From Candidatus Poribacteria bacterium (GTDB lineage: Bacteria; Poribacteria; WGA-4E; JAJDTR01), in contig JAJDTR010000165.1 in NCBI GenBank assembly GCA_022827055.1, forward strand, positions 17,682 through 81,681: a stretch of DNA of 64,000 nucleotides. The letters are read 5' to 3'. Numbering within the stretch: the stretch's first letter is position 1; each line of letters starts with the position of its first letter. Shown here piece after piece: positions 1 to 64,000 of the stretch. The position numbers and the translations under genes were made by a program. The notes beneath the pieces are model-generated. The model saw only the letters and a list, made by a program, of their open reading frames with translations, did not search any database and was not told the origin of the DNA.

Positions 1-1
1 C

Positions 2-694
2 AATCAATCACTTCAACGAAAAACGGCTGCCTTCTTTGATGTCGATGGCACCATTGTGAAAAGCACCATCGTGCACTACTACGTTTGGCTTCGCTTGCCA
101 ATGCTACATCCCGTATTGCGCCTGTTATGGCTAATCCACTTCATCCCCAAAGTGATTTACTACTTCTTTCTCGATAAAGCCAGCCGCACAAGATTTAATC
201 GAGTGTTTTACCGAAACTACCGAGGTCTTGATGTTGAGCAAATTCAACGGCTTGCCACCGAGAAATTCGACACACTACTTCGCTCGAAGATCTTTCCCGC
301 GGCGTTAAATCGGATTTATGAACATCGTAGCCGGGGCGATCTCATCGTTTTCGTGACCGGGTCTCTCAACTTTATTGTCCAACCGCTTGCTGAATTTCTT
401 CATTGTGACCATGTATTCACAGTGCAACTCCATGAGGAGGACGGAAAATTCACCGGTGAACTTACAACACCCCCGTTGAGCGATGAGGAAAAGGCTCGCG
501 TCATTAAAGAGTTCGCAGAGCAACATGGGGTCGACCTGGCTTCAAGCTACGCATACGGAGATAGCCCTGCAGATTTACCAATGCTGCGAACCGTGAATCA
601 TGCAGTCGTGGTCAATCCCGGCAACGCGTTTCGGCGCATCGCCCTCGAATCTCGCTGGGAGATTCAAGACTGGACACTCGGCGTCAAACCTTGA
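2..694 (+). CDS. HAD-superfamily subfamily IB hydrolase (5' partial; true start upstream of window)
   Basis: The ORF's reading frame stays open to the window edge. The upstream in-frame translation contains the HAD motif I FFDVDGTI before the GTG at 56. A later GDSPADLPML motif is typical of HAD-IB phosphatases. Confidence 0.7.
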   Translation, partial: NQSLQRKTAAFFDVDGTIVKSTIVHYYVWLRLPMLHPVLRLLWLIHFIPKVIYYFFLDKASRTRFNRVFYRNYRGLDVEQIQRLATEKFDTLLRSKIFPAALNRIYEHRSRGDLIVFVTGSLNFIVQPLAEFLHCDHVFTVQLHEEDGKFTGELTTPPLSDEEKARVIKEFAEQHGVDLASSYAYGDSPADLPMLRTVNHAVVVNPGNAFRRIALESRWEIQDWTLGVKP

Positions 695-826
695 GCCCGC
701 GCCCGCGTGTGCGGCAACTCTTATCAGGAGGCGAAAGTCATGAAAGTAATTTGCTACTATGCATCGCTTCTAAACATCACATTCCTAATCTCGTGTCCGG
801 AAGACGGTTGAACCTAGGAGGTACAA

Positions 827-3800
827 ATGAAAGAAAAATATGAGATGTTATACATCGGTATGGATGTCGGATCGACAACCGTTAAGGCTGTCGTTGTCGA
901 CCCAGTCACGGATGAGATTGTCTGGCAGGATTATCAGCGTCATGACACCAAGCAGCCCGAAAAGACGCTGGAACTTCTTCAAAGTATAGAGGAAACTTGT
1001 CAGGTGCCGGTTGACCAGTATCGCATCTTTATCACCGGCAGCGGCGGCAATGCGCTTGCCCCTCGACTCGGTGCCAAGTTCGTCCAAGAGGTGAATGCGG
1101 TCTCACTTGCGGTTGAGAAGCTTTACCCGCAAGCGGGATCGGTCATTGAACTTGGTGGTCAGGATGCCAAGATTATCATCTTCAAGGAGGATCCCGAGAC
1201 GGGAAAAAAGCAGAAAATTCCTTCAATGAATGATAAATGCGCCGGCGGTACAGGCGCGGTGATTGATAAGGTCAACGCCAAACTCCGCATACCGGCGGAA
1301 GAACTTTGCAATCAGGGATATTACGACATCAAGCTGCATCCCGTGGCGGGCAAGTGCGGTGTGTTTGCGGAAACCGACATCAACTCGTTGCAAAAGATGG
1401 GGGTTCCTCAAGATCAACTGATGGCGTCCCTATTCGAGGCGATCGTCGGACAGAATCTGTCGGTGCTCACCCGCGGTAACACGTTGCGTCCCGAAGTGCT
1501 GCTGCTGGGTGGTCCCAATACCTACATTCGCGGCATGGTGGAGGCGTGGAAGTACAACATTCCCAAGGTATGGGAGGAGAGAGAATATCCTCTGCCTGAA
1601 GGAGTAGACCCGAAAGACCTCATCAAAGTGCCGGAAAACGCCCAATACTTCGCAGCCATTGGCGCGGTGGAATTCGGCAAACAGGAAGATGAAAGCATAG
1701 GCACGTACATCGGAACGAAAGACCTGGAGCATTATATTACGTATGGTCGGCTTGAAGAAAAAGCCAAGATGGGTGGATCCGGTTTGAGCGAGAGCGAGGA
1801 GGAACTTTCGGCTTTCAGGGAGCGGTACAAAGAGAAGAAGTTCATCCCTGCCACATTTGAGTCCGGTCAAGTTGTTGAGGGTTTCATCGGACTTGACGGA
1901 GGTTCAACTTCTACAAAGGCGGTGCTCCTCGACAAAGACCGTAATGTCCTCGTCAAGACCTATCAACTGTCTAAAGGCAACCCGATCGAAGACACCATGG
2001 AGGTAATCGACAAGTTACGTCAACAGGTTGAGTCACCGGGCGCAACACTCAAGGTAACGGGCGTAGGAACGACGGGTTATGCCAAGGACATTTTACAGGA
2101 CGTGCTTGGTGCCGATGTGGCGTTGGTTGAAACAGTGGCTCACACAGAGTCCGCGCTTCGGTTCTACGACGACGTGGATGTCATCTGCGATGTTGGTGGA
2201 CAAGACATTAAAATTATCGTCCTGAAGAACCGTCAGGTCAAGGATTTCAAGCTCAACACGCAGTGTTCTGCCGGCAACGGCTACTTCCTGCAATCAACGT
2301 CGGCAGGTTTTGGTATCCCGGTAGAGGAATATGCCGATACCGCCTTTACGGCAGAAACTATGCCCACATTTGGTTACGGCTGTGCGGTCTTCATGCAGTC
2401 GGACATCGTGGACTTTCAGCGTCAAGGCTGGAAGCCGGAGGAGATTATGGCGGGATTGGCGGCGGTTCTCCCCAAGAATATCTGGCTGTACGTGGCGCAG
2501 ATTCCGAACCTCGCGGCATTAGGCACTAATTTCGTGCTGCAGGGCGGCACACAAAAGAATCTGGCAGCCGTCAAAATGCAGGTGGACTTTATTGAATCGC
2601 GCTTCAAGGGCAAAGATGTTCAACCGAGGGTTATTGTGCACGAGCATTGTGGTGAGTCGGGTGCAATCGGGGCAGCTATCGAAGCGGTACGCTTGTGGGA
2701 AAATGGCAGAGAAACGAGTTTCATAGGGCTTGACGCTGTCAATGAAATCTCCTACACGACACACCGCAACGAAAACACGCGCTGCTTCTTCTGCAAGAAC
2801 AAATGTTTGCGGACTTTTATCGATGTGAATGTTGGTTCAGGCAGCGCGGAAGCGGAACCGCCGCGGAAGTCTAAGATACCACTTTTGGAGGGTGCCAAGC
2901 GTCTCATCGTCGGGAATTCCTGTGAACGGGGGCTCGTTGAGGATGTAGAGGCGATGAAGGTGATAAAAAAAGGGATGGACGACGCGAAAGGTGCATACCC
3001 CAATATGCAGGAAATTGCTGCGACAGCGATTTTTAAGTCGTTCAAGCCTGAGCTGGCTGCCGATTCGATTCCGAAACTTTCCATCACCAAAGCACAAAAG
3101 CAGCGTGCGGCGTTGATGAAGAAACGAGAAGAAATTCGTATTGGTATCCCGCGTGTGCTTAACATGTACTCCATGAACCCGGTATTCAGCGCATACTTTG
3201 AGAGTTTAGGTCTGAAACCGCGCAACCTCGTTTACTCGGACTATACCTCAGAAGAGATGTACAAAGAGGGTGCCAAACGCGGTTCGATTGACCCTTGCTT
3301 TCCATCGAAGGTCGCCATTCCGCACGTTCATAATCTGCTTCATACACATCACAAGAAGAAACCGCTTGATATCATCTTCTTCCCAATGATTGATTGCTTG
3401 CCTTCGGATCTGGTCGGCACCCAAGGTTGCCGCTCCTGCCCTACAGTCTCTACCACACCGGCAGCTGTGAAAGCGGCATTCACAAAAGAGGGAGACTTGT
3501 TCGCCGAGATGGGGACACAACTCTTTGATACTTTTGTTAATCTTAGTGAACCGCAGTTGTTCGAACGACAGATGTATGAGCAGTTTAAGGATGTGTTTGG
3601 GCTCTCCGAGGCTGAGAATCGCAGAGCCGTCGAAGCCGGCTATAAGGCACTCGATCAGTACCAAAACGTCATGCTGCGTGGATCGGGTCGCAAAATCATT
3701 GACCAGCTAGAGGCGGAGAATCGTCTCGGCATTGTGCTGCTCGGCAGACCGTATCACAATGACCCTGGAATCTGTCACGAAATCCTGGCAGAGTTCCAAA

Positions 3801-4366
3801 AACTTGGTTACCCCATCCTTACACAGGATAGCCTGCCAATTGATGATGACATTTTGGGCAAACTCTTCGGAGATGAGGTGCGATCGGGCGCAATTTTAGA
3901 TCCAATGGACATCGCTGACGTATGGAAGAACTCCTATAGCGAGAACACGAGCATCAAGGTCTGGGCGGCGAAATATATCGCACGTCATCCGAATCTAGTC
4001 GCGCTTGAACTCTCAAACTTCAAGTGTGGACACGATGCGCCCATCTACACAGTTGTCGAAGAGGTTGTTCAAAACTCCGGCACACCATACTTCTGCTTTA
4101 AGGATATTGATGAAAATAAGCCGACCGGCTCCATCAAAATCCGTGTCGAAACGATTGATTACTTCCTCAGACGATACAGGGAGGATATGGTCAAGAAGGC
4201 GGAGAAAGAACATGCCATTGACGAGCAACTCCTCGAATATGAAACGGAACTTCGACGCCAGTTGACTGCGAATCTTGATACAGAGACGACAATTGCTGCG
4301 GTAGGGACGCTGCCGATGGAGCCACAACCGGAGAAAAAACGTCGTGGCTCAAATGTTAGCGTCTGA
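827..4366 (+). CDS. CoA-substrate-specific enzyme activase (two BadF/BadG/BcrA/BcrD-type ATPase domains) fused to a 2-hydroxyacyl-CoA dehydratase (HgdB/DUF2229-like) domain
   Basis: 1179 aa. Two acetate/sugar-kinase-fold ATPase N-termini (YIGMDVGSTTVKAVVVD and FIGLDGGSTSTKAVLLD) are followed by a Cys-containing C-terminal region typical of dehydratase components. The RBS aggagg lies 6 nt upstream of the ATG. Confidence 0.8.
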   Translation: MKEKYEMLYIGMDVGSTTVKAVVVDPVTDEIVWQDYQRHDTKQPEKTLELLQSIEETCQVPVDQYRIFITGSGGNALAPRLGAKFVQEVNAVSLAVEKLYPQAGSVIELGGQDAKIIIFKEDPETGKKQKIPSMNDKCAGGTGAVIDKVNAKLRIPAEELCNQGYYDIKLHPVAGKCGVFAETDINSLQKMGVPQDQLMASLFEAIVGQNLSVLTRGNTLRPEVLLLGGPNTYIRGMVEAWKYNIPKVWEEREYPLPEGVDPKDLIKVPENAQYFAAIGAVEFGKQEDESIGTYIGTKDLEHYITYGRLEEKAKMGGSGLSESEEELSAFRERYKEKKFIPATFESGQVVEGFIGLDGGSTSTKAVLLDKDRNVLVKTYQLSKGNPIEDTMEVIDKLRQQVESPGATLKVTGVGTTGYAKDILQDVLGADVALVETVAHTESALRFYDDVDVICDVGGQDIKIIVLKNRQVKDFKLNTQCSAGNGYFLQSTSAGFGIPVEEYADTAFTAETMPTFGYGCAVFMQSDIVDFQRQGWKPEEIMAGLAAVLPKNIWLYVAQIPNLAALGTNFVLQGGTQKNLAAVKMQVDFIESRFKGKDVQPRVIVHEHCGESGAIGAAIEAVRLWENGRETSFIGLDAVNEISYTTHRNENTRCFFCKNKCLRTFIDVNVGSGSAEAEPPRKSKIPLLEGAKRLIVGNSCERGLVEDVEAMKVIKKGMDDAKGAYPNMQEIAATAIFKSFKPELAADSIPKLSITKAQKQRAALMKKREEIRIGIPRVLNMYSMNPVFSAYFESLGLKPRNLVYSDYTSEEMYKEGAKRGSIDPCFPSKVAIPHVHNLLHTHHKKKPLDIIFFPMIDCLPSDLVGTQGCRSCPTVSTTPAAVKAAFTKEGDLFAEMGTQLFDTFVNLSEPQLFERQMYEQFKDVFGLSEAENRRAVEAGYKALDQYQNVMLRGSGRKIIDQLEAENRLGIVLLGRPYHNDPGICHEILAEFQKLGYPILTQDSLPIDDDILGKLFGDEVRSGAILDPMDIADVWKNSYSENTSIKVWAAKYIARHPNLVALELSNFKCGHDAPIYTVVEEVVQNSGTPYFCFKDIDENKPTGSIKIRVETIDYFLRRYREDMVKKAEKEHAIDEQLLEYETELRRQLTANLDTETTIAAVGTLPMEPQPEKKRRGSNVSV

Positions 4367-4546
4367 AATGAGAGATGATTTTCATAACTACAATGCACCG
4401 AAGCTGGGGAAAGTTGTCCAATCCCTATCTTCGGTCATTTATTTTTCAGACATAAAATATCAAATCATTGAAGTGAAATTCAAACTTATTGCCGTCATTG
4501 TTGCTTCTGATAGAGATGCTGTTCACTATGTATTTGGAGGGCGAAA

Positions 4547-4822
4547 GTGCTGGAATCAGACAAGATTATGTTTGAAATTTACAAAGAAGGTGCCTATGGT
4601 GAGCGCTACCATGTAGTGTACTTCACAGAACTGGACGACCACGATAAAGATAAGGAAATCGACCGTGCACTCGCAGGGGAACATTTCTACGACGGCTTTA
4701 TCCGGAACGATCAGAGTGAGGAGGCGAAGGAAATTCTCGAAAGCGTCCTTCAGCGGCTCAATGAGGGTGATGTGGTAGAGACGAGCGAGGTAAGTCACCT
4801 CTTAGCCAACTATTTGGCATAA
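4547..4822 (+). CDS. hypothetical acidic protein (91 aa), GTG start
   Basis: ORF with a ggaggg RBS 5 nt upstream of GTG. No recognisable domain. Confidence 0.35.
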   Translation: MLESDKIMFEIYKEGAYGERYHVVYFTELDDHDKDKEIDRALAGEHFYDGFIRNDQSEEAKEILESVLQRLNEGDVVETSEVSHLLANYLA

Positions 4823-4848
4823 CTTTTACAACTTGGAGCATATGAGTT

Positions 4849-5883
4849 ATGTCCGATAGAAAATGGATGTCATCGCGCACGGCGATTAGAGGACTGAAGT
4901 GGTTCATTGTATTATCGATCGCAGGATTACTTTTAAACTTCTTTCTTACCTCTTTTACCGAGAGTATTCGGCACCTCACCCAACTCAACCCCTCATTTCT
5001 TATCGTAGCCCTTGCACTGAACATGCTCGATTGGCTATTGGGAGGTACGCGTCTCCTAGTGCTGGCTACTCAGATTTTTCCTCAGATAGAATTCAAAACC
5101 TGCTTCAAGTCGAATCTGAGCAACGTGTTCTTGGGTGCCGTTACACCCGCTCAAACGGGAGGCGGTGCCGCTCAAATATATGTGTTGTATAAAAACGGTA
5201 TGCCATTTGCTGAAGCGACTGTGGCAAGCATTATCAGCTTTCTAGGTTCAATCTTTTTCCTGATTTCCTGTGCGCTTTATCTCATATTCTTCGGGCATGT
5301 TCCAGCTATGAACCCGTCTTTACTACTCCTCTCCCGAGTGACCCTCTTAGTGTTTTCTGCAGTCATCCTGTTATTCACAGTTGCAGTGGTCAAGCCGCAA
5401 ACCTTTGAAAATTCCACAAAACGATTCTTGAGCATTATCCCCATTTTGAAGAAATTACCGGAAAGCCGAAAATTACAATCTTTTTTTGATTCGATAAAAA
5501 AGTATCAGGACATCATGAAAATCTATGTACTGAAGGGAAAGTTGGTTCTATTAGCTGCGTTTTTGCTGAGTTCGATAACATACCTCAACAAATTCTTCAT
5601 AGCATATATCGTGTTGAAAGGAATGGGATTGGATGTTCCCTTTATCCAGACAATCTTCATACAGATGATTCTCTTCTTGATTTTCTATTTTTCTCCTACG
5701 CCCGGCGCATCCGGTGTGGCGGAATTGTCATCTGCACGGTTGATGGGCAAGATAATCCCCAAGTCATCTCAGGCAGTGTTTGCTATGCTTTGGCGCACAT
5801 TTACCCTTTATATCGGCGTCGGTGTCGGTGGAGTTATAATGCTTAGATACCTGTTGACCCAGGATAGTTCTCCCGATAAATAA
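4849..5883 (+). CDS. integral membrane protein, flippase-like / lysyl-phosphatidylglycerol-synthase TM-domain (UPF0104) family
   Basis: 344 aa with about 8 hydrophobic helices and a GAVTPAQTGGGAAQIYVLY motif characteristic of UPF0104/LPG-synthase TM domains. Confidence 0.5.
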   Translation: MSDRKWMSSRTAIRGLKWFIVLSIAGLLLNFFLTSFTESIRHLTQLNPSFLIVALALNMLDWLLGGTRLLVLATQIFPQIEFKTCFKSNLSNVFLGAVTPAQTGGGAAQIYVLYKNGMPFAEATVASIISFLGSIFFLISCALYLIFFGHVPAMNPSLLLLSRVTLLVFSAVILLFTVAVVKPQTFENSTKRFLSIIPILKKLPESRKLQSFFDSIKKYQDIMKIYVLKGKLVLLAAFLLSSITYLNKFFIAYIVLKGMGLDVPFIQTIFIQMILFLIFYFSPTPGASGVAELSSARLMGKIIPKSSQAVFAMLWRTFTLYIGVGVGGVIMLRYLLTQDSSPDK

Positions 5884-6097
5884 CGAAGGAAACGGTGCGA
5901 CAAACAAGTTGACCAATGGCGTGCAAACCGAGGGGAAAATTTCATCACTGACAGCCGTAGGATATCAAGGTTCACGCAAAGTAATGTGGGGAATGCAATC
6001 TTTTTTGACGAGATGGAAAAACAAGCCCGGTTACATGTATCCTTTCGCGCTTCAGAGGAGTTCTTCAACTCCACCTGAATAAAAAGGAAAATCCACT

Positions 6098-6307
6098 ATG
6101 ATACGGCCCTTGCTCGCCATCTTCATTTTAATTCTTCTTGGCTTGCTCCTTATAATAGGCATATTCCTGATAGTATGGGACGCGGTAAGATCCACCCCTG
6201 GTAGCGAAGATGTAAAGTTTCTAAATTCTCAGGCGTTCATCTATCATTATGAGCAAACTTGGGTATCTTCGGAATTCAAAGAAACTGAACAATGTAGGTC
6301 GGGTTGA
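6098..6307 (+). CDS. small membrane protein (69 aa)
   Basis: A single strongly hydrophobic N-terminal helix (LLAIFILILLGLLLIIGIFLIVW). No known family. Confidence 0.3.
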   Translation: MIRPLLAIFILILLGLLLIIGIFLIVWDAVRSTPGSEDVKFLNSQAFIYHYEQTWVSSEFKETEQCRSG

Positions 6308-6310
6308 ACT

Positions 6311-6710
6311 ATCAAGCGAGTGAAAAATGATTAAAGGAGATAGTATCGACGAATAGACTAGGGAAGATTGGCTGAGTGGCCATAGGGATCAAGTTAAGCG
6401 TTTTAGGGTGCGAGTCACACGGTTTTAATGTTGTAAACTGCCAATTTCCATGTAAACTTGGACGAGGAAATACCGATCCATTGATTGATGGGTGCACCAC
6501 AGAAGATGATTTATGGCACTCGTTTCCGTAAGGGCGTGGCCCGGTGCGGTTGGAAACCGCACCTACCGTATGGGGTGCGAGGAAAACCTCACCAATACTA
6601 GACGAACTCCCTTAACTTGATCCCTATGGGGAAGATTGACTGAGTGGCCAACGAAGGAGGAGCTAACCGATCAACCGAGTGAACAGCGAGGGCGGTAGAG
6701 TTCCCATAGA
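6311..6710. repeat. composite repeat region. Two same-orientation copies of the dispersed GATCAAsCGAgTGaa...GCGATAG element (6311-6345 and 6671-6700) bracket a segment. That segment is flanked by a perfect 19-bp inverted repeat (CCATAGGGATCAAGTTAAG, 6384-6402 and 6602-6620) and a 22-bp direct repeat (GGGAAGATTGrCTGAGTGGCCA).
   Basis: Read directly from the sequence. Related fragments occur at 18050, 25957, 29765, 51541, 58083 and inside the CRISPR array. Confidence 0.6.
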
Positions 6711-6932
6711 AATCTCATTATCCTGTGAAAGCATCGAACGCGCGATTAGCAGCGTGCTTCCCCGTTCCTCAGGCTCCTCCCCCAACCCCCGTCAATCCAC
6801 GCTTTTTTAAGGTAATTAGCATAAAAAACTTGCGTAGGACACCGCCCTGTGATATCATCCTCGTGCCAAGAGATCAGCAGTAACCGGCATATATCGAAGT
6901 TGATTATAGTCTTGAAGCCCCACCGCAACGCA

Positions 6933-7928
6933 ATGAAATCGCAACTCATCGACAATTTCAACCGCGTGCACACAAACCTGCGCATCTCCATAACCGACCA
7001 GTGCAACTTTCGCTGTGTCTACTGCATGCCGGAAGACATGGAGTTTATGGAAGATGAAGAGGTGATGACGTTTGACGAAATTGTCCACCTTGCCCGCATC
7101 TTTGTCGATTTGGGCGTTCGCAAGGTCAGAGTCACCGGCGGAGAACCGTTGGTTCGTCGCGGCGTTCCGGAACTCATCAGCCGACTCAGCCAAATTGAAG
7201 GACTGAAGGACATCAGTTTGACGACAAACGGCATCGGCTTGATTAAACAGGCGGGTGCGCTTTACGACGCCGGGCTTCGGCGCATCAACGTCAGCCTTGA
7301 CACGCTGAACGAATCAAAATTTGAGCAGATGACGCGCCGAAAAGTGCTCTCCAAAGTATTAGAGGGGTTGCGCGAGGCGAAGCGCTGCGGGTTTGACCCG
7401 ATTAAGGTCAACGCCGTGCCGCTGCGAGGGTTTTCGGACGACGAAATCGTCGATTTGGCAGCGTTTGCTCGGGAAAATTCCTATCAACTCCGATTCATTG
7501 AGTTTATGCCCCTGGATGCAGACGACATTTGGGGAAAGAATATGTTTATTCCCGGCGAAGAGATTGTGAATAAAATCAATGCGGTCTTTCCCCTTGTGCC
7601 AGTTCCAAACGAGGGTGACCGGAAGCACGATACGGCAAAGTGTTTCCGTTTCAGAGACAACGGCGGCGAAATCGGCATCATCGCCTCCGTCAGCGAGCCG
7701 TTTTGTGACCAATGCAACCGCATTCGTCTTACATCGGACGGGAAGTTCCGAACATGCCTGTTTTCGCTGACGGAAACCGATTTGCTGATGCACCTGCGCG
7801 CTGGCGCTCCCGACGGCGTGATTGCGGATATGATTGTGGACGCGGTGAAAGCCAAGGGGCCCGGGCACAAGATAAACGCCGCGGATTTTATCAAACCTGA
7901 GCGCAATATGTCGAGGATTGGAGGATAA
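6933..7928 (+). CDS. moaA: GTP 3',8-cyclase MoaA (radical SAM, molybdenum cofactor biosynthesis)
   Basis: CNFRCVYCMPE radical-SAM cluster motif, a C-terminal second Cys cluster (CDQCNRIRLTSDGKFRTC), and about 330 aa from the internal Met MKSQLIDNF. Confidence 0.9.
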   Translation: MKSQLIDNFNRVHTNLRISITDQCNFRCVYCMPEDMEFMEDEEVMTFDEIVHLARIFVDLGVRKVRVTGGEPLVRRGVPELISRLSQIEGLKDISLTTNGIGLIKQAGALYDAGLRRINVSLDTLNESKFEQMTRRKVLSKVLEGLREAKRCGFDPIKVNAVPLRGFSDDEIVDLAAFARENSYQLRFIEFMPLDADDIWGKNMFIPGEEIVNKINAVFPLVPVPNEGDRKHDTAKCFRFRDNGGEIGIIASVSEPFCDQCNRIRLTSDGKFRTCLFSLTETDLLMHLRAGAPDGVIADMIVDAVKAKGPGHKINAADFIKPERNMSRIGG

Positions 7929-7993
7929 CCTCACCTCGGCGAATTCTGTAGAGAAACTGAATTGTAGGACTGTGAAGGGATTTACGCAAAACG

Positions 7994-8827
7994 ATGAGTG
8001 ATGAGTTAGTCATTGATGATTTACACGTGAGCGTTGAAGACAAGCCGATTATCAAGGGGCTTAACCTCAGGATTAAGCAGGGCGAAATCCACGCGCTCAT
8101 GGGACCTAACGGGTCGGGCAAAAGTACCCTATCCAACGCATTAATGGGGCATCCGCACTACGATGTTGACAAAGGTACGGTTACTTTCAATGGTGCGCCC
8201 ATCCTCGAGTTGGAACCGAATGAACGAGCGAGGCTTGGACTCTTTCTCGCCTTTCAGTACCCAACGGCGATTCCTGGGGTTACCATGGCGAATTTTCTCC
8301 GGATGGCGGTGAGTTCCGTGCGCTCCGAAAATTCAAACGGAAGCGAAACTACCGAATTGATTCCCATGCGTGAATTTCGCCGCGAACTTCGAGGAAAAAT
8401 GAAACAGTTGGGTGTTGATGAATCGTTCGCTCGACGCTATCTTAACGACGGTTTTTCGGGCGGCGAGAAAAAGAGGGCGGAAATTCTGCAACTCGCGATG
8501 CTTGAGCCCAAGGTAGCAATCCTTGATGAGACGGATTCAGGATTGGATATTGACGCCGTCCGTATTGTTGGTGAAAGTGTGAACCAGTTGATTGGTCCCA
8601 ACTTGGGAGTCTTAATTATCACACACTACCCGCGCCTCCTCAACTATATCCGACCCGAATATGTACATGTTCTGCTTGACGGTAGAATCGTTGAATCCGG
8701 GGGTTGGGAACTTGCCGAACTGTTGGAGGAGAAGGGATACGATCCAATACGCGAAAAATACGGCATTGCAGCGACAGTACCGGACACTGACGGCGAAGCG
8801 GAAGAATCGAGCGCCTTTCGGGGCTAG
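7994..8827 (+). CDS. sufC: Fe-S cluster assembly ATPase SufC
   Basis: Walker A GPNGSGKST, ABC signature FSGGEKKR, and SufC-typical N-terminus. Confidence 0.92.
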   Translation: MSDELVIDDLHVSVEDKPIIKGLNLRIKQGEIHALMGPNGSGKSTLSNALMGHPHYDVDKGTVTFNGAPILELEPNERARLGLFLAFQYPTAIPGVTMANFLRMAVSSVRSENSNGSETTELIPMREFRRELRGKMKQLGVDESFARRYLNDGFSGGEKKRAEILQLAMLEPKVAILDETDSGLDIDAVRIVGESVNQLIGPNLGVLIITHYPRLLNYIRPEYVHVLLDGRIVESGGWELAELLEEKGYDPIREKYGIAATVPDTDGEAEESSAFRG

Positions 8828-8920
8828 GTTAAAATCGCGGGGAACAAAACGTAAGTACGGTGTGTAAAAACATTCGTTACAAATCATGTGCAACATATCG
8901 CGCGATAAAGGAAAAATACT

Positions 8921-10339
8921 ATGGCAGCTCCAGAAAAGACAACGCAAGATAACTTAGGTATCAGCAGCGACTATAAATACGGTTTTCACGATGATGTCAA
9001 ACCGGTTTTCAAATCACGGAAGGGTTTGGATCCAGAAATTATCAACCAGATGTGCGACATCAAGGGCGAGCCGGATTGGATGCGCCAATATCGCCTGAAA
9101 GCCTACGAGATATTCAAGCAGAAGCCGATGACGAAATGGGGCGGAGATCTGTCCGAACTCGACTTCGACGACATCTACTACTACGTCAAAGCCTCCGATC
9201 GTAGCGAGCGGAGTTGGGATGACGTGCCCGACGACATCAAGAAGACGTTTGATCGGCTCGGCATTCCCGAAGCCGAGCGGAAATTCCTCGCCGGTGTCGG
9301 TGCGCAATACGATTCTGAAGTGGTTTACCACAACATGGAGAAGGAACTGGACCAGATTGGTGTTGTCTTTCTCGATACCGATACCGCGTTGCGTGAACAC
9401 CCCGATTTGGTGAAAGAATACTTTGGCACGGTAATTCCCTCGGCGGACAATCAGTTTGCCGCACTCAACAGCGCAGTCTGGAGTGGTGGCAGCTTTATCT
9501 ACGTCCCGCCCGGCGTCAAAGTCAACTACCCGTTGCAGGCGTATTTCCGCATCAATACCGAGAACATGGGGCAATTTGAACGCACCCTAATTATCGCCGA
9601 CGAAGGTGCCGAGGTGCACTATGTCGAAGGATGTACCGCACCGACATTTTCCAGCGAATCGCTGCACAGCGCCGTTGTGGAAATCATCTGTAAGAAGGGG
9701 TCGCGTGTCCGCTACACCACCATCCAAAATTGGGCGAATAACGTGTATAACCTCGTCACCAAGCGCGCAGTCGCCTACGAGGACGCGCATATGGAATGGA
9801 TTGACGGCAACTTGGGTTCCAAACTCACGATGAAGTATCCCAGCATTTACATGATGGAGCCGGGGGCTCGCGGCGAGATTCTCTCAATCGCTTTCGCAAG
9901 CAGCGGACAACACCAAGACGCTGGCGGCAAGGTCTTCCACTGCGCGCCGCACACCACCTCGCGCATTACCTCCAAGTCGATTAGTAAAGATGGCGGCATC
10001 TCCAGCTATCGTGGTTGGGTCGACGTGGCAAAGCGCGCGAAGGGGTGTAAATCCCACGTTGTGTGCGATGCCTTGATTCTTGATGAAGATTCACGATCCG
10101 ATACCTACCCCGTCATTGAGATTGGCGAGAACGATGTGAGCATTGAACACGAAGCGCACGTCAGCAAAATTGGCGAGGAACAGCTCTACTATCTGATGAG
10201 TCGCGGACTTTCCGAGGAAGCGGCGTCAACCATGATTGTTAACGGGTTTATCGATCCGCTCATCAAGGAGCTACCGATGGAATACGCGGTAGAGATGAAT
10301 CGTTTAATCCAACTGCAGATGGAAGGGTCTGTCGGATAA
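8921..10339 (+). CDS. sufB: Fe-S cluster assembly protein SufB
   Basis: 472 aa with conserved SufB blocks, directly after sufC. Confidence 0.9.
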
Positions 10340-10383
10340 CAGGTGAACCGGTAGAACCGTTTATCACGTTTCAAGAGTGGAGA

Positions 10384-11823
10384 TTGCAATTGAGTTCCGA
10401 ACTGATTCAAACTCGCCCCCGTGCTCATGATGTGCGCACGGGGGACTTTTCACGCGACTTTGTGGAGGAGATATCCAGATGTCAAGATGAACCCAAGTGG
10501 ATGCGTGAGAGGCGGCTGGAGGCGCACGATGCTTACGAGTCCCTCCTAATGCCGCACACCGCTGATGATGACGAATGGCGACGGAAAGTGGACATGCGCA
10601 CGCAGGACTACTGGCGGCGCACAAAGCGGAACATGCGCGGTTTCAATGTGGATGACTACACACCTGTCGCATTTTCGGCATCGGAAACACCCACCTCATC
10701 CGGCATAACGAAAACACGGGCGGAGTCGAAAGAAGCATCATCCGGTGTCATCGCTATGGTGGATGGCTCACCCGTCGAATCCTTCCTGTCAAAGGAGATT
10801 GAACGAAAAGGGGTTTATTTCGCGGATCTGAATACGGCGTTGAAGGAACGTCCCGATTTTGTCAGGTCATGTTTCATGACCAAGGGGGTGACGACCGAGA
10901 CGCAACTCCGAAGCGGCAACATCCCGCTGCGGAACAAATTTGACGCGCTGCACGGCGCGTTTTGGCAAGGCGGATACCTGCTGCACGTCCCCAAAGGCGT
11001 CGTTGTTGAGATTCCGTTGCGTGTCTTCATCGCGCTGTCCGAGTCCGGGCGCGCGGATCTGTCACATACGATCATTGTTGCCGACGCCGACAGCAAGGTC
11101 ACAATTCTTGAGGAGCAAGTGTCGTCAGACGGCGGGGTTGCGGGGTTCCATTGCGGAGCCGTCGAACTGTTTGCCGGACAAAACGCCAACGTCACCTATG
11201 TGCAGGTGCAGCGATGGAATCAGCAGGTCTGGAATTTTTCCACGCAGCGCGCGATAGCCGGAAGGGATTCCCGGTTATGCTGGGTCACCGGCACGCTGGG
11301 AAGTCGCCTGAGCAAACTGAATCAGACCGCTGCGCTTGAAGGCGCGGGAAGCAACGTTCAAATGCTAGGCTTGACGTTCACCCATTCGCGCCAACATGTT
11401 GACGTGAGCACCGCGCAGGAGCACATCGCGCCGCATACTTCGAGCGATCTGCTGTATAGAACCGTGCTTCGGGATAGGTCGCAAACGGCATGGAGCGGCA
11501 ACATCTACGTCTATCCCGACGGTCAGCATACCGACGCTTATCAGAAAAACGATAACCTGGTGTTGAGTGACCGCGCTCATGCAGATACGTTGCCGGGCTT
11601 GGAAATTCAAGCGCACGAAGTGCGTTGCACGCACGGCGCAACCGCGGGACCGATCGACAAAGAACAGGTGTTCTACCTGATGAGCCGGGGGTTGTCGCGC
11701 AGCCAAGCCGAGAAGATGATTGTCGACGGTTTTTTCGAGCCGGTGATGGATAGAATTCCGCTGGATTCGGTTCGCGGTGAATTGCAGGACTCGATTACAC
11801 AAAAACTCACGGCTGCAAAATAA
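10384..11823 (+). CDS. sufD: Fe-S cluster assembly protein SufD
   Basis: SufB/SufD-family beta-helix C-terminal region following sufB. The exact start is uncertain. Confidence 0.8.
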   Translation: MQLSSELIQTRPRAHDVRTGDFSRDFVEEISRCQDEPKWMRERRLEAHDAYESLLMPHTADDDEWRRKVDMRTQDYWRRTKRNMRGFNVDDYTPVAFSASETPTSSGITKTRAESKEASSGVIAMVDGSPVESFLSKEIERKGVYFADLNTALKERPDFVRSCFMTKGVTTETQLRSGNIPLRNKFDALHGAFWQGGYLLHVPKGVVVEIPLRVFIALSESGRADLSHTIIVADADSKVTILEEQVSSDGGVAGFHCGAVELFAGQNANVTYVQVQRWNQQVWNFSTQRAIAGRDSRLCWVTGTLGSRLSKLNQTAALEGAGSNVQMLGLTFTHSRQHVDVSTAQEHIAPHTSSDLLYRTVLRDRSQTAWSGNIYVYPDGQHTDAYQKNDNLVLSDRAHADTLPGLEIQAHEVRCTHGATAGPIDKEQVFYLMSRGLSRSQAEKMIVDGFFEPVMDRIPLDSVRGELQDSITQKLTAAK

Positions 11824-11912
11824 GAGTAACGACTTAGGTTTGTAGTACAATCCATAACCAACCATTAGGAAGTCACTTTTCTGTGCAATTGAAATGTGGT
11901 CAGTGATGATTT

Positions 11913-12004
11913 CACTAGCCACTGTTTTTAGATGCTTTCACTGGTCACTGAACACTGCTTCTAGATGCTTTCACTGGTCACTAGTCACTGACCACTAGCC
12001 ACTG
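11913..12004. promoter_or_regulatory. nested direct-repeat array (CACTrGyCACTG x5 and a 21-bp TAGATGCTTTCACTGGTCACT x2) immediately upstream of the glutaredoxin-like gene; candidate operator
   Basis: Symmetric A-B-B-A repeat arrangement ending about 20 bp before the RBS aaaggagac. Confidence 0.35.
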
Positions 12005-12024
12005 CCTTTAAAGGAGACAACAAA

Positions 12025-12369
12025 ATGAGTCAACCCACAATCACCGCCTACATGAAGCCCGTCTGCGGTTGGAGTAACGGCGTTCGCGCCATCTTCGCCA
12101 AATACGGTTTGGAGTACGAAGACAAAGACATCATCAACAATGCGAACAACTATCGCGAAATGGTCGAAAAGACCGGTCAGCCGATGCAGCCGTGCGTCCA
12201 AATCGACGATGTCATACTCGCCGATGTCAGCGGCGATGAGGTCGAGGCATACCTTATCCAGTCGGGCATTGTCCAACATAGCGAAGCGGCAACCGATGTG
12301 CCCACCGACGAAGCGTGCGCCGATCATGGTCCCGCTTCGGTAAACATCGGCTTCACAAGCGACAGATAA
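12025..12369 (+). CDS. monothiol glutaredoxin-like protein (CGWS active site)
   Basis: CGWS in place of CGFS and a thioredoxin-fold pattern (QPCVQIDD). Located inside the suf operon. Confidence 0.6.
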   Translation: MSQPTITAYMKPVCGWSNGVRAIFAKYGLEYEDKDIINNANNYREMVEKTGQPMQPCVQIDDVILADVSGDEVEAYLIQSGIVQHSEAATDVPTDEACADHGPASVNIGFTSDR

Positions 12370-12451
12370 CCTGAATGGTCAAATCCCGTCTCAATCTCTC
12401 TCAGAAACCGAGTTTCTCTCCGAAACTCGGTTTCTCTTCGTTAAAACACCT

Positions 12452-13714
12452 GTGGTAAAGCACATGCACGTTGATCGAAATGAATTTCATCCACTCGAGG
12501 TGGATCGTATCCGCGAGGATTTTCCCATTTTTGCGGGTGATTCACCCATCGCCTATCTCGACAGCGCGGCATCCTCGCAGACGGCGCGCTGCGTGCTTGA
12601 AGCGATGGATGGCTACTATGAGAGCTATCGATCCAACATTCATCGGGGCATCTACCACATCTCGGAGGAGGCGACCGCGGCGTATGAAGATGCGCGGCAG
12701 AAGATTGCGCGATTTATCAGCGCGCGCCGCGCAAGTCAGGTTGTTTTCACCCGAAACACGACAGAATCCATTAACCTCGTCGCACACAGTTGGGGAAACG
12801 CCAATATCGGTCGAGACGACGAAATTCTCCTCACCGTGATGGAACATCACAGCAACCTCGTACCGTGGCAACTGCTCGCGGAACGAACCGGCGCAACACT
12901 GCGCTTCATTGAGGTGACCGATGAGGGATTGCTGCAATTGGACGATCTCGATCAGTTATTGACGGAACGGACAAAGTTGGTAGCAATCACACATGTCTCG
13001 AACGTCTTGGGAACGATTAACCCGGTTTGGGAAATTACCGCCGCCGCCCATTCCGTCGGCGCCACGGTGCTTATTGACGCCGCTCAAAGCGTGCCGCACC
13101 TGCCCGTCGATGCCCAAGCGCTTGACTGCGACTTCCTCGCGTTCTCGGGTCATAAAATGTGTGGTCCCACGGGCGTTGGCGTGCTTTACGGAAAGCGCGA
13201 ACTATTGGAAGAAATGCCGCCCTTCCTCGGAGGCGGCTCGATGATTCGAGCGGTGCAGCGCGAACGCTCAACCTACGCGGACGTACCCGCAAGATTCGAA
13301 GCGGGGACGCCAGCTATCGCCGAAGCCATCGGTCTCGGTCATGCGGTAGATTATCTTGAGAAGATCGGCTTGGACGCGGTGCACGCTCACGAACAGCAGA
13401 TAATCGACTACGCCCATCAGAAACTGAGTGAGATTGACGGAATCACCATCTATGGACCGAAACCCCGCATGAAGGCGGGAGTTATCACGTTCAATCTTGA
13501 GGGTATCCATCCCCATGATCTTGCCGGCGTGCTTGATACCACCGGGGTAGCAGTTCGAGCGGGACACCACTGCGCTCAACCGCTGATGCAACACTACGGC
13601 GTCATCGCGACGGCGCGCGCCAGTTTTTATCTTTACAACACGATGGAAGATGTCGATAGGTTATACGATGGGGCACTGAAAGCCCAAAACCTATTGGCGC
13701 GGAGACAAGGATGA
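12452..13714 (+). CDS. sufS: cysteine desulfurase SufS (PLP-dependent)
   Basis: Class-V aminotransferase fold, PLP lysine in FSGHKMCGPTG, and an active-site Cys loop. Confidence 0.9.
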   Translation: MVKHMHVDRNEFHPLEVDRIREDFPIFAGDSPIAYLDSAASSQTARCVLEAMDGYYESYRSNIHRGIYHISEEATAAYEDARQKIARFISARRASQVVFTRNTTESINLVAHSWGNANIGRDDEILLTVMEHHSNLVPWQLLAERTGATLRFIEVTDEGLLQLDDLDQLLTERTKLVAITHVSNVLGTINPVWEITAAAHSVGATVLIDAAQSVPHLPVDAQALDCDFLAFSGHKMCGPTGVGVLYGKRELLEEMPPFLGGGSMIRAVQRERSTYADVPARFEAGTPAIAEAIGLGHAVDYLEKIGLDAVHAHEQQIIDYAHQKLSEIDGITIYGPKPRMKAGVITFNLEGIHPHDLAGVLDTTGVAVRAGHHCAQPLMQHYGVIATARASFYLYNTMEDVDRLYDGALKAQNLLARRQG

Positions 13715-14109
13715 ATATCTACGAGGAAGACATTCTCGATCATTACGAAAATCCCAGCAATTACGGGACGTTGGAGAAACCCGATATCTCCTACGAGGAA
13801 GACAATCCCTTGTGCGGCGATCAGATTCGTATGGATCTTGAGGTCGAGGATGGCGTCATCAAGGATGTCCGCTTCTCCGGTCACGGCTGCACAATCAGCC
13901 AAGCGGCGGCGTCAATGTTGACGGAGGAGGTCAAAGGACAAGCATTGGACGACGTAAAAAAATTATCCAAGGACGACATCTTGGAAATGCTCGGCATTCC
14001 GCTCGGCCCGGTGCGCTTGAAATGCGGGCTGTTAGCCCTGAAGGTGTTGAAAGCCGGCGCTTACGGCATCAAAGGATGGCCCGGCGAAGAGGACGACGAG
14101 GAGGAATAA
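13711..14109 (+). CDS. sufU: SufU/IscU-like sulfur acceptor
   Basis: NifU-like N-terminal domain with conserved Cys residues (PLCGD, GHGC). Its ATGA start overlaps the sufS stop. Confidence 0.85.
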   Translation: MNIYEEDILDHYENPSNYGTLEKPDISYEEDNPLCGDQIRMDLEVEDGVIKDVRFSGHGCTISQAAASMLTEEVKGQALDDVKKLSKDDILEMLGIPLGPVRLKCGLLALKVLKAGAYGIKGWPGEEDDEEE

Positions 14110-14111
14110 GC

Positions 14112-14423
14112 ATGGCGGAGTTCTTCAAAGTCGCCAAAGTCAGCGAAATTCCTCCCGGCAAAAAAAAGCTGGTCGAAGTGGATTTTGTACCGGTCGCGCT
14201 CTTCAACGTGGACGGGGAATTCTACGCCATTGAGGACATCTGCACTCACGACGGCGGTCCTCTCGCCCAAGGTGAATTGGACGGTGAAGAGATTGAGTGC
14301 CCTCGCCACGGCGCGCGTTTCAGCGTGATCACCGGAGAACCCCTTTGCATGCCCGCCGTCGAACCCGTCGACTGCTACGAAGTTAAAATCGAAGGCGATG
14401 ACATTCTGGTGAATATTGATTGA
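14112..14423 (+). CDS. Rieske [2Fe-2S] ferredoxin-like protein
   Basis: CTHDGGPL and CPRHGARF Rieske boxes. I chose the ATG at 14112 after the sufU stop rather than the longer tracked ORF. Confidence 0.8.
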   Translation: MAEFFKVAKVSEIPPGKKKLVEVDFVPVALFNVDGEFYAIEDICTHDGGPLAQGELDGEEIECPRHGARFSVITGEPLCMPAVEPVDCYEVKIEGDDILVNID

Positions 14424-14435
14424 CGGCAAACCAGT

Positions 14436-14472
14436 GGGGCACTTGTAGGGTGGGCACTGCCCACCAGCCTCT
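14436..14472. repeat. REP-like palindromic element GTAGGGTGGGCACyGCCCACCAGCCTCT
   Basis: A near-identical copy lies at 19308-19345. It contains the hairpin GGGTGGGCAC/GCCCACC. Confidence 0.45.
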
Positions 14473-14654
14473 GAAAGCGTCGGTGAAGATGCAATGGGCG
14501 AATCGCTAATGCGACAGATAGTTCTGCGCATTAGGATTGCATCTAGATGCATCGTTATTCCCTGCCGCAGCCTGGAAAATAAGATAATTGCGGAACGCCA
14601 TCAATTCTACATTTGCGTAACTCCTGAGGAATCTCAAAGGGAAGGAAATCTCAA

Positions 14655-14954
14655 ATGGTATCCGAAGAGACCGTATTGGAGAATCTGAAACAAATCATAG
14701 ACCCGGAGGTGGGTATCAACATTGTTGATATGGGTTTGATTTACGGTGTAGACATTAATGACGAAACGGTCGGCATTACCATGACTCTGACAAGCCCGGC
14801 CTGCCCTGCCGGTGGACAGCTTGTCAACGGCACGCAACACGTCACCCAACAACTGGAAGGTGTTGACGAGGTCAACATTGATGTCGTGTGGACACCGCCG
14901 TGGTCGCCTGAGATGATGACGGACGACGCGAAGGATGAGTTGGGAATCTTTTGA
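14655..14954 (+). CDS. sufT: SufT-like Fe-S assembly protein (DUF59/MIP18 family)
   Basis: 99 aa with conserved Cys in TSPACP, typical of DUF59. Confidence 0.8.
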   Translation: MVSEETVLENLKQIIDPEVGINIVDMGLIYGVDINDETVGITMTLTSPACPAGGQLVNGTQHVTQQLEGVDEVNIDVVWTPPWSPEMMTDDAKDELGIF

Positions 14955-14966
14955 GCCGGCACAAAA

Positions 14967-15701
14967 ATGAACCTGTCAGCCCAACAATATCAACCGAAAA
15001 CCCTAAAACGGCTTGGTGACACAGGTTTCCTTGTCGAATGGAAGGATGGGCATAGAAGCGAATACCCTTTTCCCTACCTGAGACGTATGTGTCCCTGTGC
15101 CGAGTGTTCGGCAATTCGCCATAAAGGGTTGGATGTTCACTCCCTGTTCGCCCCGGACGGAGAAGGTGATTCCTCCCTAATCCAAGTTTCCGACGATGTC
15201 CTTCCCCTTGATATCCAGCTTGTCGGCCGCTATGCGGTGCAGTTCCGATGGAGCGACGGGCACTCGACCGGCATCTACTCTTTCCAAACGCTTAAAGAAA
15301 TGTGCCCGTGTCCCGAGTGTGCCGCCAACATTGACGAGAACGAGGTAGACCCTACAATGAGCCGTCCAGAATTCCAGCCCGACAAACATGAGATTTCCCC
15401 GCGCGACCTCAAAGACATATTGGACAGTGATCAACAGATCGTGCTGCTTGATGTGCGCGAACCCAACGAATATGAGATTGCCCACCTTGAAGGCGCAACC
15501 TTGATTCCTCTCAACGACCTGCCCCAAAATGCCAACCAGCTTGACCCGCAAACCGAAATTGTGACCTACTGCCACCACGGCATGAGGAGCCTACAAGCCA
15601 CTGCGTTTCTATACCAGAACGGGTTCGACAATGTCATGAGTTTGGCGGGCGGCATCGACCGGTGGGCGGTGGAGATTGATCCGGCGCTCGCTCGTTACTA
15701 A
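14967..15701 (+). CDS. DUF971 (tandem CxxC zinc-ribbon-like) domain fused to a C-terminal rhodanese domain
   Basis: Two CPCxEC motifs, then a rhodanese active-site loop CHHGMRS. Confidence 0.7.
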   Translation: MNLSAQQYQPKTLKRLGDTGFLVEWKDGHRSEYPFPYLRRMCPCAECSAIRHKGLDVHSLFAPDGEGDSSLIQVSDDVLPLDIQLVGRYAVQFRWSDGHSTGIYSFQTLKEMCPCPECAANIDENEVDPTMSRPEFQPDKHEISPRDLKDILDSDQQIVLLDVREPNEYEIAHLEGATLIPLNDLPQNANQLDPQTEIVTYCHHGMRSLQATAFLYQNGFDNVMSLAGGIDRWAVEIDPALARY

Positions 15702-15857
15702 TAAAAACTTACCCACACGAACGCCCAAAGGTTCGTAGTAGGGTAATTAATTGCCCGTTTCTACACAAAGCAACACGGCAGGTCAAGTTCGTGTAAACAA
15801 ACGACCAACCGGACGCGCGATGAATTGCGCTACTACAAACCGATCTGCACGAGCCCT

Positions 15858-16304
15858 ATGAAAACACTGTTGCTCCTATTTTTTGCGTTTATCGGCGCGC
15901 TAGGCAACTCCATGTTCGCTGCGAGTCAAAAGAAAGCCATTGCCCTTGGAAACTCACTAGCATTTCTCGTCATATCAATTTTCGTCTCGTTTATCTTCGC
16001 TTTAATAGTGGCGCCTTTATCGGGACCAACGAAGTACACGACAATCATCAAACAGAGCTGGTTTTGGGTTGTTACAGGCGGTATCGGGCTATTCCTGACG
16101 TTTTTGGGTTTCAATCTGCTCTATATCAACTTTGGAACTTCAAGCTATATGCTCTACGCCGTGATGTCGATCATTACGACGTCGATCATCGTGTCGGTCG
16201 TGATATTCAAAGAGGCGTTTAACGCTTTCCACTGGGCGGCATTTGTCGGCGCAATTGTAACGATTGTCCTGTATACCATCGGCAACAGCATAAGCAAGAC
16301 CTAG
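15858..16304 (+). CDS. small multi-pass membrane protein (SMR/EamA-like half transporter?)
   Basis: Four hydrophobic helices. Start chosen at MKTLLLLFF. Confidence 0.4.
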   Translation: MKTLLLLFFAFIGALGNSMFAASQKKAIALGNSLAFLVISIFVSFIFALIVAPLSGPTKYTTIIKQSWFWVVTGGIGLFLTFLGFNLLYINFGTSSYMLYAVMSIITTSIIVSVVIFKEAFNAFHWAAFVGAIVTIVLYTIGNSISKT

Positions 16305-16655
16305 TAACCATCTTGCCCCGGGGTTGGGGATGATCGAGATTATAGGAGTAAGATCTACTGTTGGAACCCTTTTGGATATCCACTGCGGGTATTCCTATCG
16401 GTCAGATGCTCCGGCCTAATCAGTCTCTTCATCTCGGTTGGTTGTTGGGTTGATCTTCTCCAGAGGGGAGAGTCGTGACCGGGCGGTCGATCCTACAGGG
16501 ACTAACGGGCGGGGGAAACCTGCCCCTACGGTGCCACGGGTCACCCTCTCGTTTGGTCGGTTGATCGTTCCAACCGGGTGTTACACCGCGTAACCGTGTA
16601 AGTCTTAACGAAATAATCACCTTTCTCAATGCACTAATTTTAGAGCAAAATGTCG

Positions 16656-17180
16656 TTACTGCATCGTGAAGCCGAGGACAGTGCCGCCGACGCCTGTTAA
16701 CGTTAGCTTGCTCCCATTTATCGACCACGTACCGTTGATTATGTCGGCAAAATCAAAATCGATGTTCGCTTGGATATTTTCGGTCACGTCCACCCCCGTG
16801 GTCCCCGTGATCGTGATGGAATAGTTGGAACCGGACAGCGAATAGGTGCCCGTGGCTTCAAATGAGCTTGTCTCTACTTCGCCGGCGTCGTTTGGCGCCA
16901 CAAGGGTCGATGCCCTACGCCACATCCCGTCGCTTTCAAATGTCCAGTCCTCGATATAAGAGATTTCTAAATCTTGGCCGAGGGCGGCAGCCAATTGTTT
17001 GAATTGGTCTATTGTTTGCTGAATAGTTGCACCATCGACCGACTCGAGCGTCCATGTGCCCACTAACTCATTGTCATCGTCGCCCTCGCCGCCGCAACCG
17101 ATGATTCCGATAGTAAGAACGATACATAGACTCACCAACCAAGAGGGATAGAGATTTACTCGTCGATTCATGTTTTGCAT
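16656..17180 (-). CDS. hypothetical secreted/lipoprotein with a lipocalin-like beta-rich domain
   Basis: Signal-like N-terminus MQNMNRRVNLYPSWLVSLCIVLTIGIIGCGG at an internal Met of the tracked ORF. Confidence 0.45.
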   Translation of the reverse strand: MQNMNRRVNLYPSWLVSLCIVLTIGIIGCGGEGDDDNELVGTWTLESVDGATIQQTIDQFKQLAAALGQDLEISYIEDWTFESDGMWRRASTLVAPNDAGEVETSSFEATGTYSLSGSNYSITITGTTGVDVTENIQANIDFDFADIINGTWSINGSKLTLTGVGGTVLGFTMQ

Positions 17181-17275
17181 TCTCCTTTCAAAGTTATGAG
17201 ATTTAACTTTTCGTTTCAATGAGGAACGGACGGAATGCAAGTGATCGCCGCCTGCAGTCCATTTCGCCAACCTGT

Positions 17276-17558
17276 TTAATTCCGAATCAATATCTTCCCT
17301 GTCTCGCTGAAATTCCCTGATAGGAACCTGTGTGAGTCTACCAGTAGAATTTTCCTCCATAAAATGGATTTATAAACCGCTCTCAATTTAATCTCTGAGC
17401 ATCTTGAGAATGTGCTTGCCAACGGATCTTTGATTTCCCTATGGCGCGGAATTGGCTGAGAAATACACGTGTTTGGATTTTGAACAATCATGCTTCGCGC
17501 CATGACGAATAAAAATACACCCCATCTTCTCTAACTCACGAATCAGGTCACGTCTTTT
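17276..17558 (-). pseudogene. hicA: hicA-like toxin gene (YcfA/HicA family) interrupted by a 1-nt frameshift
   Basis: From the ATG at 17558, frame A gives MKRRDLIRELEKMGCIFIRHGAKHD and then a stop. The +1 frame continues NPNTCISQPIPRHREIKDPLAS, the conserved HicA C-terminal half. Confidence 0.45.
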
Positions 17559-17749
17559 CATGCAATCTGTAATTGGGCAGCCTTCCGAGCACACGGAATA
17601 GCGCCGCTTGTGAGGTCTGCGTAGATGTCACGAAGATTTTCCTCCAAGGCCTCTACGGATTCGCCTTGCGTCCAATAATCGGGGTACGTTTCAAAAAATC
17701 CGATAAACATCTTCTCATCTTGCCAATAGATGTACGTTTGTGTGTCCAT
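17558..17749 (-). CDS. hicB: HicB-like antitoxin (UPF0150 domain only)
   Basis: 63 aa, YIYWQDEKMFIGFFETYPDYWTQGESVEALEENLRDIY matches the HicB N-domain. Its stop overlaps the hicA ATG (ATGA). Confidence 0.55.
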   Translation of the reverse strand: MDTQTYIYWQDEKMFIGFFETYPDYWTQGESVEALEENLRDIYADLTSGAIPCARKAAQLQIA

Positions 17750-18049
17750 AGTTAATATCCAATAGTGTTATCCAGACGGAGATGGTAGTCTATCCTCGTT
17801 CCTGTGCCGGGCTGTAACTGTGAGGGAGAGTTAATATCAAGCGTTCATGCTCATGTTTGAACAGTTATAACACCGAAGTTCGTACAAATCAAGTTAATCC
17901 TTGAGCTATTCTGTTTACTTATAGTTTGTATCAACATCTTCTGCGTCGCAGAGAAGTCCCCCGCAGCAAGCGTGTAAAAATACACGCCGTTCGCCACGGG
18001 TTCCCCGAAGTCGTTTTTGCCTTCCCAATGGGATTAACCGAACGAATAG

Positions 18050-18135
18050 TGAGGGATCAACTGAGCGATTAGCGAAGGATCAAGGGAACAAATAGCGAAC
18101 GCGATAGAATTCCCATAGAAATCCTGTGCGATAGA
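18050..18135. repeat. three tandem degenerate copies of the dispersed GATCAAsCGA...GCGATAG element
   Basis: gattaaccgaacgaatagtgaggg / atcaactgagcgattagcgaagg / atcaagggaacaaatagcgaacgcgatagaattcccatagaaatc. Confidence 0.5.
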
Positions 18136-18220
18136 GACTTTTTTGCCACTCCCGCAAAGGTGTGGTTCTGTGAGTGGCGAATTCTGTCCGGCTTACCACG
18201 TACAGTTATGTCTTTTCCTT

Positions 18221-19300
18221 TCAAGTTTCCCACAGCGGGTTGACCGCGTTCGCTTTAATCACAAAGTAACATCTCATTCCTACGACGAGGCCAAGCTGGT
18301 TCCGCGCCTCATTCGTTATCTTCACTGACAGCGAGTGCTCTTCAATCTCGGCGGACATCATAATCCGATCGCCGAAAGGATCAATCCCGCGGATCTCCCC
18401 GCTCAACACGTTCCGCGCGCTAATTGGCAAGTCTGGCTCTAGCGAGACGATAATATCCTCCGCTCTGATGCCAATCTGCATCAACTTGCCAACTTCAATT
18501 TCCGTATAGGGGACGAGCAGTTTCTGGCTTCCAATTTCCAATTCTGTCACGCCGCGTACTTGGTCGCAGACTATGACGGGCAGGGCTAGGATATTCTCTA
18601 CACCTGTCATCTGGGCGATGGGCAGCGCGGACGGGGAAGTGAGAAGCCGATGCGGCTCGCCCTGCGCAGTGACGCGCCCCTCGTCCAGCAGAAAGGCTTC
18701 GTCCGCCAACGCCATCGCTTCCGAGATAGAGTGCGTTACATAAAGAATCGGGATGTCGAAAGCCTCTTTGATGTGGTGGAGGTAGGGTAGGATACGATGC
18801 TTTAACCCGGCATCAAGGGCGGCAAGCGGCTCGTCCATCAACAACATTCGCGGACAGATTGCCAAGGCGCGAGCGAGTGCCACCCGCTGACGCTGACCGC
18901 CGGATAACTGATGCGGGTGTCGTTTCAACAGGTCGCCGATTTCCAAGATGTCAATCACACGATTGATGTCAATCTGCTCCCCGTTCCGCGATGTGCTGTT
19001 GTGGCCATAGAAGATGTTTTTTTGGACGGTCAGGTGGGGAAAGAGGAGACCTTCCTGAAAAACGTAGCCGAATCGCCGCTTTTCCGGCGGGAGCCGGATT
19101 CCTTCTTGGGAGGAGTAGAGGATTTCGCCGAGAAACGAGATTACGCCTTCATCCGGGTGCAGGATTCCGCTTATGCAGTTGAGCAGTGTGCTCTTGCCGC
19201 TCCCCGACACACCCAATACCGCCGTCACCGTTTGCGTGATCTCGGCATCAATCTCAAGATGAAAATTCCCGAGCCGCTTATGGAAGCCAAGCCTTAACAT
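18221..19300 (-). CDS. modC: molybdate ABC transporter ATP-binding protein ModC (with C-terminal TOBE/MOP domain)
   Basis: The N-terminus MLRLGFHKRLGNFHLEIDAEI...GVSGSGKSTLLNCISG closely resembles E. coli ModC. It has an ABC signature LSGGQRQRVALARAL and is 359 aa. Confidence 0.85.
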   Translation of the reverse strand: MLRLGFHKRLGNFHLEIDAEITQTVTAVLGVSGSGKSTLLNCISGILHPDEGVISFLGEILYSSQEGIRLPPEKRRFGYVFQEGLLFPHLTVQKNIFYGHNSTSRNGEQIDINRVIDILEIGDLLKRHPHQLSGGQRQRVALARALAICPRMLLMDEPLAALDAGLKHRILPYLHHIKEAFDIPILYVTHSISEAMALADEAFLLDEGRVTAQGEPHRLLTSPSALPIAQMTGVENILALPVIVCDQVRGVTELEIGSQKLLVPYTEIEVGKLMQIGIRAEDIIVSLEPDLPISARNVLSGEIRGIDPFGDRIMMSAEIEEHSLSVKITNEARNQLGLVVGMRCYFVIKANAVNPLWET

Positions 19301-19307
19301 GGACTAG

Positions 19308-19345
19308 TCAACCCGTAGGGTGGGCACCGCCCACCAGCCTCTTAG
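19308..19345. repeat. REP-like palindromic element (second copy)
   Basis: GTAGGGTGGGCACCGCCCACCAGCCTCT. Confidence 0.45.
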
Positions 19346-19407
19346 CTGTAAGGTGCGATCAAATTGATTAGCAGTCCGATGAACGCTGATTCCACCCCAC
19401 AAACACC

Positions 19408-22137
19408 CTACATCGAAAGCCCCAACAACCCTCGCGTAAACTGGAAATCGGTATTCCCTTTCCCGTAGAGTTTGGGGGTATACCGGCGGGAGGCGACGTG
19501 GAGAATCACATCAAGCATCTGGCTCGAAAAAGACTCCGGCGACCAATCGTCACTGGAGGGCACCACATCGAGGTCTTCCTCGTAGATAGAACCCGTCGTC
19601 TCATCCGTCGTCACCTGAACCAGCGGAATCATGCGGTGCGATTGTAGAGGGTGTCCCACAATATGAGCCAGCACAAGGTCCACGCCGGTCGCTCCCAACC
19701 CCGTTAGGGTTTCGACCGGATGATCCGTTGGCGTTTCCATGACGTGCAGTCCTGCACTGCCTATTTCTTGTCCATAGGCAAGCGTGTTTCTTAGTTCTTG
19801 ATCCTGGAGCACCGCCTCCAAATAAACGGGTGAAGTCAAGAATGTTGCGTTGGCAGGGGCGACGACCGTGCCGCCAGCCCCGGCAACTTCCTGAGTCAAC
19901 CGTGCGAGACTCTTAGCAACCCTCTCGGTGACTTTTCCGATTGAAGTCAATCCCAGACGCAAATGCTCCAAGCCCGCGTCGGCGCGGCGGGGCACCGGCA
20001 TTGATTCCAATGCGTCTTCAAACCAGCGCTCCACTTTCTCCGTCACCGCTTCGATCCCGCCGTCCATCTGAATGCTTGCCCAGCCGTAACGGCTGCTGTC
20101 AATTCCGTGCGTTTCAAGCGCGTGCAATACATGGTCGTTGTGCGTCTTTTCACATCCGTGCTCCAAGAGCAATCCGAGGCCGACGGTCGGGTGGGTGAGA
20201 TGTCCCACGAGCGTCCGCGTGTAAATCTCCTCCGTTTGTCCGCTCGACACGCCGCAGCCCTCCGTGTGCACCAACGCGACATAGCGCGAAATCCCTTTGT
20301 CCCTTCCCAGTTCGCGGTCATTGAGACGATTGGCAATCATCTGGGCAATCTGCCCGGAGCAGAGGCTCGTCGGCAGAATCAAGCCGATCTGGTCACTGCG
20401 ATGGCTGTCTTCCACTTGAAGCGCGTGAAATGTGTGGCTCTGGACCGGTGCATCGACCTTGACGGGGATGGATGTGCCGTCTCGCATTTCGGAGACAGCC
20501 GCGACCGAATCCAAATCCGTTGGTGCCGTCTGCTTCCAATCTCTCCACAATGACACTTGGGAATGTCCCGCCCTTTCCCCGACAGACCGTTCGCCGGACG
20601 CAACATCAATCATGAGATTGAGCGTCTCCTCCCCCAGCACTTCCATGGATGTCCCGTCAAGATACGCTCCCGCGTTTACATCCATATCCTTTTCCAGCAT
20701 ATTATATCTGTCGGTGGTGGTCACGATCTTAATTGTCGGAACAAACGGAAAGTTGGTGATTGAGCCGTTGCCCGTCACGAAGAAAATCATGTTTGCCCCC
20801 GACGCCACCTGTCCCGCGATGCTCTCAAGGTCGTTCCCCGGGCTGTCCATAAAGTAGTAGCCCGGATCGGACATCAACTGGCTGTAATCTATTACGTGGT
20901 CCAAGCGAACATCGGGGTTCCGCTTCATTGCTGCGCCGATTGACTTGATGGCGATGTTGTACAACCCTCTAAAATTGTTGCCGCCGCTGGGATTTCCCTC
21001 GGCGGAGTGACCGTGCCAACTGGCGCGCTCTTTGAATCGTTCGATTGTATCCAGGAACTTCGACGCCGTCTCCAAATCCTTGACATTCTGGAGCACATAG
21101 TGTTCCGCCCCCATGAGTTCGTCCGTTTCCGCGAGGTTGGCTGCCCCGCCGTAGCGGATGACCTCTTTGGCGACATACGCGGCGAGCGGATTGCCCGACA
21201 CGCCGGAGAATGCATCTGACCCTCCGCACTGGAGAGCGATCTTGATGTTCGACAGAGGCTGTCTTGTGCGCTTCATCGCATTGACCGGATTCAGCCAACC
21301 CTTGAGGATTGCACTACCGTTCTCCAAGTTCGCGTCAAAACCGCCCCGTATGCTCAGAAAATGATGTATTACATGATCAAGTGGGTAACCCTGTTTGATT
21401 AGATAATCCTGCAGCATCCGATTCGTCACGGCTTCCGATCCGTAGTCAACGGCTAGAACCGCCCCGACGTTCGGATGAACCATGAAACCGGCGAGCGTGC
21501 GCAGCAGCATGTCGAGGTTGTTGGGCGTCCTACCCTCTCCGCCCTCGGTATGTGCCACGGCGATAACCCCGTCAATGTTTTCACAATCCGCGGCGGCATC
21601 CTTCATTCGGCTCACCAAGGCGTTGACGAAACTGGAGGTCTGCGAAGTTGTGCCCATGACCACAATGTAATTTCGCGTTCCAACGCCGCGGTCGCCCTCC
21701 CGCCGGTAGCCTTCGAAAAATTTGATGTCGTCATATCGGGACAAAGACGTACCCGGCCGGAAATTCTCCTCATCAAGATGGTACGTGATAATCTCATCTC
21801 TGAAGTTGGGCTGCGCTGGCAAATCAAAGTCGAGATGCCGCAAGGACAGCGAGTCAATCATCTTCTGATTGCACACATAGTCGCCCGGTTGAATCTGCGA
21901 GATTGCAAAACCGAACGGCAGCCCCCATGAAAGCAGTGCTTCGCTCACCGGAATTCGTTTGATAGCGAACCGATGCCCCTCCAGAATGGTGTGGGACAGC
22001 TTAAAATATTCTCCATTAAAATTTAATCCCGAATTCGCTTCCAATCGACACGTAGCGATTGCCACGTTATCGCTTGGAGCCGGCAGCCGCGCGATGTCGT
22101 TAAAGTTGTATCGTTCGTTCATTTTCCTCTTCTCCAA
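19408..22137 (-). CDS. UxaA/GarD-family (altronate/galactarate) dehydratase-like protein with an extra divergent C-terminal repeat (909 aa)
   Basis: N-terminal SAF domain, then a GD_AH_C-like core (HTEGGEG, LQCGGSDAFSG). A second divergent copy carries HTEGCGVSSG and LEHGCEKTHND. Confidence 0.7.
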   Translation of the reverse strand: MEKRKMNERYNFNDIARLPAPSDNVAIATCRLEANSGLNFNGEYFKLSHTILEGHRFAIKRIPVSEALLSWGLPFGFAISQIQPGDYVCNQKMIDSLSLRHLDFDLPAQPNFRDEIITYHLDEENFRPGTSLSRYDDIKFFEGYRREGDRGVGTRNYIVVMGTTSQTSSFVNALVSRMKDAAADCENIDGVIAVAHTEGGEGRTPNNLDMLLRTLAGFMVHPNVGAVLAVDYGSEAVTNRMLQDYLIKQGYPLDHVIHHFLSIRGGFDANLENGSAILKGWLNPVNAMKRTRQPLSNIKIALQCGGSDAFSGVSGNPLAAYVAKEVIRYGGAANLAETDELMGAEHYVLQNVKDLETASKFLDTIERFKERASWHGHSAEGNPSGGNNFRGLYNIAIKSIGAAMKRNPDVRLDHVIDYSQLMSDPGYYFMDSPGNDLESIAGQVASGANMIFFVTGNGSITNFPFVPTIKIVTTTDRYNMLEKDMDVNAGAYLDGTSMEVLGEETLNLMIDVASGERSVGERAGHSQVSLWRDWKQTAPTDLDSVAAVSEMRDGTSIPVKVDAPVQSHTFHALQVEDSHRSDQIGLILPTSLCSGQIAQMIANRLNDRELGRDKGISRYVALVHTEGCGVSSGQTEEIYTRTLVGHLTHPTVGLGLLLEHGCEKTHNDHVLHALETHGIDSSRYGWASIQMDGGIEAVTEKVERWFEDALESMPVPRRADAGLEHLRLGLTSIGKVTERVAKSLARLTQEVAGAGGTVVAPANATFLTSPVYLEAVLQDQELRNTLAYGQEIGSAGLHVMETPTDHPVETLTGLGATGVDLVLAHIVGHPLQSHRMIPLVQVTTDETTGSIYEEDLDVVPSSDDWSPESFSSQMLDVILHVASRRYTPKLYGKGNTDFQFTRGLLGLSM

Positions 22138-22206
22138 TTCTGTTGTATATTCTTTGCATCAAGATAAGGAATTATGCGTAAACGTCAAATTTGCTCATCT
22201 TACGCA

Positions 22207-22797
22207 TTACGTATTACGCACTATTTTTTTGTAAATGGTGACCTCCATGGCGTCGCGCTTCACCCATGGCAATTCCGTGTCAAACCAGCACGTTTGGCAG
22301 TCGTAGCGGGAACGAACATGCTCAAGGTAATCCGCCATGCTATCCGCGCCAATACCGACATTATCCGCGACGACGGTCGCCCCATCCACGAGACGAGGTT
22401 CTATCGCCTGAAAGCAGGGGAAGTAGTTGCTGAAATTATTATCAAGCAGAAGGAAATCGACAGGAGCGGTGATGGTTTGCAGCACGTCAATAGCGTTGCC
22501 GATTCGAGAATCAACCAGATCGCCGAACCCGGCGCGATCAAAATGTGCCTGCGCATCACGGGCGCGGTCCGGGTCGATTTCCACGGTTATCAATCTACCT
22601 TTGCCCGCGGCTTTGAGTTTCTCTAGCATCCACAATCCCGAATATCCAATCGCCGTTCCGCATTCCACGATAAGGGAAGGTCGTGCCTTTTCGACGAACG
22701 TCGTGAGAAACTCGGCTTTCTCCGGGCCTAACATCGGTATGCCCTCTTCTCGGCATCGTTTGTCTACCTCCTGAAGAACTTCATCGAAGATTGTCAT
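22207..22797 (-). CDS. class I SAM-dependent O-methyltransferase (family 3, caffeoyl-CoA OMT-like)
   Basis: SAM motif LIVECGTAIGYSG plus VEIDPDRA and LLDNNFSNY. Confidence 0.8.
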   Translation of the reverse strand: MTIFDEVLQEVDKRCREEGIPMLGPEKAEFLTTFVEKARPSLIVECGTAIGYSGLWMLEKLKAAGKGRLITVEIDPDRARDAQAHFDRAGFGDLVDSRIGNAIDVLQTITAPVDFLLLDNNFSNYFPCFQAIEPRLVDGATVVADNVGIGADSMADYLEHVRSRYDCQTCWFDTELPWVKRDAMEVTIYKKIVRNT

Positions 22798-22892
22798 CTT
22801 GCGCTCCCATTATCCGAATCAGAATTGTATGGCTATCTTTGTAGGGGCGAACCCCTGTGTTCGCCCTTTTGTAACGGGACGGCACCGGGGCC

Positions 22893-23190
22893 GTCCCCCA
22901 TATCAAATGCGATTGCCTTACTCCTAGGCACAGGGGAAACGCATCTAAATTATTTACTCGACAAAAAAGAGAATCGGGCTAAGTTTGTGATAATTTTCTT
23001 AGGGGTTGTAGGTTGGGTTGAACGGCATTCCGTTAATAATCGCCAATCTTAGAGGAGTTTGCGAGTTCCCGCTTTGCCTTAACGTGCCAAAATTAGAGTG
23101 AAACCCAACATTAATCGTACATTCTTCCACCATGAGACACCCTGTATAATTAGATGCGTTTCCCCTGCTCCTAGGCACAAATCCCGTTGA
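22893..23190. mobile_element. MITE-like element, family 2. About 33-bp terminal inverted repeats TTGTGCCTAGGAGCAGGGGAAACGCATCTAATTA flank a roughly 230-bp core
   Basis: The left TIR sits at 22893-22945 and the right at 23140-23190. A second copy of the core plus right TIR is at 47520-47700. Confidence 0.45.
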
Positions 23191-23268
23191 CTTCCGACCT
23201 GCCTCCTGCTACAATACCATCCAATTCAGACACTCCGACTAAAAGGGTTCGGATTTGCGAATAGGAGA

Positions 23269-23601
23269 GTGAGAATGCCGTCTAAAGAGGAACTTTACGA
23301 TCAAGCGTTAACCCACTTCGGAAACGACGAACTAGATGATGCCGTGGCTGCATTCATCGAATTGATTGAACAATATCCCGACTATATTGATGGGCCTATC
23401 GGACTTGGGCACGCTTACGAACGTCAAGGGAAATACGACGAAGCAATCCAAGCGATAAAAAAAGCTATTGAGATGGATCCTTCGGACCCCTTGGTCTACA
23501 CTAGCCTGTCCGTATGCTATCAGCGCAAAGGCATGATCCAAGAAGCCGAGGACGCTATGGCGAAGTCCCAAGAGTTGCAGATGGCTTCAAATCTGTCTTA
23601 G
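23269..23601 (+). CDS. tetratricopeptide-repeat protein
   Basis: Three TPR-like 34-residue units (AVAAFIELIEQYPDY..., GLGHAYERQGKYDEAI...). Confidence 0.6.
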   Translation: MRMPSKEELYDQALTHFGNDELDDAVAAFIELIEQYPDYIDGPIGLGHAYERQGKYDEAIQAIKKAIEMDPSDPLVYTSLSVCYQRKGMIQEAEDAMAKSQELQMASNLS

Positions 23602-23632
23602 CGAAACGCATTTGGATTGAGCCTGCGTTTTT
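23602..23632 (+). terminator. putative rho-independent terminator after the TPR gene
   Basis: 7-bp stem AAACGCA/TGCGTTT followed by TTTTT. Confidence 0.35.
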
Positions 23633-23637
23633 GACAG

Positions 23638-25905
23638 CTACGCACCGCGCACCGACTTCAGCCGTAAAGAATTCGTTACGACGAACACCGAACTACACGC
23701 CATCGCGCCAGCCGCAACCATCGGATTCAGAAGGAAACCGTTCAGAATCGGATACAACACGCCCGCCGCAATCGGTATACCCAGTACATTATAGAAAAAC
23801 GCCCAAAAAAGGTTCCACCGAATGGTCCGGAACGTTCTGTAACTCAACTTGATTGCAGTAACGACGTTCATCAAATCGCCTTTGATCAGGGTGATGTCCG
23901 CCGTCTCGATTGCGATGTCCGTCCCCGTGCCTATCGCAATCCCCACGTCGGCGTGCGCCAGGGCGGGGGCGTCATTTATTCCGTCGCCAACCATCGCGAC
24001 CACCTTACCCGTCTTCTGCAATTCACGGACACGGTTCGCTTTGTCCTCCGGCAGCACCTCCGCTTGAAACCGATCAATCCCCACCGTCTCTGCAATCGTG
24101 CGCGCGGCATTCTCGTTATCGCCCGTCAACATCACGGTTTCCAATCTCATATCTCTCAGCGCACCCACGGCTGCGGTGGCTTGCGCCGTGAGCGGATCGG
24201 CAATCGCAATCAATCCGGCAATCCGTTTGTCGATGGCAACCCAAACGAGTGTTTTTCCTTCGTGTGACAGTTTAGATTCCATTTTAATGCCGTCCGTGGG
24301 CAATTCCACACCAACATCCTCCATTAACCGACGATTGCCAATATGCACAAGCTGATCGTTGACAGTGGCTCGAATCCCGTGTCCGGCGATGGCTTCAAAA
24401 TCGTGGAGGTTTTCGACCACCTCTTCGTTCGCCAATCGAGCATCCGGGAAACGATTTGCATACGCACGGACGATGGCTTGTGACAGCGGGTGTTCGGACC
24501 TCGACTCAACTGTCGCCGCAATCGACAACATATCTGCTTCTTGATGTCCGGAGAATGTCAGCACCTCAAGGACGGTCGGTTCGCCTCGCGTCAGCGTACC
24601 CGTTTTGTCAAAGGCGATCGTTGTGACGCGATGCACCGTCTCAAGGCTCTCGCCCCCCTTGATGAGGACGCCCAACTCCGCGCCTCGTCCGGTCCCGACT
24701 ACTATAGCCGTCGGCGTTGCCAGCCCTAGCGCACAGGGGCAGGCGATAATCATTACCGCGATGAAATTCTGCAATGCCAACGTGAAACTTGGACCAACCA
24801 ACATCCAAACGACAAACGTCAACGCGGCAATCCCAATGACAATCGGCACGAAGATTCCGGCAATCCGATCGGCGAGGCGCTGCACCGGCGCTTTCGATCC
24901 TTGCGCATCTTCAACCAACGCGATGATTTGCGCCACCACGGTGTCTTCACCAATCTTGGTGGCTTCAAAGACAAAACTCCCCATTTTGTTGACTGTTCCG
25001 CCAATCACCTCGTCCCGCACTTTCTTGGGCACCGGCATAGCTTCGCCCGTCAGCATCGATTCATCGACCGTTGAATTCCCATCCTGTACAACGCCATCGA
25101 CGGGAATTTTCTCGCCCGGACGCACCACGATCCGATCCCCCACCACTAACTTTTCAATCGGAATTTCGATTTCCGAGCCATCGCGCAGGGTGTGTGCGCT
25201 TTTTGGCTGTAGACCGACCAGTTTCTTGACCGCCTCCGAAGTGCGCCCCTTTGCTCGTGTCTCCAAGAATCTGCCGACGAGGATGAGCGTGATAATCATC
25301 GCGGCGGTTTCATAGTAGTTTGCTCCGCTGGGCGTCGACGAAAGGAACGACGCAACCGTCACAATCAAACTGTACCCGTAAGCGGCGAAGGTGCCGACGC
25401 TGACGAGCACGTTCATGTCGGCGGAGAGGCGTTTTAGCGCGTTATACGCCCCTCTATGGAAATGCCAGCCTGCCCAAAACTGGATAGGCGTCGTCAAGAT
25501 AAGGAGGAGAGCTAGTTTCAAACGGAGGGCGGATGGGGCGTCCGGATGATAGAACATTAGCCCCATTGAGAGGAGGGAGACGATTGCACCAACGACAATC
25601 TTCCGCTTCAGTCGCGTAAGTTCAAGACGATGAGCTTCCTCCTGCGCCGCGATTCGTGCTTCCCGCGACTCCATTACCACCATCGGCTCATAGCCCGCGT
25701 CAACGATTGCTCGTCGGAGCGTTTCGAAACCGGATAGCGACTCATCGTAGGTTACGTTTGCCTGTTCCGTGCTAAAGTTGACGTTTGCAGTCGAGACGCC
25801 GGGTACTGCTCTCAGCGCCTTTTCAACTTTCGCCACACAAGCCGCGCAGTGCATTCCCTCAATAGCGATTGTCGCCTTGCGAAGAGAAACCCTCGTATCG
25901 TCCAT
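23638..25905 (-). CDS. copA: copper-translocating P1B-type ATPase
   Basis: N-terminal [18 protein letters not shown] ([11 protein letters not shown]), DKTGTLT and GDGINDAP motifs. Confidence 0.9.
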
Positions 25906-25956
25906 TGGTGTGCGATCATTCGTAATGGATAGCTTTTTTTACGTATTACGATCAAG

Positions 25957-26015
25957 CGACTGAATTAGGAGATCAAGCAAGTGAATAGCGCGCGCGATAG
26001 TAAATCCTGCGATAG
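25957..26015. repeat. two tandem copies of the dispersed GATCAAGCGA...GCGATAG element
   Basis: gatcaagcgactgaattaggag / atcaagcaagtgaatagcgcgcgcgatagtaaatcctgcgatag. Confidence 0.45.
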
Positions 26016-26047
26016 CTACCTTATTACGCATTATTTCTATCCTAAGC

Positions 26048-27136
26048 TCAACTGCCTCGCTTCAAAGGGTGCTCCCGATTCTTAATCGGAAACTCGACGC
26101 GCGAACCGCAGAGCTGCGATTCGTACGCCCCAACAATCATCTCGAGGGCAGCGACGGCGTCTTCGGCGCTGGAAACGGGTTTTCCATCATTCTCGATTGC
26201 ATCAATCAGGTCCATAATGGCGAGCTGGTTGCCGCTAGTTATCCCGTCACCCTCAACCGTAGGTGGATCGCAGATTTGTACAAGTTCCCCCTTTTTCGAC
26301 TCATCGCTCGGCGACCAGCCGGCATCCGGATAGACCGTCACCGAATTTGGTCCCCCGCCCGGAATTAAGACGCCTTCGCTGCCTAGAATCTCCGTACCGC
26401 CTCTACCGAACTGGTCTTTCCGTGAATCGTACAGACCGGACACACCGCTCTTGAAGGCGAAATAGCTATTGACGCAATCGCCAGCCACCGGTCCAACAGG
26501 TTCCGATCCTTCCCAAGCATCGTCTATCGTAATTTCCCTTCCATTAACGGTAATATGCGCATGCATCCAGTCGACATCTCCGACAAGGAAACGCATCATA
26601 TTGAACGTGTGGGTTCCGAGCGTAATCATGTCCTCGCCGCCGCCACGCCCATCCTGCTTGCCGTGCACGTAGATGGCTTGCACATCGCCTATTATGCCCT
26701 CCGCCAGCTTCTTTTTGAGCGCCTGAGTCGCCGGGGCATACACCCCCTGATGCGCCACCGCAATCTTCAACCCCTTCTCTTGTGCGGCGCTGACAATGGC
26801 GTCCCCGTCGGCGAGCGTGGCGGTCATCGGCTTTTCGCAGTAGATATGGCAGCCGGCGTCAAGGCAGGCGGGTACCAGTTCGAGGTGTGCGGGAATCCAG
26901 CGCGGGCACACGCTCACGATATCCAAATCCTCTTTGGCGAGCATGTCGCGGTAATCGGAATAGTCGCGCAGCGCCCCCGTCTCCTCCACCGCTTTCTTCC
27001 GTCCGGCGTCGTCCGGATCGGCGACGGCGATAAACTCGACATTCTCCAAGTTCTTGTAAGCGACATGCAGTCCATGACCGTAATTTCCGGCGCCTGTATG
27101 CCCGATGGCAGCGGCGCGATATGTCTTTTCACCCAT
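26048..27136 (-). CDS. Gfo/Idh/MocA-family NAD(P)-dependent oxidoreductase
   Basis: Rossmann N-terminus AAIGHTGAGNYGHG after an aggagaaa RBS. Start chosen at the internal ATG 27136. Confidence 0.8.
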   Translation of the reverse strand: MGEKTYRAAAIGHTGAGNYGHGLHVAYKNLENVEFIAVADPDDAGRKKAVEETGALRDYSDYRDMLAKEDLDIVSVCPRWIPAHLELVPACLDAGCHIYCEKPMTATLADGDAIVSAAQEKGLKIAVAHQGVYAPATQALKKKLAEGIIGDVQAIYVHGKQDGRGGGEDMITLGTHTFNMMRFLVGDVDWMHAHITVNGREITIDDAWEGSEPVGPVAGDCVNSYFAFKSGVSGLYDSRKDQFGRGGTEILGSEGVLIPGGGPNSVTVYPDAGWSPSDESKKGELVQICDPPTVEGDGITSGNQLAIMDLIDAIENDGKPVSSAEDAVAALEMIVGAYESQLCGSRVEFPIKNREHPLKRGS

Positions 27137-27192
27137 GAAAATTTCTCCTCTAGTTTGTATGAGATTCGTCCCCAAGAAAGCTGGCAAATCTT

Positions 27193-28242
27193 CTAGAACG
27201 GCAATTCAAGATTCTGCGTCCTTACGGCGGCAGCTTTGGGCGTCAATGCGCCGAGCGGTTCCTCTCCATTTAACACGCGCACAAAATCATCCACGATCAT
27301 ATCCGCGACCCTCAGATTCGCATCCTTGGTTCTCCCGGCGATATGCGGCGTGTGCACCACGTTGTCGCGTCCACGGAGCGGGTCATCCACGGGCAACGGT
27401 TCAACGTCGTAGACATCAAACGCTCCCGCCAATTCATCGGCGAGGATACGCTCCCGCAGTGCATCCATATCTACGGCGAACGCACGCGTAATCGCAACAA
27501 CCAAGGCGCCTTTACGCAGGCGATAAATCCGTTCGCGAGAAAGCAGATGGCGTGACGACGGCGTCGGCGGTACCGCTATGAATACGATTTCAGCTTCGCT
27601 AACGAGCATGTCCATATCGACAGAACGTACATCCCACTCCTTGAACAGGGATTCATCCACGAAGGGGTCGTAACCGTCAACTGTTGCGCCAAAAGCCCTG
27701 CACCACTGGGCAATCTTCCTGCCAATCTGTCCCAACCCAACAACCCCGATATGCTTCGTCCCCAAATCTCCGTTCACAAAATCCGGCGCGTCACAGAATT
27801 GACCGTAAGCGTACGTCCACAAAGGTTCCCTGTTCACCATTCGATGATGCCATTGCGCCGTGCGTCTCAGCGACGCCAATGCCAATCCGAAAGCGCACTC
27901 GGCGACCGATTGCGCCCAAGCGCGTGTCGATTCAATAAGCGGGATATTCCTCGCCCGCAACGCGTCAAACGGATCTCTTGTGCCGGTATTGTCCTCCATC
28001 GTGCCTACTACCTGCAGCTTGGGCGCCCTAGCCACACATTCGGCTGTCAAGTTACCGCCAAAACGGGCGATTCCCACGACATTCTCAAGTTCAATCTGTT
28101 GATGAATCGGTTCCTTGCTCTCTGTGTTAAGCACGAGCGTGGTACCCAATTCATCTAGGCGCGTGACCATGCGCTCGTGTAGAAATGGCCAAGATTTCTC
28201 CAATCCGGGGTGACGCGTAAACAGAAACTGATTTTCAGACAT
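27193..28242 (-). CDS. D-isomer-specific 2-hydroxyacid dehydrogenase family protein
   Basis: NAD-binding GVVGLGQIGRKIA with a catalytic His/Glu/Arg pattern. Start chosen at MSENQ. Confidence 0.8.
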   Translation of the reverse strand: MSENQFLFTRHPGLEKSWPFLHERMVTRLDELGTTLVLNTESKEPIHQQIELENVVGIARFGGNLTAECVARAPKLQVVGTMEDNTGTRDPFDALRARNIPLIESTRAWAQSVAECAFGLALASLRRTAQWHHRMVNREPLWTYAYGQFCDAPDFVNGDLGTKHIGVVGLGQIGRKIAQWCRAFGATVDGYDPFVDESLFKEWDVRSVDMDMLVSEAEIVFIAVPPTPSSRHLLSRERIYRLRKGALVVAITRAFAVDMDALRERILADELAGAFDVYDVEPLPVDDPLRGRDNVVHTPHIAGRTKDANLRVADMIVDDFVRVLNGEEPLGALTPKAAAVRTQNLELPF

Positions 28243-28429
28243 TAAGTGAACTCCGTTTCCTAACAAGATAATGTGAAAAACTACGACTGAATTGCGAAAG
28301 TCCTAGCGAAAGAACGTCAACACTCAAGGATTGCGTGGAAGGCGAATCTTCCAACCCTCCACACTTCCATTCTTCCAATCCTACTCTTCCTAACCGCCTT
28401 GGAAGATAAACTTCAACTTGGCGACTTGC

Positions 28430-29485
28430 CTACACCCAACCGTGCTCGCGCGTTATCGGTGAACCGGACGTTTGTGTCGTCCAATTCAAACCGCTCTCCA
28501 GCAGCACTTCCTGTCCTGTTATTGCCGATTCCTCAGCCGCAAACAGGATTTCCATGATGTGACGCCCCCACTCACCGTGAGCGGGTGGCTCTATGTCCTG
28601 TTGAATGGCTTCGACAAACGCTTTCCATTCGTTCTGGAATTGAGCCGGCGGATCGTCAAACGGCACGTCCTCCCATTTGTCGTCCTTACCAACCTTGACG
28701 AACTTTTCGCCGTGCTGGCTGAATCTTAGCGATCCGTTGGCGCAGATAACGTGGCACTCGTAGCTCGGCGCACCGTCCGCGTAGCCTACCGATACGGCAA
28801 CACCCGCCAGTCCATTCTTGTACCGAATGAACGCCGTAGCGGAGTCGTCGCCCGCCTGATAGTGCGCCCGCGTACCGATAGATGCGGATACGGAAACCGC
28901 CTGCGACGCCATCACCCATGTCAGACGGTCGACCACGTGAACACCGTTTGACAGCCACATGCCGCCGCCGTGGTAGCGGCTGCGGTACTGCGGGGGACGT
29001 CCCGAGAATCCCCATTTTTTGGACATGTAGCACACGGCGGTGACCAGTGGTCCCAACTCGCCCGAATCAAGAATCTCTTTCGCCTTTAGGCTTGTTCCAT
29101 AAAAGTGCTGCGTCTGGCCGACCATCAGCTTGACACCGTTGGCAGAAGCGGCTTCGATCATGTCGTCGCACTGCTCCAGGCTAATCGCCATCGGCTTTTC
29201 GACCAACACGTGCTTGCCGGCATTGCAAGCGTCCACGGTAAGGCGGTGATGGAGTTGATGTCCCAACGTGACAGCTACGGCGTCAATGTCATCGTCCTTC
29301 AAGAGTTCGGTATGAGTGCCGTACCCCTTGGGAATGCTGTATTTCTCCATGTACTCTCGCCGCTTTTCCTCGAAGAGATCCGCGACAGCGAGGACTTCAA
29401 CCTGATCGCGGAGCTGCGCGATAGCATCGCAGTGGGAGCGAGCGATTCCGCCGCAACCGATGATTCCAACCCGTAGCTTACTCAT
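28430..29485 (-). CDS. Gfo/Idh/MocA-family oxidoreductase
   Basis: VGIIGCGGIARSH Rossmann motif with an aaggag RBS. Start at MSKLRVG. Confidence 0.8.
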   Translation of the reverse strand: MSKLRVGIIGCGGIARSHCDAIAQLRDQVEVLAVADLFEEKRREYMEKYSIPKGYGTHTELLKDDDIDAVAVTLGHQLHHRLTVDACNAGKHVLVEKPMAISLEQCDDMIEAASANGVKLMVGQTQHFYGTSLKAKEILDSGELGPLVTAVCYMSKKWGFSGRPPQYRSRYHGGGMWLSNGVHVVDRLTWVMASQAVSVSASIGTRAHYQAGDDSATAFIRYKNGLAGVAVSVGYADGAPSYECHVICANGSLRFSQHGEKFVKVGKDDKWEDVPFDDPPAQFQNEWKAFVEAIQQDIEPPAHGEWGRHIMEILFAAEESAITGQEVLLESGLNWTTQTSGSPITREHGWV

Positions 29486-29764
29486 GAATTCTACTTTCTC
29501 CTTGTCTTTTGACTGATTGAAGTGGCAATGACACAAGTTAAAGGATGTACTTTTGTCTGAAAATTTCCGCGTCCAATTTTGAGTTATACTTCACGCTGCT
29601 GGAAGTTGCGTGTTTTCAAGGGATCCTATCCCGATGGCGATTGATTCCCGTACCACGATCTGTTAGATTGTGATCGCATCTGTACGATGACAGATGCCTA
29701 CGTCATGCTATCTGTGCCAGTAAAGCGTCCAAATCCGCTTGGATGAGGCGGAGATAGCTATCAA

Positions 29765-29850
29765 TCATCTGATATCAACCGACTGAACAACAAGCGCGAT
29801 AGGAATCCGATAGCCAATCCTGCGATAGGCCCTTTAGAAATCCCACAGAA
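29765..29850. repeat. dispersed GATCAAsCGA...GCGATAG element copy with trailing GCGATAG/ttagaaatccc motifs
   Basis: atatcaaccgactgaacaacaagcgcgataggaatccgatagccaatcctgcgatagg... Confidence 0.45.
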
Positions 29851-29954
29851 ATCGCTATTCACTGCCCGTCTACGGTTTTAGGGCTTTTACTGACCACTAG
29901 CCACTTACAGGCGTCCGAATGCGCAACTCCTAAATTGTTTGGGCGACCTGTTTG

Positions 29955-30794
29955 TTAAGCGTTCTCCTCTTGGCGGTCAGCGAGTTGCGCACGAAGGCGT
30001 TCTAATTCGGCTTCCGCCTCTCGCCGCCGTTCCGCTTCCTCGCTGGCAAGTGTTTCCGCGGTGCGCCGCCGCTCGGCTTCTTCTGCGGCAAGCGCCTGCG
30101 CTTCCACTCTAAGGCGATGCTCTTCCTTAGATGTTGTAATCGGCGTGTCATCAGGAAGATACGGGCGCAAAAGTCTGACTTGGGTAGTAAGTTGCTCCTC
30201 CCATCGAAACCAGAGATTTAGCGCTTCGCTGAATAAGCCGCCCTGTTCATCTGGTGCGATTTCCTTCATGCCACCCGATGGGTTTCGCCGCCAACCACGA
30301 AATTCCGGGCGCCTCTCCATATCGGGCTGATGGATAAAATATTCTTGAACGCCTATATCAACCATATACAGTCGGGCCTTTCCATGCCGATCCTGATTCG
30401 CTGTCGCGTCGGAAAGGAACTCAAAAACAGCCGTAGGAACGACGCCTTCCGACCAGGTATAAAAACTTCGCCGCTGTGGATTTTTATCAGCGCCTAGGAC
30501 GACGTAAACATCTGGGGCGACGAACTTTGTGATATCTCCCTCGCGATAATAAATGAAACTGTCAATGCCAATGTAGATGTGCGAGTTAATTTCAAAATAT
30601 CGCGAAAGTTGATCGGAAAACGTGGTAATCTGCTCAGCGTGAAATCCTGTCGCTGCCATAGGTTCATCGTCCTCGCACGGGTATCCCTCAATGTAAATCG
30701 TCGGTTTTCCACTCGCTCTTGGAAAGACGGGCATATATTTTCTCTGCTTGAATGGAAACTCATTTGCGGTGTCCATAATTGTCTTCCTTCGCAA
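29955..30794 (-). CDS. Uma2-family (DUF820) endonuclease with a C-terminal Ala/Glu/Arg-rich coiled-coil tail
   Basis: PD-(D/E)xK-like Uma2 core (IEGYPCEDDEPMA...IGIDSFIYY...PDVYVV) and an EEAERRR repeat tail. Confidence 0.7.
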   Translation of the reverse strand: MRRKTIMDTANEFPFKQRKYMPVFPRASGKPTIYIEGYPCEDDEPMAATGFHAEQITTFSDQLSRYFEINSHIYIGIDSFIYYREGDITKFVAPDVYVVLGADKNPQRRSFYTWSEGVVPTAVFEFLSDATANQDRHGKARLYMVDIGVQEYFIHQPDMERRPEFRGWRRNPSGGMKEIAPDEQGGLFSEALNLWFRWEEQLTTQVRLLRPYLPDDTPITTSKEEHRLRVEAQALAAEEAERRRTAETLASEEAERRREAEAELERLRAQLADRQEENA

Positions 30795-31124
30795 AAGCTA
30801 TTTACAGTCCGTCGGAAAATTCGTGTAGTGACGAAACCGAGTTTTTGAAAACGTGCTGCCTTTCTTCTACTAGTCCGTGTAATCTTCTATTTGGGCGGCA
30901 TGATAATCGCTTGTTAATTTTACGCTTGGATGCGACGGTTAGAACTTCCTATTTGAGGCTATCAATGGAATAAAATTTATCAGACAGCACCTCACTTGTC
31001 AAGGATGAATCACCACGGCAATCAGATGCGATTCGCCCAGTGATGGGAACAATGGGGTTGAAAAAGTAATTGGGATTTGGTATAGTTAAAGCACCCTTCG
31101 ATTCCCAAACGCAAAAGGAGACAA

Positions 31125-31664
31125 ATGATGGAAGAATGGATCAAAGTTTTCATTCCGTTAATCGGCTCGTTAGTTGGAATTGCGGCATTGTGGTGGAAAC
31201 TTACCACAAGCATGGCGACAAAAAAGGACATATCAGAACTTCGGGCTGACATGCATCGAGCCGATGATAGCCTCCGTGCGGACATGAGTAAACTGAGCAA
31301 CAGGCTGGACGCGCTTTATGATGCACATCACACGGGAATAAATAAACTTAATGAGAAGATAGATGCCAATTCACGGGCGCATCACAACGACATAAACAAA
31401 CTCAATGAGAAGATAGATGCCAATTCACGGGTGCATCACAACGACATAAACAAACTCAATGAGAAGATGGAGGCTAGCTTTACCCGACTTGATGAGAAGA
31501 TTGACGCCGGTTTAATCCGACTTGACGAGAAGATAGATGCCAATTCACAGGCGCATCATAACGACATAATGCAAGTGATAAACAAAATAGATGGCGTGGC
31601 GAACGATTTACGAGCCGAAATTAGAGAACGGGTACGCGACAAGGTTCACGACGATGAGGGCTGA
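31125..31664 (+). CDS. membrane-anchored coiled-coil protein built from 18-aa HHNDINKLNEKIDANSRA repeats
   Basis: One N-terminal TM helix followed by tandem heptad-rich repeats. No known family. Confidence 0.5.
   Translation: MMEEWIKVFIPLIGSLVGIAALWWKLTTSMATKKDISELRADMHRADDSLRADMSKLSNRLDALYDAHHTGINKLNEKIDANSRAHHNDINKLNEKIDANSRVHHNDINKLNEKMEASFTRLDEKIDAGLIRLDEKIDANSQAHHNDIMQVINKIDGVANDLRAEIRERVRDKVHDDEG
31323..31484. repeat. three tandem 54-bp coding repeats inside the coiled-coil gene
   Basis: CATCACAACGACATAAACAAACTCAATGAGAAGATAGATGCCAATTCACGGGyG repeated in the sequence. Confidence 0.7.
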
Positions 31665-31693
31665 TCACTCGCCAAAATTCCCGAATTCCGACA

Positions 31694-32182
31694 ATGTCAC
31701 GCAAAAAGATTCTTCCATCCGCTCGACTGGCAGTGATTCTCAAGGATGTCAAAACCAAGGGCAAAACCGTCGTTACTACCAACGGATGTTTTGACGTGCT
31801 GCACCTCGGCCACCTGCGTTACCTGCAAGCGGCTCGCGAGGTCGGCGATTTGCTCGTCGTCTGCGTCAACAGCGACGGTTCTGTGCAAGCGTTGAAAGGC
31901 GCAGACCGTCCACTTGTACCGGAAACCGAACGCGCGGAACTGTTGGCGGGGCTTGAATGCGTGGATTATGTCACGGTATTCTCCGAGTTAGACGCAAAGA
32001 CAGTACTGTCACAGCTGAAACCGGACATTCACATTAAGGGCGGGGATTACAAAACTGATGAGGTTATCGAGCGTGAGGTCGTGGAGGCAAACGGCGGGAA
32101 GGTGATGGTTGGGCTGAATATCCCGGGTAAGTCGACTACCAATCTCATAAAAACCATCCGAGAAAAGTACGGCGCGGAGTAA
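31694..32182 (+). CDS. stand-alone cytidylyltransferase-fold nucleotidyltransferase resembling HldE/RfaE domain II (heptose-1-phosphate adenylyltransferase-like)
   Basis: TNGCFDVLHLGH (HxGH motif) and about 160 aa. Confidence 0.7.
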   Translation: MSRKKILPSARLAVILKDVKTKGKTVVTTNGCFDVLHLGHLRYLQAAREVGDLLVVCVNSDGSVQALKGADRPLVPETERAELLAGLECVDYVTVFSELDAKTVLSQLKPDIHIKGGDYKTDEVIEREVVEANGGKVMVGLNIPGKSTTNLIKTIREKYGAE

Positions 32183-32265
32183 ACGGCATCCTTACGTGTA
32201 CGGCCAAGGTTCGATTAGCAAAAACTCATTACATTGAGAATCGAATTCGCTAAGTGATTTCACAA

Positions 32266-33063
32266 TTATCGATCCTGCTCACCAAGCAACTGCTCAAGTT
32301 CATCCAAGATGTCTGTGGCATCGCCATCGTCTCCTTCCTCCTGACGATCCATCCCGTCTTCTTCCTCCGTTCCTTTCTCCACGGACTCAAGATCTGTCCG
32401 GAACTCGATTAGATTCGCTAGATAGCGTTCGCGCGTGATGTTTTCGGCTTCGCCATGGTTCTCGCGCAAACACTCTCCACAGAACTGACCAATCCGCTGA
32501 ATTCCGTCGTTCACTAGATTTAGCGCTTCCACCCGATTGTCCTCCATCAGACTCAATTCCGCGGACGCTATGCTGTTCATCATGAGCATATATCCCTTGT
32601 ACTGGTAGCTCTGCCACGCAATTTCAGGCGGGGCAAATTGCTTCGCCAAGTTCGTCACTGCTAGGTTGGTATCGGTGTCGCGCTTCACGTCATGCCAGCG
32701 TTTAATCCCGGCACAAAGCAGGTAGCGGGTATATCGGTCATACGATTCGTCAAACAGAGTCTGCCACTCTTCCTCTGTTAATTCAAATCCTTCGTCGCTG
32801 CCGTTCGAGTCTTGATAGTCCTCCATTCGACTTTGGATATACTCGTGATACGAACTTTTTCCGTAGGGCTTCCGTCCGTCGGGACGTCCAGAGGTATACA
32901 TGCGCGACACGGTAAACGGGTTTGGCCGCACGGTAATTACCTCCCTACCGTCCGTCATGCGCACGATTTTGATAGGATGATCAATATCAAATTCGAGGTC
33001 ATTCAAAATCTCGTCAAGCGTCTGTATCAGATGTCTGTGGTTGTTGATGGAATTGGTCGTCAT
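32266..33063 (-). CDS. hypothetical protein with an acidic C-terminal tail
   Basis: ORF with no recognisable motifs. The C-terminus is EEEDGMDRQEEGDDGDATDILDELEQ. Confidence 0.4.
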   Translation of the reverse strand: MTTNSINNHRHLIQTLDEILNDLEFDIDHPIKIVRMTDGREVITVRPNPFTVSRMYTSGRPDGRKPYGKSSYHEYIQSRMEDYQDSNGSDEGFELTEEEWQTLFDESYDRYTRYLLCAGIKRWHDVKRDTDTNLAVTNLAKQFAPPEIAWQSYQYKGYMLMMNSIASAELSLMEDNRVEALNLVNDGIQRIGQFCGECLRENHGEAENITRERYLANLIEFRTDLESVEKGTEEEDGMDRQEEGDDGDATDILDELEQLLGEQDR

Positions 33064-33191
33064 AGTTTAATAAGAGGACAAATCGGTAATCCCAACCCCG
33101 CTAGTTGTGGATGCAATTTACAATATGATATAAGATTTTCGGTTGAAAGGTAACAACAATCTAATCACCACTGTCTAGTTCGCGAGACGAG

Positions 33192-36100
33192 CTACATCTC
33201 GTGCTCTTCATAGTAACTTTGAAGAGGCGAAACGGATATTTCGCCACGGCGGAGTGCATCTATGCCGTTGACCGCACCGGAGGCGCCCGCAATCGTGGAA
33301 AACAGGGGGATGTCGTGCTCAATCGCCATCTTCCGAATGAGCCGTTCATTCGAATGGTGCGAATCACCCGTGGGTGTATTGATGATGAGAGCAACCGCAT
33401 GATTTTTGATATAGTCGTAAATGGTCGGTCGTCCCTTGCCGATACTATGCACCAACGTTACATCCATGCCGTTGCGGCGAAGTACCTTTGCCGTCCCGTG
33501 AGTCGCGATGAGTTTGAATCCCATATCCCAAAGTTTCTTGGCAATGAAGAGAATCGCGCGTTTGTCCTTGTTTCTGACGCTGATAAACGCCGTGCCTTCA
33601 AGCGGCAGTTTGTCGCCGCACGCATCCTGCGCTTTGGCAAACGCTTGAGACAGGTTCATGTCGATTCCCATTACCTCCCCGGTCGATTTCATTTCGGGTC
33701 CGAGGCGTGAGTCTGCTCCCGGGAAACGATTGAATGGAAAAACTGGCGCTTTCACGCTGAAATATTCCGGCTCTATCTCCGCCGTAAATCCTAATTCTCT
33801 GAGGGTTCTCCCCGCCATTACCCGCGCCGCCAATTTTGCCAACGGAACGCCGATGGCTTTGCTGACAAACGGGATTGTCCGCGAGGCGCGCGGGTTCACC
33901 TCAAGCACAAAAATTTGATCGTTGCGGATAGCATACTGGACATTCATCAAACCGCACAAGTTGAGCGTCTTTGCAAGTGCGTAGGTGTACTCCTTAAGTT
34001 GATCGATCTGATCTTCAGCCAGCGTATACGGGGGCAGCACGCAGTCGCTGTCGCCGGAATGGATTCCCGCTTCCTCGATATGTTCCATGATCCCGCCAAT
34101 TACGGTGATATTCCCGTCCGAAATCGCATCCACGTCGACCTCAATGGCATCTTCCAGATATTTGTCGATGAGTATGGGGTGCTCCGGCGATGCGGCGACC
34201 GCTGAACGCATGTAGCCCATCAGCAACTCCTCATTGTAGACAATCTGCATGGCGCGCCCGCCCAAAACATACGATGGACGCACGATGACCGGATAGCCGA
34301 GCGACTCTGCAATCGGTGCCGCTTCTTCGATTGAGGTCGCGATTCCGTTTGGCGGTTGAGCCAGTCCACTTTGATCTAGCACCTCTTTGAACAGTTTCCG
34401 ATCTTCCGAGCGAGCAATGTCATCGGGACTCGTGCCGATGATGGGCACGCCGGCCTCCTGCAGTCCCAACGCAAGATTCAGCGGGGTCTGGCCGCCAAAT
34501 TGAACTATCACGCCCTCCGGCTGTTCGCGGTCAACGATGTTCAGAACATCTTCGTGTGTGAGCGGTTCAAAATAGAGCCGATCAGACGTGTCGTAATCGG
34601 TGCTGACGGTTTCCGGATTACTGTTCACCATAATGGTTTCAAAACCGTCTTCCTTAAGCGCCATCGCGGCATGGACGCAGCAGTAATCAAACTCGATACC
34701 TTGACCAATTCGATTCGGTCCCCCGCCCAAGATCATGATTTTTCTTTTCGAAGTTGGTCGAACCTCATCCTCGCTGGAATAGGTCGAATAGTAGTACGGC
34801 GTCTCGGCTTCAAACTCGGCGGCGCAGGTATCCACCGTTTTGAACGTCACTTCAACTCCTGCCGCCTTGCGCCATCTTCTGATATCCGACTCGGAGGCAT
34901 CAGATATACTTGCGAGTTGGCGGTCGGAAAATCCGAATTGCTTTGCCTTGTATACTAGCTTCCGCGTTGATTCCGTTATCGGCTCATTTGGGGTCCAATG
35001 TCCAAGTTTCTCTTCAAGTTCCGCCTCAAAGTCGACAATCTCCTTGATGTTATACAGGAAAAACGGATCTATCTTCGTATAACCGTGAATCTGTTCAACG
35101 CTCATCCGTTGCCGCAACGCCTGTTTGATGTAAAAAATCCGTTCGACGTTCGGCACGGTAAACTTCTGATCGAGTTCGGACAGTGGCAACTCTTCGAGCT
35201 CATGATTATCTAGCCCGTGCCACCCCGTTTCCAGAGAGCGCAATCCCTTCTGCAGCGCCTCCTTGAAGGTTCCGCCAATCGACATCGCCTCCCCCACCGA
35301 CTTCATCTGAATGGTGAGGGTTTCGTCCGTGCCGCGAAACTTCTCGAACGCCCAACGCGGAATCTTGACAACCACATAATCAATCGTGGGTTCAAAGGAT
35401 GCAGGCGTTTGCCGAGTGATGTCGTTCGGAATCTCGTCAAGCGTGTACCCGACCGCCAGTTTAGCTGCGATTTTGGCAATCGGAAATCCGGTGGCTTTGG
35501 AGGCGAGCGCGGAGCTCCGCGAGACCCGCGGGTTCATCTCAATCACCACCTGCCGTCCGTTGGCGGGATGGACGGCAAACTGAATATTGGAGCCGCCCGT
35601 ATCAACCCCGATTTCGCGGATGATCTTAATTGCCGAATCACGCATGTACTGATATTCTTTGTCCGTTAACGTCTGCGACGGGGCAACCGTTATGCTATCG
35701 CCTGTGTGAACTCCCATCGGGTCGACGTTTTCAATCGAGCAGATTATCACGACGTTATCGGCGCCATCGCGCATAACCTCGAGTTCGAACTCCTTCCACC
35801 CGATCACCGACTCCTCAACCAAGACTTCGTTAATCGGGCTTAACGCCAAACCTGCCCCGACCATCTTCTCAAACTCTTCAATGTTGTAGGCGATTCCACC
35901 GCCAGTACCGCCAAGGGTGAACGCCGGTCGAATAATCGCCGGGAATCCGATCATGGAAATGAGGGCGTTGGCGTCCTCCAACGAATGTGCGATACCGCTC
36001 GTCGGTACGCTCAACCCGATTTCCTGCATCGCTTTCTTGAAAAGTTCGCGGTCTTCGGCTTTCTGAATCGCATCAAGTTTTGCACCGATGAGTTCCACGC

Positions 36101-36434
36101 CGTGTTGGTCAAGTACACCCGATTGCGCGAGCGCCACCGAAACGTTCAACCCGGTTTGCCCGCCTAATGTAGGCAGCAGCGCGTGGGGACGTTCCACCGC
36201 GATGATCTGCGCGACGACCTCCGGTGTAATCGGCTCGACATAAGTGCGGTCCGCGACTTCGGGGTCGGTCATAATGGTCGCCGGATTGCTATTGACAAGA
36301 ACGACCTCGTAACCCTCCTCCTTCAGCGCTTTGCATGCCTGCGTTCCCGAATAGTCAAATTCGCAGGCTTGACCGATGATGATTGGGCCAGAACCGATGA
36401 TCAAGATTCGGTTGATGTCAGTCCGTTTTGGCAT
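33192..36434 (-). CDS. carB: carbamoyl-phosphate synthase large subunit
   Basis: Duplicated ATP-grasp halves and a C-terminal MGS-like domain. N-terminus [30 protein letters not shown]. Confidence 0.95.
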
Positions 36435-36507
36435 AATCAATCAGGGATAAAAACTAGGCGTTCAGACACCATCGTATACTCAAGTTGCCGCGGATACGTC
36501 CTAGCCC

Positions 36508-37620
36508 CTACGCTCCTTTCATCAGATCCGTAAATTTCTCAAAAAGATAACTTGCGTCATGCGGACCGGGAGATGCCTCCGGATGGTACTGCACCGAGAA
36601 TATCGGATATTCGGTGTGCCGAATTCCCTCAAGCGTCTGATCATTTAGGTTAATGTGCGTGACTTCCACAGACTTTGGCAGCGACTCGATGTCCACACAA
36701 AAACCGTGATTCTGCGACGTGATTTCCACCTGGCCGGTGTCAAGCCGCTTCACGGGTTGGTTGGCGCCTCGATGTCCAAATTTGAGTTTGAACGATTTTC
36801 CGCCGAACGCAAGCCCTAACAACTGGTGCCCCAGACAGATGCCGAACATCGGCTTTTTGCCGACGAGTTGTCTGATGGTTTCAACCGCATAGTCAACCGG
36901 CTCCGGGTCACCCGGTCCGTTTGACAGGAAGATGCCGTCGGGATTAGCGGCAAGAATATCATCCGCGGAGGTGTGCGCCGAAACCACTTGAACTTCGCAC
37001 CCGTGCCGCGTCAGTTGGCGCAGGATGTTGTATTTAACCCCGAAATCCATGGCAATGACGCGAAACCGCGGTTCGGGTATAGCTTCGGGTTGTTCGCCTA
37101 GCGCGGTGCCGGGATCGCTCCACGAATACGAACCCGAGCAGGTCACCTGTCCGGCGAGGTCCGCTCCGACCAAACCCGGCCAAGCGCGTGCCTTTGCCAC
37201 TAGACTTTCGGGGAGAAGGTCTTCGGTTGAGAGCACCCCGTTCATGACGCCGTGAACGCGCAATCGTCTGGTCAACGCGCGTGTGTCAATATCTTGTATT
37301 CCGATGACGCCGTGTTTTTTGAAATAATCATCAAGGCTCCCGCTAGACCGCCAGTTGCTGTGGCGAGAGCTGTATTCACGCACGACGAACCCTTCAACCT
37401 GAGGCTTGGCGGACTCGATATCAATATCGTTGCACCCATAGTTGCCAATCAACGGATAGGTCATCGTCACAATTTGACTCTTGTACGACGGATCCGTGAG
37501 CACTTCTTGGTAGCCCGTCATACTTGTGTTAAACACAACCTCACCCGATGTCTCGCCGGATGCTCCGAAATGCTCTCCCTCGAATATGGTACCGTCCGAT
37601 AACGCCAATATTGCTTTCAT
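36508..37620 (-). CDS. carA: carbamoyl-phosphate synthase small subunit (glutamine amidotransferase)
   Basis: GATase catalytic triad region GICLGHQLL and CarA N-domain. Confidence 0.93.
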
Positions 37621-37665
37621 AGGGTTACGTTATTTTGAATTGTAGGGAATAACGATCGTTATTCC

Positions 37666-38229
37666 TTACAGAATAGCTTCATTCCTCAAAATCGAATACA
37701 ACTTCAAATCGTGAAACCGATTCTTGGCATACGAATGTTGGCGCAGAACCCCCTCGAACTTCATGCCCAGCTTCTCCATCACGCGCGCCGATGCAATGTT
37801 ATCAAGCATACACGTACCCTCTATCCGATTTAAGCCCCACCGCTTGAATGCGTAGCGAATCATTTCACGCACCGCTTCCGTCGCATAGCCCTTCCGCCAA
37901 TACGATCTCGACAAATTGAACGCCGTTTCGGCTCGCCGATGATGAAAGTTGAAACTGTGCAAAAAACACATGCCAATTACTTTTTTATCCGCTTTGTGCA
38001 CGATCGACCAACTCGCAAAATTCTCGGTCGTCAACCATGCGAGCAAATCCTCGCTATCTGCAATAGAGTGGTGAGCACGCCAGAAAGTGTACTTTGTCAC
38101 TTCAGGGTCTGAAATAAACTCGAACGTATCCGAGGCATCGCTTAGTTCTGATGACCTCAGGAGCAGTCGCTCTGTTTTGAGTATTGGCAGATTCTTGAAC
38201 CGCTCATCTTTTTTCACTTGGGACACCAT
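37666..38229 (-). CDS. GNAT-family N-acetyltransferase (RimJ/RimL-like)
   Basis: Acetyl-CoA-binding pattern RRxxGxA-like (WRKGYATEAVREM). Confidence 0.75.
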   Translation of the reverse strand: MVSQVKKDERFKNLPILKTERLLLRSSELSDASDTFEFISDPEVTKYTFWRAHHSIADSEDLLAWLTTENFASWSIVHKADKKVIGMCFLHSFNFHHRRAETAFNLSRSYWRKGYATEAVREMIRYAFKRWGLNRIEGTCMLDNIASARVMEKLGMKFEGVLRQHSYAKNRFHDLKLYSILRNEAIL

Positions 38230-39496
38230 TACGGAGCACCATTACGGGCCAGCCCGTCAGCTCCCAGCCGTCAAAAGGTGTATTTCGGCTCTTGGAATGA
38301 AACCGTTCCGAATCAACCTTGGCAACCCTCTCCGGATCAATCAGCGTAACATCCGCAACAGCGCCGACCGACAGCGTACCCCGATCTATGTGCAGGATGT
38401 GCGCCGGGATGTATGTCATCTTTGCAATCGCGTCCGCTAGGGACAGCCGATTTGCGCGTACCAGATGCGTAAAAACAAGTGGCACGCAGGTTTCCAAACC
38501 GACGATGCCCGGCGGCGCTTCTATCATGCCCAACGCCTTCTCAGATGGTGCGTGCGGCGCGTGATCCGTGGCGATGGCGTCGAGCGTGCCGTCGCATAGC
38601 CCCTCAATCACCGCCTCGACATCCTTCTCCGAGCGTAGCGGCGGGTGCATCTTGGCATTTGTCCCCTGTGTCTCAATCTCCGAATCGGTCAACGTAAAGT
38701 GATGCGGCATGGCTTCCGCCGTAACGTGGACGCCTCTCCGCTTACCCCAACGCACGAGTTCAACCGACCCGGCGGTGCTGACGTGGAGAATGTGAATGTG
38801 TCCGCTCGTCAATTCGGCGAGCATGATGTCGCGTGCGACGATAATGTCCTCGGCGGCATTTGCGCTCCCCGGCAGATCGAGCTTCCGCGAAGTTTCACCA
38901 AGGTTCATGACGCTGCCGGCGTTTAGATTATGCTCTTCGCAGTGCACCGAAACCGGGAAGTCAAGCTCCGCGCTGAGTGCCAGAGCCTGTCGCATCAGTT
39001 CGGCGTTCATAACCGTTTTGCCATCGTCACTCACGGCGACGGCGCCGGCTTCAAGCAGCGCGGGAATATCGGTCAACTCCTCGCCCGCCAGCTTACTCGT
39101 GATACTCCCCAGCGGAAAAACATTTGCCGATGCGGATTCCTCTGCACGCGTATTGACGTATTCGATCACGTCGGGCGAATCCGATACCGGGTCGGTGTTC
39201 GCCATAGATGCTACTGACGTAAATCCGCCGGTTTCCGCTGCAAGGGTTCCGGTGGCAATCGTTTCCTTATGTTCGAATCCGGGTTCGCGCAGATGCACGT
39301 GCATGTCGATTAACCCGGGCGTGACAAGCAACCCCTCCGCGTCAATAACATCGACGTCTGGGACCTCCGCGACGTCAACCCTTCCGCCAACCCGCTCTAT
39401 TCTGTCATCGGCAATGAGTACATCGCCCGCGACGTCGATTCGATTCGCCGGGTCAACGATACGACCATTCTGGATTAGAATCCGTCCCATCCTCAC
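38204..39496 (-). CDS. pyrC: dihydroorotase
   Basis: Amidohydrolase fold with HVHLREPG and a DHAPH-type metal ligand pattern, in pyr-operon context. Confidence 0.9.
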   Translation of the reverse strand: MRMGRILIQNGRIVDPANRIDVAGDVLIADDRIERVGGRVDVAEVPDVDVIDAEGLLVTPGLIDMHVHLREPGFEHKETIATGTLAAETGGFTSVASMANTDPVSDSPDVIEYVNTRAEESASANVFPLGSITSKLAGEELTDIPALLEAGAVAVSDDGKTVMNAELMRQALALSAELDFPVSVHCEEHNLNAGSVMNLGETSRKLDLPGSANAAEDIIVARDIMLAELTSGHIHILHVSTAGSVELVRWGKRRGVHVTAEAMPHHFTLTDSEIETQGTNAKMHPPLRSEKDVEAVIEGLCDGTLDAIATDHAPHAPSEKALGMIEAPPGIVGLETCVPLVFTHLVRANRLSLADAIAKMTYIPAHILHIDRGTLSVGAVADVTLIDPERVAKVDSERFHSKSRNTPFDGWELTGWPVMVLRNGVPSEKR

Positions 39497-40035
39497 TCGA
39501 CCTCGAAAATGGTGGCTCCATCGCTTCCCCGATCCTCGACCAACTGCACCCGAACAATCTCTTTACGCGATGTCGGGACGTTCTTGCCGACGTAATCTGC
39601 GGCAATCGGCAACTCGCGATGCCCACGGTCGATTAACACCGCCAACTGGATCGCCGCCGGGCGCCCAAAATCCATTAGGGCATCCATCGCCGCGCGTATG
39701 GTGCGTCCCGTATAAATTACCTCATCAACCAAAATAATTCGTTTTCCTGTTATATCGAACGGAATGTCCGTGTGGTTCACCTTAACGTCTTGGTCATACA
39801 GATTTACATCGTCCCGGTAGAGGTAGACATCGATAGCGCCAACGGGAACCGTGATTCCTTCGATTTCGTCCAAGTTCTTGGCTATCCGAAGTGCAAGGTG
39901 ATCCCCGCGGCTCTTGATTCCGATCAACACCAGATTGCCAATCTCACGATGATTCCGCTCCAGAATCTCGTGCGATATCCGGATTAAACCTCGTCGGACA
40001 TCCTCGGCTGTCATGACTCTAGCCTTTTCGCGCAT
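39493..40035 (-). CDS. pyrR: bifunctional pyr operon regulator / uracil phosphoribosyltransferase PyrR
   Basis: PRTase motif ILVDEVIYTGRT and about 180 aa. Confidence 0.9.
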   Translation of the reverse strand: MREKARVMTAEDVRRGLIRISHEILERNHREIGNLVLIGIKSRGDHLALRIAKNLDEIEGITVPVGAIDVYLYRDDVNLYDQDVKVNHTDIPFDITGKRIILVDEVIYTGRTIRAAMDALMDFGRPAAIQLAVLIDRGHRELPIAADYVGKNVPTSRKEIVRVQLVEDRGSDGATIFEVE

Positions 40036-40646
40036 GTGCCTAAAACCTCTTGTCTTCTCTCCAGCAGGAGATCCATGATCTCTTGGATTTGTGCGAACTG
40101 TTTAATGCCCTGCCAGTTCCAGTTGTTTGTCCAGAATTTGTCTAACGAGCGATAGCCGATCTTCTCATACTCATACGCTTGAATCATCAATTCGAGTTTG
40201 TCGGCGGCTCTCACCAATTGTCCCTCTACGGAAGTGTTGCTCTCAAACTCTTCCCAGATATCAATGTACTTCTCCCCGACAGTTCCGAACTCTCCAAACA
40301 TCGACTCGACAGCCACTTTCTCTCCGTGCTCTTTTACATCCTCCGAAATGTACTCAAGCGCCGGAAACGGAACATCGCCAATTCGCGCCTCCGCGACCTC
40401 GTGCAGCAATGCCATCCGCATTACCTTTTCGACGTCCAAGCGCACACCGTGGGTGTTCAGCAGATCCGCCAGGATCATCGACAAGAGCGAAACGCGATAG
40501 CAGTGATCGGCTACACTCTCACCATCCTTGATGCCCTGAAATCGCCAACCGGTGCGCGGAAGGTTTTTGAGCACCGCTATTTCTTCGATAAAATCCAATA
40601 TAGTTTGTGCGTTTAGTGCCAAAACAGTTCGAGTTGAGCGTGCCAA
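40011..40646 (-). CDS. HD-domain phosphohydrolase (YfbR-like 5'-deoxynucleotidase family), TTG start
   Basis: ESVADHCYRV...HEVAEARIGD HD motifs. Confidence 0.65.
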   Translation of the reverse strand: MARSTRTVLALNAQTILDFIEEIAVLKNLPRTGWRFQGIKDGESVADHCYRVSLLSMILADLLNTHGVRLDVEKVMRMALLHEVAEARIGDVPFPALEYISEDVKEHGEKVAVESMFGEFGTVGEKYIDIWEEFESNTSVEGQLVRAADKLELMIQAYEYEKIGYRSLDKFWTNNWNWQGIKQFAQIQEIMDLLLERRQEVLGTCAKRLES

Positions 40647-40683
40647 TGCGGCGAATCTAGCCGTGCGATTGAAAAAATAGGCA

Positions 40684-40716
40684 TAAAAAAACCTCCCCGA
40701 ACGAAAAAGGGAGGCA
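40684..40716 (-). terminator. intrinsic terminator (attenuator terminator) 35 nt upstream of the HD-pyrR operon
   Basis: On the minus strand: GCCTCCC-TTTTTCGTTC-GGGGAGG followed by TTTTTTT. Confidence 0.6.
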
Positions 40717-40751
40717 AACAGAATTTTATGAACGATTGCTGCGGATGTATT

Positions 40752-40795
40752 TGGATGTTTTTTGACATCCCTTTCCTAACCTCGCTGGATTAGAT
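40752..40795 (-). promoter_or_regulatory. PyrR-binding loop and anti-antiterminator hairpin of a pyr attenuator
   Basis: The minus strand reads AAUCCAGCGAGGUU, which fits the PyrR site consensus ARUCCNGNGAGGYU exactly. A GGAUGU-CAAAAAAC-AUCC hairpin lies between it and the terminator. Confidence 0.55.
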
Positions 40796-41056
40796 TAAAA
40801 GGGTTCAGCTACACCTTAGTACAACAATCTTATGGTAACATATTTTGTTATTTAAGACAAGCAAAATTTTTTGGTGAGGTCGATTCTCCAACCCCTACCT
40901 CTTCTCCCTCTCTTCTCTCGCTGCCCACTAACCTTCCTCTCTTCCATCCTTCCTCACTCCCCACCGATCACTGCCACTGCTTTTTGCCCCTTCCCCGCTT
41001 TTGTACTTACTGCCTTCCTATCTTCCGCCCTTGCATCCTTCCTTATTCCGCACGGG

Positions 41057-42445
41057 TCACTGGCCACTAACCACTGGCACTGTCTTTTCACCCCATGGAT
41101 CCCCCCAGACCGGGTACTCATCATCGTCCAGAGACATCACCATATAGCCTTGCGTTGGCGAAATCTCCGTGTCGCCATCCAGCGTACTCTCCAACTGCGC
41201 GGATTCCAACGCCGGGTGATACAGGATTTGCGTTTCTCCGTCAATCATTACCTCAACCCATGCCACACAATCGAATACTACAAAGAAGTCGCTCACGACC
41301 GCCAAATATTCCGAATCTCGAGGCACTCCAATCAAATTCATACCATCCTTAAGATATATTATATCGTACCCATAATTGTACGCATCGCGAATAAACGTAA
41401 CTTCTACTGTCTCCTCCATGTCTATGAGGATACCGCGATAACGAGAAATCCATTCATCATGAACTGAAGGAGAGCTTGATATGATTGACCATAACTGAAC
41501 GGTCGGACGCAGCGCCGCAATCGAGTTGACATTCTCATCTTCCAGCAATTCAAACAGATCGGTGAAATAGAAGGCGATATACGGCTTGAAGGGAAGATGC
41601 AGCGAATTAACCCCCTCCGGGAAAGTCATGGTGTAGGTGAGATACGGCGTTGAGTCGGAACTTTCCCCCGAAGTCTTCTTTATCGGATCGGGAGGAGTTG
41701 TTGAATCGGTTTCGGAATCGTCACCGTCTTCCTCTTCATCATCATCTTCTTCCGTGACCACAACACTCGCAGATGGCCAATGGTTACTCTCTTTCGGTGC
41801 CGAATATCCTTTGCCATCTTCGCACAGCACCGCACTTCCTCCGCTGCCGCTCGTACCACCAGTTGAACGCCCTTGGTTGCCATCGCCACCATTTCCGCCG
41901 TTTTCCCCGTTGCCGCCATTTCCACTTTTACCGCCGTTGCCTCCGTTTCCATCACTACCCCCGTTGCCACCATTCTCGCCATTTCCGTTATTTCCATTGT
42001 TTCCGTCGTTCCCGTTATATTCGTTGTTCCCGTTATTGTCATTGATGTCACTGAATTCATTGATGTCATTGTTGCCATTGAGGCTATTGAGGCTATTGAC
42101 GCCGTTGCTGTTATGGTTGTTATTGTTGTTGTTATTTATGTTATTTACGTTATTCCCGTTGTTTCCCCTGTTTGTCGAGAACTCCCCGCAGTTTCCATCG
42201 GGTAACAGACCATAACTATTTTTCACTTCATTATACGCAGCCACGACACATGGGTCCCAACCCCCCGCTTCACCGTCGCCAAAGTGCCAGTGCAAATTAT
42301 CCGCATCGTTATTAACCACCCAGCGGTGAAAATCCGTGGTCGGAGTGTGAGACTCGTTATTCCTGTAATACGACGGTATATTATGGGCACTTACATTGAA
42401 ACCCATTCCCAGCAGTAGCAAACTGACGATACAGTATTTTCTCAT
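41057..42445 (-). CDS. secreted protein with a central Asn/Gly-rich low-complexity linker
   Basis: Signal peptide MRKYCIVSLLLLGMGFNVSAHN. The low-complexity tracts are NNNNNNHNSNG and (NG)n/(GNGG)n. Confidence 0.5.
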   Translation of the reverse strand: MRKYCIVSLLLLGMGFNVSAHNIPSYYRNNESHTPTTDFHRWVVNNDADNLHWHFGDGEAGGWDPCVVAAYNEVKNSYGLLPDGNCGEFSTNRGNNGNNVNNINNNNNNNHNSNGVNSLNSLNGNNDINEFSDINDNNGNNEYNGNDGNNGNNGNGENGGNGGSDGNGGNGGKSGNGGNGENGGNGGDGNQGRSTGGTSGSGGSAVLCEDGKGYSAPKESNHWPSASVVVTEEDDDEEEDGDDSETDSTTPPDPIKKTSGESSDSTPYLTYTMTFPEGVNSLHLPFKPYIAFYFTDLFELLEDENVNSIAALRPTVQLWSIISSSPSVHDEWISRYRGILIDMEETVEVTFIRDAYNYGYDIIYLKDGMNLIGVPRDSEYLAVVSDFFVVFDCVAWVEVMIDGETQILYHPALESAQLESTLDGDTEISPTQGYMVMSLDDDEYPVWGDPWGEKTVPVVSGQ

Positions 42446-42760
42446 CTCCGCCACTGGCACGATACAGGTCAAAGTCTCGATAGTGATTCATCCAAATTTG
42501 ACACAGATTGTCGCGACAGCACCGATCCTTTTAATCTCAGTAGACAAGCATCAAAACGCAGATTTGCTATCTTTCCTCCTCTGCCGTTTAATGAATAACG
42601 CCTTTTATTCAGTTTGGTAACAAAAACAAGCCTTCGAGTGAAATCTTCCTGCAACTATTGACTCCCCTACCTACCGTCCTTTTCCTGATCCATTCCAATC
42701 TGTGCCCCTCCCAATCTTTCTCCCTACCATCCTTCCACAGAACATGTTGCCGCATTTTTT

Positions 42761-43552
42761 TCAATCATTTTCTGCTCCTTGAACCGTACTAATCTCGTCT
42801 TTGGAAATCTTATGCACACTCTTCGGATTGAACGTCTGTGTGGTATCGACTCGCAGAGCAACCTCAATTCTCCCACCCGTCAGAACGAAGAACTGAATCA
42901 GGAAACCGCCGCCATCCATTGATTCCACTTGATACTCCTCTGAACCAACGCCGTCAAGCCAGAGTGACAACGACTCCCCAAATCTTGGGTTGTCAATCAC
43001 CTCCTGCGGCAAGGCGATGATTAACGTTCCCGGCTCGTCGCCAATCACCTCGCCGATGATTTTCCGCGTCTCAATCATGAAGGGAACAACGCGGCTCGCA
43101 TGCTCGAAATCTTCCTCACTCGTGCGCCGCGGCGGCACAAGCCCCCACGTGAGATGATGAATAAACGGATTCCCGTAACCTTGACTCAACATGTGATTCA
43201 ATGCCGGCTCATCCACGGGATGCACCACCGCCACATAGTCGAACCATCCCCTGCCTCGCGCGGAGCTGTCCTCCGGGAGCCGCGCGGAAACATTGATGTA
43301 GTCGCAACCGTCCACCGGCGACGGATAACAGCGCGCATCCCAGCCGGAGACGTAACCAAGTTGCTTCAGAGGTCCCGCAACCAGATAGGGTGGATCGGTG
43401 AAGATTGCCGCGTGATCGAGGTTCGGGAACAATTCGACACCCCTCGCCGTAATCTTTTCGGCGACTTCGACAGCCTCTCTGAATCTGAGCGCGGCGTTTT
43501 CTATGCTTAAATAGTCGGAAAAATCTTTCGGTAACACAACTGTGCTTGCCAT
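42761..43552 (-). CDS. hypothetical protein (263 aa)
   Basis: ORF with no recognisable family. Confidence 0.4.
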   Translation of the reverse strand: MASTVVLPKDFSDYLSIENAALRFREAVEVAEKITARGVELFPNLDHAAIFTDPPYLVAGPLKQLGYVSGWDARCYPSPVDGCDYINVSARLPEDSSARGRGWFDYVAVVHPVDEPALNHMLSQGYGNPFIHHLTWGLVPPRRTSEEDFEHASRVVPFMIETRKIIGEVIGDEPGTLIIALPQEVIDNPRFGESLSLWLDGVGSEEYQVESMDGGGFLIQFFVLTGGRIEVALRVDTTQTFNPKSVHKISKDEISTVQGAEND

Positions 43553-43952
43553 GATTAGCCTCCGTGTCGTAATCTCTTAAGAGTGCGCCTCAACTGCGGC
43601 GCGTTATACGCGATACAACGAAGTATGATAAACACCGGTGACAGATTCTTGCAGAACTAAATTCACGTGTGGCATAGTAGTAAGTGATAGCAAGCAGTAA
43701 ATCCAACGTCGATTCCAAACCGGTTTCACGGGTTTTCCATTGCACCTAGACGCTCTCGTATGAGATAATGATTGTGTAAGAGAGATACACCGAAAATGGG
43801 ATGAGAGACAAGACTGATTTGAGTTGAACGTCTCAAATATTTACCCCCGAAATGATTTTATCGCAGCCCTTGCCTAAATCCTCTCCATACGAATTTAGCA
43901 CTAATAAAAATGGATGACTATCTGAGAACCCGAGAACCTAAGGAGCTACAGA

Positions 43953-46646
43953 ATGCCGGCATCAACGCATACGCTTTTCGACTCGCTTCAATCCTTTGAA
44001 ACTGCTGGGCGGCAGATTCATTACTATTCGCTCCCCACGTTGGAGGAACGCGGAATCGGACCCATCTCAAAACTGCCAGTCAGCATCAGAGTTTTGATCG
44101 AATCGCTTTTAAGACACTTTGACGACCACCAAGTCACGGAGCAAGACATCACCGATTTGGCAAACTGGAACGCCGCAAATCCGAAAGCTGTCGAGTTGCC
44201 GTTTAAGCCGGCGCGAGTCGTTGCACAGGATTTCACAGGCGTGCCGCTTGTCGTTGACATTGCGGCGATGCGCGCCGCCGTTCAGGAACTCGGCGGCGAC
44301 CCGCTGATGATTGAACCGCTTGTCCCCGTCGATCTGGTTATTGATCACTCCGTACAAGTGGATTCATACGGATCTGCCAACTCGCTGCAAATCAATACAA
44401 AACGCGAGTTTGAACGCAACAAGGAACGCTATGAATTTCTGAAATGGGGGCAACAAGCTTTTGAGAAATTCAAGATTGTGCCGCCCTCGGTCGGCATCGT
44501 ACATCAGGTCAACCTCGAATTTCTGGCGAAGTGCGTAATGGCGGACGAAACCGGCGGGATGACCATCGCCTACTTCGATACCTTGGTCGGCACGGACTCC
44601 CATACGACGATGATTAACGGACTCGGTGTCGTCGGCTGGGGAGTCGGCGGCATTGAGGCGGAAGCCGCCATGCTGGGGCAACCCGTTTACATCTTGACTC
44701 CAGAAGTGCTGGGTGTGCATCTGACCGGTGCCGTCAAGGACGGCGTAACCGCAACCGATCTCGTCCTTACTGTCACGCAGCGGCTGCGGGAACAACAGGT
44801 TGTTGACAAGTTTGTGGAGTTCTACGGCGAAGGCGTGGAGGCGCTCTCGCTTCCCGATCGCGCCACAATCTCCAATATGTGCCCGGAGTACGGCGCGACC
44901 ATCGGTTTCTTCCCGCCCGACGACGAGGCGATGCGTTATCTTCGACTCACCGGTAGGGACGAGGCACACGTGCAGTTGGTGGAAGGTTACCTCAAAAGGC
45001 AATCGCTGTTTGGGATTCCAAAGGATGGAGAAGTCGAATACTCTGACGTTCTGGAGATAGATCTCAACGCAATCGAGCCGAGTATTTCGGGTCCCAAGCG
45101 GCCCCAAGATAGGATCGAGTTGCCAAACGTAAAGGAGTCATTCAGAGACCTGCTGACGCAATCGATAATCAAGGGTGGTTACGGTTTGGCGAGCGACGAA
45201 GTTGAGTCAAATCATTACGAAGTTACGCACGGTGCTGTCGTTATCGCCGCCATCACCAGTTGCACGAACACCAGCAACCCATCCGTCATGATTGGCGCCG
45301 GTCTACTTGCCAAGAATGCGGTTGAAAAAGGTTTATCGGTCCCCGATTACGTCAAAACCAGCCTCGCGCCCGGTTCGCGGGTTGTGACGGAATATTTACA
45401 AAATACCGGTCTCCTGCCCTATCTCAAAAAACTGGGATTCGACGTGGTGGGATACGGATGCACAACCTGCATCGGTAACAGTGGGCCGCTCGACGAGGGG
45501 GTTCAGGAGGCGATTGGCGATCGAAACTTGGTTACCGCGAGCGTTCTCTGCGGGAATCGAAATTTTGAGGCGCGCGTCCATCCCGATGTCAAAGCCAATT
45601 TCCTGATGTCACCACCGCTTGTGGTCGCCTACGGCATCGCCGGACGCATCGACATCAATCTCGTTACGGAGCCGCTCGGACATAACGACGAGGGGGAAGC
45701 AGTCTATCTGCGGGACATTTGGCCCTCCCACTCGGAGATAACCGACCTCATCAGTCAATCAGTGGACGCCGCGACATTCAAGCGGACATACGAGGGCATA
45801 AGCAACCGCGTGCCGGAATGGGATGACCTTGAGGGTGCGGAAGGCGCGCTCTATCCATGGCAAGAGGAAAGCACTTACGTTCAGAAACCGCCGTTCTTTG
45901 AAAACTTCAAGCTGGAACCGGATCCCATCTCCGACATCACGGGCGCACGCATCCTCGGAATCTTCGGCAATTCGGTCACCACCGACCACATCTCGCCCGC
46001 CGGATCAATCGCTGCGGAAAGCCCTGCGGGTCAGTACCTCATCGATCACGGCGTCGAGGGACGAGACTTCAATACCTACGGAGCGCGCCGCGGCAACGAT
46101 CGGGTGATGGCACGCGGCACATTCGCCAACAAACGTGTCAAGAACCTCATGTTGCCGGGGGTTGAAGGCGGATTCACGATTCAATTTCCCGACGAAAAGC
46201 AGACGACCATCTACGAAGCGGCAATGCACTACATGCGAAACGACATACCTACCGTCATCTTTGCTGGGAACGACTATGGCATGGGCAGTTCGCGGGATTG
46301 GGCGGCGAAGGGACCCAAGCTGCAGGGCGTTAAAGCGGTCATCGTGGAGAGCTTCGAGCGCATCCACCGCAGCAACTTGATCGGGATGGGAATCTTGCCG
46401 TTGCAGTTCCAAAATGGCGAGAACGTACGATCCCTTGGATTGGATGGGAGTGAGGTCATCAACATCACCGGCGTCACGGAAGACCTTCAACCGGGACAGA
46501 CGGTTACGATGGAGATTATCGGCGCTTCCGGAGAGAAGCGGAAAACAGAATTGCTCGTCCGAATCGACGCTTCAATCGAGGTTGAGTACTACAAGCACGG
46601 CGGAATCTTGGACTATGTAATCCGCGATCTGATGGGTCGCGCCTAA
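43953..46646 (+). CDS. acnA: aconitate hydratase A
   Basis: 897 aa with aconitase Cys ligands (CTNTSN, GCTTCIGNSG) and a C-terminal swivel domain. Confidence 0.93.
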   Translation: MPASTHTLFDSLQSFETAGRQIHYYSLPTLEERGIGPISKLPVSIRVLIESLLRHFDDHQVTEQDITDLANWNAANPKAVELPFKPARVVAQDFTGVPLVVDIAAMRAAVQELGGDPLMIEPLVPVDLVIDHSVQVDSYGSANSLQINTKREFERNKERYEFLKWGQQAFEKFKIVPPSVGIVHQVNLEFLAKCVMADETGGMTIAYFDTLVGTDSHTTMINGLGVVGWGVGGIEAEAAMLGQPVYILTPEVLGVHLTGAVKDGVTATDLVLTVTQRLREQQVVDKFVEFYGEGVEALSLPDRATISNMCPEYGATIGFFPPDDEAMRYLRLTGRDEAHVQLVEGYLKRQSLFGIPKDGEVEYSDVLEIDLNAIEPSISGPKRPQDRIELPNVKESFRDLLTQSIIKGGYGLASDEVESNHYEVTHGAVVIAAITSCTNTSNPSVMIGAGLLAKNAVEKGLSVPDYVKTSLAPGSRVVTEYLQNTGLLPYLKKLGFDVVGYGCTTCIGNSGPLDEGVQEAIGDRNLVTASVLCGNRNFEARVHPDVKANFLMSPPLVVAYGIAGRIDINLVTEPLGHNDEGEAVYLRDIWPSHSEITDLISQSVDAATFKRTYEGISNRVPEWDDLEGAEGALYPWQEESTYVQKPPFFENFKLEPDPISDITGARILGIFGNSVTTDHISPAGSIAAESPAGQYLIDHGVEGRDFNTYGARRGNDRVMARGTFANKRVKNLMLPGVEGGFTIQFPDEKQTTIYEAAMHYMRNDIPTVIFAGNDYGMGSSRDWAAKGPKLQGVKAVIVESFERIHRSNLIGMGILPLQFQNGENVRSLGLDGSEVINITGVTEDLQPGQTVTMEIIGASGEKRKTELLVRIDASIEVEYYKHGGILDYVIRDLMGRA

Positions 46647-46664
46647 TGCCATAGCGATTTCCGT

Positions 46665-47486
46665 TTATCTTTTATAAATCTCCCGCAAATCGAGCCGCGC
46701 ATCAACGGCGTCCGAGACGGCGTTCGTCCAATTTACATCCTCGATGCTCTGCAGACTCATCAGGGCTGAGTCAACCATAGAATTGGACAGCACAAAGTTC
46801 AACAGAAAACTGTCAAGATCGACACCCTCCATTGCTTTGGAGAAACAGTGGCACATCAGTTTCGGGAAGGCGCCGCTTGTAGTCGACCGCATCAGCACGA
46901 TCCCCATCCCCTGCGCCATTGCATCGGGGATAATGCCGCGATTCCCGAAGGCGTCACACGTGCTCTGATACATCAGATTGTAATGTGTCTGCATCACGTC
47001 GAACTCGCCAGTTGCAATCATGCGCTCGACGCCCGCCGAGGGACCATCCGCTGAAAATCCCAGAAACCGGACCTTTCCCTGATCGCGCAGCCGCCGGTAG
47101 GTCCCCAATCCACCGTCCTCCAGAACCTGTCGCGTCTCCTCCTCGCTGAACCACCCGCCGTGAAACTGAAGTACATCAATCACATCAATCCCTAGCCGCT
47201 TCAAGCTCCCATCCACATCCGCGATGATCCCCTCGGGATCGAAGGCTTCGGTCTTGGTTGCGATGATGCACTCATCTCGCCGCCCCTTGACGGCTTCCCC
47301 TATGATAATCTCGCTGAATCCGCCTCCATAGTCGGGCGCCGTGTCAAGATAGTTCAGCCCAGCCGCAAAGGCGGCATGGAGCATCTCGACTAACGCGCGT
47401 CTGTCCTGGTTGGGATTGACGCGACCGCCGCCGTATCCGACCTCCGAAACCCGCAAACCGGTACGGCCGAGTGTGCGATAGTTCAT
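46665..47486 (-). CDS. aldo/keto reductase family oxidoreductase
   Basis: AKR (beta/alpha)8 motifs (LDTAPDYG, GIDVIDVLQFHG). Confidence 0.85.
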   Translation of the reverse strand: MNYRTLGRTGLRVSEVGYGGGRVNPNQDRRALVEMLHAAFAAGLNYLDTAPDYGGGFSEIIIGEAVKGRRDECIIATKTEAFDPEGIIADVDGSLKRLGIDVIDVLQFHGGWFSEEETRQVLEDGGLGTYRRLRDQGKVRFLGFSADGPSAGVERMIATGEFDVMQTHYNLMYQSTCDAFGNRGIIPDAMAQGMGIVLMRSTTSGAFPKLMCHCFSKAMEGVDLDSFLLNFVLSNSMVDSALMSLQSIEDVNWTNAVSDAVDARLDLREIYKR

Positions 47487-47519
47487 GCTGATTCCTTTCG
47501 TGATGTGAAGATGAAGTGG

Positions 47520-47700
47520 TGCAGCCGTAGGTTGGGTTGAACGGAAATACGTTAGTAATCGCTAATCTTGTAACAGTTTTCGAGTGCCTATTTCGCTTGA
47601 ACGCGCCAAAATTTGAGTGAAACCCAACACGGCCTACCACCATGAGACCTCCTCTGCAATTAGATGCGTTTCCCCTGCCCCTACACATAACTCACCGAAG
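47520..47700. mobile_element. family-2 MITE-like element, second copy (core plus right TIR; left TIR degenerate)
   Basis: About 80% identical to 22990-23190, including CCATGAGACmCCyTGyAwTTAGATGCGTTTCCCCTGCyCCTA. Confidence 0.4.
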
Positions 47701-50700
47701 AACCGTTTGTGCGCTCCCCAACCCGTGTCGTTCGATTGCTGCGCTTGACGCTGTCATTCCCGAAAAGCGCTTCGACTTCCGCCACAAGCTCGGGTTCATA
47801 TGACACATTGTACTTTGGGCTGCATTGGGCTACGACCTCGCCATACCGTGGGTACGGCAGTCTCAAAATCAAGTCGTTGTCCCCGTCGTGCTGGTTACAG
47901 ATCGCTAGTAACCTTTCCATCTTTTCCTGATTTGCGACATCCGCTTCGGGAACTGTGACCTCAACCGCCGATGTCAATCGCTCCACGACCTGACCAATAG
48001 GCAAAATCTCCGACGCTTGAATCTGTCGCACATCCTCTTCTATCTCCCCTTCATCCGTTCTCGCTTGCCCCCGATTCTGGCTCACCGCGCCGCGTACCCA
48101 CACGAAGTTTCCCTCCTCAATGGCATGTTGCGATGTTTTGTATGCCTCTGGAAAAACAACCACATCGAATGCGCCCTCCAAATCTTCAATCACAAGAATA
48201 GCCATCGATTCGCCGGTTCTTCTCGTTTTCGTGAGGCGGAACGAAGATATCTGACCGGCAACGTACACCTCCGTTCCGTTGGGATTCTCGGCGAGAGTTT
48301 GCGACGATGCAGTGGTAAAATAGCCAAGGACATCATCGTAGGCTTCCAACGGGTGCCCGGAGAGATAGAATCCGAGTTGCTCCTTCTCGTTTTTGAGCAC
48401 CTCATCAGGTTCCCACTCCGACACTTCATCAAGAACAGGTTCCGTAACCGGTAGTTCCTGCTCCGCCGCGCCGAACAGATTCATCTGCCCCTTCTCCCGA
48501 TCCGCTTGCGCAGACTGCGCCACCCGCATCACTTGCTCTAAGTTGGCTAAGTGTTGCGCTCTGTGTCCATCAAACGAATCAAATGCGCCAGCCATTACCA
48601 AACTTTCGATTACTCGCTTGCTGACTGCCTTTGTATCAACCCTCTCACAGAAATCTTGTAGCGACGTGAACGAACCATCCTTTTCACGGGTCTTCACTAT
48701 CGATTCAATCGCGCCTTCGTTCACATTCTTGACGGCTGCCAACCCAAATCGAATGTCTTCCCCGTCCACGGTAAAATCCCAACCGCTGCTATTCACGTCT
48801 GGCGGAAGAACGTCCATCTTTATACCCAGAAACTCCGATAGATGGCGGCACTCGGCGATATACTTCACGATCTTATCGCTGGAGCCGGACTCCCCGCTCA
48901 TCATCGACGCCATGAACTCGCGGGGATAGTGCGTCTTGAGATACGCCGTCTGATAAGACATAATCGCATACGCGACGGTGTGTGAACGATTAAAGGCATA
49001 TCGACCAAACGGTTCGAGATAGTCGAAAACCTCACCCGCCTTCTTGTCGTCAATCCCGTTGTTCGCGGCGCCCTCGATGAACTTTTCGCGCTGCATTTTG
49101 AGCACGTCCATCTTCTTTTTGCCCATCGCATCACGGAGCACGTCCGCTTCCCCAAGCGTAAAGCCCGCCATGTCCCGCGCAATCTGCATTACCTGCTCCT
49201 GATAGATACAAACGCCGTAAGTATTCTTCAGCGCTTCTTCCAGCGTCGGATGGAGATAGGTTACCGATTCAACCTTAAGCTTTCGGCGAATGAACTTGTC
49301 CATCATGCCGCTATCCAACGGGCCTGGGCGGTAGAGCGCGGAAATTGGCACAAAATCCTCGAAGTTGTTGGGTTTAATCTGCATCGTGACACGCCGCATT
49401 CCCGGCGAGGTTTCCAACTGGAAAAGCCCCGCTACCAATCCCGCGCTGATCACCTGATATGTTTTTTCGTCATCAAGCGGGATGCCTTCAAGCGTAAGCT
49501 CAACTCCGTGCCGCTCCTTAATCTGCGCGAGACAATGATGTGCCTCGCTCAGCGTCCGCAGTCCGAGGAAGTCGAATTTCACCATGCCTACATCCTCAAG
49601 CGTCTTGAGATTGTATTGCGTCGCAACGCGGTCGTTCTTGTCCTTGAAAAGCGGAACATAGTCCGTCAGTGGACCGTTTGCCAACACAATCCCGCAGGCG
49701 TGAATGGAGACATGCCGCTTCATCCCCTCGATCGACTTGGCGACCTCCATCATATCCCGATTTTCCTCGGATTCGGCAAGCTCGCGGAATCGCGGAACGT
49801 CCTCCAATGACTCGTCGAGCGTCACGCCGGGAACCATGGGAATTAGCTGCGTCACTCGGCGAACGTCCTGCATCTCCATATTGAGCGCACGACCCACATC
49901 GATCACCGCCGCTTTTGCGGCGAAGGTGCTGAAGGTCGCCACCTGCCCGACGCACTCCGAACCATATTTCTCCGTAAGATAATCAATGACAATTTTGCGG
50001 TGTTCGTCTCCGAAGTCAATGTCGATATCGGGCATGCTGATGCGTTCAAGATTTAGGAACCGTTCAAACAGACAATCATACTCAAGCGGGTTGAACGTCG
50101 TGACGCCAAGCGCGAACATCGCCAAACTTCCACCCGCCGATCCACGACCGATAAAAGGGATTTTCTGCTGCCGAGCAAAGTTGACGTAGTCCCAAACAAT
50201 CAGCAGATAACCGGCATACCCCGTCTTCCCTATGACCGTAAGTTCATCGTCAAGTCGTTTTCTCATCTCCGTCGAAATTTCGCCGTACCTCTCGCGCAGC
50301 GCATCCTCGCATAGTTTGGCAAGATACGACTCCGCTGTGTACCCCACGGGAACTTCGTATTTCGGCATAATATGTTCGCCGTAATCGAGTTCAAGCTGGC
50401 AGCGATTCGCAATCTCTAGCGTATTCGTAATCGCTTCCGGCGGAAAATCCTTCAGCGCATCGTGCATCTCGTCAATGTTCTTAAAATAGAATTCGTTGAG
50501 GAAGCGCATGCGATTTTCTTCATCCACCGTGCGTTTCATCTGAATACATAGCAACACATCGTGCATCGTGTGATCCGACCGGCTGAGGTAGTGGCAGTCG
50601 TTCGTCCCAACAATTGGTAGGCCGTGCTCCTGAGCGAGTTGGGTCATCACCGCGTAGGCGCTTTTCTCCTCGGGAATCCCGTGGTTCTGAACCTCGACAT

Positions 50701-51217
50701 ACAGATTGCCACGTCCCATAACGTCCTGCAACTGTTGAAAGTTCTTCACCGCGGCTTCGCGCTGGTTCGCTGCCAACAGTGCCGGGACGTATCCTTGGAT
50801 GCACCCCGTCAGTGCGATGATACCATCCCGATGCGCGCGCAAGATTTCCATATCGATTCGAGGTTTAGAGTAGAATCCCTCCAGATAGCCGAGCGACACC
50901 AACTTCATGAGGTTCCGATAGCCGGTGGCATCCTCCGCAAGCAGCGTCAGGTGATAGGCGCTCCCCTGCTCTCGTCCGCGCTCGTGGCGGTTCTCCGGAG
51001 CGACGTAGACCTCGCAGCCCACGATTGGATTCACACCTTTGTCCTTCGCCTTCTTGTAGAACTCCCACGCGCCAAACATGTTGCCGTGATCCGTCAACGC
51101 CACGGCTTGCACGCTCTGCTCATACGCCCAATCGACGATGCCCTCAATGTGACACGCGCCGTCAAGGAAACTGTATTCACTATGATTATGAAGATGTACA
51201 AATGCGGATGTCGCCAT
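47681..51217 (-). CDS. dnaE: DNA polymerase III alpha subunit
   Basis: N-terminal PHP domain HLHNHSEYSFLDGA, 1178 aa, and the polymerase core. Confidence 0.95.
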   Translation of the reverse strand: MATSAFVHLHNHSEYSFLDGACHIEGIVDWAYEQSVQAVALTDHGNMFGAWEFYKKAKDKGVNPIVGCEVYVAPENRHERGREQGSAYHLTLLAEDATGYRNLMKLVSLGYLEGFYSKPRIDMEILRAHRDGIIALTGCIQGYVPALLAANQREAAVKNFQQLQDVMGRGNLYVEVQNHGIPEEKSAYAVMTQLAQEHGLPIVGTNDCHYLSRSDHTMHDVLLCIQMKRTVDEENRMRFLNEFYFKNIDEMHDALKDFPPEAITNTLEIANRCQLELDYGEHIMPKYEVPVGYTAESYLAKLCEDALRERYGEISTEMRKRLDDELTVIGKTGYAGYLLIVWDYVNFARQQKIPFIGRGSAGGSLAMFALGVTTFNPLEYDCLFERFLNLERISMPDIDIDFGDEHRKIVIDYLTEKYGSECVGQVATFSTFAAKAAVIDVGRALNMEMQDVRRVTQLIPMVPGVTLDESLEDVPRFRELAESEENRDMMEVAKSIEGMKRHVSIHACGIVLANGPLTDYVPLFKDKNDRVATQYNLKTLEDVGMVKFDFLGLRTLSEAHHCLAQIKERHGVELTLEGIPLDDEKTYQVISAGLVAGLFQLETSPGMRRVTMQIKPNNFEDFVPISALYRPGPLDSGMMDKFIRRKLKVESVTYLHPTLEEALKNTYGVCIYQEQVMQIARDMAGFTLGEADVLRDAMGKKKMDVLKMQREKFIEGAANNGIDDKKAGEVFDYLEPFGRYAFNRSHTVAYAIMSYQTAYLKTHYPREFMASMMSGESGSSDKIVKYIAECRHLSEFLGIKMDVLPPDVNSSGWDFTVDGEDIRFGLAAVKNVNEGAIESIVKTREKDGSFTSLQDFCERVDTKAVSKRVIESLVMAGAFDSFDGHRAQHLANLEQVMRVAQSAQADREKGQMNLFGAAEQELPVTEPVLDEVSEWEPDEVLKNEKEQLGFYLSGHPLEAYDDVLGYFTTASSQTLAENPNGTEVYVAGQISSFRLTKTRRTGESMAILVIEDLEGAFDVVVFPEAYKTSQHAIEEGNFVWVRGAVSQNRGQARTDEGEIEEDVRQIQASEILPIGQVVERLTSAVEVTVPEADVANQEKMERLLAICNQHDGDNDLILRLPYPRYGEVVAQCSPKYNVSYEPELVAEVEALFGNDSVKRSNRTTRVGERTNGSSVSYV

Positions 51218-51540
51218 ATTTCTCCTTGATTTTTATCACAACCCTTTTATCAATAAATGCAAGAATTACGACTGTAGATTTTTCCTCCCGGCCTAGGTTC
51301 TGTTGACATTTGAAAATTGAGCCAAAATTGAGTCAATTTCCGTAGGGGTTGGGTTTCCCAACCCGCTGGGCGAGGAGACCTCGCCCCTACGATAGAGACT
51401 TATCGGCGAATTATGGACACACATTACATAAATGTCAACACGCCCTAGCCCTTTTATATCTTGGGCGACCTAGAGATTAGATTCTATTATGAATTCCTTA
51501 GCGTGTCTAGCGATTTGTAATCGCCCCACACGGAAAACGG

Positions 51541-51580
51541 ATGTGTATGTAGGATCAAGCGAATGGATAATGAGCGCGAT
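51541..51580. repeat. solo copy of the dispersed element (GGATCAAGCGAATGGATAATGAGCGCGATAG)
   Basis: Almost identical to the reverse-strand copy at 58083-58125. Confidence 0.5.
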
Positions 51581-51600
51581 AGAGATCCCCATGCCCCGCT

Positions 51601-52515
51601 CTACGAAGAACGCAGAACAGCGTCCACCCTCTCATGTGGTCTGAGCCGTGGATCCACCTCAACGCCGACAGCATGAGCCAAGGCGAGGTGAATCTGTCGG
51701 ACACCCTCCGTCAGAGCCGCAGGACCAGGCTGCAAGATGTAGGTCGATTTTACCTCGTAGACGTGTCCTTGACGCACGGCAGTTATTCCCGACCAACCGG
51801 GTCTAGCCGTGATACGATCTTTATTGACCTTGACGCCGCACCAAGAAGCGATGACCACCTCCGGATCACGAGAGACAACGTTACCGGGATCAAGGATACG
51901 GTCGCGTGCCAACGGTTTCTGGCGTAGTTCCGGGAATACCGGTTCCCCGCCCGCCAACTCGATGAGTTCCTCTACCCACTGAATGCCGCTAATTAACGGT
52001 TCGTTCCACTCCTCGAAGAAAACCCGCGGTCGTCGCGGAAAGCGCCGTGCCGACCCTCGAATCTCCTCCAACCCACTCGTCAGCGCCGAAGCGAGCGCTT
52101 TGCCTTTCTGCGGTGTCCCCACCAAACCAGCCAAGGTCAGAATCATCTGCAGAATCTCGGCGACGCTTCTTTGATTGAAGGCGAGGACGGTCAATCCTTT
52201 TTGGATCAACTCCCGCGCGATTTCGGCTTGCAGATCGGAAAAAGCCAGCACCAAGTCCGGGCGTAATTCCAAAATCTTGTCTATCTTTGCGCTGACAAAA
52301 GCCGAAACCCTCGGCTTGGACCGCGCCTCCTTGGGACGAACCGTGTACCCCGAGACTCCCGCGATTCGGTCCTCCTCACCCAAAAGATAAAGAGTTTCCG
52401 TGGTTTCGTCCGTCAAGCAGACAATGCGGCGAGGATAGCCGCCAAGGCTGTCAACGCTGAGTTTTTCCGGCAATGCCCCCGTCTTTATTCCCAATCTGTC
52501 TTGCTCGTTATTCAT
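51601..52515 (-). CDS. ABC-type substrate-binding protein of the siderophore/cobalamin (BtuF/FecB-like, class III) fold. No obvious signal peptide
   Basis: RIVCLTDETTETLYLL...DLVLAF pattern typical of class III periplasmic binding proteins. Confidence 0.55.
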   Translation of the reverse strand: MNNEQDRLGIKTGALPEKLSVDSLGGYPRRIVCLTDETTETLYLLGEEDRIAGVSGYTVRPKEARSKPRVSAFVSAKIDKILELRPDLVLAFSDLQAEIARELIQKGLTVLAFNQRSVAEILQMILTLAGLVGTPQKGKALASALTSGLEEIRGSARRFPRRPRVFFEEWNEPLISGIQWVEELIELAGGEPVFPELRQKPLARDRILDPGNVVSRDPEVVIASWCGVKVNKDRITARPGWSGITAVRQGHVYEVKSTYILQPGPAALTEGVRQIHLALAHAVGVEVDPRLRPHERVDAVLRSS

Positions 52516-53242
52516 TCGCTTGATCGTAATGCCTCAACACCGTCTCCAGCGCCTTCAAGTGAGCGGCGGTGCGCTGGCGCATTGGTAAACTCGTAGGTGT
52601 TTCGCAAATCATCACGTGGTCGGAGTGAAAAGCGAGTAGGTAAGGGGTAAACCCTTGTAGCCCCCAGCCGGGGTCGACCTTGAACACACCGTCAGCGATC
52701 AGCAAGTCGTTTTCATCGTGCTCCCGATCAATCGGGCAAACGCTCTCGACGTTCTTGGTGACCTCCGGCCCGATCCAGTTTTCACTTTTTCGTCCCTCAT
52801 AGAAGTAAAACCCCGCGGCTTCCCAATCCTCGTGAAAATCTATTGCGAAATCGAATCGTTCGCCAGCCACCGCCGCTTTGACGAGACGAGCTTCCTCTGG
52901 CGGATTGTCGACTTCAAACACACGGTTGAGATCTATCCCCGTTCCGTTTTCGCGGGTATCGTGGACATAGCCGAATGGATTGATGCAAGGCAGGATGAGA
53001 AACCCGAAGTTGCTATAGCGTGTTGCGTCGTATTCGTACAAGAAGCGCAGTACCGATTCCGGTCCCGCCGGTTCATCTCCATGCAGCCCCGCGGTTATTA
53101 GGACCTGACGCTTCGCACGAGGACCTCCCCCTACCATCAGACGATAGATGGCGCAGCCATCAACCTCTCCAAGGGCATCTTGCTCTAGGTTGGGCAAGCT
53201 TAATTCGCGTAATCTCCGCTCAAAATCATCATAATCCCGCAC
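52508..53242 (-). CDS. zinc carboxypeptidase-like protein (M14 / AstE-AspA family)
   Basis: HGDEPAG zinc-binding motif and NPFG motif. Confidence 0.55.
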   Translation of the reverse strand: MRDYDDFERRLRELSLPNLEQDALGEVDGCAIYRLMVGGGPRAKRQVLITAGLHGDEPAGPESVLRFLYEYDATRYSNFGFLILPCINPFGYVHDTRENGTGIDLNRVFEVDNPPEEARLVKAAVAGERFDFAIDFHEDWEAAGFYFYEGRKSENWIGPEVTKNVESVCPIDREHDENDLLIADGVFKVDPGWGLQGFTPYLLAFHSDHVMICETPTSLPMRQRTAAHLKALETVLRHYDQANE

Positions 53243-53308
53243 AGCGACGCACCTTACCTCGTGAAAACCGAAAAGAAATTCTACTACGATGAAATCGAGA
53301 AAACCTTC

Positions 53309-54724
53309 TTAGGGGAAAATTCCGGCTTGCATATAAAACTGTGCCACCTTATTGATAGCAATGAGGAACGCCGCGGTTCGTAAGTGGAATTCACCGCCAA
53401 GCGCTCTTGCTTCCGTTCTTATTTCGTGGTATGCGGTTATCATGGTATCCTCAAGCGCCGCATCCACCAAATCTTCTTCCGTGGCGCCATGCGTCAGTCG
53501 TTCTTGTTCCTCTTCCGGAAAGCGCTTTCCCGAGACGTTTTCCACTGCCTTCAGAAGATTTCTGCGCATATTCTCGTCAAATCGGCTTTCGAGCCGACCA
53601 AACCGCACATGCGAAAGGTTCTTTAGCCATTCAAAATATGAGAGCGTCACGCCGCCGGAATTTAGATACACATCCGGTATAACCATCACCCTTTGTGCCT
53701 TGAGGATGTCGTCGGCTTCGGGGGTCGTCGGACCGTTTGCCGCTTCTCCAATAATTTTTGCTTTGATTCGGGAGGCATTATGGCGCGTGATCTGATTTTC
53801 AAGCGCCGCCGGTACGAGGATATCACAATCCAGTTCGAGGACGTGGGCGGGTTTTGAGAGATTCGTCGCGTCCGGGAAGTTGAATAAGCTACCGTTTTCA
53901 CCCCGATACTGAAAGGCCTCCTCAACATCCAACCCGTTCGAATTGTAGATTGCGCCGCCAATGTCCGCCAATCCAACGACCACCGCCCCACCTTCACTCA
54001 AGAATTTGGCGGCGTGGTACCCGACCTGACCAAATCCCTGAACCGTCACCCGTTTTCCATCCAACCCAGGCTCCAGCCCAAGTGTTTTCATATCTTCCGG
54101 AACATTGCAAGCCTCCCGGATGCCAAAATACACGCCTCTGCCGGTCGCCGCTCTCCGTCCGTGAATCCCGCTCTGTTCGACCGGTTTTCCGGTCACACAT
54201 GCTAACGTGTCCAACGCGCCCGGATTCAATGTGGTGTAGGTGTCGGCGATCCATGTCATTTCACGCTCCCCGGTACCGTAGTCGGGCGCCGGAACGTCTA
54301 TGCCCGGACCGATGAAATTTTTCCGCACCAATTCATACGTGTAACGGCGAGTGATGCGTTCCAATTCGTCGGTGGAATACTTCCTGATGTCGATTTGGAC
54401 GCCGCCCTTTGCCCCGCCGAACGGCACGTCGACGAGAGCGCACTTGTATGTCATCAGGGCGGCGAGCGCCATCACCTCATCCTCATCAACCAACGTACTG
54501 TAACGGATTCCTCCCTTTGTCGGCAGTTTGTGATGACTGTGTTCCGCACGCCACCCATGGATGACCTCAATCGCGCCGTCATCTCTTTTGACCGGAAATG
54601 CCATGTGACAGATCGTATTGCACATTTTGACCTGATCAAGCAGCCCCGACGGGAAATCGGTGTACCGAGCGGCGGTATCGAAATTAAGGTTGACCTGTTG
54701 AAAAAACGGAACTGTTGGCGCCAT
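53309..54724 (-). CDS. gdhA: NAD(P)-dependent glutamate dehydrogenase
   Basis: GGAKGG catalytic motif (VPFGGAKGGVQID). Start chosen at MAPTVPFF, preceded by a gaggagg RBS. Confidence 0.9.
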   Translation of the reverse strand: MAPTVPFFQQVNLNFDTAARYTDFPSGLLDQVKMCNTICHMAFPVKRDDGAIEVIHGWRAEHSHHKLPTKGGIRYSTLVDEDEVMALAALMTYKCALVDVPFGGAKGGVQIDIRKYSTDELERITRRYTYELVRKNFIGPGIDVPAPDYGTGEREMTWIADTYTTLNPGALDTLACVTGKPVEQSGIHGRRAATGRGVYFGIREACNVPEDMKTLGLEPGLDGKRVTVQGFGQVGYHAAKFLSEGGAVVVGLADIGGAIYNSNGLDVEEAFQYRGENGSLFNFPDATNLSKPAHVLELDCDILVPAALENQITRHNASRIKAKIIGEAANGPTTPEADDILKAQRVMVIPDVYLNSGGVTLSYFEWLKNLSHVRFGRLESRFDENMRRNLLKAVENVSGKRFPEEEQERLTHGATEEDLVDAALEDTMITAYHEIRTEARALGGEFHLRTAAFLIAINKVAQFYMQAGIFP

Positions 54725-54822
54725 TTCGGTCCTCCTCTTCATCACGTCATTCGTGGCTACTCTGGTAGGCGCGGTTTCCAACCACGCTGAATGGTTAGAC
54801 CTTCAGTCCCCCTCCATCGGGG

Positions 54823-55011
54823 ATCAACCGAGTGAATAACGAGTGCGATAGCTAATCTTCTTAGGCCTCCAGAAGATACACACCTTTCGGGAATAGAGCA
54901 ATGCTTAAATGGGATATGCCGTTGGAGTCGAGTTAAAAGTTACATGCTTGCTACAGCGATGGGAATTCTATCACCTTCGCTATCAGGATCTCTATCGCGC
55001 TCCTTAATCAG
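54823..55011. mobile_element. MITE-like element copy i (189 bp) inside a CRISPR repeat
   Basis: TIRs are aTCAACCGAGTGAATAACGAGTGCGATAG and CTATCGCGCTCCTTAATCAGTCGCTTGATC. Confidence 0.6.
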
Positions 55012-55122
55012 TCGCTTGATCTGTTCGTTCGTTTAATCTCAGTTGATCCTTTTCGTCGGGGTATAGGTTGCTACCCGGTGCAGGAATTTGTATCAACTCG
55101 CCTCAGAATCTTTCAGTCCCCT

Positions 55123-55326
55123 TTTCGTCGGGAATCAACCGAGTGGACAACGAGGGCGATAGCTAATCCTCTTAGGTCTCCAGAAGATACACGCCTTTCG
55201 GGAATAGTGCAACGCTTAAATGGGATACTGCCATTGGAGTCAAGTTACAATTACATGCTTGCTACCGCGATGGGAATCCTATCGCCTTGGGATCTCTATC
55301 GCACTCGCTATGCACTCGCTCGACTC
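55123..55326. mobile_element. MITE-like element copy ii (about 204 bp) inside a CRISPR repeat
   Basis: About 88% identical to copy i. The right TIR is degenerate and is followed by TTTTCATCAG. Confidence 0.55.
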
Positions 55327-55468
55327 TTTTCATCAGACTCAACCCTCGTAGGCGGGGCATCCTGCCCCGCCTGAAGATGCCCTTCCTAATCAGGGCATGA
55401 GGTGTCACAATCCAAATCGCTCTGATCCGCTCCGGGCCAATCCACTTTCAGTCCCCTTTTCATCGGGG

Positions 55469-55573
55469 ATCAACCGAGTGGATAGCGAGGGCGATAGTAG
55501 TTTTCCTCCCTAATCACACACTTTAGGTCTCTCTTTGGAATCGCTATCGCGCTCCCTATCCGGTCGCTTGATC
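55469..55573. mobile_element. MITE-like element copy iii (105 bp short variant) inside a CRISPR repeat
   Basis: TIRs are ATCAACCGAGTGGATAGCGAGGGCGATAG and CTATCGCGCTCCCTATCCGGTCGCTTGATC. It is flanked by TTTTCATCGGGG and TTTTCATCGCGG. Confidence 0.6.
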
Positions 55574-55674
55574 GCTTTTCATCGCGGCATTCACTGCTAC
55601 AAGTGCGCGGCGCGCTTAGGGAGGTGGGAAAAGTGTTCTTTCAGTCCCCTTTTCGTCGGGGCATAGGTTGCTAC

Positions 55675-56079
55675 GACCTATCGATCAATAGCCGAAACTC
55701 CTCTAAACATAGAAACCACTTGCGTTTGTAAGTCATGCTTGTAATTTTGACACATCGGCACTGCCCTGTCAATTTCAAACGGCGCAGGCGCCAAGTATTC
55801 AGTGTTCATCAGTGTTTGACGGCTTAGCGTGTGGATTTTCGAAAATCGTTAGTTTGTCCCCAAACATCGCTCGGGGCACACGCAACCTCGACGTAGACTG
55901 CCGAAAATCGGGTTGAAATTCACGTGAAATGTAGTACCATCCCGCTGCGTAAATCTTTATTATCCACGGTCGGGACCAAGTCCTGTCTGCGTTCCACGCC
56001 TATATTGGGATTTCGCAAATCGACCCCCGTTTTCCGCAGAAAACGGATTTTCGAAACGCTTCGATTTTAATTGGATGCC
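55675..56079 (-). promoter_or_regulatory. CRISPR leader region with repeated palindromic GATTTTCGAAAmyC / CCGTTTTCCGCAGAAAACGG motifs
   Basis: Lies between cas4 and the first repeat. It is AT-richer than its surroundings and contains three related motifs. Confidence 0.45.
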
Positions 56080-56652
56080 TCACAACACATCGGCGCAGAA
56101 TCGCCGAAATTCGCATTCGACGCATTTTCCGCGCTGCGGCGTCGGTGGCGGCATCCATTCATCCGATAGCATCCGTCGGATGTCCCGGAGCGCGCCGCGC
56201 GTTTTCTCGCGGAGCGACTCTGATATTGCAATCGGCGTGATTCGCCCCGTGGGAATCCGATAGATAAACCCCTGAGTCACCGCGACGCCGAGACATTCCT
56301 CCACCATCATGGCGTAGGCTGTTAACTGGCATTTCGCGTTCAGGTCGAGTCGTCCTCTCGTGCTCTTGAACTCCACGGGGAACGCCCCGGTTTCCGTCTC
56401 GATAAGCAGGTCGAGCACGCCGGTCAATCCCAGTGACTCGGCATGGAGCGGAACGTGGAATTTCCGGCTGCCAGCCTCAAGCCCGTAACAGGCAAGCGTC
56501 CGGCGGCGCTCCAAGACGCTTAACACCTCGTGTTCGTCCGCGCCAAGCTCCATCGGGTGCGTCATCGGACGGTGTACCGGAGTGAAGTAGGTGTGGTAGA
56601 CCACCCGCGGACAGTAGAAATACTGTTTAATGTCGCTGACTCGTATATTCAT
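56080..56652 (-). CDS. cas4: CRISPR-associated exonuclease Cas4
   Basis: N-terminal Cys (YFYCPR), RecB-nuclease motifs (VLDLLIETE...EFKS, QLTAYAMM), and a C-terminal CVECEFRRFC cluster. Confidence 0.85.
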   Translation of the reverse strand: MNIRVSDIKQYFYCPRVVYHTYFTPVHRPMTHPMELGADEHEVLSVLERRRTLACYGLEAGSRKFHVPLHAESLGLTGVLDLLIETETGAFPVEFKSTRGRLDLNAKCQLTAYAMMVEECLGVAVTQGFIYRIPTGRITPIAISESLREKTRGALRDIRRMLSDEWMPPPTPQRGKCVECEFRRFCADVL

Positions 56653-56900
56653 CTTTCAGCATCCCCGATAATAGTGCGTTGGTCGAAATCCTTCGCACAC
56701 ACGCCGATCACCTCTATCTTTCCTTCGGCGGCTCCAAATTCTCGTGTCAGTTTCGCGTCCAACGCTCGGCGGCGCGTGGTATTAATGTCCCCCAAGAAAG
56801 CGCTGTATTGAATCCGTTTCAAACCGTAGTCGAGACAGACATCGGCAATCTTTTTGCGTATTCGGTCTTCGACGATGTCATAAATAACGTATGTGTACAT
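56649..56900 (-). CDS. cas2: CRISPR-associated endoribonuclease Cas2
   Basis: 83 aa, MYTYVIYDIVEDRIRKKIADVCLDYGLKRIQYSAF. Confidence 0.85.
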   Translation of the reverse strand: MYTYVIYDIVEDRIRKKIADVCLDYGLKRIQYSAFLGDINTTRRRALDAKLTREFGAAEGKIEVIGVCAKDFDQRTIIGDAER

Positions 56901-56906
56901 ACCACG

Positions 56907-58016
56907 TCACCAACTCGTCACCAACGGCTGATAATCCCTCTCTCCGCGCAGGAACATCGCCAGATGACGCGCCTGAATCTGGATGATATTGCACAGCTTC
57001 TGGTCTTTACGCTCGAACCGCTCCGTCTCCTGAAGCCGTTCCAGAATCCGGTCGGCGAGCGAGCGCCGCGTGCCTTTGCTCAAATACCGCTGCGTACCCG
57101 CGTCCGGATCCGCATCCGGCTTTGCCGACTGGTGCGCGGATTTGGCGGCGTCGTCATCCGGCTCCTCCCATTCGACCTTAAACTTCTTGTTAATCATCGC
57201 AAACACCACCCGGTCAACAATCGGCTGGCGGAACTCCTCGATGAAATCCAACACCAGCGACGGTTTGCCCGGGCGATCGACATGGAGAAATCCCGCGAAC
57301 GGTTCCAGCCCAGCCAGCGCAAGCGCGCTCCACACTTGGGAATAGAGCATCCCGTAGCCGTAATTGAGCAGCGCGTTCACATCGTCCGCCGCCCCCTGAT
57401 GTTCCCGCGTCGTGAATCGCCCGGTGGGCAGCAGCCGTTGCACACACTCCCAGTAGAGCGCTCCCGCGCGTCCCTCAAGGTTGAGCAACGTGGTTCGGAG
57501 GGCATCAATCGGCGACTCCCCGTTCTCCTCAACCCTCGGCGCTTGGAGAATCTGAATATCGCCCATCAGCTCCTCAATCTTGGTAGCCCGCTCCACCAGT
57601 TCGTCGTACCTCTTGGGCGCGCTTTTCTTGCGGTACTTGCCGAAATAGCGCACCAAGTTTATCTGATTCCGCAGCTTCCCCGCCGCGAACCGCTTGGCAA
57701 TCTCCACTCCGCGCTCATCGTGATACGCGGCGAGTTGCTCCCGCCGGGAGATGACCGTCGCCGTCAACGAAGGGCTGTTGAGTTTGGCGTACGGTTTGCC
57801 GTTGAAACTGAGAAACGAGATTTCAATCCCGCGCTCCGTGCACGCCTCAATCAGGTCCGACGACAAGCTAACCCCGCGCGACGCAATAACAATCTGATCC
57901 AGATCCATGAGGGCGTGCTCCTCTTTCCCCCGCTCCTCATCGCGATAGCGCACGCTGACGCGCTCCGAACGTTTGCCGAGGGAGGTGCCGAAGTCGGAGA
58001 TAGTGAGTTGGTTCAT
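56907..58016 (-). CDS. cas1: CRISPR-associated integrase Cas1
   Basis: Cas1 fold signature regions (ISDFGTSLGKRSERVSV..., NALLNYGYGML, and the E/H/D catalytic region). Confidence 0.9.
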   Translation of the reverse strand: MNQLTISDFGTSLGKRSERVSVRYRDEERGKEEHALMDLDQIVIASRGVSLSSDLIEACTERGIEISFLSFNGKPYAKLNSPSLTATVISRREQLAAYHDERGVEIAKRFAAGKLRNQINLVRYFGKYRKKSAPKRYDELVERATKIEELMGDIQILQAPRVEENGESPIDALRTTLLNLEGRAGALYWECVQRLLPTGRFTTREHQGAADDVNALLNYGYGMLYSQVWSALALAGLEPFAGFLHVDRPGKPSLVLDFIEEFRQPIVDRVVFAMINKKFKVEWEEPDDDAAKSAHQSAKPDADPDAGTQRYLSKGTRRSLADRILERLQETERFERKDQKLCNIIQIQARHLAMFLRGERDYQPLVTSW

Positions 58017-58082
58017 GTTTTTTTCCTTATAAAAAACTTCAGTTGTTTAGTTCAGTCTAGAACTTACGCGACAACAGGAGTT

Positions 58083-58125
58083 CGTGTTCGGAGATCCCTC
58101 GCTATCGCACTCATTATCCATTCGC
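58083..58125. repeat. solo copy (reverse orientation) of the dispersed element in the cas1 / brnT divergent promoter region
   Basis: The reverse complement is GATTAAGCGAATGGATAATGAGTGCGATAGCGAGGGATC. Confidence 0.5.
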
Positions 58126-58268
58126 TTAATCGTAAGCCGTGACACGTATCAATAGGAAGTACCAGAATTGGCAACGATTAGAGATTACTGAGTTTAAAGT
58201 GCCAACCTCAGTTATTTACATATTTTTATCTTGACATCTGTATATACACATTGTATACTATATGTGTC

Positions 58269-58544
58269 ATGGATTTTGAATGGGATTCAATGAAGAACCA
58301 ACATAACATCGAAAAGCACGGCATTGATTTTGCGAATGCGGTGCGCATATTTGGGAATCCAACGTTTGAAGTAGTAGACAATCGCCGCAACTATGGCGAA
58401 AAACGAGTTGTCGCAATGGGCACGGTTGACGACATCATACTTTATGTCGTATACACCACCCGAGGCGGCAATCGACGGATTATTTCAGCAAGGAGGGCAA
58501 ATCGCCGTGAAAGAAGAACGTACCGTGAAGGTTTCTCTCAATAA
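58269..58544 (+). CDS. brnT: BrnT-like toxin (DUF497/COG2929 ribonuclease toxin)
   Basis: MDFEWDSMKNQHNIEKHGIDFANAVRIF...RIISARRANRRERRTY is a conserved BrnT pattern. Confidence 0.7.
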   Translation: MDFEWDSMKNQHNIEKHGIDFANAVRIFGNPTFEVVDNRRNYGEKRVVAMGTVDDIILYVVYTTRGGNRRIISARRANRRERRTYREGFSQ

Positions 58545-58884
58545 CCTCCCGAAAAATACACAAACTGACTGGGAAAAAGTCAAAAATATGACCGAGGCCG
58601 AAATTAATGCGGCAGCGGCATCCGACCCCGACGCCCAACCCACCGATGAGGCGTTCTGGAGAGATGCCCACGTCGTGATGCCGCAGCCTAAACGCGCCAT
58701 CTCAATGCGAGTTGATAGCGACGTGCTTGCGTGGTTCAAATCGCAAGGACGCGGTTATCAAACACGCATAAACGCCGTATTGCGAGCGTATATGGAGGCA
58801 CACCGTTACGAAGATAAATCAGCTACGAATGCAACTGTAATCGCTGAAACTTCGAATCAACCCGAATCGGGTAAGGAAGCATAG
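58507..58884 (+). CDS. brnA: BrnA-like antitoxin (CopG/RHH family)
   Basis: AISMRVDSDVLAWFKSQGRGYQTRINAVLRAYMEAH. A GTG at 58507 follows an aggaggg RBS and overlaps the brnT 3' end. Confidence 0.6.
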   Translation: MKEERTVKVSLNNLPKNTQTDWEKVKNMTEAEINAAAASDPDAQPTDEAFWRDAHVVMPQPKRAISMRVDSDVLAWFKSQGRGYQTRINAVLRAYMEAHRYEDKSATNATVIAETSNQPESGKEA

Positions 58885-59022
58885 CAAGAAAGATGCGTCG
58901 CGGCAACCCGCCACGGACGAGGCAAAACGTTTCTCACTGAAGAATTCGGTTATCACTTGGATTAGCCATGTCGCTCACTATCTATCTTGATACAGTGCTG
59001 GACAGCCGAAATGGCAAATACT

Positions 59023-61407
59023 TTAGTCAAATGTCAATCCCGCCTCCGAGTCGTACGCGGCTTTAACGCGATACGGTTCTTTCCGTTCCCGGGGCAAGAT
59101 TCTATCATCATTTCTTAGAGCGTGATATCTCCTCCAGCTTATCGGGACTAACAGTTCTCCAGCGCGAATTGGCTCATCGTCGCATACGGTTTGGTATTCT
59201 TCATACATTGAATCTGGTAGCACCTCAAGCCCATCAAACGCCTTGAAAAACAGGTTCTCAAGTTCCTCATTTGCCGAAAACGGACGCATTGTTCTCACAC
59301 AAGTTTTGTCAAAGTCTGCGGCGGCGATTTCGTATTCCTCTCGCCAGCGCGCTTCAATCTCACCGCTGTAAATCTCATCCAGCCATCCTCCAATCGCGCT
59401 TTCGTCAATCGGTCGTTCATGTTCGCGCTCAAGAATTACAATCGTCTGTTCCACCAGTTCTGGGTCATAAATCTTTTGCCCGTCGTCGGGTTGGCGGAAC
59501 ACGTGAACTGGTGCAAGGTCTCTCTGTTTCCTGCCGCGGTTAATACGACCAAAGCGTTGCACGAGCGCTTCTAAAGGCGCCGGTTCTGTATAAATTGTGT
59601 CGAGGTCAATATCAAGACTAACCTCAACTACTTGCGTCGCAACGAGAACAATCGGATAGCGCGCGTCGCTTGTTGAGCCTGTCGCTTCTCTGATAATTTG
59701 CTCTTTCTTGGAACGGTCTCGCATGTTAAACCGACCGTGCAAGAGTTCGGTTCGGATATTTACCTCATTCAATTCGTTACGAATCCGTTCATATGCTTCT
59801 TGTGCGCGATCGACCAAGTTGCACACGACCAACACCGATTTCCCTGCCTTCGCATCTCCTGTCACCTTCGCTAGAATTGAATCATCTAATAACTCGCCAT
59901 CGTGTAGCATGAGCCGGTGACGCACGAATTTTTGAAATAACTCGGGAGCAGCTTCAACTGTAGTTGGTGTGTCTAAGGCTTCGGATAGCCACCCTTGAAT
60001 CAGTTTTGGAAAGGTCGCCGACATAACGAAGAAACGCGCGTTGAAATTTACCCTCAAGTATTCGATGGTCTTGAAAATCATAGCCAGTCGACCGACTTCG
60101 TAGGCGTGGATTTCGTCGAAAATGAACGCCGCGTTGTGGTAATCGGTAAGCAACGCCTCGTAACCCTTGAGGCGGTACATCCCTTTAAGCATCTGATACG
60201 GGCTAAACACACGGACGGGTGGATAATTCAGTCGTGAGAGATTCCGCGCCCGTCTCGCAGTGCGTGCCGCCGCTTGTGAGGAATAGTCCCTTTCCAAGAG
60301 ATCTCGGTAAAGAGCAAGTAGACTGCGCCCGTGCTGTAAACCTACACGCTTTGGAAAACTATCATTTAATCGCTTTTGCATAGCATTCATACTTGCTTGG
60401 TAGGGGAGCGTATAAAAAAGTCTGGGCAAACATCCTGTGACTGAAGATTGACGCGCCGCCCAGAGCAGCGCAGCTTCGGTTTTTCCGCTACCGGTAGGCG
60501 CTACCAAAAGTGCTGAATCATTAATTGTTGCGGCTTTTGACTGGTGTTCAAAGAGACCTTCCGGGGACAGGTCGCGGCTAGCTAAAATCGTGTCCGCGTG
60601 AAACTGAGCAAGTGGTATCGGTCCCGCGTGAGCCGAAGCGCTGTGGTCTGCATTGATAATGTAACCACGTACCGTAATTCCCGGCACAACTGCATGAGGT
60701 GCCTCGCCGTCCTCGAAACCTCGATTGAGTCTGCGGTAAACCCTCAGCCAATGCCGAATCCTTTCAACCCCACGCTGCTGAATGGACTCAATTGCAGTCT
60801 GCTCCGCCGGGAGTGTTGGTTCAAAGATGCCGCAATCAATGAGCCCAAGGTCATCTCGCCATGGGATAGCACATTCTGACAACCAACGCCACAATCCGTG
60901 CAAGCCCCCCTCTTTAAGAGACGCGAGTTGTGGTTGCAACGGATCATCGTCGTCGAAGTCAGGGATGGGGTAAATCCGCTGAATTTCCTCGAAATCCCGA
61001 TGATGCGAGACAATACTGGCAACAAGCCACTGCTGTTCTTCTGTCGAAAGATCACCTGCAATCCAATCGACAAACGCGAGCGAAAACACCTCGTGGCGGT
61101 GTCCCCAGACGGTTCCGTCAGAATGGAGCTGGGTTTGAAAGCTGTCCAATGCTTTTCCAAAATCGTGAAGAAACGCCGACCAATAAAGGACGTGCCATAA
61201 ACGCGGCACATTTAGCTGCTGCGGCAAGTTTGGGCGCAACCGGATAAACTCTGCTAACCGTGACAACACGTTCCATGTATGCCGGGCTAACGTCTCCGGT
61301 TGACCGTCTTCACCCAATTCCGCACTTTTTGCCCATACACCGTCTAACCAATCTGGACTTATTGAAGGCTTGCTCGCGACGGATTTAGTCAGCGGTTGCA
61401 TCTTCAT
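59023..61407 (-). CDS. cas3: Cas3 helicase-nuclease with N-terminal HD domain
   Basis: HD motifs (HTWNV, LHDFGKA, HRHEV) followed by DEAD/DEAH helicase motifs (APTGSGKTEAALLWAA, FDEIHAY). Confidence 0.9.
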   Translation of the reverse strand: MKMQPLTKSVASKPSISPDWLDGVWAKSAELGEDGQPETLARHTWNVLSRLAEFIRLRPNLPQQLNVPRLWHVLYWSAFLHDFGKALDSFQTQLHSDGTVWGHRHEVFSLAFVDWIAGDLSTEEQQWLVASIVSHHRDFEEIQRIYPIPDFDDDDPLQPQLASLKEGGLHGLWRWLSECAIPWRDDLGLIDCGIFEPTLPAEQTAIESIQQRGVERIRHWLRVYRRLNRGFEDGEAPHAVVPGITVRGYIINADHSASAHAGPIPLAQFHADTILASRDLSPEGLFEHQSKAATINDSALLVAPTGSGKTEAALLWAARQSSVTGCLPRLFYTLPYQASMNAMQKRLNDSFPKRVGLQHGRSLLALYRDLLERDYSSQAAARTARRARNLSRLNYPPVRVFSPYQMLKGMYRLKGYEALLTDYHNAAFIFDEIHAYEVGRLAMIFKTIEYLRVNFNARFFVMSATFPKLIQGWLSEALDTPTTVEAAPELFQKFVRHRLMLHDGELLDDSILAKVTGDAKAGKSVLVVCNLVDRAQEAYERIRNELNEVNIRTELLHGRFNMRDRSKKEQIIREATGSTSDARYPIVLVATQVVEVSLDIDLDTIYTEPAPLEALVQRFGRINRGRKQRDLAPVHVFRQPDDGQKIYDPELVEQTIVILEREHERPIDESAIGGWLDEIYSGEIEARWREEYEIAAADFDKTCVRTMRPFSANEELENLFFKAFDGLEVLPDSMYEEYQTVCDDEPIRAGELLVPISWRRYHALRNDDRILPRERKEPYRVKAAYDSEAGLTFD

Positions 61408-62110
61408 TTCCTACAAAGTTGTGGAAAATCAATCCGAGATGGCTGCCTCGGTACTCAGGCACCAACGGGTCAATCCAATGTGTGGAGTTCCCATTTGAAG
61501 GTGTCACTCGATCAGTGAGAACCGTATATTGCGAAAACTGTGGTTGACGGTTTCGATTGTAGTCTAGATAGCGCGGCAGCAAAACCGATACTCCCCGCCC
61601 CAATCTTTGCCCCATTTGGTGCGGAATAATTGTGTGCTCAAAGTAGACATTCTCGCTCTGCTGCAATTCAACCACGTTGATTTCTGTGTAAGTGAACAAG
61701 TCTTGCGACGTGCCCAAGGACACGGCATACCGAGGACTTCGGAAAGCCGTTTCCCAGTCGGGACGGTTGATGTAGAGCGTGAGACGCGGCTGAAATAGCA
61801 ATTCGCGTTCAAAGGGGTTTACATTGCCCTCAAGGGCATTAGGGATTTGAGTACCGGGAAACTTGCTACGATTAGATTTAGGTGGTGCTAACACAATGAT
61901 GTGTTCAATATCCCTAACGTGCCCCTGATGCGTGAAATGGTAAGCGAATTGAACCCCGCTTGAATCGAACCATTCCCCTAGTGCGCTACAGATGTGCCCG
62001 TAGATTGTCGCGGGCGGTGGCATCTGAAAACTGGGATGAATCTGTAGCATGAAATGTGGATAGCGAAAAGACGTAGTAAGCCCTTCCGCAACGATTCTAA
62101 GGACTTTCAT
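61385..62110 (-). CDS. cas5: Cas5 (type I-B-like)
   Basis: Internal start MKVLRIVAEGLTTSFRYPHF...PPPATIYGHICSALG, a typical Cas5 N-terminus, preceded by a gggag RBS. Confidence 0.7.
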   Translation of the reverse strand: MKVLRIVAEGLTTSFRYPHFMLQIHPSFQMPPPATIYGHICSALGEWFDSSGVQFAYHFTHQGHVRDIEHIIVLAPPKSNRSKFPGTQIPNALEGNVNPFERELLFQPRLTLYINRPDWETAFRSPRYAVSLGTSQDLFTYTEINVVELQQSENVYFEHTIIPHQMGQRLGRGVSVLLPRYLDYNRNRQPQFSQYTVLTDRVTPSNGNSTHWIDPLVPEYRGSHLGLIFHNFVGNEDATAD

Positions 62111-62177
62111 AGAAAACTCCCGAGTTAAGAATGAGAAACCGAGTTTTTTCGAAAAAAGCTCGGTTTCTTCTTTGCTC

Positions 62178-63266
62178 TCAATCCAACCAATTCGCATTTT
62201 CGGCTTTCTGTAAATCTTCCACAAACCCTTTGAATGCATCGCGTGGATGGCTCACGGTGAGTTTCGCCCCGCAAGCTGCAAAATCGGTTTCTTCATTCAA
62301 TGCCTTCAAAAGTTTAAGCCGTTCATCATCAAGATATCCCTTGACCCAACCAACGTAAATGTCTGAGAGAATGTCGTCCTTGAAAACTGCCAGAGCCTCC
62401 GCAAGCGCATCAACCTTCAATTCAGGCTCGCCGTGCTGATTGGCGCCGACGATGTGGCCGAAAATGTGATTGCCCCCTTTGGTCACTGCCCATATAACCA
62501 ACGCGGGACTTACATCTGTGTAGTGTAAAGACTGTTTCGCGCCGCCTTCAAGGTGTGCGAGACCATCCAACAGCGTGCTGATACGTTGAATCCGAGAGTC
62601 AAACGGTAGTCGATAGGCACTTTCGTCCTCCAAGTGTTCAAGGTTTTGGTCTTTCGCCAATTCAATGCGAACATCGTCAAGATTGCGAAAACCGGTTTTT
62701 TGCCGATAGGAAAATGTCCCTGCTGCATGCAAATCAAGCGAAAGCAGCCCTTTTAGGGTTGTACGATAGAATTGATGTTCGTGCGGAACCGGATCACCGT
62801 CATGCCTTGACATCGTACCGAAATCGTCAACAACGCGTGTCGGCGCAATAGAGACTAAGGTACTCACGCGAAAAGGTGAAACGCGAGTTACTGCGTCTGC
62901 GGTTTCAGTCTCGTTCGCTCGCGATTCGTCTGCTTCTCGTTTCTCCTTAGCGGAAGCCCTCTTTGATGGGGCTCGCATGTAGCCGAAAAGATCGTCGTCC
63001 CAATATTCAATAGGGTTGGCATCGGTATAAGCCACCTTTTCCTCCCGGTAGATTGGAGCAGGTGTCCAATTGAATTCACTCCCGTCTAAGGTTGTACGCA
63101 GCCAGTAGCGAAACGATTGCGCTGACACATAAGGATAAGCGCCCTGCCGTGTGCGAATCATCTTTACGCCTACAGTGTTATCGTTACGCGCACCGGGAAT
63201 GCTTCCGAGATTGTTGAGCGCGGATGCTGGAGCGTCAATGAGCATCAAACCAGTTGCAAAAGCCAT
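62178..63266 (-). CDS. cas7: Cas7 backbone subunit (DevR/Csh2-like)
   Basis: LIDAPASALNN and YVSAQSFRYWLR motifs resemble the Cas7 RRM core. An aaggagg RBS is present. Confidence 0.65.
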   Translation of the reverse strand: MAFATGLMLIDAPASALNNLGSIPGARNDNTVGVKMIRTRQGAYPYVSAQSFRYWLRTTLDGSEFNWTPAPIYREEKVAYTDANPIEYWDDDLFGYMRAPSKRASAKEKREADESRANETETADAVTRVSPFRVSTLVSIAPTRVVDDFGTMSRHDGDPVPHEHQFYRTTLKGLLSLDLHAAGTFSYRQKTGFRNLDDVRIELAKDQNLEHLEDESAYRLPFDSRIQRISTLLDGLAHLEGGAKQSLHYTDVSPALVIWAVTKGGNHIFGHIVGANQHGEPELKVDALAEALAVFKDDILSDIYVGWVKGYLDDERLKLLKALNEETDFAACGAKLTVSHPRDAFKGFVEDLQKAENANWLD

Positions 63267-63299
63267 GATATGAACCTCCTTACTATCCGTAATGATGTT

Positions 63300-64000
63300 T
63301 TAACTGTTTTCAGTCTTGTTCTCTTGGGCGGTCTCCTCAACCACATCGGGATTTTCGCCCAACCAGCCTTTTTCATGCAGCCGTTCGACCATTCTGATGA
63401 AGACAAGGTCACGCGCTAACCACCAGTCTAGCTTCGCCAATTCATAGCCCTCTTCAAAAACCTCAATGTACGGGTCAAATGTGATAATCGGGGCATTGCC
63501 ACGGTTGACATATTCTAGATTGGTGCGAATCAAGAGCGTGCGTACATTGTTCGGGTTTCTCTCACGAAAAAAATTAAGAAAGAAACGTTTGTCATTCTGG
63601 CTACTGACATAGTCCGCAAGTCTGTCGCCCATCTTGCGAATTTCCTCAATTCGTTCTTTTTCCATGTTATATACCCTCCTTAAAAAAGATGCGGTGATGC
63701 CCCACGAAACCAAATCGATACCACCCGTTAATCCGTATTCTGCCCGTGGATCGCCCTGTTCGGTGCGAGCGTAACGGAGTGCTCGACGCAAAAAGTAAGT
63801 TTGCAGGAACGTTTTTGCCTTGTCGGGTAGAAGAAACGTCCCATCATACAGTCCTAGAATATCCTCATAAAGCCAATTCCGACGCGGGTGAAACGGCTTG
63901 TTATCCTTCTGTCCCCTCTTTTTCTGCGGCTCCACTTCCCACGCCCGATGGACGATTCTGCCCCACTGGAATCGGTAATCAGGCTCCCCCATTTCACGTA
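63300..64000 (-). CDS. probable Cas8-family large subunit, C-terminal (small-subunit-like) part; reading frame remains open to the window edge
   Basis: Alpha-helical region directly upstream of cas7-cas5-cas3, matching the cas8b-cas7-cas5-cas3 order. No diagnostic motif, so this is a contextual call. Confidence 0.4.
   Translation of the reverse strand, partial: REMGEPDYRFQWGRIVHRAWEVEPQKKRGQKDNKPFHPRRNWLYEDILGLYDGTFLLPDKAKTFLQTYFLRRALRYARTEQGDPRAEYGLTGGIDLVSWGITASFLRRVYNMEKERIEEIRKMGDRLADYVSSQNDKRFFLNFFRERNPNNVRTLLIRTNLEYVNRGNAPIITFDPYIEVFEEGYELAKLDWWLARDLVFIRMVERLHEKGWLGENPDVVEETAQENKTENS

Follow-up and report, generated by a model that had tools for sequence, protein, structure and literature searches.

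The stretch of Candidatus Poribacteria DNA analysed here (the window, 64,000 nt) carries the motif GATCAA...GCGATAG at scattered places between its genes, which raises the question of what kind of element it belongs to. The initial annotation took it for the terminal repeat of a genome-specific MITE or REP-type family, with complete copies in a CRISPR array and solo or tandem repeats elsewhere. The motif itself is real, since every site named there carries it: GATCAASCGA (up to one mismatch) was observed 28 times against 12.2 expected and GCGATAG 26 times against 7.3 expected, counts reached in 0 of 100 shuffles. The scattered motifs are copies of a hairpin-containing element of about 36 bases, dispersed in intergenic DNA of sponge-symbiont Poribacteria, whose insertion into itself, other repeats and CRISPR repeats does not fit the pattern of an ordinary MITE.

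Size and distribution of the family

The consensus module is GATCAAsCGAnTGrAyArcGAGnGCGATAGnnATCC (37 nt), with sharp edges at the G of GATCAA and at about position 37. The window holds 12 full and approximately five partial copies at eight intergenic places. When 185,579 species genomes were scanned, at least 113 module loci were found, all in Candidatus Poribacteria, and in at least 13 genomes of this group the copies are spread across whole chromosomes; searches of viral and JGI metagenome collections gave zero matches. The family is therefore lineage-wide across Poribacteria rather than genome-specific, and it is not confined to 60 kb, in keeping with the mobile family first suggested. Using nhmmer, 390 copies were found at E < 0.05 in 967 kb of sequence. 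The description as a dispersed intergenic repeat was borne out, as 73% of copies are fully intergenic while only about 20% of the DNA is non-coding. Single modules are the commonest state (106 of 169 occupied regions). The supposed frequency downstream of convergent gene ends was not recovered: modules occupy 20 of 69 convergent, 32 of 81 divergent and 117 of 384 co-directional regions, and no class is preferred.

A covariance model trained on 101 copies from other genomes recognized the 12 full modules of the window at E ≤ 2e-7. Bit scores below refer to this model. Outside the CRISPR array the copies are:

about 6310–6345, plus strand: decayed module, the weakest copy (TATCAAGCGAGTGAAAAATG...); partial match with nhmmer (E = 1.4), no match with the covariance model
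6634–6714, plus strand: head-like piece (6634–6656), full module 6669–6705 (head 6669–6691; 50.9 bits, E = 1.3e-10) with tail GCGGTAGAGTTCC, then a second tail CATAGAAATC; from sequence reading, with a rule-based finder placing heads at 6634 and 6669
18032–18138, plus strand: Russian-doll stack of three 23-nt heads (partial at 18032 and 18055; full module from 18078, 47.7 bits), then tails GCGATAGAATTCC, CATAGAAATCC and GCGATAGAGAC; TRF period 23 x 3.0; a head at 18029 scores 19.8 bits
25950–26020, plus strand: two-deep stack of partial head 25950–25970, full module 25971–26007 (47.0 bits) and orphan outer tail TGCGATAGC...
29773–29850, plus strand: full module 29773–29809 (38.3 bits, E = 2.3e-7), then several tail-like units (GATAGCCAATCC, GCGATAGGCCC, TAGAAATCC, CAGAAATC)
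51553–51589, plus strand: single full module right after GTAG (58.2 bits), between the stop of a binding-protein gene and the dnaE start
52489–52525, minus strand: decayed module at a gene junction (22.2 bits, E = 0.003; nhmmer E = 1.2e-4)
58095–58131, minus strand: one complete module (39.9 bits), flanked by cas1 and the gene of a BrnA-like antitoxin

The module at 51553–51589 is kept in a 98.5%-identical strain (L114). The copy at 52489–52525, absent from the initial annotation, has a head which provides both the TAA stop of gene 52508–53242 and the ATG of gene 51601–52515, two gene calls also present in public assemblies.

A hairpin read on one strand

Each module possesses a 17-nt hairpin in which four covarying pairs (6–22, 7–21, 10–18 and 11–17) surround an invariant tandem G.A/A.G (GA/GA), with the loop G-r-A-y-A. 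Over all position pairs, those with the highest mutual information are exactly these four nested pairs, each of them 94–97% paired with three to four pair types. The same pattern is seen in 156 copies not matching the retrieval pattern; in 101 of these the helix is 90.8% paired and double changes occur at all four pairs. The covariation score (101 copies) is 0.472; shuffling gave 0.189 (0/500) and sliding no more than 0.128. Because G.T wobbles are frequent (123 cells) and A.C pairs rare (18 cells; p = 2e-20), one strand is evidently read as a single strand, and the hairpin is selected on that strand only.

Insertion and nesting

Comparison of filled and empty sites with identical flanks shows single modules as indels of 35–36 nt without target duplication; clean pairs are L010 vs L085 (36 nt) and L091 vs L066 (35 nt), and module-in-module pairs are L111 vs L049 and L077 vs L065, most of the "empty" sites compared being paralogs and not true ancestors. 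Such clean presence or absence is seen inside other repeats, an ORF and CRISPR repeats, while in the orthologous pair L041/L108 unrelated sequence replaces the module. The base before a module is a G, often at a G^C site with G/C-rich surroundings, and a variable pyrimidine takes the place of the target base that came next.

This single-unit rule explains the "tandem" arrangements. The 23-nt stacks are Russian-doll self-insertions of n heads followed by n tails, so that what had been described as three in tandem (18032–18138) and two in tandem (25950–26020) are three heads then three tails and two heads then two tails. Reiterated GCGATAG and TTCCCATAGAAATC, present as reported, are the stacked tails of nested copies. 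Head and tail numbers match (1+1 in 211/302, 2+2 in 13/19 and 3+3 in 2/2). The 60-nt palindromes are opposite-strand self-insertions, with the orphan reverse tail this predicts in 8/8, and the 35/36-nt arrays are re-insertions: a further module entering at the same G should leave the junction ATCCy|TCAA, and 12 of 14 have it. In CRISPR repeats modules lie at one fixed site. The loops of REP hairpins hold modules with diverse hairpin signatures, 27:1 on the GTAG strand, with 1–2 nt lost on insertion. Repeated use of preferred sites thus accounts for the "tandem", "palindromic" and "full MITE" arrangements.

Proposed mode of movement

With about even confidence we read the module as a REP/SDR-like, ultra-small mobile element of some 36–37 nt which moves as a single strand, an HUH/Y1-type enzyme being the likeliest agent. 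The unit comprises a 6-nt leader, (G)ATCAA, the 17-nt hairpin and the tail GCGATAG-nn-ATCC-y, and sits after a G without target duplication, the following base giving way to a variable pyrimidine. Among the sites it prefers are the junction between the head and tail of another module, whichever the strand, the loops of GTAG-type REP hairpins, where it takes the GTAG strand, and a single position within this genome's CRISPR repeat. The single-stranded nucleic acid would most likely be ssDNA, handled in trans by the candidate enzyme. HUH/Y1-type enzymes move REPs and IS200/IS605 elements, and HUH transposition is normally base-precise; the non-retained target base and the 1–2 nt loss in REP loops run counter to this.

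As in PATEs (palindrome-associated elements derived from IS200/IS605) and the single-strand model of IS608, we see a strand-specific hairpin, insertion 3' of a short specific sequence and no target duplication, and the head-to-tail junction ATCCy|TCAA resembles a circle junction. Those elements have two different subterminal hairpins, exceed 100 nt and are joined precisely, whereas the module has one hairpin in about 36 nt, does not retain the junction base and has no TnpA found with it.

The SDR4–6 repeats of the Nostocaceae, reportedly described by Elhai et al. in 2008, are very small mobile repeats (21–27 nt). They occur within bigger repeats and at short palindromes, as SDR5 does in HIP1, and no enzyme is known to move them. 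They share with the module very small size, nesting, hairpin potential, lack of target duplication and restriction to a single lineage, but differ in sequence, phylum and length (21–27 vs 36–37 nt). Two further features of the module are the extensive covariation that backs its hairpin and its systematic insertion into itself at one fixed internal position. Small dispersed repeats are also mentioned in PMC5861425.

Relation to REPs

That the module is itself the REP of a dedicated RAYT, replicating as doublets of which the singlets are decayed remains, we consider unlikely. "REP-like" does hold in a broad sense: the module is short, extragenic, of high copy number, hairpin-forming on one strand, without target duplication, lineage-restricted, apparently vertically persistent and found in mosaic (BIME-like) clusters. 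Moreover, 26 of 367 modules lie directly after GTAG, two genomes contain 78-nt REPIN-like doublets whose spacer is conserved, and RAYT-type Y1 transposases are present in module-bearing genomes. Unlike a REP, however, the module has no internal GTAG head, its hairpin spans no more than 17 nt and contains tandem G.A, and its leader and tail are non-palindromic; where a module does follow GTAG, it has inserted into REP family B, after GTAGGA. It inserts into genuine REPs and is not one itself. The RAYT genes found are flanked by classical GTAG-REPs and not specifically by modules, none lies within the 64-kb window, and no enzyme is linked to the module. Singlets, not inverted doublets, dominate, are well conserved and form the indel unit. 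Finally, at free positions the two arms of an inverted pair resemble each other no more than random modules do (0.36 vs 0.50), the opposite of the co-conserved doublet arms which are the REPIN signature (PMC3116915).

Site-specific insertion into the loop of a REP hairpin is shared with the REP-targeting insertion sequences IS1397 and the ISPpu9/IS1111 group, cited in PMC3116915 (refs 41–42) and PMC8450116; these are full-size, protein-coding IS, and the module is a 36-nt non-coding unit.

A possible role in RNA

The hairpin might instead act in RNA, for example as a protein-binding GNRNA-loop/tandem-GA structure in untranslated regions, spread by retro-insertion or kept for effects on mRNA stability, termination or processing. 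The tolerance of G.U-type wobbles would suit this, non-templated addition might account for the variable base at the junction, and module orientation correlates weakly with gene strand at the locus level (rho 0.28, p = 0.003), leaving some room for an RNA role. Of the folding checks proposed initially, RNA parameters recovered the inner helix in two of four consensus variants and DNA parameters did not predict the hairpin; by nearest-neighbour folding it is weak (RNA z only -0.4 to -1.8). Yet in co-directional regions modules show no orientation bias (97 same, 90 opposite), divergent, promoter-side regions are equally occupied, and there was neither an Rfam family match nor a reverse transcriptase seen near the copies. 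Lack of gene-orientation bias and of region-class preference is expected of a selfish DNA-level element, and that modules nest at one and the same GC in either orientation is a property of a DNA site. We consider this explanation quite improbable.

The CRISPR array

The array that received several modules is a target, outside the family. It adjoins cas4-cas2-cas1 and is arranged as follows:

54799–55674, minus strand: small CRISPR array; repeat, read on the plus strand, CTTTCAGTCCCCTTTTCGTCGGGGCATAGGTTGCTAC, intact only at 55638–55674
54822–55048: composite 1; module (plus) 54822–54858 (43.5 bits), interior of about 125 nt, stacked reverse-complement tails, module (minus) 54985–55021 (50.8 bits), extra partial head (minus) 55022–55048
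55133–55325: composite 2; module (plus) 55133–55169, interior sharing about 90% identity with the composite 1 interior, module (minus) 55289–55325
55468–55573: composite 3; module (plus) 55468–55504 (49.1 bits), unrelated interior of about 32 nt, module (minus) 55537–55573 (58.5 bits)
56080–56652, about 56649–56900, 56907–58016 and 59023–61407: cas4, cas2, cas1 and cas3

The array reported initially is real but small, and its "complete MITE copies" are pairs of oppositely oriented modules. In a classical MITE moved by a DDE-type transposase, the 30-nt module would be the terminal inverted repeat, the CRISPR copies full elements and the solos remnants or one-ended leftovers. Inverted pairs do exist, DDE_Tnp_1 transposases lie near modules in related genomes, and each of the three composites lies between two copies of a 12-nt stretch of the CRISPR repeat core, CTTTTCGTCGGG, a duplication which looks like staggered-cut insertion and falls outside the single-unit rule. 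We nevertheless regard a MITE as very unlikely. The right-hand modules of the composites are separate insertions, because their compensated hairpin signatures differ (CT/AG, GT/GC and CC/GG), and nothing matching the interiors turned up in 900 kb of related genomes. The unit gained or lost is one module without duplication, singles predominate, pair arms lack special likeness, and nesting accounts for the 60-nt and 23-nt arrangements. The one IS found nearby, IS5-like, has unrelated ends, and strand-specific, G.T-tolerant pairing would not be selected by a duplex-binding transposase. Correia/NEMIS MITEs and pneumococcal BOX elements are likewise intergenic, multi-copy and modular with variable sub-unit number, and can provide start or stop codons (cf. 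the copy at 52489–52525); MITEs, however, come with a parent IS, duplicated targets and terminal inverted repeats in pairs. No such feature was found for the module, whose variable unit number arises from nesting and not middle-box slippage.

Least credible is the reading in which the modules do not move at all but are sites, kept by host selection, where a nucleoid or regulatory protein binds, and have multiplied through gene conversion and local duplication: invariant and free positions alternate, there is an internal periodicity of about 11.5 nt, the reverse strand resembles a DnaA box (TTATCCAC) and some copies are kept at orthologous sites across species (L030/L037, L041/L108), but compensatory covariation is not predicted for a duplex site, the constraint being that of a single-stranded hairpin, and clean 35–36-nt presence or absence, Russian-doll nesting and turnover between 95%-identical genomes all argue against it.

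Apart from the intact one at 55638–55674, the repeats of the array are split by modules, after ...CGGGG on the plus strand and after ...GAAAAG(G) on the minus strand. As a side effect, module insertion has thus broken three of the four or five local CRISPR repeats.

Distribution of the repeat

The motif was present at all of the sites named in the initial annotation. A repeat search of the window recovered nine direct and five reverse copies, making up families D1 and D3 and joined as inverted pairs I1–I8. Within the window GATCAASCGA (at most one mismatch) occurred 28 times versus 12.2 expected and GCGATAG 26 times versus 7.3, with no shuffle as high in either case. A scan of 185,579 species, one genome per species, with the pattern ATCAASCGANNGNNNANNGAGNGCGATAG (21 specified bases, approximately one chance match expected) returned at least 113 stretches from at least 13 genomes, and all of the matches listed were Candidatus Poribacteria MAGs. 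The same pattern had no match in IMG/VR viral contigs nor among 241 million JGI metagenome records. Since the loci are found in so many genomes and lie across entire chromosomes (from 0.48 to 6.14 Mb of OZ244829, for instance) rather than confined to one 60-kb region, the family is lineage-wide and not, as first proposed, genome-specific. Its host is an uncultivated phylum of sponge symbionts, for which no account of repeat families was found in the searchable literature. The window itself derives from a Poribacteria strain of sponge metagenomes, and contigs in ENA SAMN22237336 and Logan SRR16351679 are 100% identical to it. Handles such as L010 denote related Poribacteria loci, coordinates after a colon being those within the locus.

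Anatomy of the module and its hairpin

A profile of the 30-nt core searched against the window and 113 loci (967 kb) gave 517 matches, 390 of them at E < 0.05; the window contributed 17. In the match-anchored alignment conservation sets in sharply with the G of GATCAA and stops around position 37, with no fixed-register conservation outside these limits, while within them near-invariant positions alternate with near-free ones. This unit, here called the module, consists of a head (the leader GATCAA and a 17-nt hairpin) and a tail, GCGATAG-nn-ATCC-y.

When all pairs of positions from -12 to +52 were compared, the four highest non-adjacent mutual-information pairs were 10–18, 6–22, 7–21 and 11–17. 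They are nested and antiparallel, Watson-Crick or G.T in 94–97% of copies, and each is represented by three to four pair types. The invariant G8-A9 and G19-A20 sit between the covarying pairs, in a 5'-YGAR-3' context of the kind that suits tandem sheared G.A pairs, and the loop is G-r-A-y-A. The same pairing was seen in 156 copies outside the retrieval pattern. In an ungapped alignment of 101 of these the helix was 90.8% paired, all four pairs showed changes on both sides, and the covariation score of 0.472 was reached by none of 500 shuffles (0.189) and exceeded that of slid partners (0.128 or less). Cells with G.T outnumber those with A.C by 123 to 18 (p = 2e-20); the hairpin is thus strand-specific, its pairing being that of the GATCAA strand in single-stranded form. 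An outer stem GGATC/GATCC closing the module was not supported, being only 39.8% paired in fixed register, and a likeness of the reverse strand to DnaA boxes falls on freely varying positions and was judged coincidental.

Folding of the copies as RNA and DNA, which the initial annotation had recommended, gave the hairpin weak backing: the helix appears in two of four variants with RNA parameters and in none with DNA parameters, and no fold is predicted for the reverse strand. A role at the RNA level, or a route of retro-insertion, is possible. A search of Rfam 15 at gathering thresholds found nothing anywhere in the window, and the surroundings of the 51553 module gave no hit at E <= 10.

Insertion of single modules

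An all-against-all comparison with cheap gaps yielded filled and empty sites of which the sole difference is one module.

Filled and empty sites (filled locus first)
L010:7765, minus strand, and L085: CACTCCAGAGGA / TCAAGCG...AAATCCT / GTGAGATG against CACTCCAGAGGA / GTGAGATG; 36-nt difference, flanks 40/40 identical
L091:6575, minus strand, and L066: 35-nt difference within a GTAGGAGCGATCTCC... REP
L006 and L082: one module
L072 and L058: orthologous pair
L007 and L052; L070 and L001: module within the loop of a different hairpin repeat
L111 and L049; L077 and L065: module inside a module
L008:4857–4892 and L071: degenerate 36-nt module, in frame in a 909-aa ORF and absent from the homologous gene of L071

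In none of these pairs is the module accompanied by a target duplication or by direct repeats at its flanks. The module follows a G, and 74% of copies have G or C at -1. ATCC is followed by a pyrimidine, C or T, in 91%, regardless of the base at the empty site. The simplest description of these sequences is G^N -> G[ATCAA...ATCC-y]; since most of the empty sites are paralogs, the exact chemistry of the junction is something that we infer.

Several other explanations of the insertions were dismissed. Insertion of GATC-bounded restriction fragments is contradicted by empty sites without GATC. The GA is not derived from the target in the manner of the TTAC of IS608, since opposite-strand self-insertions after CTATC still start with GATCAA and empty sites show C, G or A at that place. 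Mis-integration by Cas1-Cas2, to which the spacer-like size might point, is ruled out for single modules by the lack of a duplication.

Public look-ups for strain polymorphism of the window's own modules gave only identical contigs or a strain which keeps the module. Two species of approximately 95% identity have one 78-nt doublet in common and differ at two other sites, where an unrelated short sequence is found instead. The strain of locus L114 (98.5% identical) retains the module at 51553 and differs by a classical MITE of 139 nt. This element (window 51302–51440; ends GTTCTGTTGACAT and ATGTCAACACGC, 5-nt duplication CCTAG, two inverted REPs) is absent from L114 and is therefore a recent insertion polymorphism.

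Self-nesting

The single insertion rule accounts for three architectures. Neighbors of the same orientation spaced at 23 nt are heads stacked before an equal number of tails: heads and tails match 1:1 in 211 of 302 stacks, 2:2 in 13 of 19 and 3:3 in both of two. In L084 the order is head, head, head, GCGATAGCTAATCC, CGATAGTAAATCC, TGATAGAAATCCCC. Such stacks would arise through repeated entry at G23^C24, between the unit's own hairpin and tail. The window clusters at 18032 (3+3) and 25950 (2+2) are Russian dolls of this kind. The reiterated GCGATAG and TTCCCATAGAAATC motifs of the initial annotation do exist, as tails of nested stacks and not as separate motifs.

Convergent pairs spaced at 60 nt carry an orphan reverse tail on one side in eight of eight cases (...TCTCTATC / GATCAA or its mirror), as would be expected of a unit entering this palindromic GC step on the opposite strand. 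Of 14 tandems of 35–36 nt, for which L019 and L061 provide a filled and empty example, 12 have a downstream unit that lacks GA and abuts as ...ATCCy / TCAA, which would be expected if a new unit reuses the target G of the older one. Within inverted pairs the two arms resemble each other no more than random modules do (0.36 vs 0.50 at free positions), so that there is no selection for a long hairpin between the arms; such a hairpin was also rejected as there is no complementarity beyond the family consensus.

Relationship to MITEs and insertion sequences

The initial annotation regarded the family as a MITE with solo terminal repeats. The indel unit is instead the single module, and 106 of 169 occupied intergenic regions hold just one. 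Terminal inverted repeats at both ends are not a feature of every copy, no interior is conserved across the three composites in the CRISPR array, and a duplication of fixed length (12 nt) is seen only at these composites. Neither a DDE nor a Y1 transposase is encoded within the window. The IS5-like insertion sequence of the loci (L063:3648–4605, L071:4819–5776) has ends TTAGAGCCTGTTTGAAAAGT, unrelated to the module. Many REP copies are preceded by GAGCCTGTTTGAAAAGTACA, a string also found at this element, which suggests a MITE derived from the IS5-like sequence and carrying a REP.

Other repeats were observed in the window:
6363–6651: repeat of approximately 247 nt (6384–6630) whose inverted ends are ATAGGGATCAAGTTAAG, with a hairpin GGTGCGG...CCGCACC; the flanking 20-nt direct repeat GGGAAGATTGRCTGAGTGGCC is itself like a module head; identity is 81–83% for the copies of L001 and L049, and some copies elsewhere have a module in the hairpin loop
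22992–23167, 47526–47677 and 29585–29747: intergenic repeat families, 88–99% identical over 100–180 nt elsewhere in Poribacteria
31292–31593: 54-nt and 33-nt tandem repeats (96% and 78% matches) in a coding region

Relationship to REPs and RAYTs

Classical REPs of these genomes consist of GTAG followed by a perfect palindrome, e.g. TGTAGGGTGCGCACTGCGCACC; the window holds nine of them.

REP-like sequences (GTAGG and a perfect 7–9 bp palindrome, several families) and RAYT-type Y1 ORFs
Window 14445, 19315, 22841, 37642, 51342, 55348, plus strand: REP-like
Window 6566, 29701, 51390, minus strand: REP-like
L091:2654–3232: RAYT-type Y1 ORF, REP-flanked
L033:5565–6140: RAYT-type Y1 ORF, REP-flanked
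L070:3845–4318: RAYT-type Y1 ORF, flanked by a different REP family

Searched by phmmer against an E. coli RAYT sequence, these ORFs scored 6e-38, 2e-36 and 2e-10, and Pfam Y1_Tnp matches in a batch scan also support them. All three are flanked by GTAG-REPs, one of them also by module-bearing REPs on both sides; this holds for the loci, there being no RAYT in the window.

Like REPs, the module contains an imperfect palindrome that forms a hairpin in single strands; this 17-nt hairpin takes up under half of the unit. The logo shows a GATCAA leader with nothing conserved upstream in place of a GTAG head 5' of the palindrome, and GTAG-adjacent modules are insertions into REP family B. REPINs are recognized by inverted doublets which are over-represented and better conserved than singlets [PMC3116915], whereas here singlets dominate, the arms of pairs are not more alike, and 60-nt pairs are nested insertions. 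On the defining features compared here, the module fits neither MITEs nor REPs or REPINs.

Modules often lie in REP loops, as in GTAGGGTGC[GATCAA...ATCCC]TGCGCACC, and have diverse hairpin signatures. Among the REP-A and REP-C arms sampled 49 were intact, 27 had a module on the GTAG strand and one on the other strand. This 27:1 coupling in a palindromic-stem target is the best hint in the sequences that target and element may encounter one another in single-stranded form. Apart from this, insertion between complementary flanks is just twofold enriched (6.8% vs 3.1%).

Disruption of the CRISPR array

The CRISPR array of the initial annotation is genuine: its 37-nt repeat (plus strand reading CTTTCAGTCCCCTTTTCGTCGGGGCATAGGTTGCTAC) adjoins cas4, cas2, cas1 and cas3 on the minus strand.

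Features of the CRISPR-Cas region
54799–61407: CRISPR-Cas locus with cas3, a BrnA-like antitoxin gene (between cas3 and cas1), cas1, cas2, cas4, leader and array
54822–55048, 55133–55325, 55468–55573: composites 1 to 3, each a pair of plus- and minus-strand modules
55638–55674: leader-proximal repeat, the only intact one

The module is not itself the CRISPR repeat; it interrupts the repeat of this small array. The break in three of the repeats falls at one and the same position, ...CGGGG / ATCAACC (plus strand), and the three reverse modules adjoin ...GAAAAG(G) on the minus strand. The REP at 55348 has CGGGGCA as its 5' arm as well. The left modules of the composites share one signature and the right modules show compensated differences (CT/AG, GT/GC, CC/GG); at least the right modules are therefore independent insertions at one site. 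The interior of composite 3 differs from those of composites 1 and 2, and none of the three interiors has a homolog in 900 kb of related loci.

The 12-nt CTTTTCGTCGGG is duplicated on the flanks of each composite. This may reflect insertion of the whole composite at a staggered cut, or alternatively two single insertions in neighboring repeats may have been followed by rearrangement. Under either origin the array is largely disrupted, and it looks largely decayed.

Possible mechanism

In its behavior the module resembles REPs and the very small dispersed repeats known from Nostocaceae. With IS200/IS605-type elements (PATE) it has in common strand specificity and the absence of target duplication; it differs in that its target is only G^N and the junction base is not retained. 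The sequences show a strand-specific hairpin, duplication-free indels of single units, a G^(C) target, self-nesting, and insertion into REP loops on the GTAG strand. By analogy with REP/RAYT [PMC3116915] and with IS200/IS605 systems such as IS608, the module would move as single-stranded DNA, presumably by means of a trans-acting HUH/Y1-type enzyme. Against a simple version of this scheme are the junction base, the lack of an enzyme linked to the module in the window or loci, and the lack of a clear orientation bias with regard to replication. Orientation is unlinked to local GC skew, which here tracks gene strand. The best half-chromosome split of OZ244829 is 13:8 vs 7:25, a suggestive pattern, with p = 0.0045 uncorrected over 60 splits and sparse sampling. 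Between 4.30 and 4.82 Mb (L006, L091, L089, L066) 18 of 19 module sites have one orientation, the rest of the sample being balanced; this run could represent a local burst or a replichore effect.

We suggest, tentatively and as a possibility on the doubtful side, that the module belongs to an undescribed class of minimal mobile DNA: a 36-nt single hairpin which would spread as a single strand into G^C steps at or near hairpins, moved by a trans-acting enzyme other than a classical RAYT or IS200 transposase. Recognition of its own head-tail junction would give the Russian-doll copies, and CRISPR arrays would be disabled because the CRISPR repeat of this genome carries the REP-arm target CGGGGCA. 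If true, few bacterial mobile units on record would be as small, and self-nesting, filled and empty sites and strand-specific covariation would provide unusually clean evidence, from within the sequences, of how it inserts. If a dedicated RAYT moves it, this is an ordinary though divergent REP system. The module is of interest because of its clean covariation and self-nesting insertion logic. It offers a concrete substrate for an enzyme search, namely a 17-nt tandem-GA hairpin that would be cut near G^A and behind ATCC. It explains breaks of Poribacteria assemblies in intergenic DNA, and it illustrates how a CRISPR array can be eroded by selfish repeats.

Genomic context

Based upon a crude gene call, 73% of copies are fully intergenic versus approximately 20% non-coding sequence. 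Occupied regions number 20 of 69 convergent, 32 of 81 divergent and 117 of 384 co-directional ones, so that the preference for convergent gene ends noted initially is not borne out. In co-directional regions the module lies on the gene strand 97 times and on the opposite strand 90 times. With no bias of orientation or region class, a terminator or promoter role was rejected. One decayed module (52489–52525) forms the junction of two genes, in agreement with public gene calls; the upstream carboxypeptidase-like gene has its TAA stop in the head of this module, and the same head includes the ATG of the periplasmic binding-protein gene.

Follow-up and report, generated by a model that had tools for sequence, protein, structure and literature searches.

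The window, by which we mean the whole 64,000-nt stretch of DNA that was analyzed, comes from Candidatus Poribacteria bacterium, a sponge symbiont, and contains a real type I-B CRISPR-Cas system. On the minus strand, the order cas8b-cas7-cas5-cas3-(BrnT/BrnA)-cas1-cas2-cas4 is followed by a conserved leader and then by the array, and the genes beside the array (cas8b, cas7 of the Cst2/DevR type, cas5b, cas3, cas1, cas2 and cas4) are the signature set of type I-B. The cas8b frame is still open at base 64000, and the gene extends past the window end. cas6 lies outside the window; in a related locus, L137, it is found upstream of cas8b. The operon and leader contain the following features.

63300-64000, minus strand: cas8b, C-terminal part (88% identity to residues 270-499 of a 499-aa protein encoded between cas6 and cas7 in L137)
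62178-63266, minus strand: cas7, type I-B Cst2/DevR (NCBIfam TIGR02585, 170.5 bits, cutoff 72.75; the Pfam DevR match is weak)
61385-62239, minus strand: cas5, type I-B Cas5b/Cas5t (NCBIfam TIGR01895, 103.2 bits, cutoff 96.7)
59023-61407, minus strand: cas3, HD nuclease and helicase (Pfam Cas3_HD, DEAD, Helicase_C, Cas3-like_C_2)
58251-58884, plus strand: BrnT toxin/BrnA antitoxin pair (Pfam BrnT_toxin 3.7e-27, BrnA_antitoxin 3.5e-18)
58099-58131, minus strand: solo terminal module of the element family described below, upstream of cas1 (nhmmer 30.3 bits; sequence read)
56907-58016, minus strand: cas1 (Pfam Cas_Cas1 1.9e-70)
56649-56900, minus strand: cas2 (Pfam CRISPR_Cas2 4.5e-15)
56080-56652, minus strand: cas4 (Pfam Cas_Cas4 6.8e-16)
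55675-56079, minus strand: leader (74-76% identity over ~450 nt to the L137 and L138 sequence that separates cas4 from the array's first repeat)

The BrnT/BrnA pair, encoded on the opposite strand, separates cas3 from cas1, a layout shared by locus L146. A promoter scan of the leader detected a promoter-like site, TTGACA-17-CAAAAT, at 55772-55744. No Rfam family matched anywhere in the window at gathering thresholds.

The array itself consists of one intact 37-nt repeat (55674-55638) and three split repeats, all on the minus strand. Because it is transcribed from that strand, the intact repeat lies next to the leader, and the split repeats are older. From the leader outward, its components are as follows.

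55638-55674, minus strand: R1, the only intact repeat, GTAGCAACCTATGCCCCGACGAAAAGGGGACTGAAAG (CCCC/GGGG hairpin predicted; the same repeat family forms regular arrays elsewhere)
55601-55637, minus strand: spacer 1, 37 nt
55574-55600, minus strand: 5′ part of R2, rare variant GTAGCAGTGAATGCCGCGATGAAAAGC (97.5% match to L137 14638-14677)
55468-55573, minus strand: element in R2, 106 nt (full-length homology to array-borne elements of L138 and L137)
55445-55467, minus strand: 3′ part of R2, CCCGATGAAAAGGGGACTGAAAG, the second 12-mer copy plus handle (hairpin regenerated with the last C of the element)
55337-55444, minus strand: 108-nt 'pseudo-spacer' containing two hairpins (a dispersed REP-like element occupies 55347-55375)
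55326-55336, minus strand: 5′ remnant of R3, CTGATGAAAAG, the remainder lost
55133-55325, minus strand: element in R3, 193 nt, long type (84% identity to the R4 element)
55110-55132, minus strand: 3′ part of R3, CCCGACGAAAAGGGGACTGAAAG
55075-55109, minus strand: spacer 3, 35 nt
55049-55074, minus strand: 5′ part of R4, GTAGCAACCTATACCCCGACGAAAAG
55022-55048, minus strand: 27-nt partial terminal module, in tandem with the R4 element
54822-55021, minus strand: element in R4, 200 nt, long type (sequence and alignment)
54799-54821, minus strand: 3′ part of R4, degenerate, CCCGATGGAGGGGGACTGAAGG(T)
54766-54790, unstranded: REP-like hairpin GGTAGGCGCGGTTTCCAACCACGC between the array end and gdh (a member of the GGTGCGGTTGGAAACCGCACC family)

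All three split repeats are broken between nt 26 and 27 (...GAAAAG/GGGAC...), and each element is flanked on both sides by 12 nt of repeat, CCCGAYGAAAAG. This 12-mer takes in the loop together with three C's from the four-C 5′ arm of the stem and the initial G of the 3′ arm. The original prediction of a decayed array whose repeats are split at an identical position by a MITE-like element describes what is present, and R1 is indeed the only intact copy, being unique in the window at up to three mismatches (0 expected by chance); the hairpin core CCCCTTTTCRTCGGGG occurs four times within 54.8-55.7 kb against 0.07 expected. Several details required correction. A second border copy had been claimed for two split repeats, but it exists as CTTTTCRTCGGG in all three (starting at 55049, 55326 and 55575), with a unit of 12-13 nt. 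The repeat halves resume after the elements as described, except that in one copy only the 11-nt CTTTTCATCAG is left and the rest is gone. The pseudo-spacer does carry two hairpins, but one of them is itself a dispersed REP-like element, GTAGGCGGGGCAnnnTGCCCCGCC.

Normal repeat and spacer dimensions in the window are confined to R1 with spacer 1 and to spacer 3. The 3′ half of the R1-type repeat forms regular arrays with a ~73-nt period in 23 metagenome stretches, and the arrays of relatives hold 8-65 intact copies. Neither spacer 1, spacer 3 nor the terminal module had an exact match among viral contigs. When 363 spacers from relatives' arrays were searched, one spacer locus (in L142 and L143) had a non-array match of at least 24 nt, which was a REP-like hairpin and not the inverted-repeat element.

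The array inserts are non-coding elements of 106, 193 and 200 nt, whose ends are 30-nt inverted modules (GATCAAsCGA...GCGATAG) with a sharp outer boundary at GATC. The 29-nt terminal module was found in the window at 54823, 55134 and 55469 and also at 6670 (0 expected). Its pattern turned up in Poribacteria MAGs only (>112 stretches), and 366 ends of the family were counted in 1.28 Mb. The modules are often solo or in tandem, many copies being solo or in the same orientation (115 of 156 neighboring pairs). Beyond the modules, the interiors of the R2, R3 and R4 elements had no copy elsewhere in the window or in the loci of other species. In L138 and L140 an element lies in-frame inside cas1, and this site occurs with and without the module in relatives. 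The family shares with MITEs a length below 300 nt, the absence of coding capacity, terminal inverted repeats and the existence of filled and empty sites, both at cas1 and at a variant repeat that is intact in L148 and split in the window and L137. It differs from them in that a fixed-length target-site duplication does not accompany every copy.

Among 34 compact pairs examined, a flanking duplication (12-13 nt) was seen at array-borne pairs only. The ~330 non-array ends had no flanking duplication, and the repeat motif was present within two mismatches at one non-CRISPR site only. Sequence-specific targeting, which the original prediction had suggested, is not seen as a general property of the family, nor does the motif always accompany its other copies. 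Targeting of hairpins as a general rule was likewise rejected, because the flanks of 175 non-array ends folded no better than controls (mean of -2.90 kcal/mol for the 26 nt upstream, against -2.86 at 150 nt away and -3.02 for shuffles). In L015, the flank CCCGACGACAAGG beside a module was considered as a second target and discarded, as it belongs to another repeated unit that is not a CRISPR repeat. At the solo module at the start of the btuF-like gene, no clean empty site was found, the upstream regions of the window and L137 being not alignable. An autonomous transposon sharing the ends of the element was not found in the ~1.3 Mb sampled, where six convergent pairs, 1.1-3.4 kb apart, enclose ordinary genes, as judged by eye, and no transposase. 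The window pair 51553/52525 around the btuF-like gene likewise encloses an ordinary gene.

The same split was observed at the leader-distal (old) array end in three related species. L137 contains three tandem elements (13635-14126) spaced by CCCGATGAAAAG(C), L138 contains split repeats at 16162-16316 and 16427-16700 after 39 intact ones, and in L148 the last repeat of the array is split. In total, at least nine repeats in four genomes are split at this position, and 10 of 10 aligned array-borne elements have the same orientation. A dispersed repeat family thus occupies one precise repeat position, in several repeats and several species, with the predicted processing signal intact. The rare 5′ half GTAGCAGTGARTG is common to R2 of the window and L137 14640 and is split in both, indicating that at least part of the structure was inherited. 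Three independent insertions within this array, as originally proposed, are therefore not what the comparison supports. An un-invaded counterpart of the rare R2 repeat variant was found in L148, where GTAGCAGTGAGTGCCGCGATGAAAAGCGGACTGAAAG is intact at ~16416-16452 and represents the empty site. The elements are insertions into pre-existing repeats and are not themselves spacers. No spacer beside a split repeat is common to the window and its relatives, so positional orthology rests on the rare 5′ half alone.

In RNA folds, R1 is predicted to form a hairpin with an 8-nt 3′ handle, and the same structure is predicted again on the 3′ side of each element. There, the duplicated 12-mer together with the element's final C would restore the CCCC-loop-GGGG hairpin, with ACUGAAAG after it. 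Cas6 should consequently still cut every split repeat and give the downstream spacer a normal 5′ handle, while the upstream spacer would gain a 3′ tail of ~130-230 nt that would fold back on itself. Tolerance of the rebuilt hairpin would explain why only this insertion position survived. The hairpin and handle that the split repeats are predicted to retain, together with the 8-47 intact repeats that relatives keep upstream of the split ones, do not bear out the earlier view that the insertions are an unusual way to inactivate an array. Because the same split is found in related species, at the old end of arrays that are otherwise normal, we regard the structure as an inherited form of array decay that is unusual but not revolutionary.

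How the elements came to occupy several repeats can be explained in more than one way. On balance, and with moderate confidence, we favor a history in which recombination between repeats reshuffled inherited copies that go back to one or a few old insertions, the alternative to targeting in the original prediction. The founding insertion or insertions, each duplicating 12 nt, would have occurred in an ancestor of the window, L137, L138 and L148 lineages and been passed on by inheritance. Homologous or short-homology recombination among repeat copies (gene conversion, exchange at the 12-mers and deletions between elements) would then have moved, tandemized and mixed the elements, and would also have removed most ordinary repeat-spacer units from this genome, so that the array retains its leader, the intact R1, the normal spacer 1 and, at the leader-distal end, an old 'trailer' block. 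This history is favored by the non-array copies that lack the flank and the duplication, by the single orientation, by the position of the split repeats at the old array end and by mismatched 12-mers. The two 12-mers flanking one element often disagree at positions where repeat variants also vary. In the window, the left R2 flank reads CGCG..C and the right one CCCG..G; the left and right flanks of one L138 element (L138_a) are GATG and GACG, all 40 resident L138 repeats being GACG; and in L137 the right half is of the GGGG type versus GCGG in all eight resident repeats.

Other observations count against reshuffling. Two distinct interiors occupy one site (106 nt in R2, L138 and L137; 193-200 nt in R3 and R4), for which separate insertions are the simpler explanation, and the tandems are spaced by the 12-mer only, the pattern expected if elements kept inserting into a target that each insertion restored. 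Gene conversion would have homology arms of just 26 and 23 nt to work with, and in L138 an intact repeat sits between two split ones. Moreover, the family lacks duplications elsewhere, and no enzyme was found for the founding event. If old insertions and recombination do account for the locus, the elements, which supply long homologous blocks between repeats, would be a route to array collapse by which trailer ends become mosaics. Here a single intact repeat is left in the array, beside an apparently intact cas operon.

A less probable explanation, though a serious rival, is active homing, in which the element or a sub-family was repeatedly inserted in one orientation by a trans-acting enzyme recognizing CSCGAYGAAAAGS. 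Each event would duplicate 12-13 nt or bring its own copy, recreating the target and a Cas6-competent hairpin, and elements would therefore pile up in tandem and across several repeats. The two interior types and the 12-mer-spaced tandems fit this proposal, as do the uniform orientation and the recurrence of the same phosphodiester split in at least nine repeats of four genomes. In addition, the left junction occurs with both hairpin variants (CGCG..C/GATC and CCCG..G/GATC), and arrays are uninvaded in loci without the element family. However, >300 intact repeats with the same 12-mer are empty in L138, L140, L146 and L148, although L138 and L148 carry the family, and only trailer-end repeats are affected. 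The flanking 12-mers, often unlike each other or the resident repeat, also argue against homing, as do the want of this flank or any duplication at other genomic ends, the long convergent pairs without a transposase and the other cognate hairpins of the RAYT-like gene in relatives. On this less probable reading, a sub-family would be a CRISPR-repeat homing element at CSCGAYGAAAAGS in the stem-loop, for which arrays would be a tolerated safe harbor; its trans-acting enzyme might conceivably be the adaptation integrase. Were homing true, the element would be the first parasite of CRISPR arrays to be specific for the repeat, and it would offer a natural test of how much foreign RNA Cas6 or Cascade tolerates in pre-crRNA.

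Integration by Cas1-Cas2(-Cas4), in which casposase-like staggered attacks 12 nt apart at the repeat palindrome would join DNA with inverted-repeat ends, appears very improbable. Casposon duplications are 14-15 bp, so that the inverted ends and direct duplication near this size provide circumstantial support, as does the position of the insertions within the natural Cas1 substrate and adjoining intact cas1-cas2-cas4. Against this, the family is dispersed genome-wide, without duplications and distant from cas genes, the inserts are 106-200 nt whereas the spacers measured by Cas1-Cas2 in these arrays are ~35-37 nt, and leader-repeat junctions are free of any insertion.

The idea that nothing was inserted, the elements being long atypical spacers or an assembly chimera at repeats, takes its support from short-read contigs that stop at such places (L001 within the R3 element, L146 just past its array) and is refuted by terminal modules that occur hundreds of times outside arrays, by a repeat cut in two with 12 nt duplicated, by regular arrays of the same repeat, by the intact R2-variant homologue of L148, by the shared architecture of the L137 and L138 contigs (whose names suggest long-read assemblies) and by an independent assembly. 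The latter, L001 (Logan SRR16351679), was assembled from short reads and matches the window at 100% identity from 55282 to 58525, which takes in R1, spacer 1, the split R2 and the beginning of the element in R3, and the structure is accordingly not an assembly artefact. Since repeats split in this way interrupt short-read assemblies and escape CRISPR finders, sponge-symbiont arrays may be under-called.

Small mobile elements have been found in arrays before, and IS6110 is located in the DR locus of M. tuberculosis. HqIRS37, a 132-bp MITE, ISH4, ISC1359 and IS6110 resemble the present case as small elements within arrays that are tied to remnant or decaying arrays. The MITE HqIRS37 lies inside a spacer of Haloquadratum walsbyi (PMC3119063), and the 132-bp MITE and ISH4 occur in euryarchaeal CRISPR loci and ISC1359 in a Sulfolobus spacer (PMC4390879); such cases are reported as rare, single events (PMC4390879, PMC3119063). 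Whereas HqIRS37 and ISC1359 are single events in spacers, here a repeat is split at a fixed base in at least nine repeats of four genomes, with a 12-nt duplication, sometimes in tandem, kept across species and with the predicted hairpin and handle intact. Degenerate terminal CRISPR repeats are comparable in that decay is at the leader-distal end, where the last repeat is mutated (3′ part of R4), but here decay goes beyond point mutation alone, through insertion of a dispersed element and REPs.

Correia/NEMIS elements of Neisseria and Rickettsia palindromic elements are non-coding, 60-200 nt long, with ~30-nt terminal inverted repeats and hundreds of copies, and are intergenic or occasionally in-frame in genes. 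The Poribacteria element is like both, the cas1 genes of L138 and L140 being its in-frame cases. It differs from them in having no consistent target-site duplication outside arrays, many solo or same-orientation modules and no autonomous partner found. NEMIS are mentioned in a preprint (bioRxiv 10.1101/2024.01.18.576133). Unlike IS200/IS605-derived palindrome-associated elements, which have sub-terminal hairpins in direct orientation without terminal inverted repeats or duplication and insert on the 3′ side of a short target, the ends here are inverted repeats, and array copies are flanked by the duplicated 12-mer. IS1397/ISKpn1-type elements are autonomous IS3-family elements that insert specifically in REP palindromes with duplications of a few bp. 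The concept of a mobile element preferring the stem-loop of another repeated sequence is the same, but the Poribacteria element has no genome-wide hairpin preference.

REP/BIME/REPIN sequences, with their RAYT (Y1) transposases, are likewise modular, mosaic, intergenic and high-copy, and inverted pairs fold into long hairpins. In REPIN/RAYT systems, every unit is an imperfect palindrome with GTAG in front, and units of the same kind surround the cognate RAYT gene. The GATCAAG module, in contrast, is not itself a palindrome and lacks GTAG. RAYT was rejected as the mobilizer: relatives have a RAYT-like Y1 gene between their cas1 and cas2 genes, but it comes with REP hairpins of its own. In L137 and L138 it scored 72-73.5 bits with NF047646, under the cutoff of 80, and the hairpin flanking it, GAAACCGAGTTTT...AAAACTCGGTTTC, is unlike the module. 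The window has no such gene, and whether relatives have it does not track array invasion. Genuine GTAG-hairpin REPs also occur in these Poribacteria genomes, as does the RAYT-like gene. The separate GGTGCGGTTGGAAACCGCACC REP-like family yielded 54 matches over both strands (~27 palindromic sites) in 30 sources.

The array lies on the minus strand at the end of a CRISPR-Cas operon, in the order cas8b, cas7, cas5, cas3, [BrnT/BrnA], cas1, cas2, cas4, leader, array and gdh.

Features of the CRISPR-Cas region in the window
63300 to window end, minus strand: cas8b, 88% identity to the C-terminal half of a relative's 499-aa protein
62178-63266, minus strand: cas7, type I-B model match above cutoff
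61385-62239, minus strand: cas5, type I-B model match above cutoff
59023-61407, minus strand: cas3
58251-58884, plus (opposite) strand: BrnT/BrnA toxin-antitoxin pair, between cas3 and cas1
58016-56080, minus strand: cas1, cas2 and cas4
between cas4 and array, minus strand: leader, 405 nt
55674-54799, minus strand: array
start 54724, beyond the array: glutamate dehydrogenase gene (gdh)

The transcribed repeat is GTAGCAACCTATGCCCCGACGAAAAGGGGACTGAAAG, and its single intact copy is R1 (55674-55638). The next three repeats, R2 to R4, are all cut at one point, between ...GAAAAG and GGGAC..., and each contains an element bounded by inverted 30-nt modules (GATCAAsCGAnnGrATArnGAGnGCGATAG).

Layout of the split repeats in the window
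R2: GTAGCAGTGAATGCCGCGATGAAAAGC, 106-nt element, CCCGATGAAAAGGGGACTGAAAG
R3: ...CTGATGAAAAG, 193-nt element, CCCGACGAAAAGGGGACTGAAAG
R4: GTAGCAACCTATACCCCGACGAAAAG, 27-nt partial module plus 200-nt element, CCCGATGGAGGGGGACTGAAGG

The 12-mer CCCGAYGAAAAG, a stretch of the repeat hairpin, therefore flanks every element on both sides. The module would be expected by chance 0 times and the hairpin core 0.07 times. An independent assembly from another read set (L001) was identical from R1 through spacer 1, R2 and the 108-nt stretch into the first part of the R3 element. The observation in the original prediction, successive repeats split at the identical base, is confirmed.

Outside the window the repeat behaves as an ordinary CRISPR repeat. 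When metagenome contigs were scanned with its 3′ half, 23 stretches were found, of which many were regular arrays repeating every ~73 nt. We also retrieved 13 places encoding a Cas1 that is 79-93% identical to that of the window (L137 to L149), and 11 of them carried an array downstream of cas4; L147 stops just past cas4, and in L149 both cas2-cas4 and an array are missing at that place. Intact repeats numbered 8 in L137, 40 in L138, about 59 in L140, 65 in L146 and 47 in L148, and L139 and L141-L145 held further arrays in which the 5′ half of the repeat had diverged. The un-invaded orthologous array sought in the original prediction was available in L140, which is syntenic with the window (array, then gdh), has a repeat differing by one base and contains no insertion in its array. 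Beyond this array come three tandem ~200-nt units (19330-20010), in each of which a repeat-like hairpin, either GCCCCGATGAAATGGGG or GCCCGATGAATCGGGC, is fused with another repeated sequence (ATTTAYAGTCGGGCGCGGCA...).

The leader shared 74-76% identity with its counterpart in two related loci and has a promoter-like site ~70 nt upstream of R1. Within it, 55831-56060 has four occurrences of a partly palindromic 18-nt motif (GTGGATTTTCGAAAATCG-like); because relatives have a gene for a WYL-domain regulator upstream of cas6, these copies could be regulator sites. Near-identical cas1-cas2-cas4, leaders and repeats accompany type I-D-like effector genes (Csc1/Csc2) in L138, L144, L145 and L148 and type I-B genes in the window, L137, L139-L143 and L146, which indicates module exchange. 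BrnT/BrnA genes occupy the equivalent position in L146, and a solo module shares the cas3-cas1 gap with the pair in the window (58099-58884).

Three relatives also carry split repeats, at the old, leader-distal end of the array.

Split repeats in relatives
L137 (Cas1 93%, full synteny with the window), 13635-14126, after the intact repeats: GTAGCAACCATTGCCGCGATGAAAAGC, element A, CCCGATGAAAAG, element B, CCCGATGAAAAGC, element C, CCCGATGAAAAGGGGACTGAAAG
L137, ~500 nt further on: second split block, beginning GTAGCAGTGAGTGCCGCGATGAAAAGC followed directly by GATCAAGCGACC
L138 (Cas1 85%): 39 intact repeats, a split repeat at 16162-16316, a single intact repeat, and a second split repeat holding three tandem elements with CGCGATGAAAAGC and CCCGATGACAAG between them
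L148 (Cas1 87%): last repeat split at the identical position

The window R2, L138 and L137 elements were homologous over their whole ~106 nt; the window R3 and R4 elements share the ends but have a different and longer interior. All 10 aligned elements had the same orientation relative to the repeat, with the AAG-type module 5′ and the AAC/AAA-type 3′. The penultimate repeat of L148 is intact (GTAGCAGTGAGTGCCGCGATGAAAAGCGGACTGAAAG), with a rare 5′ half that departs from GTAGCAACCATTG at four adjacent positions. This variant also begins the split R2 of the window and the second L137 split block (97.5% over 40 nt). By this sequence match, the L148 repeat is the empty site to the filled sites of its split counterparts, and the variant is a shared derived character. 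Between the two L137 blocks lies a 500-nt stretch (14127-14640) containing two small ORFs, of 103 and 79 aa, for which no Pfam match is on record. Upstream of cas6 in L137 (1325-1430), R2-element-type modules adjoin an oppositely oriented copy of the repeat 12-mer (GCGGATGAAAAGC), possibly left over from another, inverted array.

The module belongs to a dispersed family. A degenerate pattern matched >112 stretches of the genome collection, with every listed record a Candidatus Poribacteria MAG, and gave no match among viral contigs; a profile search of 1.28 Mb of fetched DNA found 366 copies. Other copies in the window lie at 6635/6669, 18032-18110, 25950/25971, 29774, 51553, 52525 and 58131. 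The outer boundary is sharp, conservation collapsing directly 5′ of G-A-T-C, and the sequence beyond the module is often part of other repeated units. The family is modular: 115 of 156 neighbouring pairs had the same orientation, many copies were solo, and some formed 61-nt back-to-back palindromes. No transposase was found between convergent modules 1.1-3.4 kb apart. Intergenic clusters of full and partial modules in the same orientation at 21-35 nt spacing (6635-6702, 18032-18110, 25950-26001 and 29774-29860) have an architecture closer to BIME or BOX mosaics than to canonical MITEs. Presence of the family is genuinely variable: an in-frame module adds 22 residues to cas1 in L138 (10470-10545) and 34 at the same site in L140, a poorly conserved loop that lacks the module in the window, L137 and L139. 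Among loci with un-invaded arrays, L139 and L141-L145 had zero modules in 21 kb and L140 had two. A BtuF-like (periplasmic-binding-protein) gene lies between inverted modules (52493-52525 and 51553-51590) in the window; because the upstream module overlaps the ORF start, its first residues (MNNEQDRLG) are repeat-encoded.

The flanking 12-mers bear on how one position came to be split repeatedly. A one-step insertion would leave two copies of the resident sequence, whereas exchange between already-split repeats would create mosaics exactly at the sites that vary among repeat variants. The 12-mers on either side of an element frequently came from different variants. In R2 the left copy is CGCG..C, identical to the L148 empty site, and the right is CCCG..G; L138_a, in L138, pairs a left GATG with a right GACG (40/40 resident repeats GACG); and in L137 the right half is GGGG-type (8/8 resident repeats GCGG). 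On these mosaics and the further evidence below, we give slightly better than even chances to a few old insertions that were inherited and then reshuffled by recombination between repeats, and regard active homing of the element to the CRISPR repeat as possible but rather unlikely. The interpretation in the original prediction thus stands in part, for repeat-mediated recombination more than for targeting.

Homing would account for an identical position in no fewer than 9 repeats across 4 genomes, for two interior types at that position, for tandem elements with nothing but the 12-mer between them, and for elements adjoining both hairpin variants of the repeat. However, among ~330 non-array module ends, only one non-CRISPR site fitted the 12-mer at ≤2 mismatches, and that site, in another compared locus (L015), belongs to another repeated unit. 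Flanks of module ends showed no hairpin preference, and among 34 compact inverted pairs the flanking duplication was limited to array-borne members. Genomes that carry the family (L138 and L148) keep hundreds of unoccupied intact repeats with this 12-mer, and the leader-distal position of split repeats, with one intact repeat separating the two split blocks of L138, also speaks against homing. The elements are insertions: that they are simply long spacers, ordinary in relatives, is ruled out by the intact L148 repeat with the rare 5′ half of R2.

A founding insertion would require an enzyme producing a 12-nt duplication. In several relatives, cas1 and cas2 are separated by a RAYT-like gene for a Y1 transposase (NF047646; 72-73.5 bits, slightly under the cutoff).

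Y1 genes between cas1 and cas2
L137, 11164-11730: RAYT-like Y1 gene
L138, 11270-11836: RAYT-like Y1 gene
L140, 12064-12729: RAYT-like Y1 gene
L139, 11477-11788: shorter Y1 ORF
L148, 11230-11565: shorter Y1 ORF

We rejected this gene as the source of that enzyme: its own flanking hairpins (GAAACCGAGTTTT...AAAACTCGGTTTC) differ, and it is absent from the window, where cas1 and cas2 are directly adjacent (empty site 56900-56907), as in L142-L144 and L146.

Mobile or dispersed elements in CRISPR arrays are already known, and the literature we retrieved describes isolated cases only. One is a MITE within a spacer of what remains of a Haloquadratum array (PMC3119063); the others are one IS and a MITE of 132 bp in euryarchaeal loci, together with ISC1359 inside a spacer of Sulfolobus, from a paper that explicitly calls arrays otherwise refractory to transposition (PMC4390879). 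Open-access full texts yielded no account of recurrent insertion at one intra-repeat position or of these Poribacteria repeats, an absence that is not proof. Homing to the repeat, if demonstrated, would raise the interest of the finding.

Folding of the R1-S1-R2 transcript predicts that the element self-pairs and that, directly 3′ of it, its final C and the duplicated 12-mer restore CCCC-GAUGAAAA-GGGG followed by ACUGAAAG. Each split repeat should thus still supply the 5′ handle of the following spacer, and the spacer before it would carry a long structured 3′ tail. Tolerance of such insertions could explain why a single insertion point is seen. The elements also add 100-200-nt homologies within the array, which is a plausible reason why ordinary units were lost (1 intact repeat in the window versus 8-65 in close relatives).

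The 108-nt 'pseudo-spacer' (55337-55444) contains a GTAG-preceded REP-like hairpin (55347-55375) whose half-site GTAGGCGGGGCA was found in 14 sources, and a second hairpin found in the window alone. Another REP-like hairpin (54766-54790) lies between the array and gdh; its family gave 54 matches with both strands counted, or ~27 palindromic sites, in 30 sources. The trailer has thus gathered three kinds of dispersed repeats. Classical-looking REP families (GTAG, then a GC-rich palindrome; e.g. GGTAGGTGCGGTTTCCAACCGCACC and CGTAGGCGGGGCAnnnTGCCCCGCC) occur at many loci, including 6543-6568, 54766-54790, 55347-55375 and 51340-51390 in the window, and single GATCAAG modules are often nested in REP loops or arms. 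One 'spacer' in each of L142 (13292-13327) and L143 (13296-13331) is a dispersed REP-like hairpin (TTACGGCATACGGCGCATGCCTACTAC) that also occurs in two other compared loci (L093 and L057).

Follow-up and report, generated by a model that had tools for sequence, protein, structure and literature searches.

In this study, we analysed a CRISPR-Cas locus at positions 54801–64000 of a 64,000-nucleotide stretch of DNA (the window), whose closest counterparts lie on chromosomes of Candidatus Poribacteria. Taken as a whole, the locus is very probably a complete subtype I-B system of the Cas8b1/Cst1 variant ('I-B1', Tneap), with an inherited layout, an adaptation cassette and an eroded array, and it is apparently an ordinary, intact immune system of these sponge symbionts. 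On the minus strand, the 3' part of cas8b is followed by cas7, cas5 and cas3, then by brnT–brnA on the opposite strand, and then by cas1, cas2, cas4, the leader and the array. Using ORFs together with Pfam, NCBIfam and PADLOC profiles, all genes named in a first-pass annotation were found at the places and on the strands it had given. None of the cas ORFs in the window is truncated, save cas8b by the window end, and each one is colinear with its homologues.

Effector genes and subtype

63300..64000, minus strand: cas8b1 (cst1) 3' part, residues ~268–499 of 499, continuing beyond the window end
63300..63665, minus strand: predicted cas11 small subunit, 121 aa, from an internal start within cas8b (Shine–Dalgarno and ATG)
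62178..63266, minus strand: cas7b (cst2/DevR family), 362 aa; TIGR02585, 170.5 bits (cutoff 72.75); PADLOC Cas7b, 7e-52
61385..62110, minus strand: cas5b (cas5t), 241 aa; TIGR01895, 103.2 bits (cutoff 96.7); PADLOC Cas5b, 1e-54
59023..61407, minus strand: cas3, N-terminal HD nuclease fused to an SF2 helicase, 792–794 aa; Pfam, NCBIfam and PADLOC

Every effector protein was assigned to subtype I-B by profile search (Pfam, NCBIfam and PADLOC), and the large subunit, Cas7 (Cst2/DevR) and Cas5 (Cas5t) belong to the families of the variant Cas8b1/Cst1 (I-B1, Tneap). The best PADLOC models (Cas8b, Cas7b, Cas5b, Cas3b, Cas1b and Cas2b) are all of subtype I-B, with the exception of that for Cas4 ('Cas4_II'), and Cas7, Cas5 and Cas8b1 score above the cutoffs of TIGR02585, TIGR01895 and TIGR01908, so that the I-B assignment of the first-pass annotation is upheld. 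As in I-B1, the adaptation genes cas1, cas2 and cas4 are present with an adjoining leader and array. The cas8b reading frame is open up to the window end, and its product within the window matches the PADLOC Cas8b profile PDLC01387 (E 4.9e-72) at profile positions 267–475 of 477. Its 5' part had been expected just past position 64000, and this is where it lies: the public contig L001, identical in DNA across an 851-nt overlap, supplies the missing half, and the full 499-aa protein (L001:88-1587) reaches 31.9 bits with TIGR01908 (Cas8b1/Cst1; cutoff 19.4). Its homologues number more than 1,200, and NCBI and JGI list the named ones as Cas8b1/Cst1.

The products of the 362-aa and 284-aa ORFs, for which a non-Cas identity had been considered, are members of the Cas7 and Cas5 families, respectively. 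The length of 284 aa for Cas5, corresponding to the longest ORF (to 62239), was rejected, since all homologues and the profile match begin at MKVLRIV, residue 44, and gene calls in L001 and in the related loci L002, L005 and L013 give 241 aa. Cas3, the hallmark of type I systems, combines an SF2 helicase with the proposed N-terminal HD nuclease; it contains the Pfam domains Cas3_HD, DEAD, Helicase_C and Cas3-like_C_2, is above cutoff with TIGR01587 and TIGR01596 and matches PADLOC Cas3b PDLC01761 (4e-193).

A cas10 or cmr signature could have meant a type III system; however, no cas10, cmr or csm gene was detected in 54801–64000 with the Pfam, NCBIfam and PADLOC profiles, which speaks against type III. 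Among the relatives, only the Thermanaerothrix locus (L008) has an adjacent III-B module. Subtype I-D is marked by a Cas10d carrying the HD domain, by Csc2/Csc1 and by a helicase-only Cas3'. It likewise does not fit, as Cas3 bears its own HD domain and Cas7 and Cas5 match I-B models rather than Csc2/Csc1; the NCBIfam model TIGR03158 stayed below cutoff in the window.

A stand-alone cas11 ORF was not found in the window locus. Within cas8b, an AAGGAGG motif lies 8 nt ahead of the ATG of MEKERIEE (AAGGAGG-N8-ATG), and this internal start site is conserved throughout the Poribacteria loci, with a similar one in distant relatives. That Cas11 is translated internally has been reported for I-B/C/D systems, I-B1 among them (PMC13199841), and we infer from the conservation of the site that Cas11 is probably expressed from it.

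The gene for Cas6 had been predicted just beyond the window, and this position is supported by L001 and by relatives. In L001, the 87 nt preceding cas8b encode the Cas6 C-terminus VGKNATFGLGRYRIL; the cas6 3' end abuts cas8b, and the contig ends inside it, so that it holds the last 28 codons only. In relatives, cas6 and a WYL-WCX regulator lie upstream of cas8b, and a full cas6 is found there in all eight Poribacteria I-B1 loci for which upstream DNA was fetched (among them L002–L005, L009, L013 and L014), that of L014 being frameshifted. In Poribacteria relatives, the DNA upstream of cas6 encodes a TonB-dependent receptor in addition to the WYL regulator. What lies at this same spot in the closest relatives, L002, L013 and L014, is a duplicated 3' fragment of cas6, with the full gene 1–2 kb further up, and for this reason the completeness of cas6 in the window's genome is something that we can only infer.

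The brnT–brnA pair and the order of the adaptation genes

58525..58884, plus strand: brnA antitoxin, start approximate, ORF open from 58393; PF14384, 66.2 bits (cutoff 26.1)
58269..58544, plus strand: brnT toxin (ribonuclease) of a type II toxin–antitoxin pair; PF04365, 94.9 bits (cutoff 34.5), full profile
58102..58131, minus strand: solo MITE terminal inverted repeat in the brnT–cas1 intergenic region; direct reading and TIR scan
56907..58016, minus strand: cas1, 369 aa; PF01867, 1.9e-70; TIGR00287, 229 bits; best PADLOC model Cas1b PDLC02066
56649..56900, minus strand: cas2, 83 aa; PF09827; TIGR01573; best PADLOC model Cas2b PDLC02077
56080..56652, minus strand: cas4, 190 aa, last in the adaptation operon; PF01930 and PF12705; TIGR00372, 128.6 bits; best PADLOC model 'Cas4_II' PDLC02083

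The toxin gene comes first and overlaps brnA by ~20 nt; both proteins probably start at codons internal to the listed ORFs, and a promoter-like TTGACA-17-TATACT (58231–58259) precedes brnT. Because the pair sits reversed between cas3 and cas1, the locus comprises two transcription units; a sigma-70-like promoter for cas1 was not found in the brnT–cas1 gap. The pair is complete in L005 and L013, where BrnT is 97% identical and at the same position, and it is present as remnants in L002, L009 and L014. Orthologues or remnants of brnA occupy the cas3–cas1 gap in L002, L005, L009, L013, L014, L016, L019 and L021, and according to the synteny tables most related loci hold brnTA or its remnants there. 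In about half of the related loci the pair has decayed, and it is therefore not indispensable.

The textbook order of the adaptation genes is cas4-cas1-cas2, though gene order is not a defining feature of subtype I-B. The order cas1-cas2-cas4 is found in all related Poribacteria loci and in Thermanaerothrix, and together with brnTA in the cas3–cas1 gap it recurs in ~12 related Poribacteria loci. This distribution argues against a local rearrangement and for a trait of the lineage. Since both features are common to loci whose Cas8b proteins are merely 75–93% identical, the placement of brnTA between cas3 and cas1 is also an old, inherited lineage trait.

These observations bear on the view put forward in the first-pass annotation, namely that the system is decaying or being remodelled towards loss, with the brnTA insertion and the change in gene order as recent disruptions. 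In its favour, only four repeats and three spacers are left in the array, with three MITE insertions, as compared with 8 to >70 repeats in relatives; a solo MITE end is present in the brnT–cas1 gap; and in the close relative L021 (Cas4 96% identical) the 726 nt past cas4 hold MITE-rich DNA only, with neither leader nor repeat. However, we consider this view unlikely. The cas ORFs are full length, the gene order and brnTA are old, BrnT is highly conserved, and both the leader and the promoter-like site within it are conserved and undamaged. Although real, the solo MITE end is itself shared with L013, where it has the same flank (GTGTCACGGCTTAC|; L013:16929). Thus the cas1-cas2-cas4 order had been correctly reported, but not its reading as a sign of local remodelling; the array is indeed minimal and split by MITEs, while the cas genes themselves have been spared, and decay is confined to erosion of the array.

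Type II toxin–antitoxin pairs of defence islands, and CreTA of haloarchaeal I-B systems, offer a parallel to the arrangement seen here, in that a pair likewise lies inside an I-B cas locus and is kept across species. CreTA, however, is an RNA pair regulated by Cascade, whereas BrnTA is a protein–protein pair of type II. Inside the cas locus, brnTA might have the role of an addiction module or a backup.

An adaptation cassette joined to interchangeable effector modules

The proposed division of the locus into an interference and an adaptation module proved to run deeper than first suggested. Elsewhere, the brnA-cas1-cas2-cas4-leader-repeat cassette is joined to I-A-like and I-D-like effector modules. 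L017 (Csc2/Csc1/Cas3d) and L018 (Cas8a/Cas7a/Cas5a) are 98–100% identical in DNA from cas1 onward and have the same repeat, but are unrelated upstream of cas1. In the I-A-like locus L021, brnA, cas1 and cas2-cas4 share 89–90% DNA identity with the window, although no effector homology was found between the two. The I-D-like module of L017 has no counterpart in the window. From these comparisons, brnA(T)-cas1-(RAYT)-cas2-cas4-leader-array appears to behave as an evolutionary cassette, and the cas3|brnA gap as a recombination boundary between this cassette and interchangeable effector modules.

An alternative is that the adaptation genes serve another effector system, for instance an I-A-like or I-D-like one, and merely adjoin the I-B1 effectors. 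The same cassette stands beside such effectors in other Poribacteria, it forms a separate transcription unit, and the best Cas4 model is 'Cas4_II' and not I-B. Nevertheless, we give this explanation little weight: both Cas1 and Cas2 match I-B models best, the cassette comes directly after I-B1 effectors in Thermanaerothrix and at no fewer than nine Poribacteria loci, and no other effector genes were found in 54801–64000 or upstream of cas6 in relatives.

The cassette also recalls the type II-B adaptation module, cas9-cas1-cas2-cas4, of e.g. Legionella, in its gene order, in the best Cas4 model and in the presence of Cas1_II among the top PADLOC matches of Cas1. There is no cas9 here, and both Cas1 and Cas2 have I-B models at the top of their lists; the likeness extends only to the clade of the adaptation module.

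Leader, array and MITE insertions

55675..56079, minus strand: CRISPR leader, 405 nt, with four ATTT(T/G)CGAAAAT-like motifs (repeat family D5)
55638..55674, minus strand: repeat 1, the sole intact repeat, GTAGCAACCTATGCCCCGACGAAAAGGGGACTGAAAG; sequence reading
55601..55637, minus strand: spacer 1, 37 nt
55445..55600, minus strand: repeat 2, split; degenerate 5' half 55575–55600, MITE-a 55468–55574 (107 nt), intact 3' half 55445–55467
55409..55444, minus strand: spacer 2, 36 nt
55110..55408, minus strand: repeat 3, split; degenerate 5' half with a 52-nt hairpin-containing insert, MITE-b 55133–55325, intact 3' half 55110–55132
55075..55109, minus strand: spacer 3, 35 nt
54801..55074, minus strand: repeat 4 (terminal), split; 5' half 55049–55074, MITE-c 54822–55048 (227 nt), degenerate 3' half 54801–54821

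The leader contains a promoter-like site at 55744–55772 (TTGACA-17-CAAAAT with an upstream TG), which, like the leader motifs, is conserved across 12 Poribacteria leaders. In the array (54801–55674), one 37-nt repeat is intact and each of the other three is split by a MITE. Repeat 1 scores 28 bits with Rfam CRISPR-DR10, which is under the gathering threshold. The repeat folds into a GC hairpin of 4 bp, behind which is a tail of 8 nt, ACUGAAAG, and the hairpin covaries (CCCC/GGGG versus CCGC/GCGG). Over 156 nt, MITE-b and MITE-c share 90% identity. The insertion site within the CRISPR repeat is the same for the MITEs of three genomes; a 12-nt duplication accompanies them, and some stand in tandem.

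Misassembly is a well-known hazard with repeats and MITEs, and related contigs do break at such places (L013 inside a MITE, L001 inside the cas6 3' end), but a chimeric origin of the split repeats and tiny array from dispersed elements can practically be dismissed, because a second assembly of this strain, built independently from short reads (L015, the Logan assembly of SRR16351679), gives leader-R1-S1-R2/MITE-a-S2-R3/MITE-b base for base, the junction GAYGAAAAG|GATCAAG recurs in two related genomes from other samples, and the 12-nt duplications that flank each MITE are a product of transposition and not of misjoining.

The three spacers had no match in IMG/VR, in a phage collection or in the rest of the window, and hence no PAM could be derived from protospacers.

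Comparison with characterized I-B1 systems and proposed mechanism

The I-B1 (Tneap) systems of Thermotoga maritima and Clostridium thermocellum have effectors of the same families (Cst1/Cas8b1, Cst2/Cas7, Cas5t and an HD-helicase Cas3) in the same order, cas8b1-cas7-cas5-cas3. They likewise lack a separate cas11, for which an internal cas8b1 start is predicted here, and likewise have an 8-nt crRNA handle of the (A)nUGAAA(G/C) type. They differ in that the locus described here has the order cas1-cas2-cas4, with brnTA separating the effector from the adaptation genes, and a Cas8b so divergent that it has no match in the PDB. In T. maritima, cas6 is located after cas3 (PMC13199841, Figure 1 legend), as it is in the relatives L008 and L011, whereas here it would lie upstream of cas8b, behind the WYL regulator.

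A sequence search among solved structures (PDB) gave no detectable relative for Cas8b1 or Cas7, and the mechanism therefore rests on family-level knowledge; the following steps are those expected from the family. Cas6 would cut at the foot of the CCCC-GAYGAAAA-GGGG hairpin of the pre-crRNA, leaving an 8-nt 5' handle, ACUGAAAG. Cas8b1, Cas11 from the internal cas8b start, Cas7 and Cas5 would then assemble on the crRNA as Cascade, and PAM-flanked DNA targets would be degraded by the HD-helicase Cas3. New spacers would be inserted beside the leader by Cas1–Cas2, assisted by Cas4. As the hairpin and handle are retained on the 3' side of each split repeat, the spacers may still be processed at their 5' ends; a long insert would, however, remain at the 3' ends of the crRNAs, where a MITE of 130–250 nt separates the spacer from the following hairpin.

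Transposable elements (IS and MITE) are known to inactivate CRISPR-Cas systems, mostly by insertion in cas genes and at varied sites (Sheng et al. 2023, PMC10359306). In the locus studied here, by contrast, the cas genes are spared and the MITEs lie at one identical repeat position. With a small, MITE-split array and long 3' inserts, the immune memory of this organism is small and possibly impaired, and the preference of the MITEs for a single site in the CRISPR repeat is the most novel lead to come from this locus.

An I-B1 interference module

The gene map, drawn from an ORF listing and three profile libraries (Pfam, NCBIfam and PADLOC), confirms that of the first-pass annotation.

Genes of the CRISPR-Cas locus (window positions)
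63300-64000, minus strand, 3′ part of the large-subunit gene (cas8b), frame open up to the window end
62178-63266, minus strand, cas7 (profile searches)
61385-62110, minus strand, cas5 (profile searches)
59023-61407, minus strand, cas3, with N-terminal HD, DEAD/Helicase_C and Cas3 C-terminal domains
between cas3 and cas1, plus strand, brnT (PF04365, 94.9 bits)
between cas3 and cas1, plus strand, brnA (PF14384, 66.2 bits)
56907-58016, minus strand, cas1 (profile searches)
56649-56900, minus strand, cas2 (profile searches)
56080-56652, minus strand, cas4 (profile searches)

The length of Cas5, initially given as 284 aa, is corrected here to 241 aa, as the profile match and all homologues start at MKVLRIV, and the start codons of brnT and brnA are probably internal to their longest ORFs. 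On the strand opposite cas1 there is an ORF of 487 aa (56679-58142, plus strand), with a similar antisense counterpart in the Poribacteria relative L002; codon and GC bias are its most likely source, and it is probably no gene.

The assignment to subtype I-B, made at first from the sequence alone, is borne out by profile searches with Cas7, Cas5, Cas8b and Cas3. Cas7 matches TIGR02585 (Cst2/DevR, I-B) with 170.5 bits (cutoff 72.75) and Cas5 matches TIGR01895 (Cas5t/Cas5b) with 103.2 bits (cutoff 96.7), and the top PADLOC models are those of I-B, namely Cas8b (4.9e-72), Cas3b (4e-193), Cas1b and Cas2b. The portion of Cas8b within the window covers positions 267-475 of the 477-position PADLOC profile and, as the alignment begins at position 267, about 267 residues are missing from the window. 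The public Logan contig L001 (SRR16351679), which is identical to the window over an 851-nt overlap, completes Cas8b to 499 aa. This full-length protein scores above the TIGR01908 cutoff, that is, as Cas8b1/Cst1, and the databases hold more than 1,200 homologues, of which those with a name are called Cas8b1/Cst1. A cas10 or cmr gene had been named beforehand as the mark of a type III system; neither of these nor any csm gene was found with the Pfam, NCBIfam and PADLOC profiles of the locus. Based on the Cas profile matches, the Cas8b1/Cst1 naming and the lack of cas10, cmr and csm, we assign the system to variant I-B1 ('Tneap') of subtype I-B. Type I-D was considered since the repeat ends in GACTGAAAG, and was ruled out by the NCBIfam and PADLOC profile results. 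A search by sequence for PDB relatives of Cas8b and Cas7 found none.

The I-B1 variant has recently been reconstituted from Thermotoga maritima, in which, as in the window locus, cas11 is not a separate gene (PMC13199841). An in-frame ATG within cas8b (63665) has AAGGAGG 8 nt ahead of it, and its product would correspond to the C-terminal 121 aa. All Poribacteria loci keep this internal start site, and distant relatives have one that is similar; from these sequence features we take the internal ATG as the probable start of Cas11.

The region upstream of cas8b

The nearest loci in the genome collection lie on chromosomes of Candidatus Poribacteria MAGs, with Cas8b proteins 75-89% identical to that of the window, and Cas8b identity is 93% and 90% in the metagenome contigs L013 and L014, respectively. 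Upstream of cas8b, the Poribacteria relatives carry cas6 and a gene for a WYL-WCX regulator, and their Cas6 is matched by both PADLOC (1.7e-112) and Pfam (PF10040). In L001, the 87 nt preceding cas8b code for VGKNATFGLGRYRILHG..., the C-terminus of Cas6, which, together with the position of cas6 in the relatives, supports the earlier prediction that this gene lies just beyond position 64000. Exact matches to the Cas7 and Cas4 sequences in Logan gave short contigs only (L001 and L015), and Cas8b scans of genomes and metagenomes returned relatives but no contig of the strain's own genome beyond 64000; the completeness of its cas6 is therefore something we infer.

In the three closest relatives, a duplicated 3′ fragment of cas6 adjoins cas8b, and inserted DNA lies between it and the full cas6, which stands 1-2 kb upstream. 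A duplication of this kind would be consistent with contig L001 breaking off exactly at the 3′ end of cas6. Among the relatives, insertions have a second hot spot at the cas6-cas8b junction, with inserts at L013:9083-9741 (a PIN/VapBC-like pair), L014:9189-9776 (a sigma70_r2-like ORF) and L002:8756-10000.

Gene order and brnTA as lineage traits

The layout of the genes had been read in the first-pass annotation as a sign of decay or remodelling, and here our synteny map, built with tblastn over all fetched loci, leads to a different view. The cas1-cas2-cas4 order is present in every Poribacteria locus mapped, and Thermanaerothrix solaris (Chloroflexota) has the arrangement cas8b-cas7-cas5-cas3-cas6-cas1-cas2-cas4 with the same top PADLOC models as the window (Cas1b PDLC02066, Cas2b PDLC02077 and 'Cas4_II' PDLC02083). 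As order and models are common to Poribacteria and Thermanaerothrix, the order is a trait of the adaptation-module clade. Type II-B loci also have the cas1-cas2-cas4 order seen in the window, a likeness that may serve as a lead. The brnTA pair occupies the cas3-cas1 gap in reverse orientation in the relatives L005 and L013 as well (BrnT 97% identical), remnants of brnA are present in L002, L009, L014, L016, L019 and L021, and in some loci this gap contains other small toxin-antitoxin-like genes, e.g. DUF5615/PIN-like genes in L009 and L021. L013 also has the solo end of a MITE (a small transposon of the family that splits the CRISPR repeats) that lies in the brnT-cas1 spacer of the window (58102-58131), and with the same flank. 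Since these features are not recent and the cas ORFs in the window are all full length, 'decay' is unfit for the gene part of the locus; the odd gene order and the embedded toxin-antitoxin pair are stable lineage traits and no sign of decay. The locus adds a well-resolved I-B1 system from an uncultured sponge symbiont and is a caution for anyone who takes synteny oddities as degradation.

In most relatives, a gene for a 188-aa protein resembling IS200-like Y1/REP-associated tyrosine transposases (RAYT) lies between cas1 and cas2 (L002:17490-18056, with equivalent positions in L003, L004, L005, L014, L016 and L021). It scores 70 bits against NF047646, under the cutoff of 80, and has short hairpins on its flanks. 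In L009 this gene (L009:8233-8799) is found ahead of cas6 and not between cas1 and cas2, and it is missing in L013 and in the window, which has 6 nt between cas1 and cas2. At the exact place of the gene in the relatives, the window has a perfect 11-nt tandem duplication (56905-56925; AGTTGGTGACG twice, minus strand) across the cas1 stop codon. We considered whether this duplication is an excision footprint of the RAYT-like gene; the evidence favours neither side.

One adaptation cassette beside different effector modules

That the locus is split into an interference and an adaptation module, as first proposed, is right, and this is backed by contigs, reached via Cas4 homologues, in which the adaptation cassette is joined to other effectors. 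The cassette consists of brnA, cas1, often the RAYT-like Y1 gene, cas2, cas4, the conserved leader and the same repeat family. The adjoining effectors are Csc2/Csc1/Cas3d (I-D-like) in L017 and Cas3/Cas8a/Cas7a/Cas5a (I-A-like) in L018 and L021. From cas1 on, L017 and L018 (positions 1-6600 of both), which come from one metagenome, match at 98-100% DNA identity; upstream they are unrelated, and they have one repeat consensus in common. Between L021 (1-6600) and the window (56080-58900), brnA, cas1 and cas2-cas4 show 89-90% DNA identity, which is as close as the window is to its I-B1 relatives, and there is no homology between the effectors. As the same cassette is found beside unrelated effector modules, the two-unit architecture reflects a recombination boundary, with an adaptation cassette on one side and interchangeable interference modules on the other, and these sequence comparisons point to recent effector-module swapping at the boundary between cas3 and brnA. 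Shuffling of modules is well established in the evolution of CRISPR-Cas, and the cassette in the window, L017, L018 and L021 is a recent and clean instance of it. With a near-identical cassette beside different subtypes in a single metagenome, one may ask how three types of Cascade can make use of one repeat and handle.

MITE insertions and the eroded array

The 405-nt leader (55675-56079) contains four palindromic ATTT(T/G)CGAAAAT-like motifs and a promoter-like TTGACA-17-CAAAAT site with TG upstream. Motifs and site are kept across 12 Poribacteria loci, including those beside I-D-like effectors, and a regulator or integration host factor may bind to the palindromes. The CRISPR repeat, GTAGCAACCTATGCCCCGAYGAAAAGGGGACTGAAAG, gives a GC hairpin of 4 bp on folding, and the 8 nt that come next, ACUGAAAG, are the handle expected; the stem shows covariation (CCCC/GGGG versus CCGC/GCGG in L009, L019 and L020). 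In Rfam, repeat 1 alone matches, to CRISPR-DR10 and under the gathering threshold.

The array, by contrast with the genes, is eroded, as had been claimed: it contains one intact repeat, three spacers (37, 36 and 35 nt) and three repeats interrupted by MITEs of 107, about 193 and 227 nt, whereas array sizes in relatives range from 8 to more than 70 repeats. The same array sequence was obtained in an independent assembly of the strain (L015). None of the three spacers has a match in IMG/VR over its 22-nt PAM-proximal part, a BLAST search of 50,697 phage records with the window array and the 29-repeat L002 array found nothing, and no self-target lies within the window; no PAM was therefore derived. 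By analogy with the I-B1 system of T. maritima, PAMs of the YYD kind would be expected. The degenerate 5′ half of repeat 3 (55326-55408) contains a further 52 nt of inserted sequence, which includes a GC-rich hairpin (GGCGGGGCAGGATGCCCCGCC) and has CCTGAT and CTGAT on its two sides, and the weak, sub-threshold Rfam match of this region to PhotoRC-I is probably due to chance.

In the split repeats, ...CCCGAYGAAAAG is followed by the MITE and then by CCCGAYGAAAAGGGGACTGAAAG, giving a 12-nt duplication, with GAYGAAAAGGATCAAG at the repeat/MITE junction. The terminal inverted repeat (TIR) family of these elements (GATCAAGCGA..GGATAG.GAG.GCGATAG) is found scattered through the DNA of Poribacteria next to differing flanks; the position within arrays is always identical in three Poribacteria genomes.

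MITE insertions within arrays
window 54801-55600, three insertions
L013:20233-20308, one insertion, in repeat 9, at the contig end
L016:9559-10420, at least five insertions, several in tandem with only the 12-mer between

Gene conversion among repeats could account for the spread of MITEs inside one array; however, it cannot account for their recurrence in genomes with unrelated spacers. With a repeat-spacer unit of 73 nt, a chance coincidence under random insertion is very unlikely, even for the clearly independent events. The pattern suggests a site preference of the MITE for the repeat hairpin.

Further solo or paired TIRs are located in intergenic DNA of the window (6669-6698, 25950-26000, 51553-51588 and 52504-52525), and the flank endings ...TTAC, ...GTAG and ...AACC recur at these TIRs, which have no transposase gene close by. 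No transposase bounded by TIRs was found in the window or the fetched loci, and the RAYT-like Y1 gene of the relatives is unlikely to be the mobiliser, since Y1 elements make no long target duplications. IS elements and MITEs are known to insert into cas genes (PMC10359306), and sequence identity between IS1000 and CRISPR repeats has been described in Thermus; our literature search found no direct precedent, either for I-B systems in Poribacteria or for MITEs that target CRISPR repeats.

We tentatively propose, as a reading to which we give somewhat less than an even chance, that a Poribacteria MITE family homes to the 12-nt site CCCGAYGAAAAG in the repeat hairpin and erodes arrays, and that the brnA(T)-cas1-cas2-cas4-leader-array cassette is mobile among I-B1, I-A-like and I-D-like effectors within one symbiont community. 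The MITE would duplicate its 12-nt target and then re-insert into the copies, so that arrays would step by step fill with MITEs and shorten, with the cas genes being spared. Hairpin and handle are kept on the 3′ side of every split repeat, the terminal C of the MITE lengthening the stem, and therefore the 5′ ends of crRNAs could still form; the 3′ ends of crRNAs from split repeats would bear half a repeat and the MITE. Since the Cas6 hairpin and handle are restored 3′ of the MITE at every insertion, invaded arrays might still give guide RNAs. If true, CRISPR arrays would be eroded along a route that is driven by a transposon and spares the cas genes, and, if confirmed, mobile DNA would have a new means of blunting CRISPR memory.
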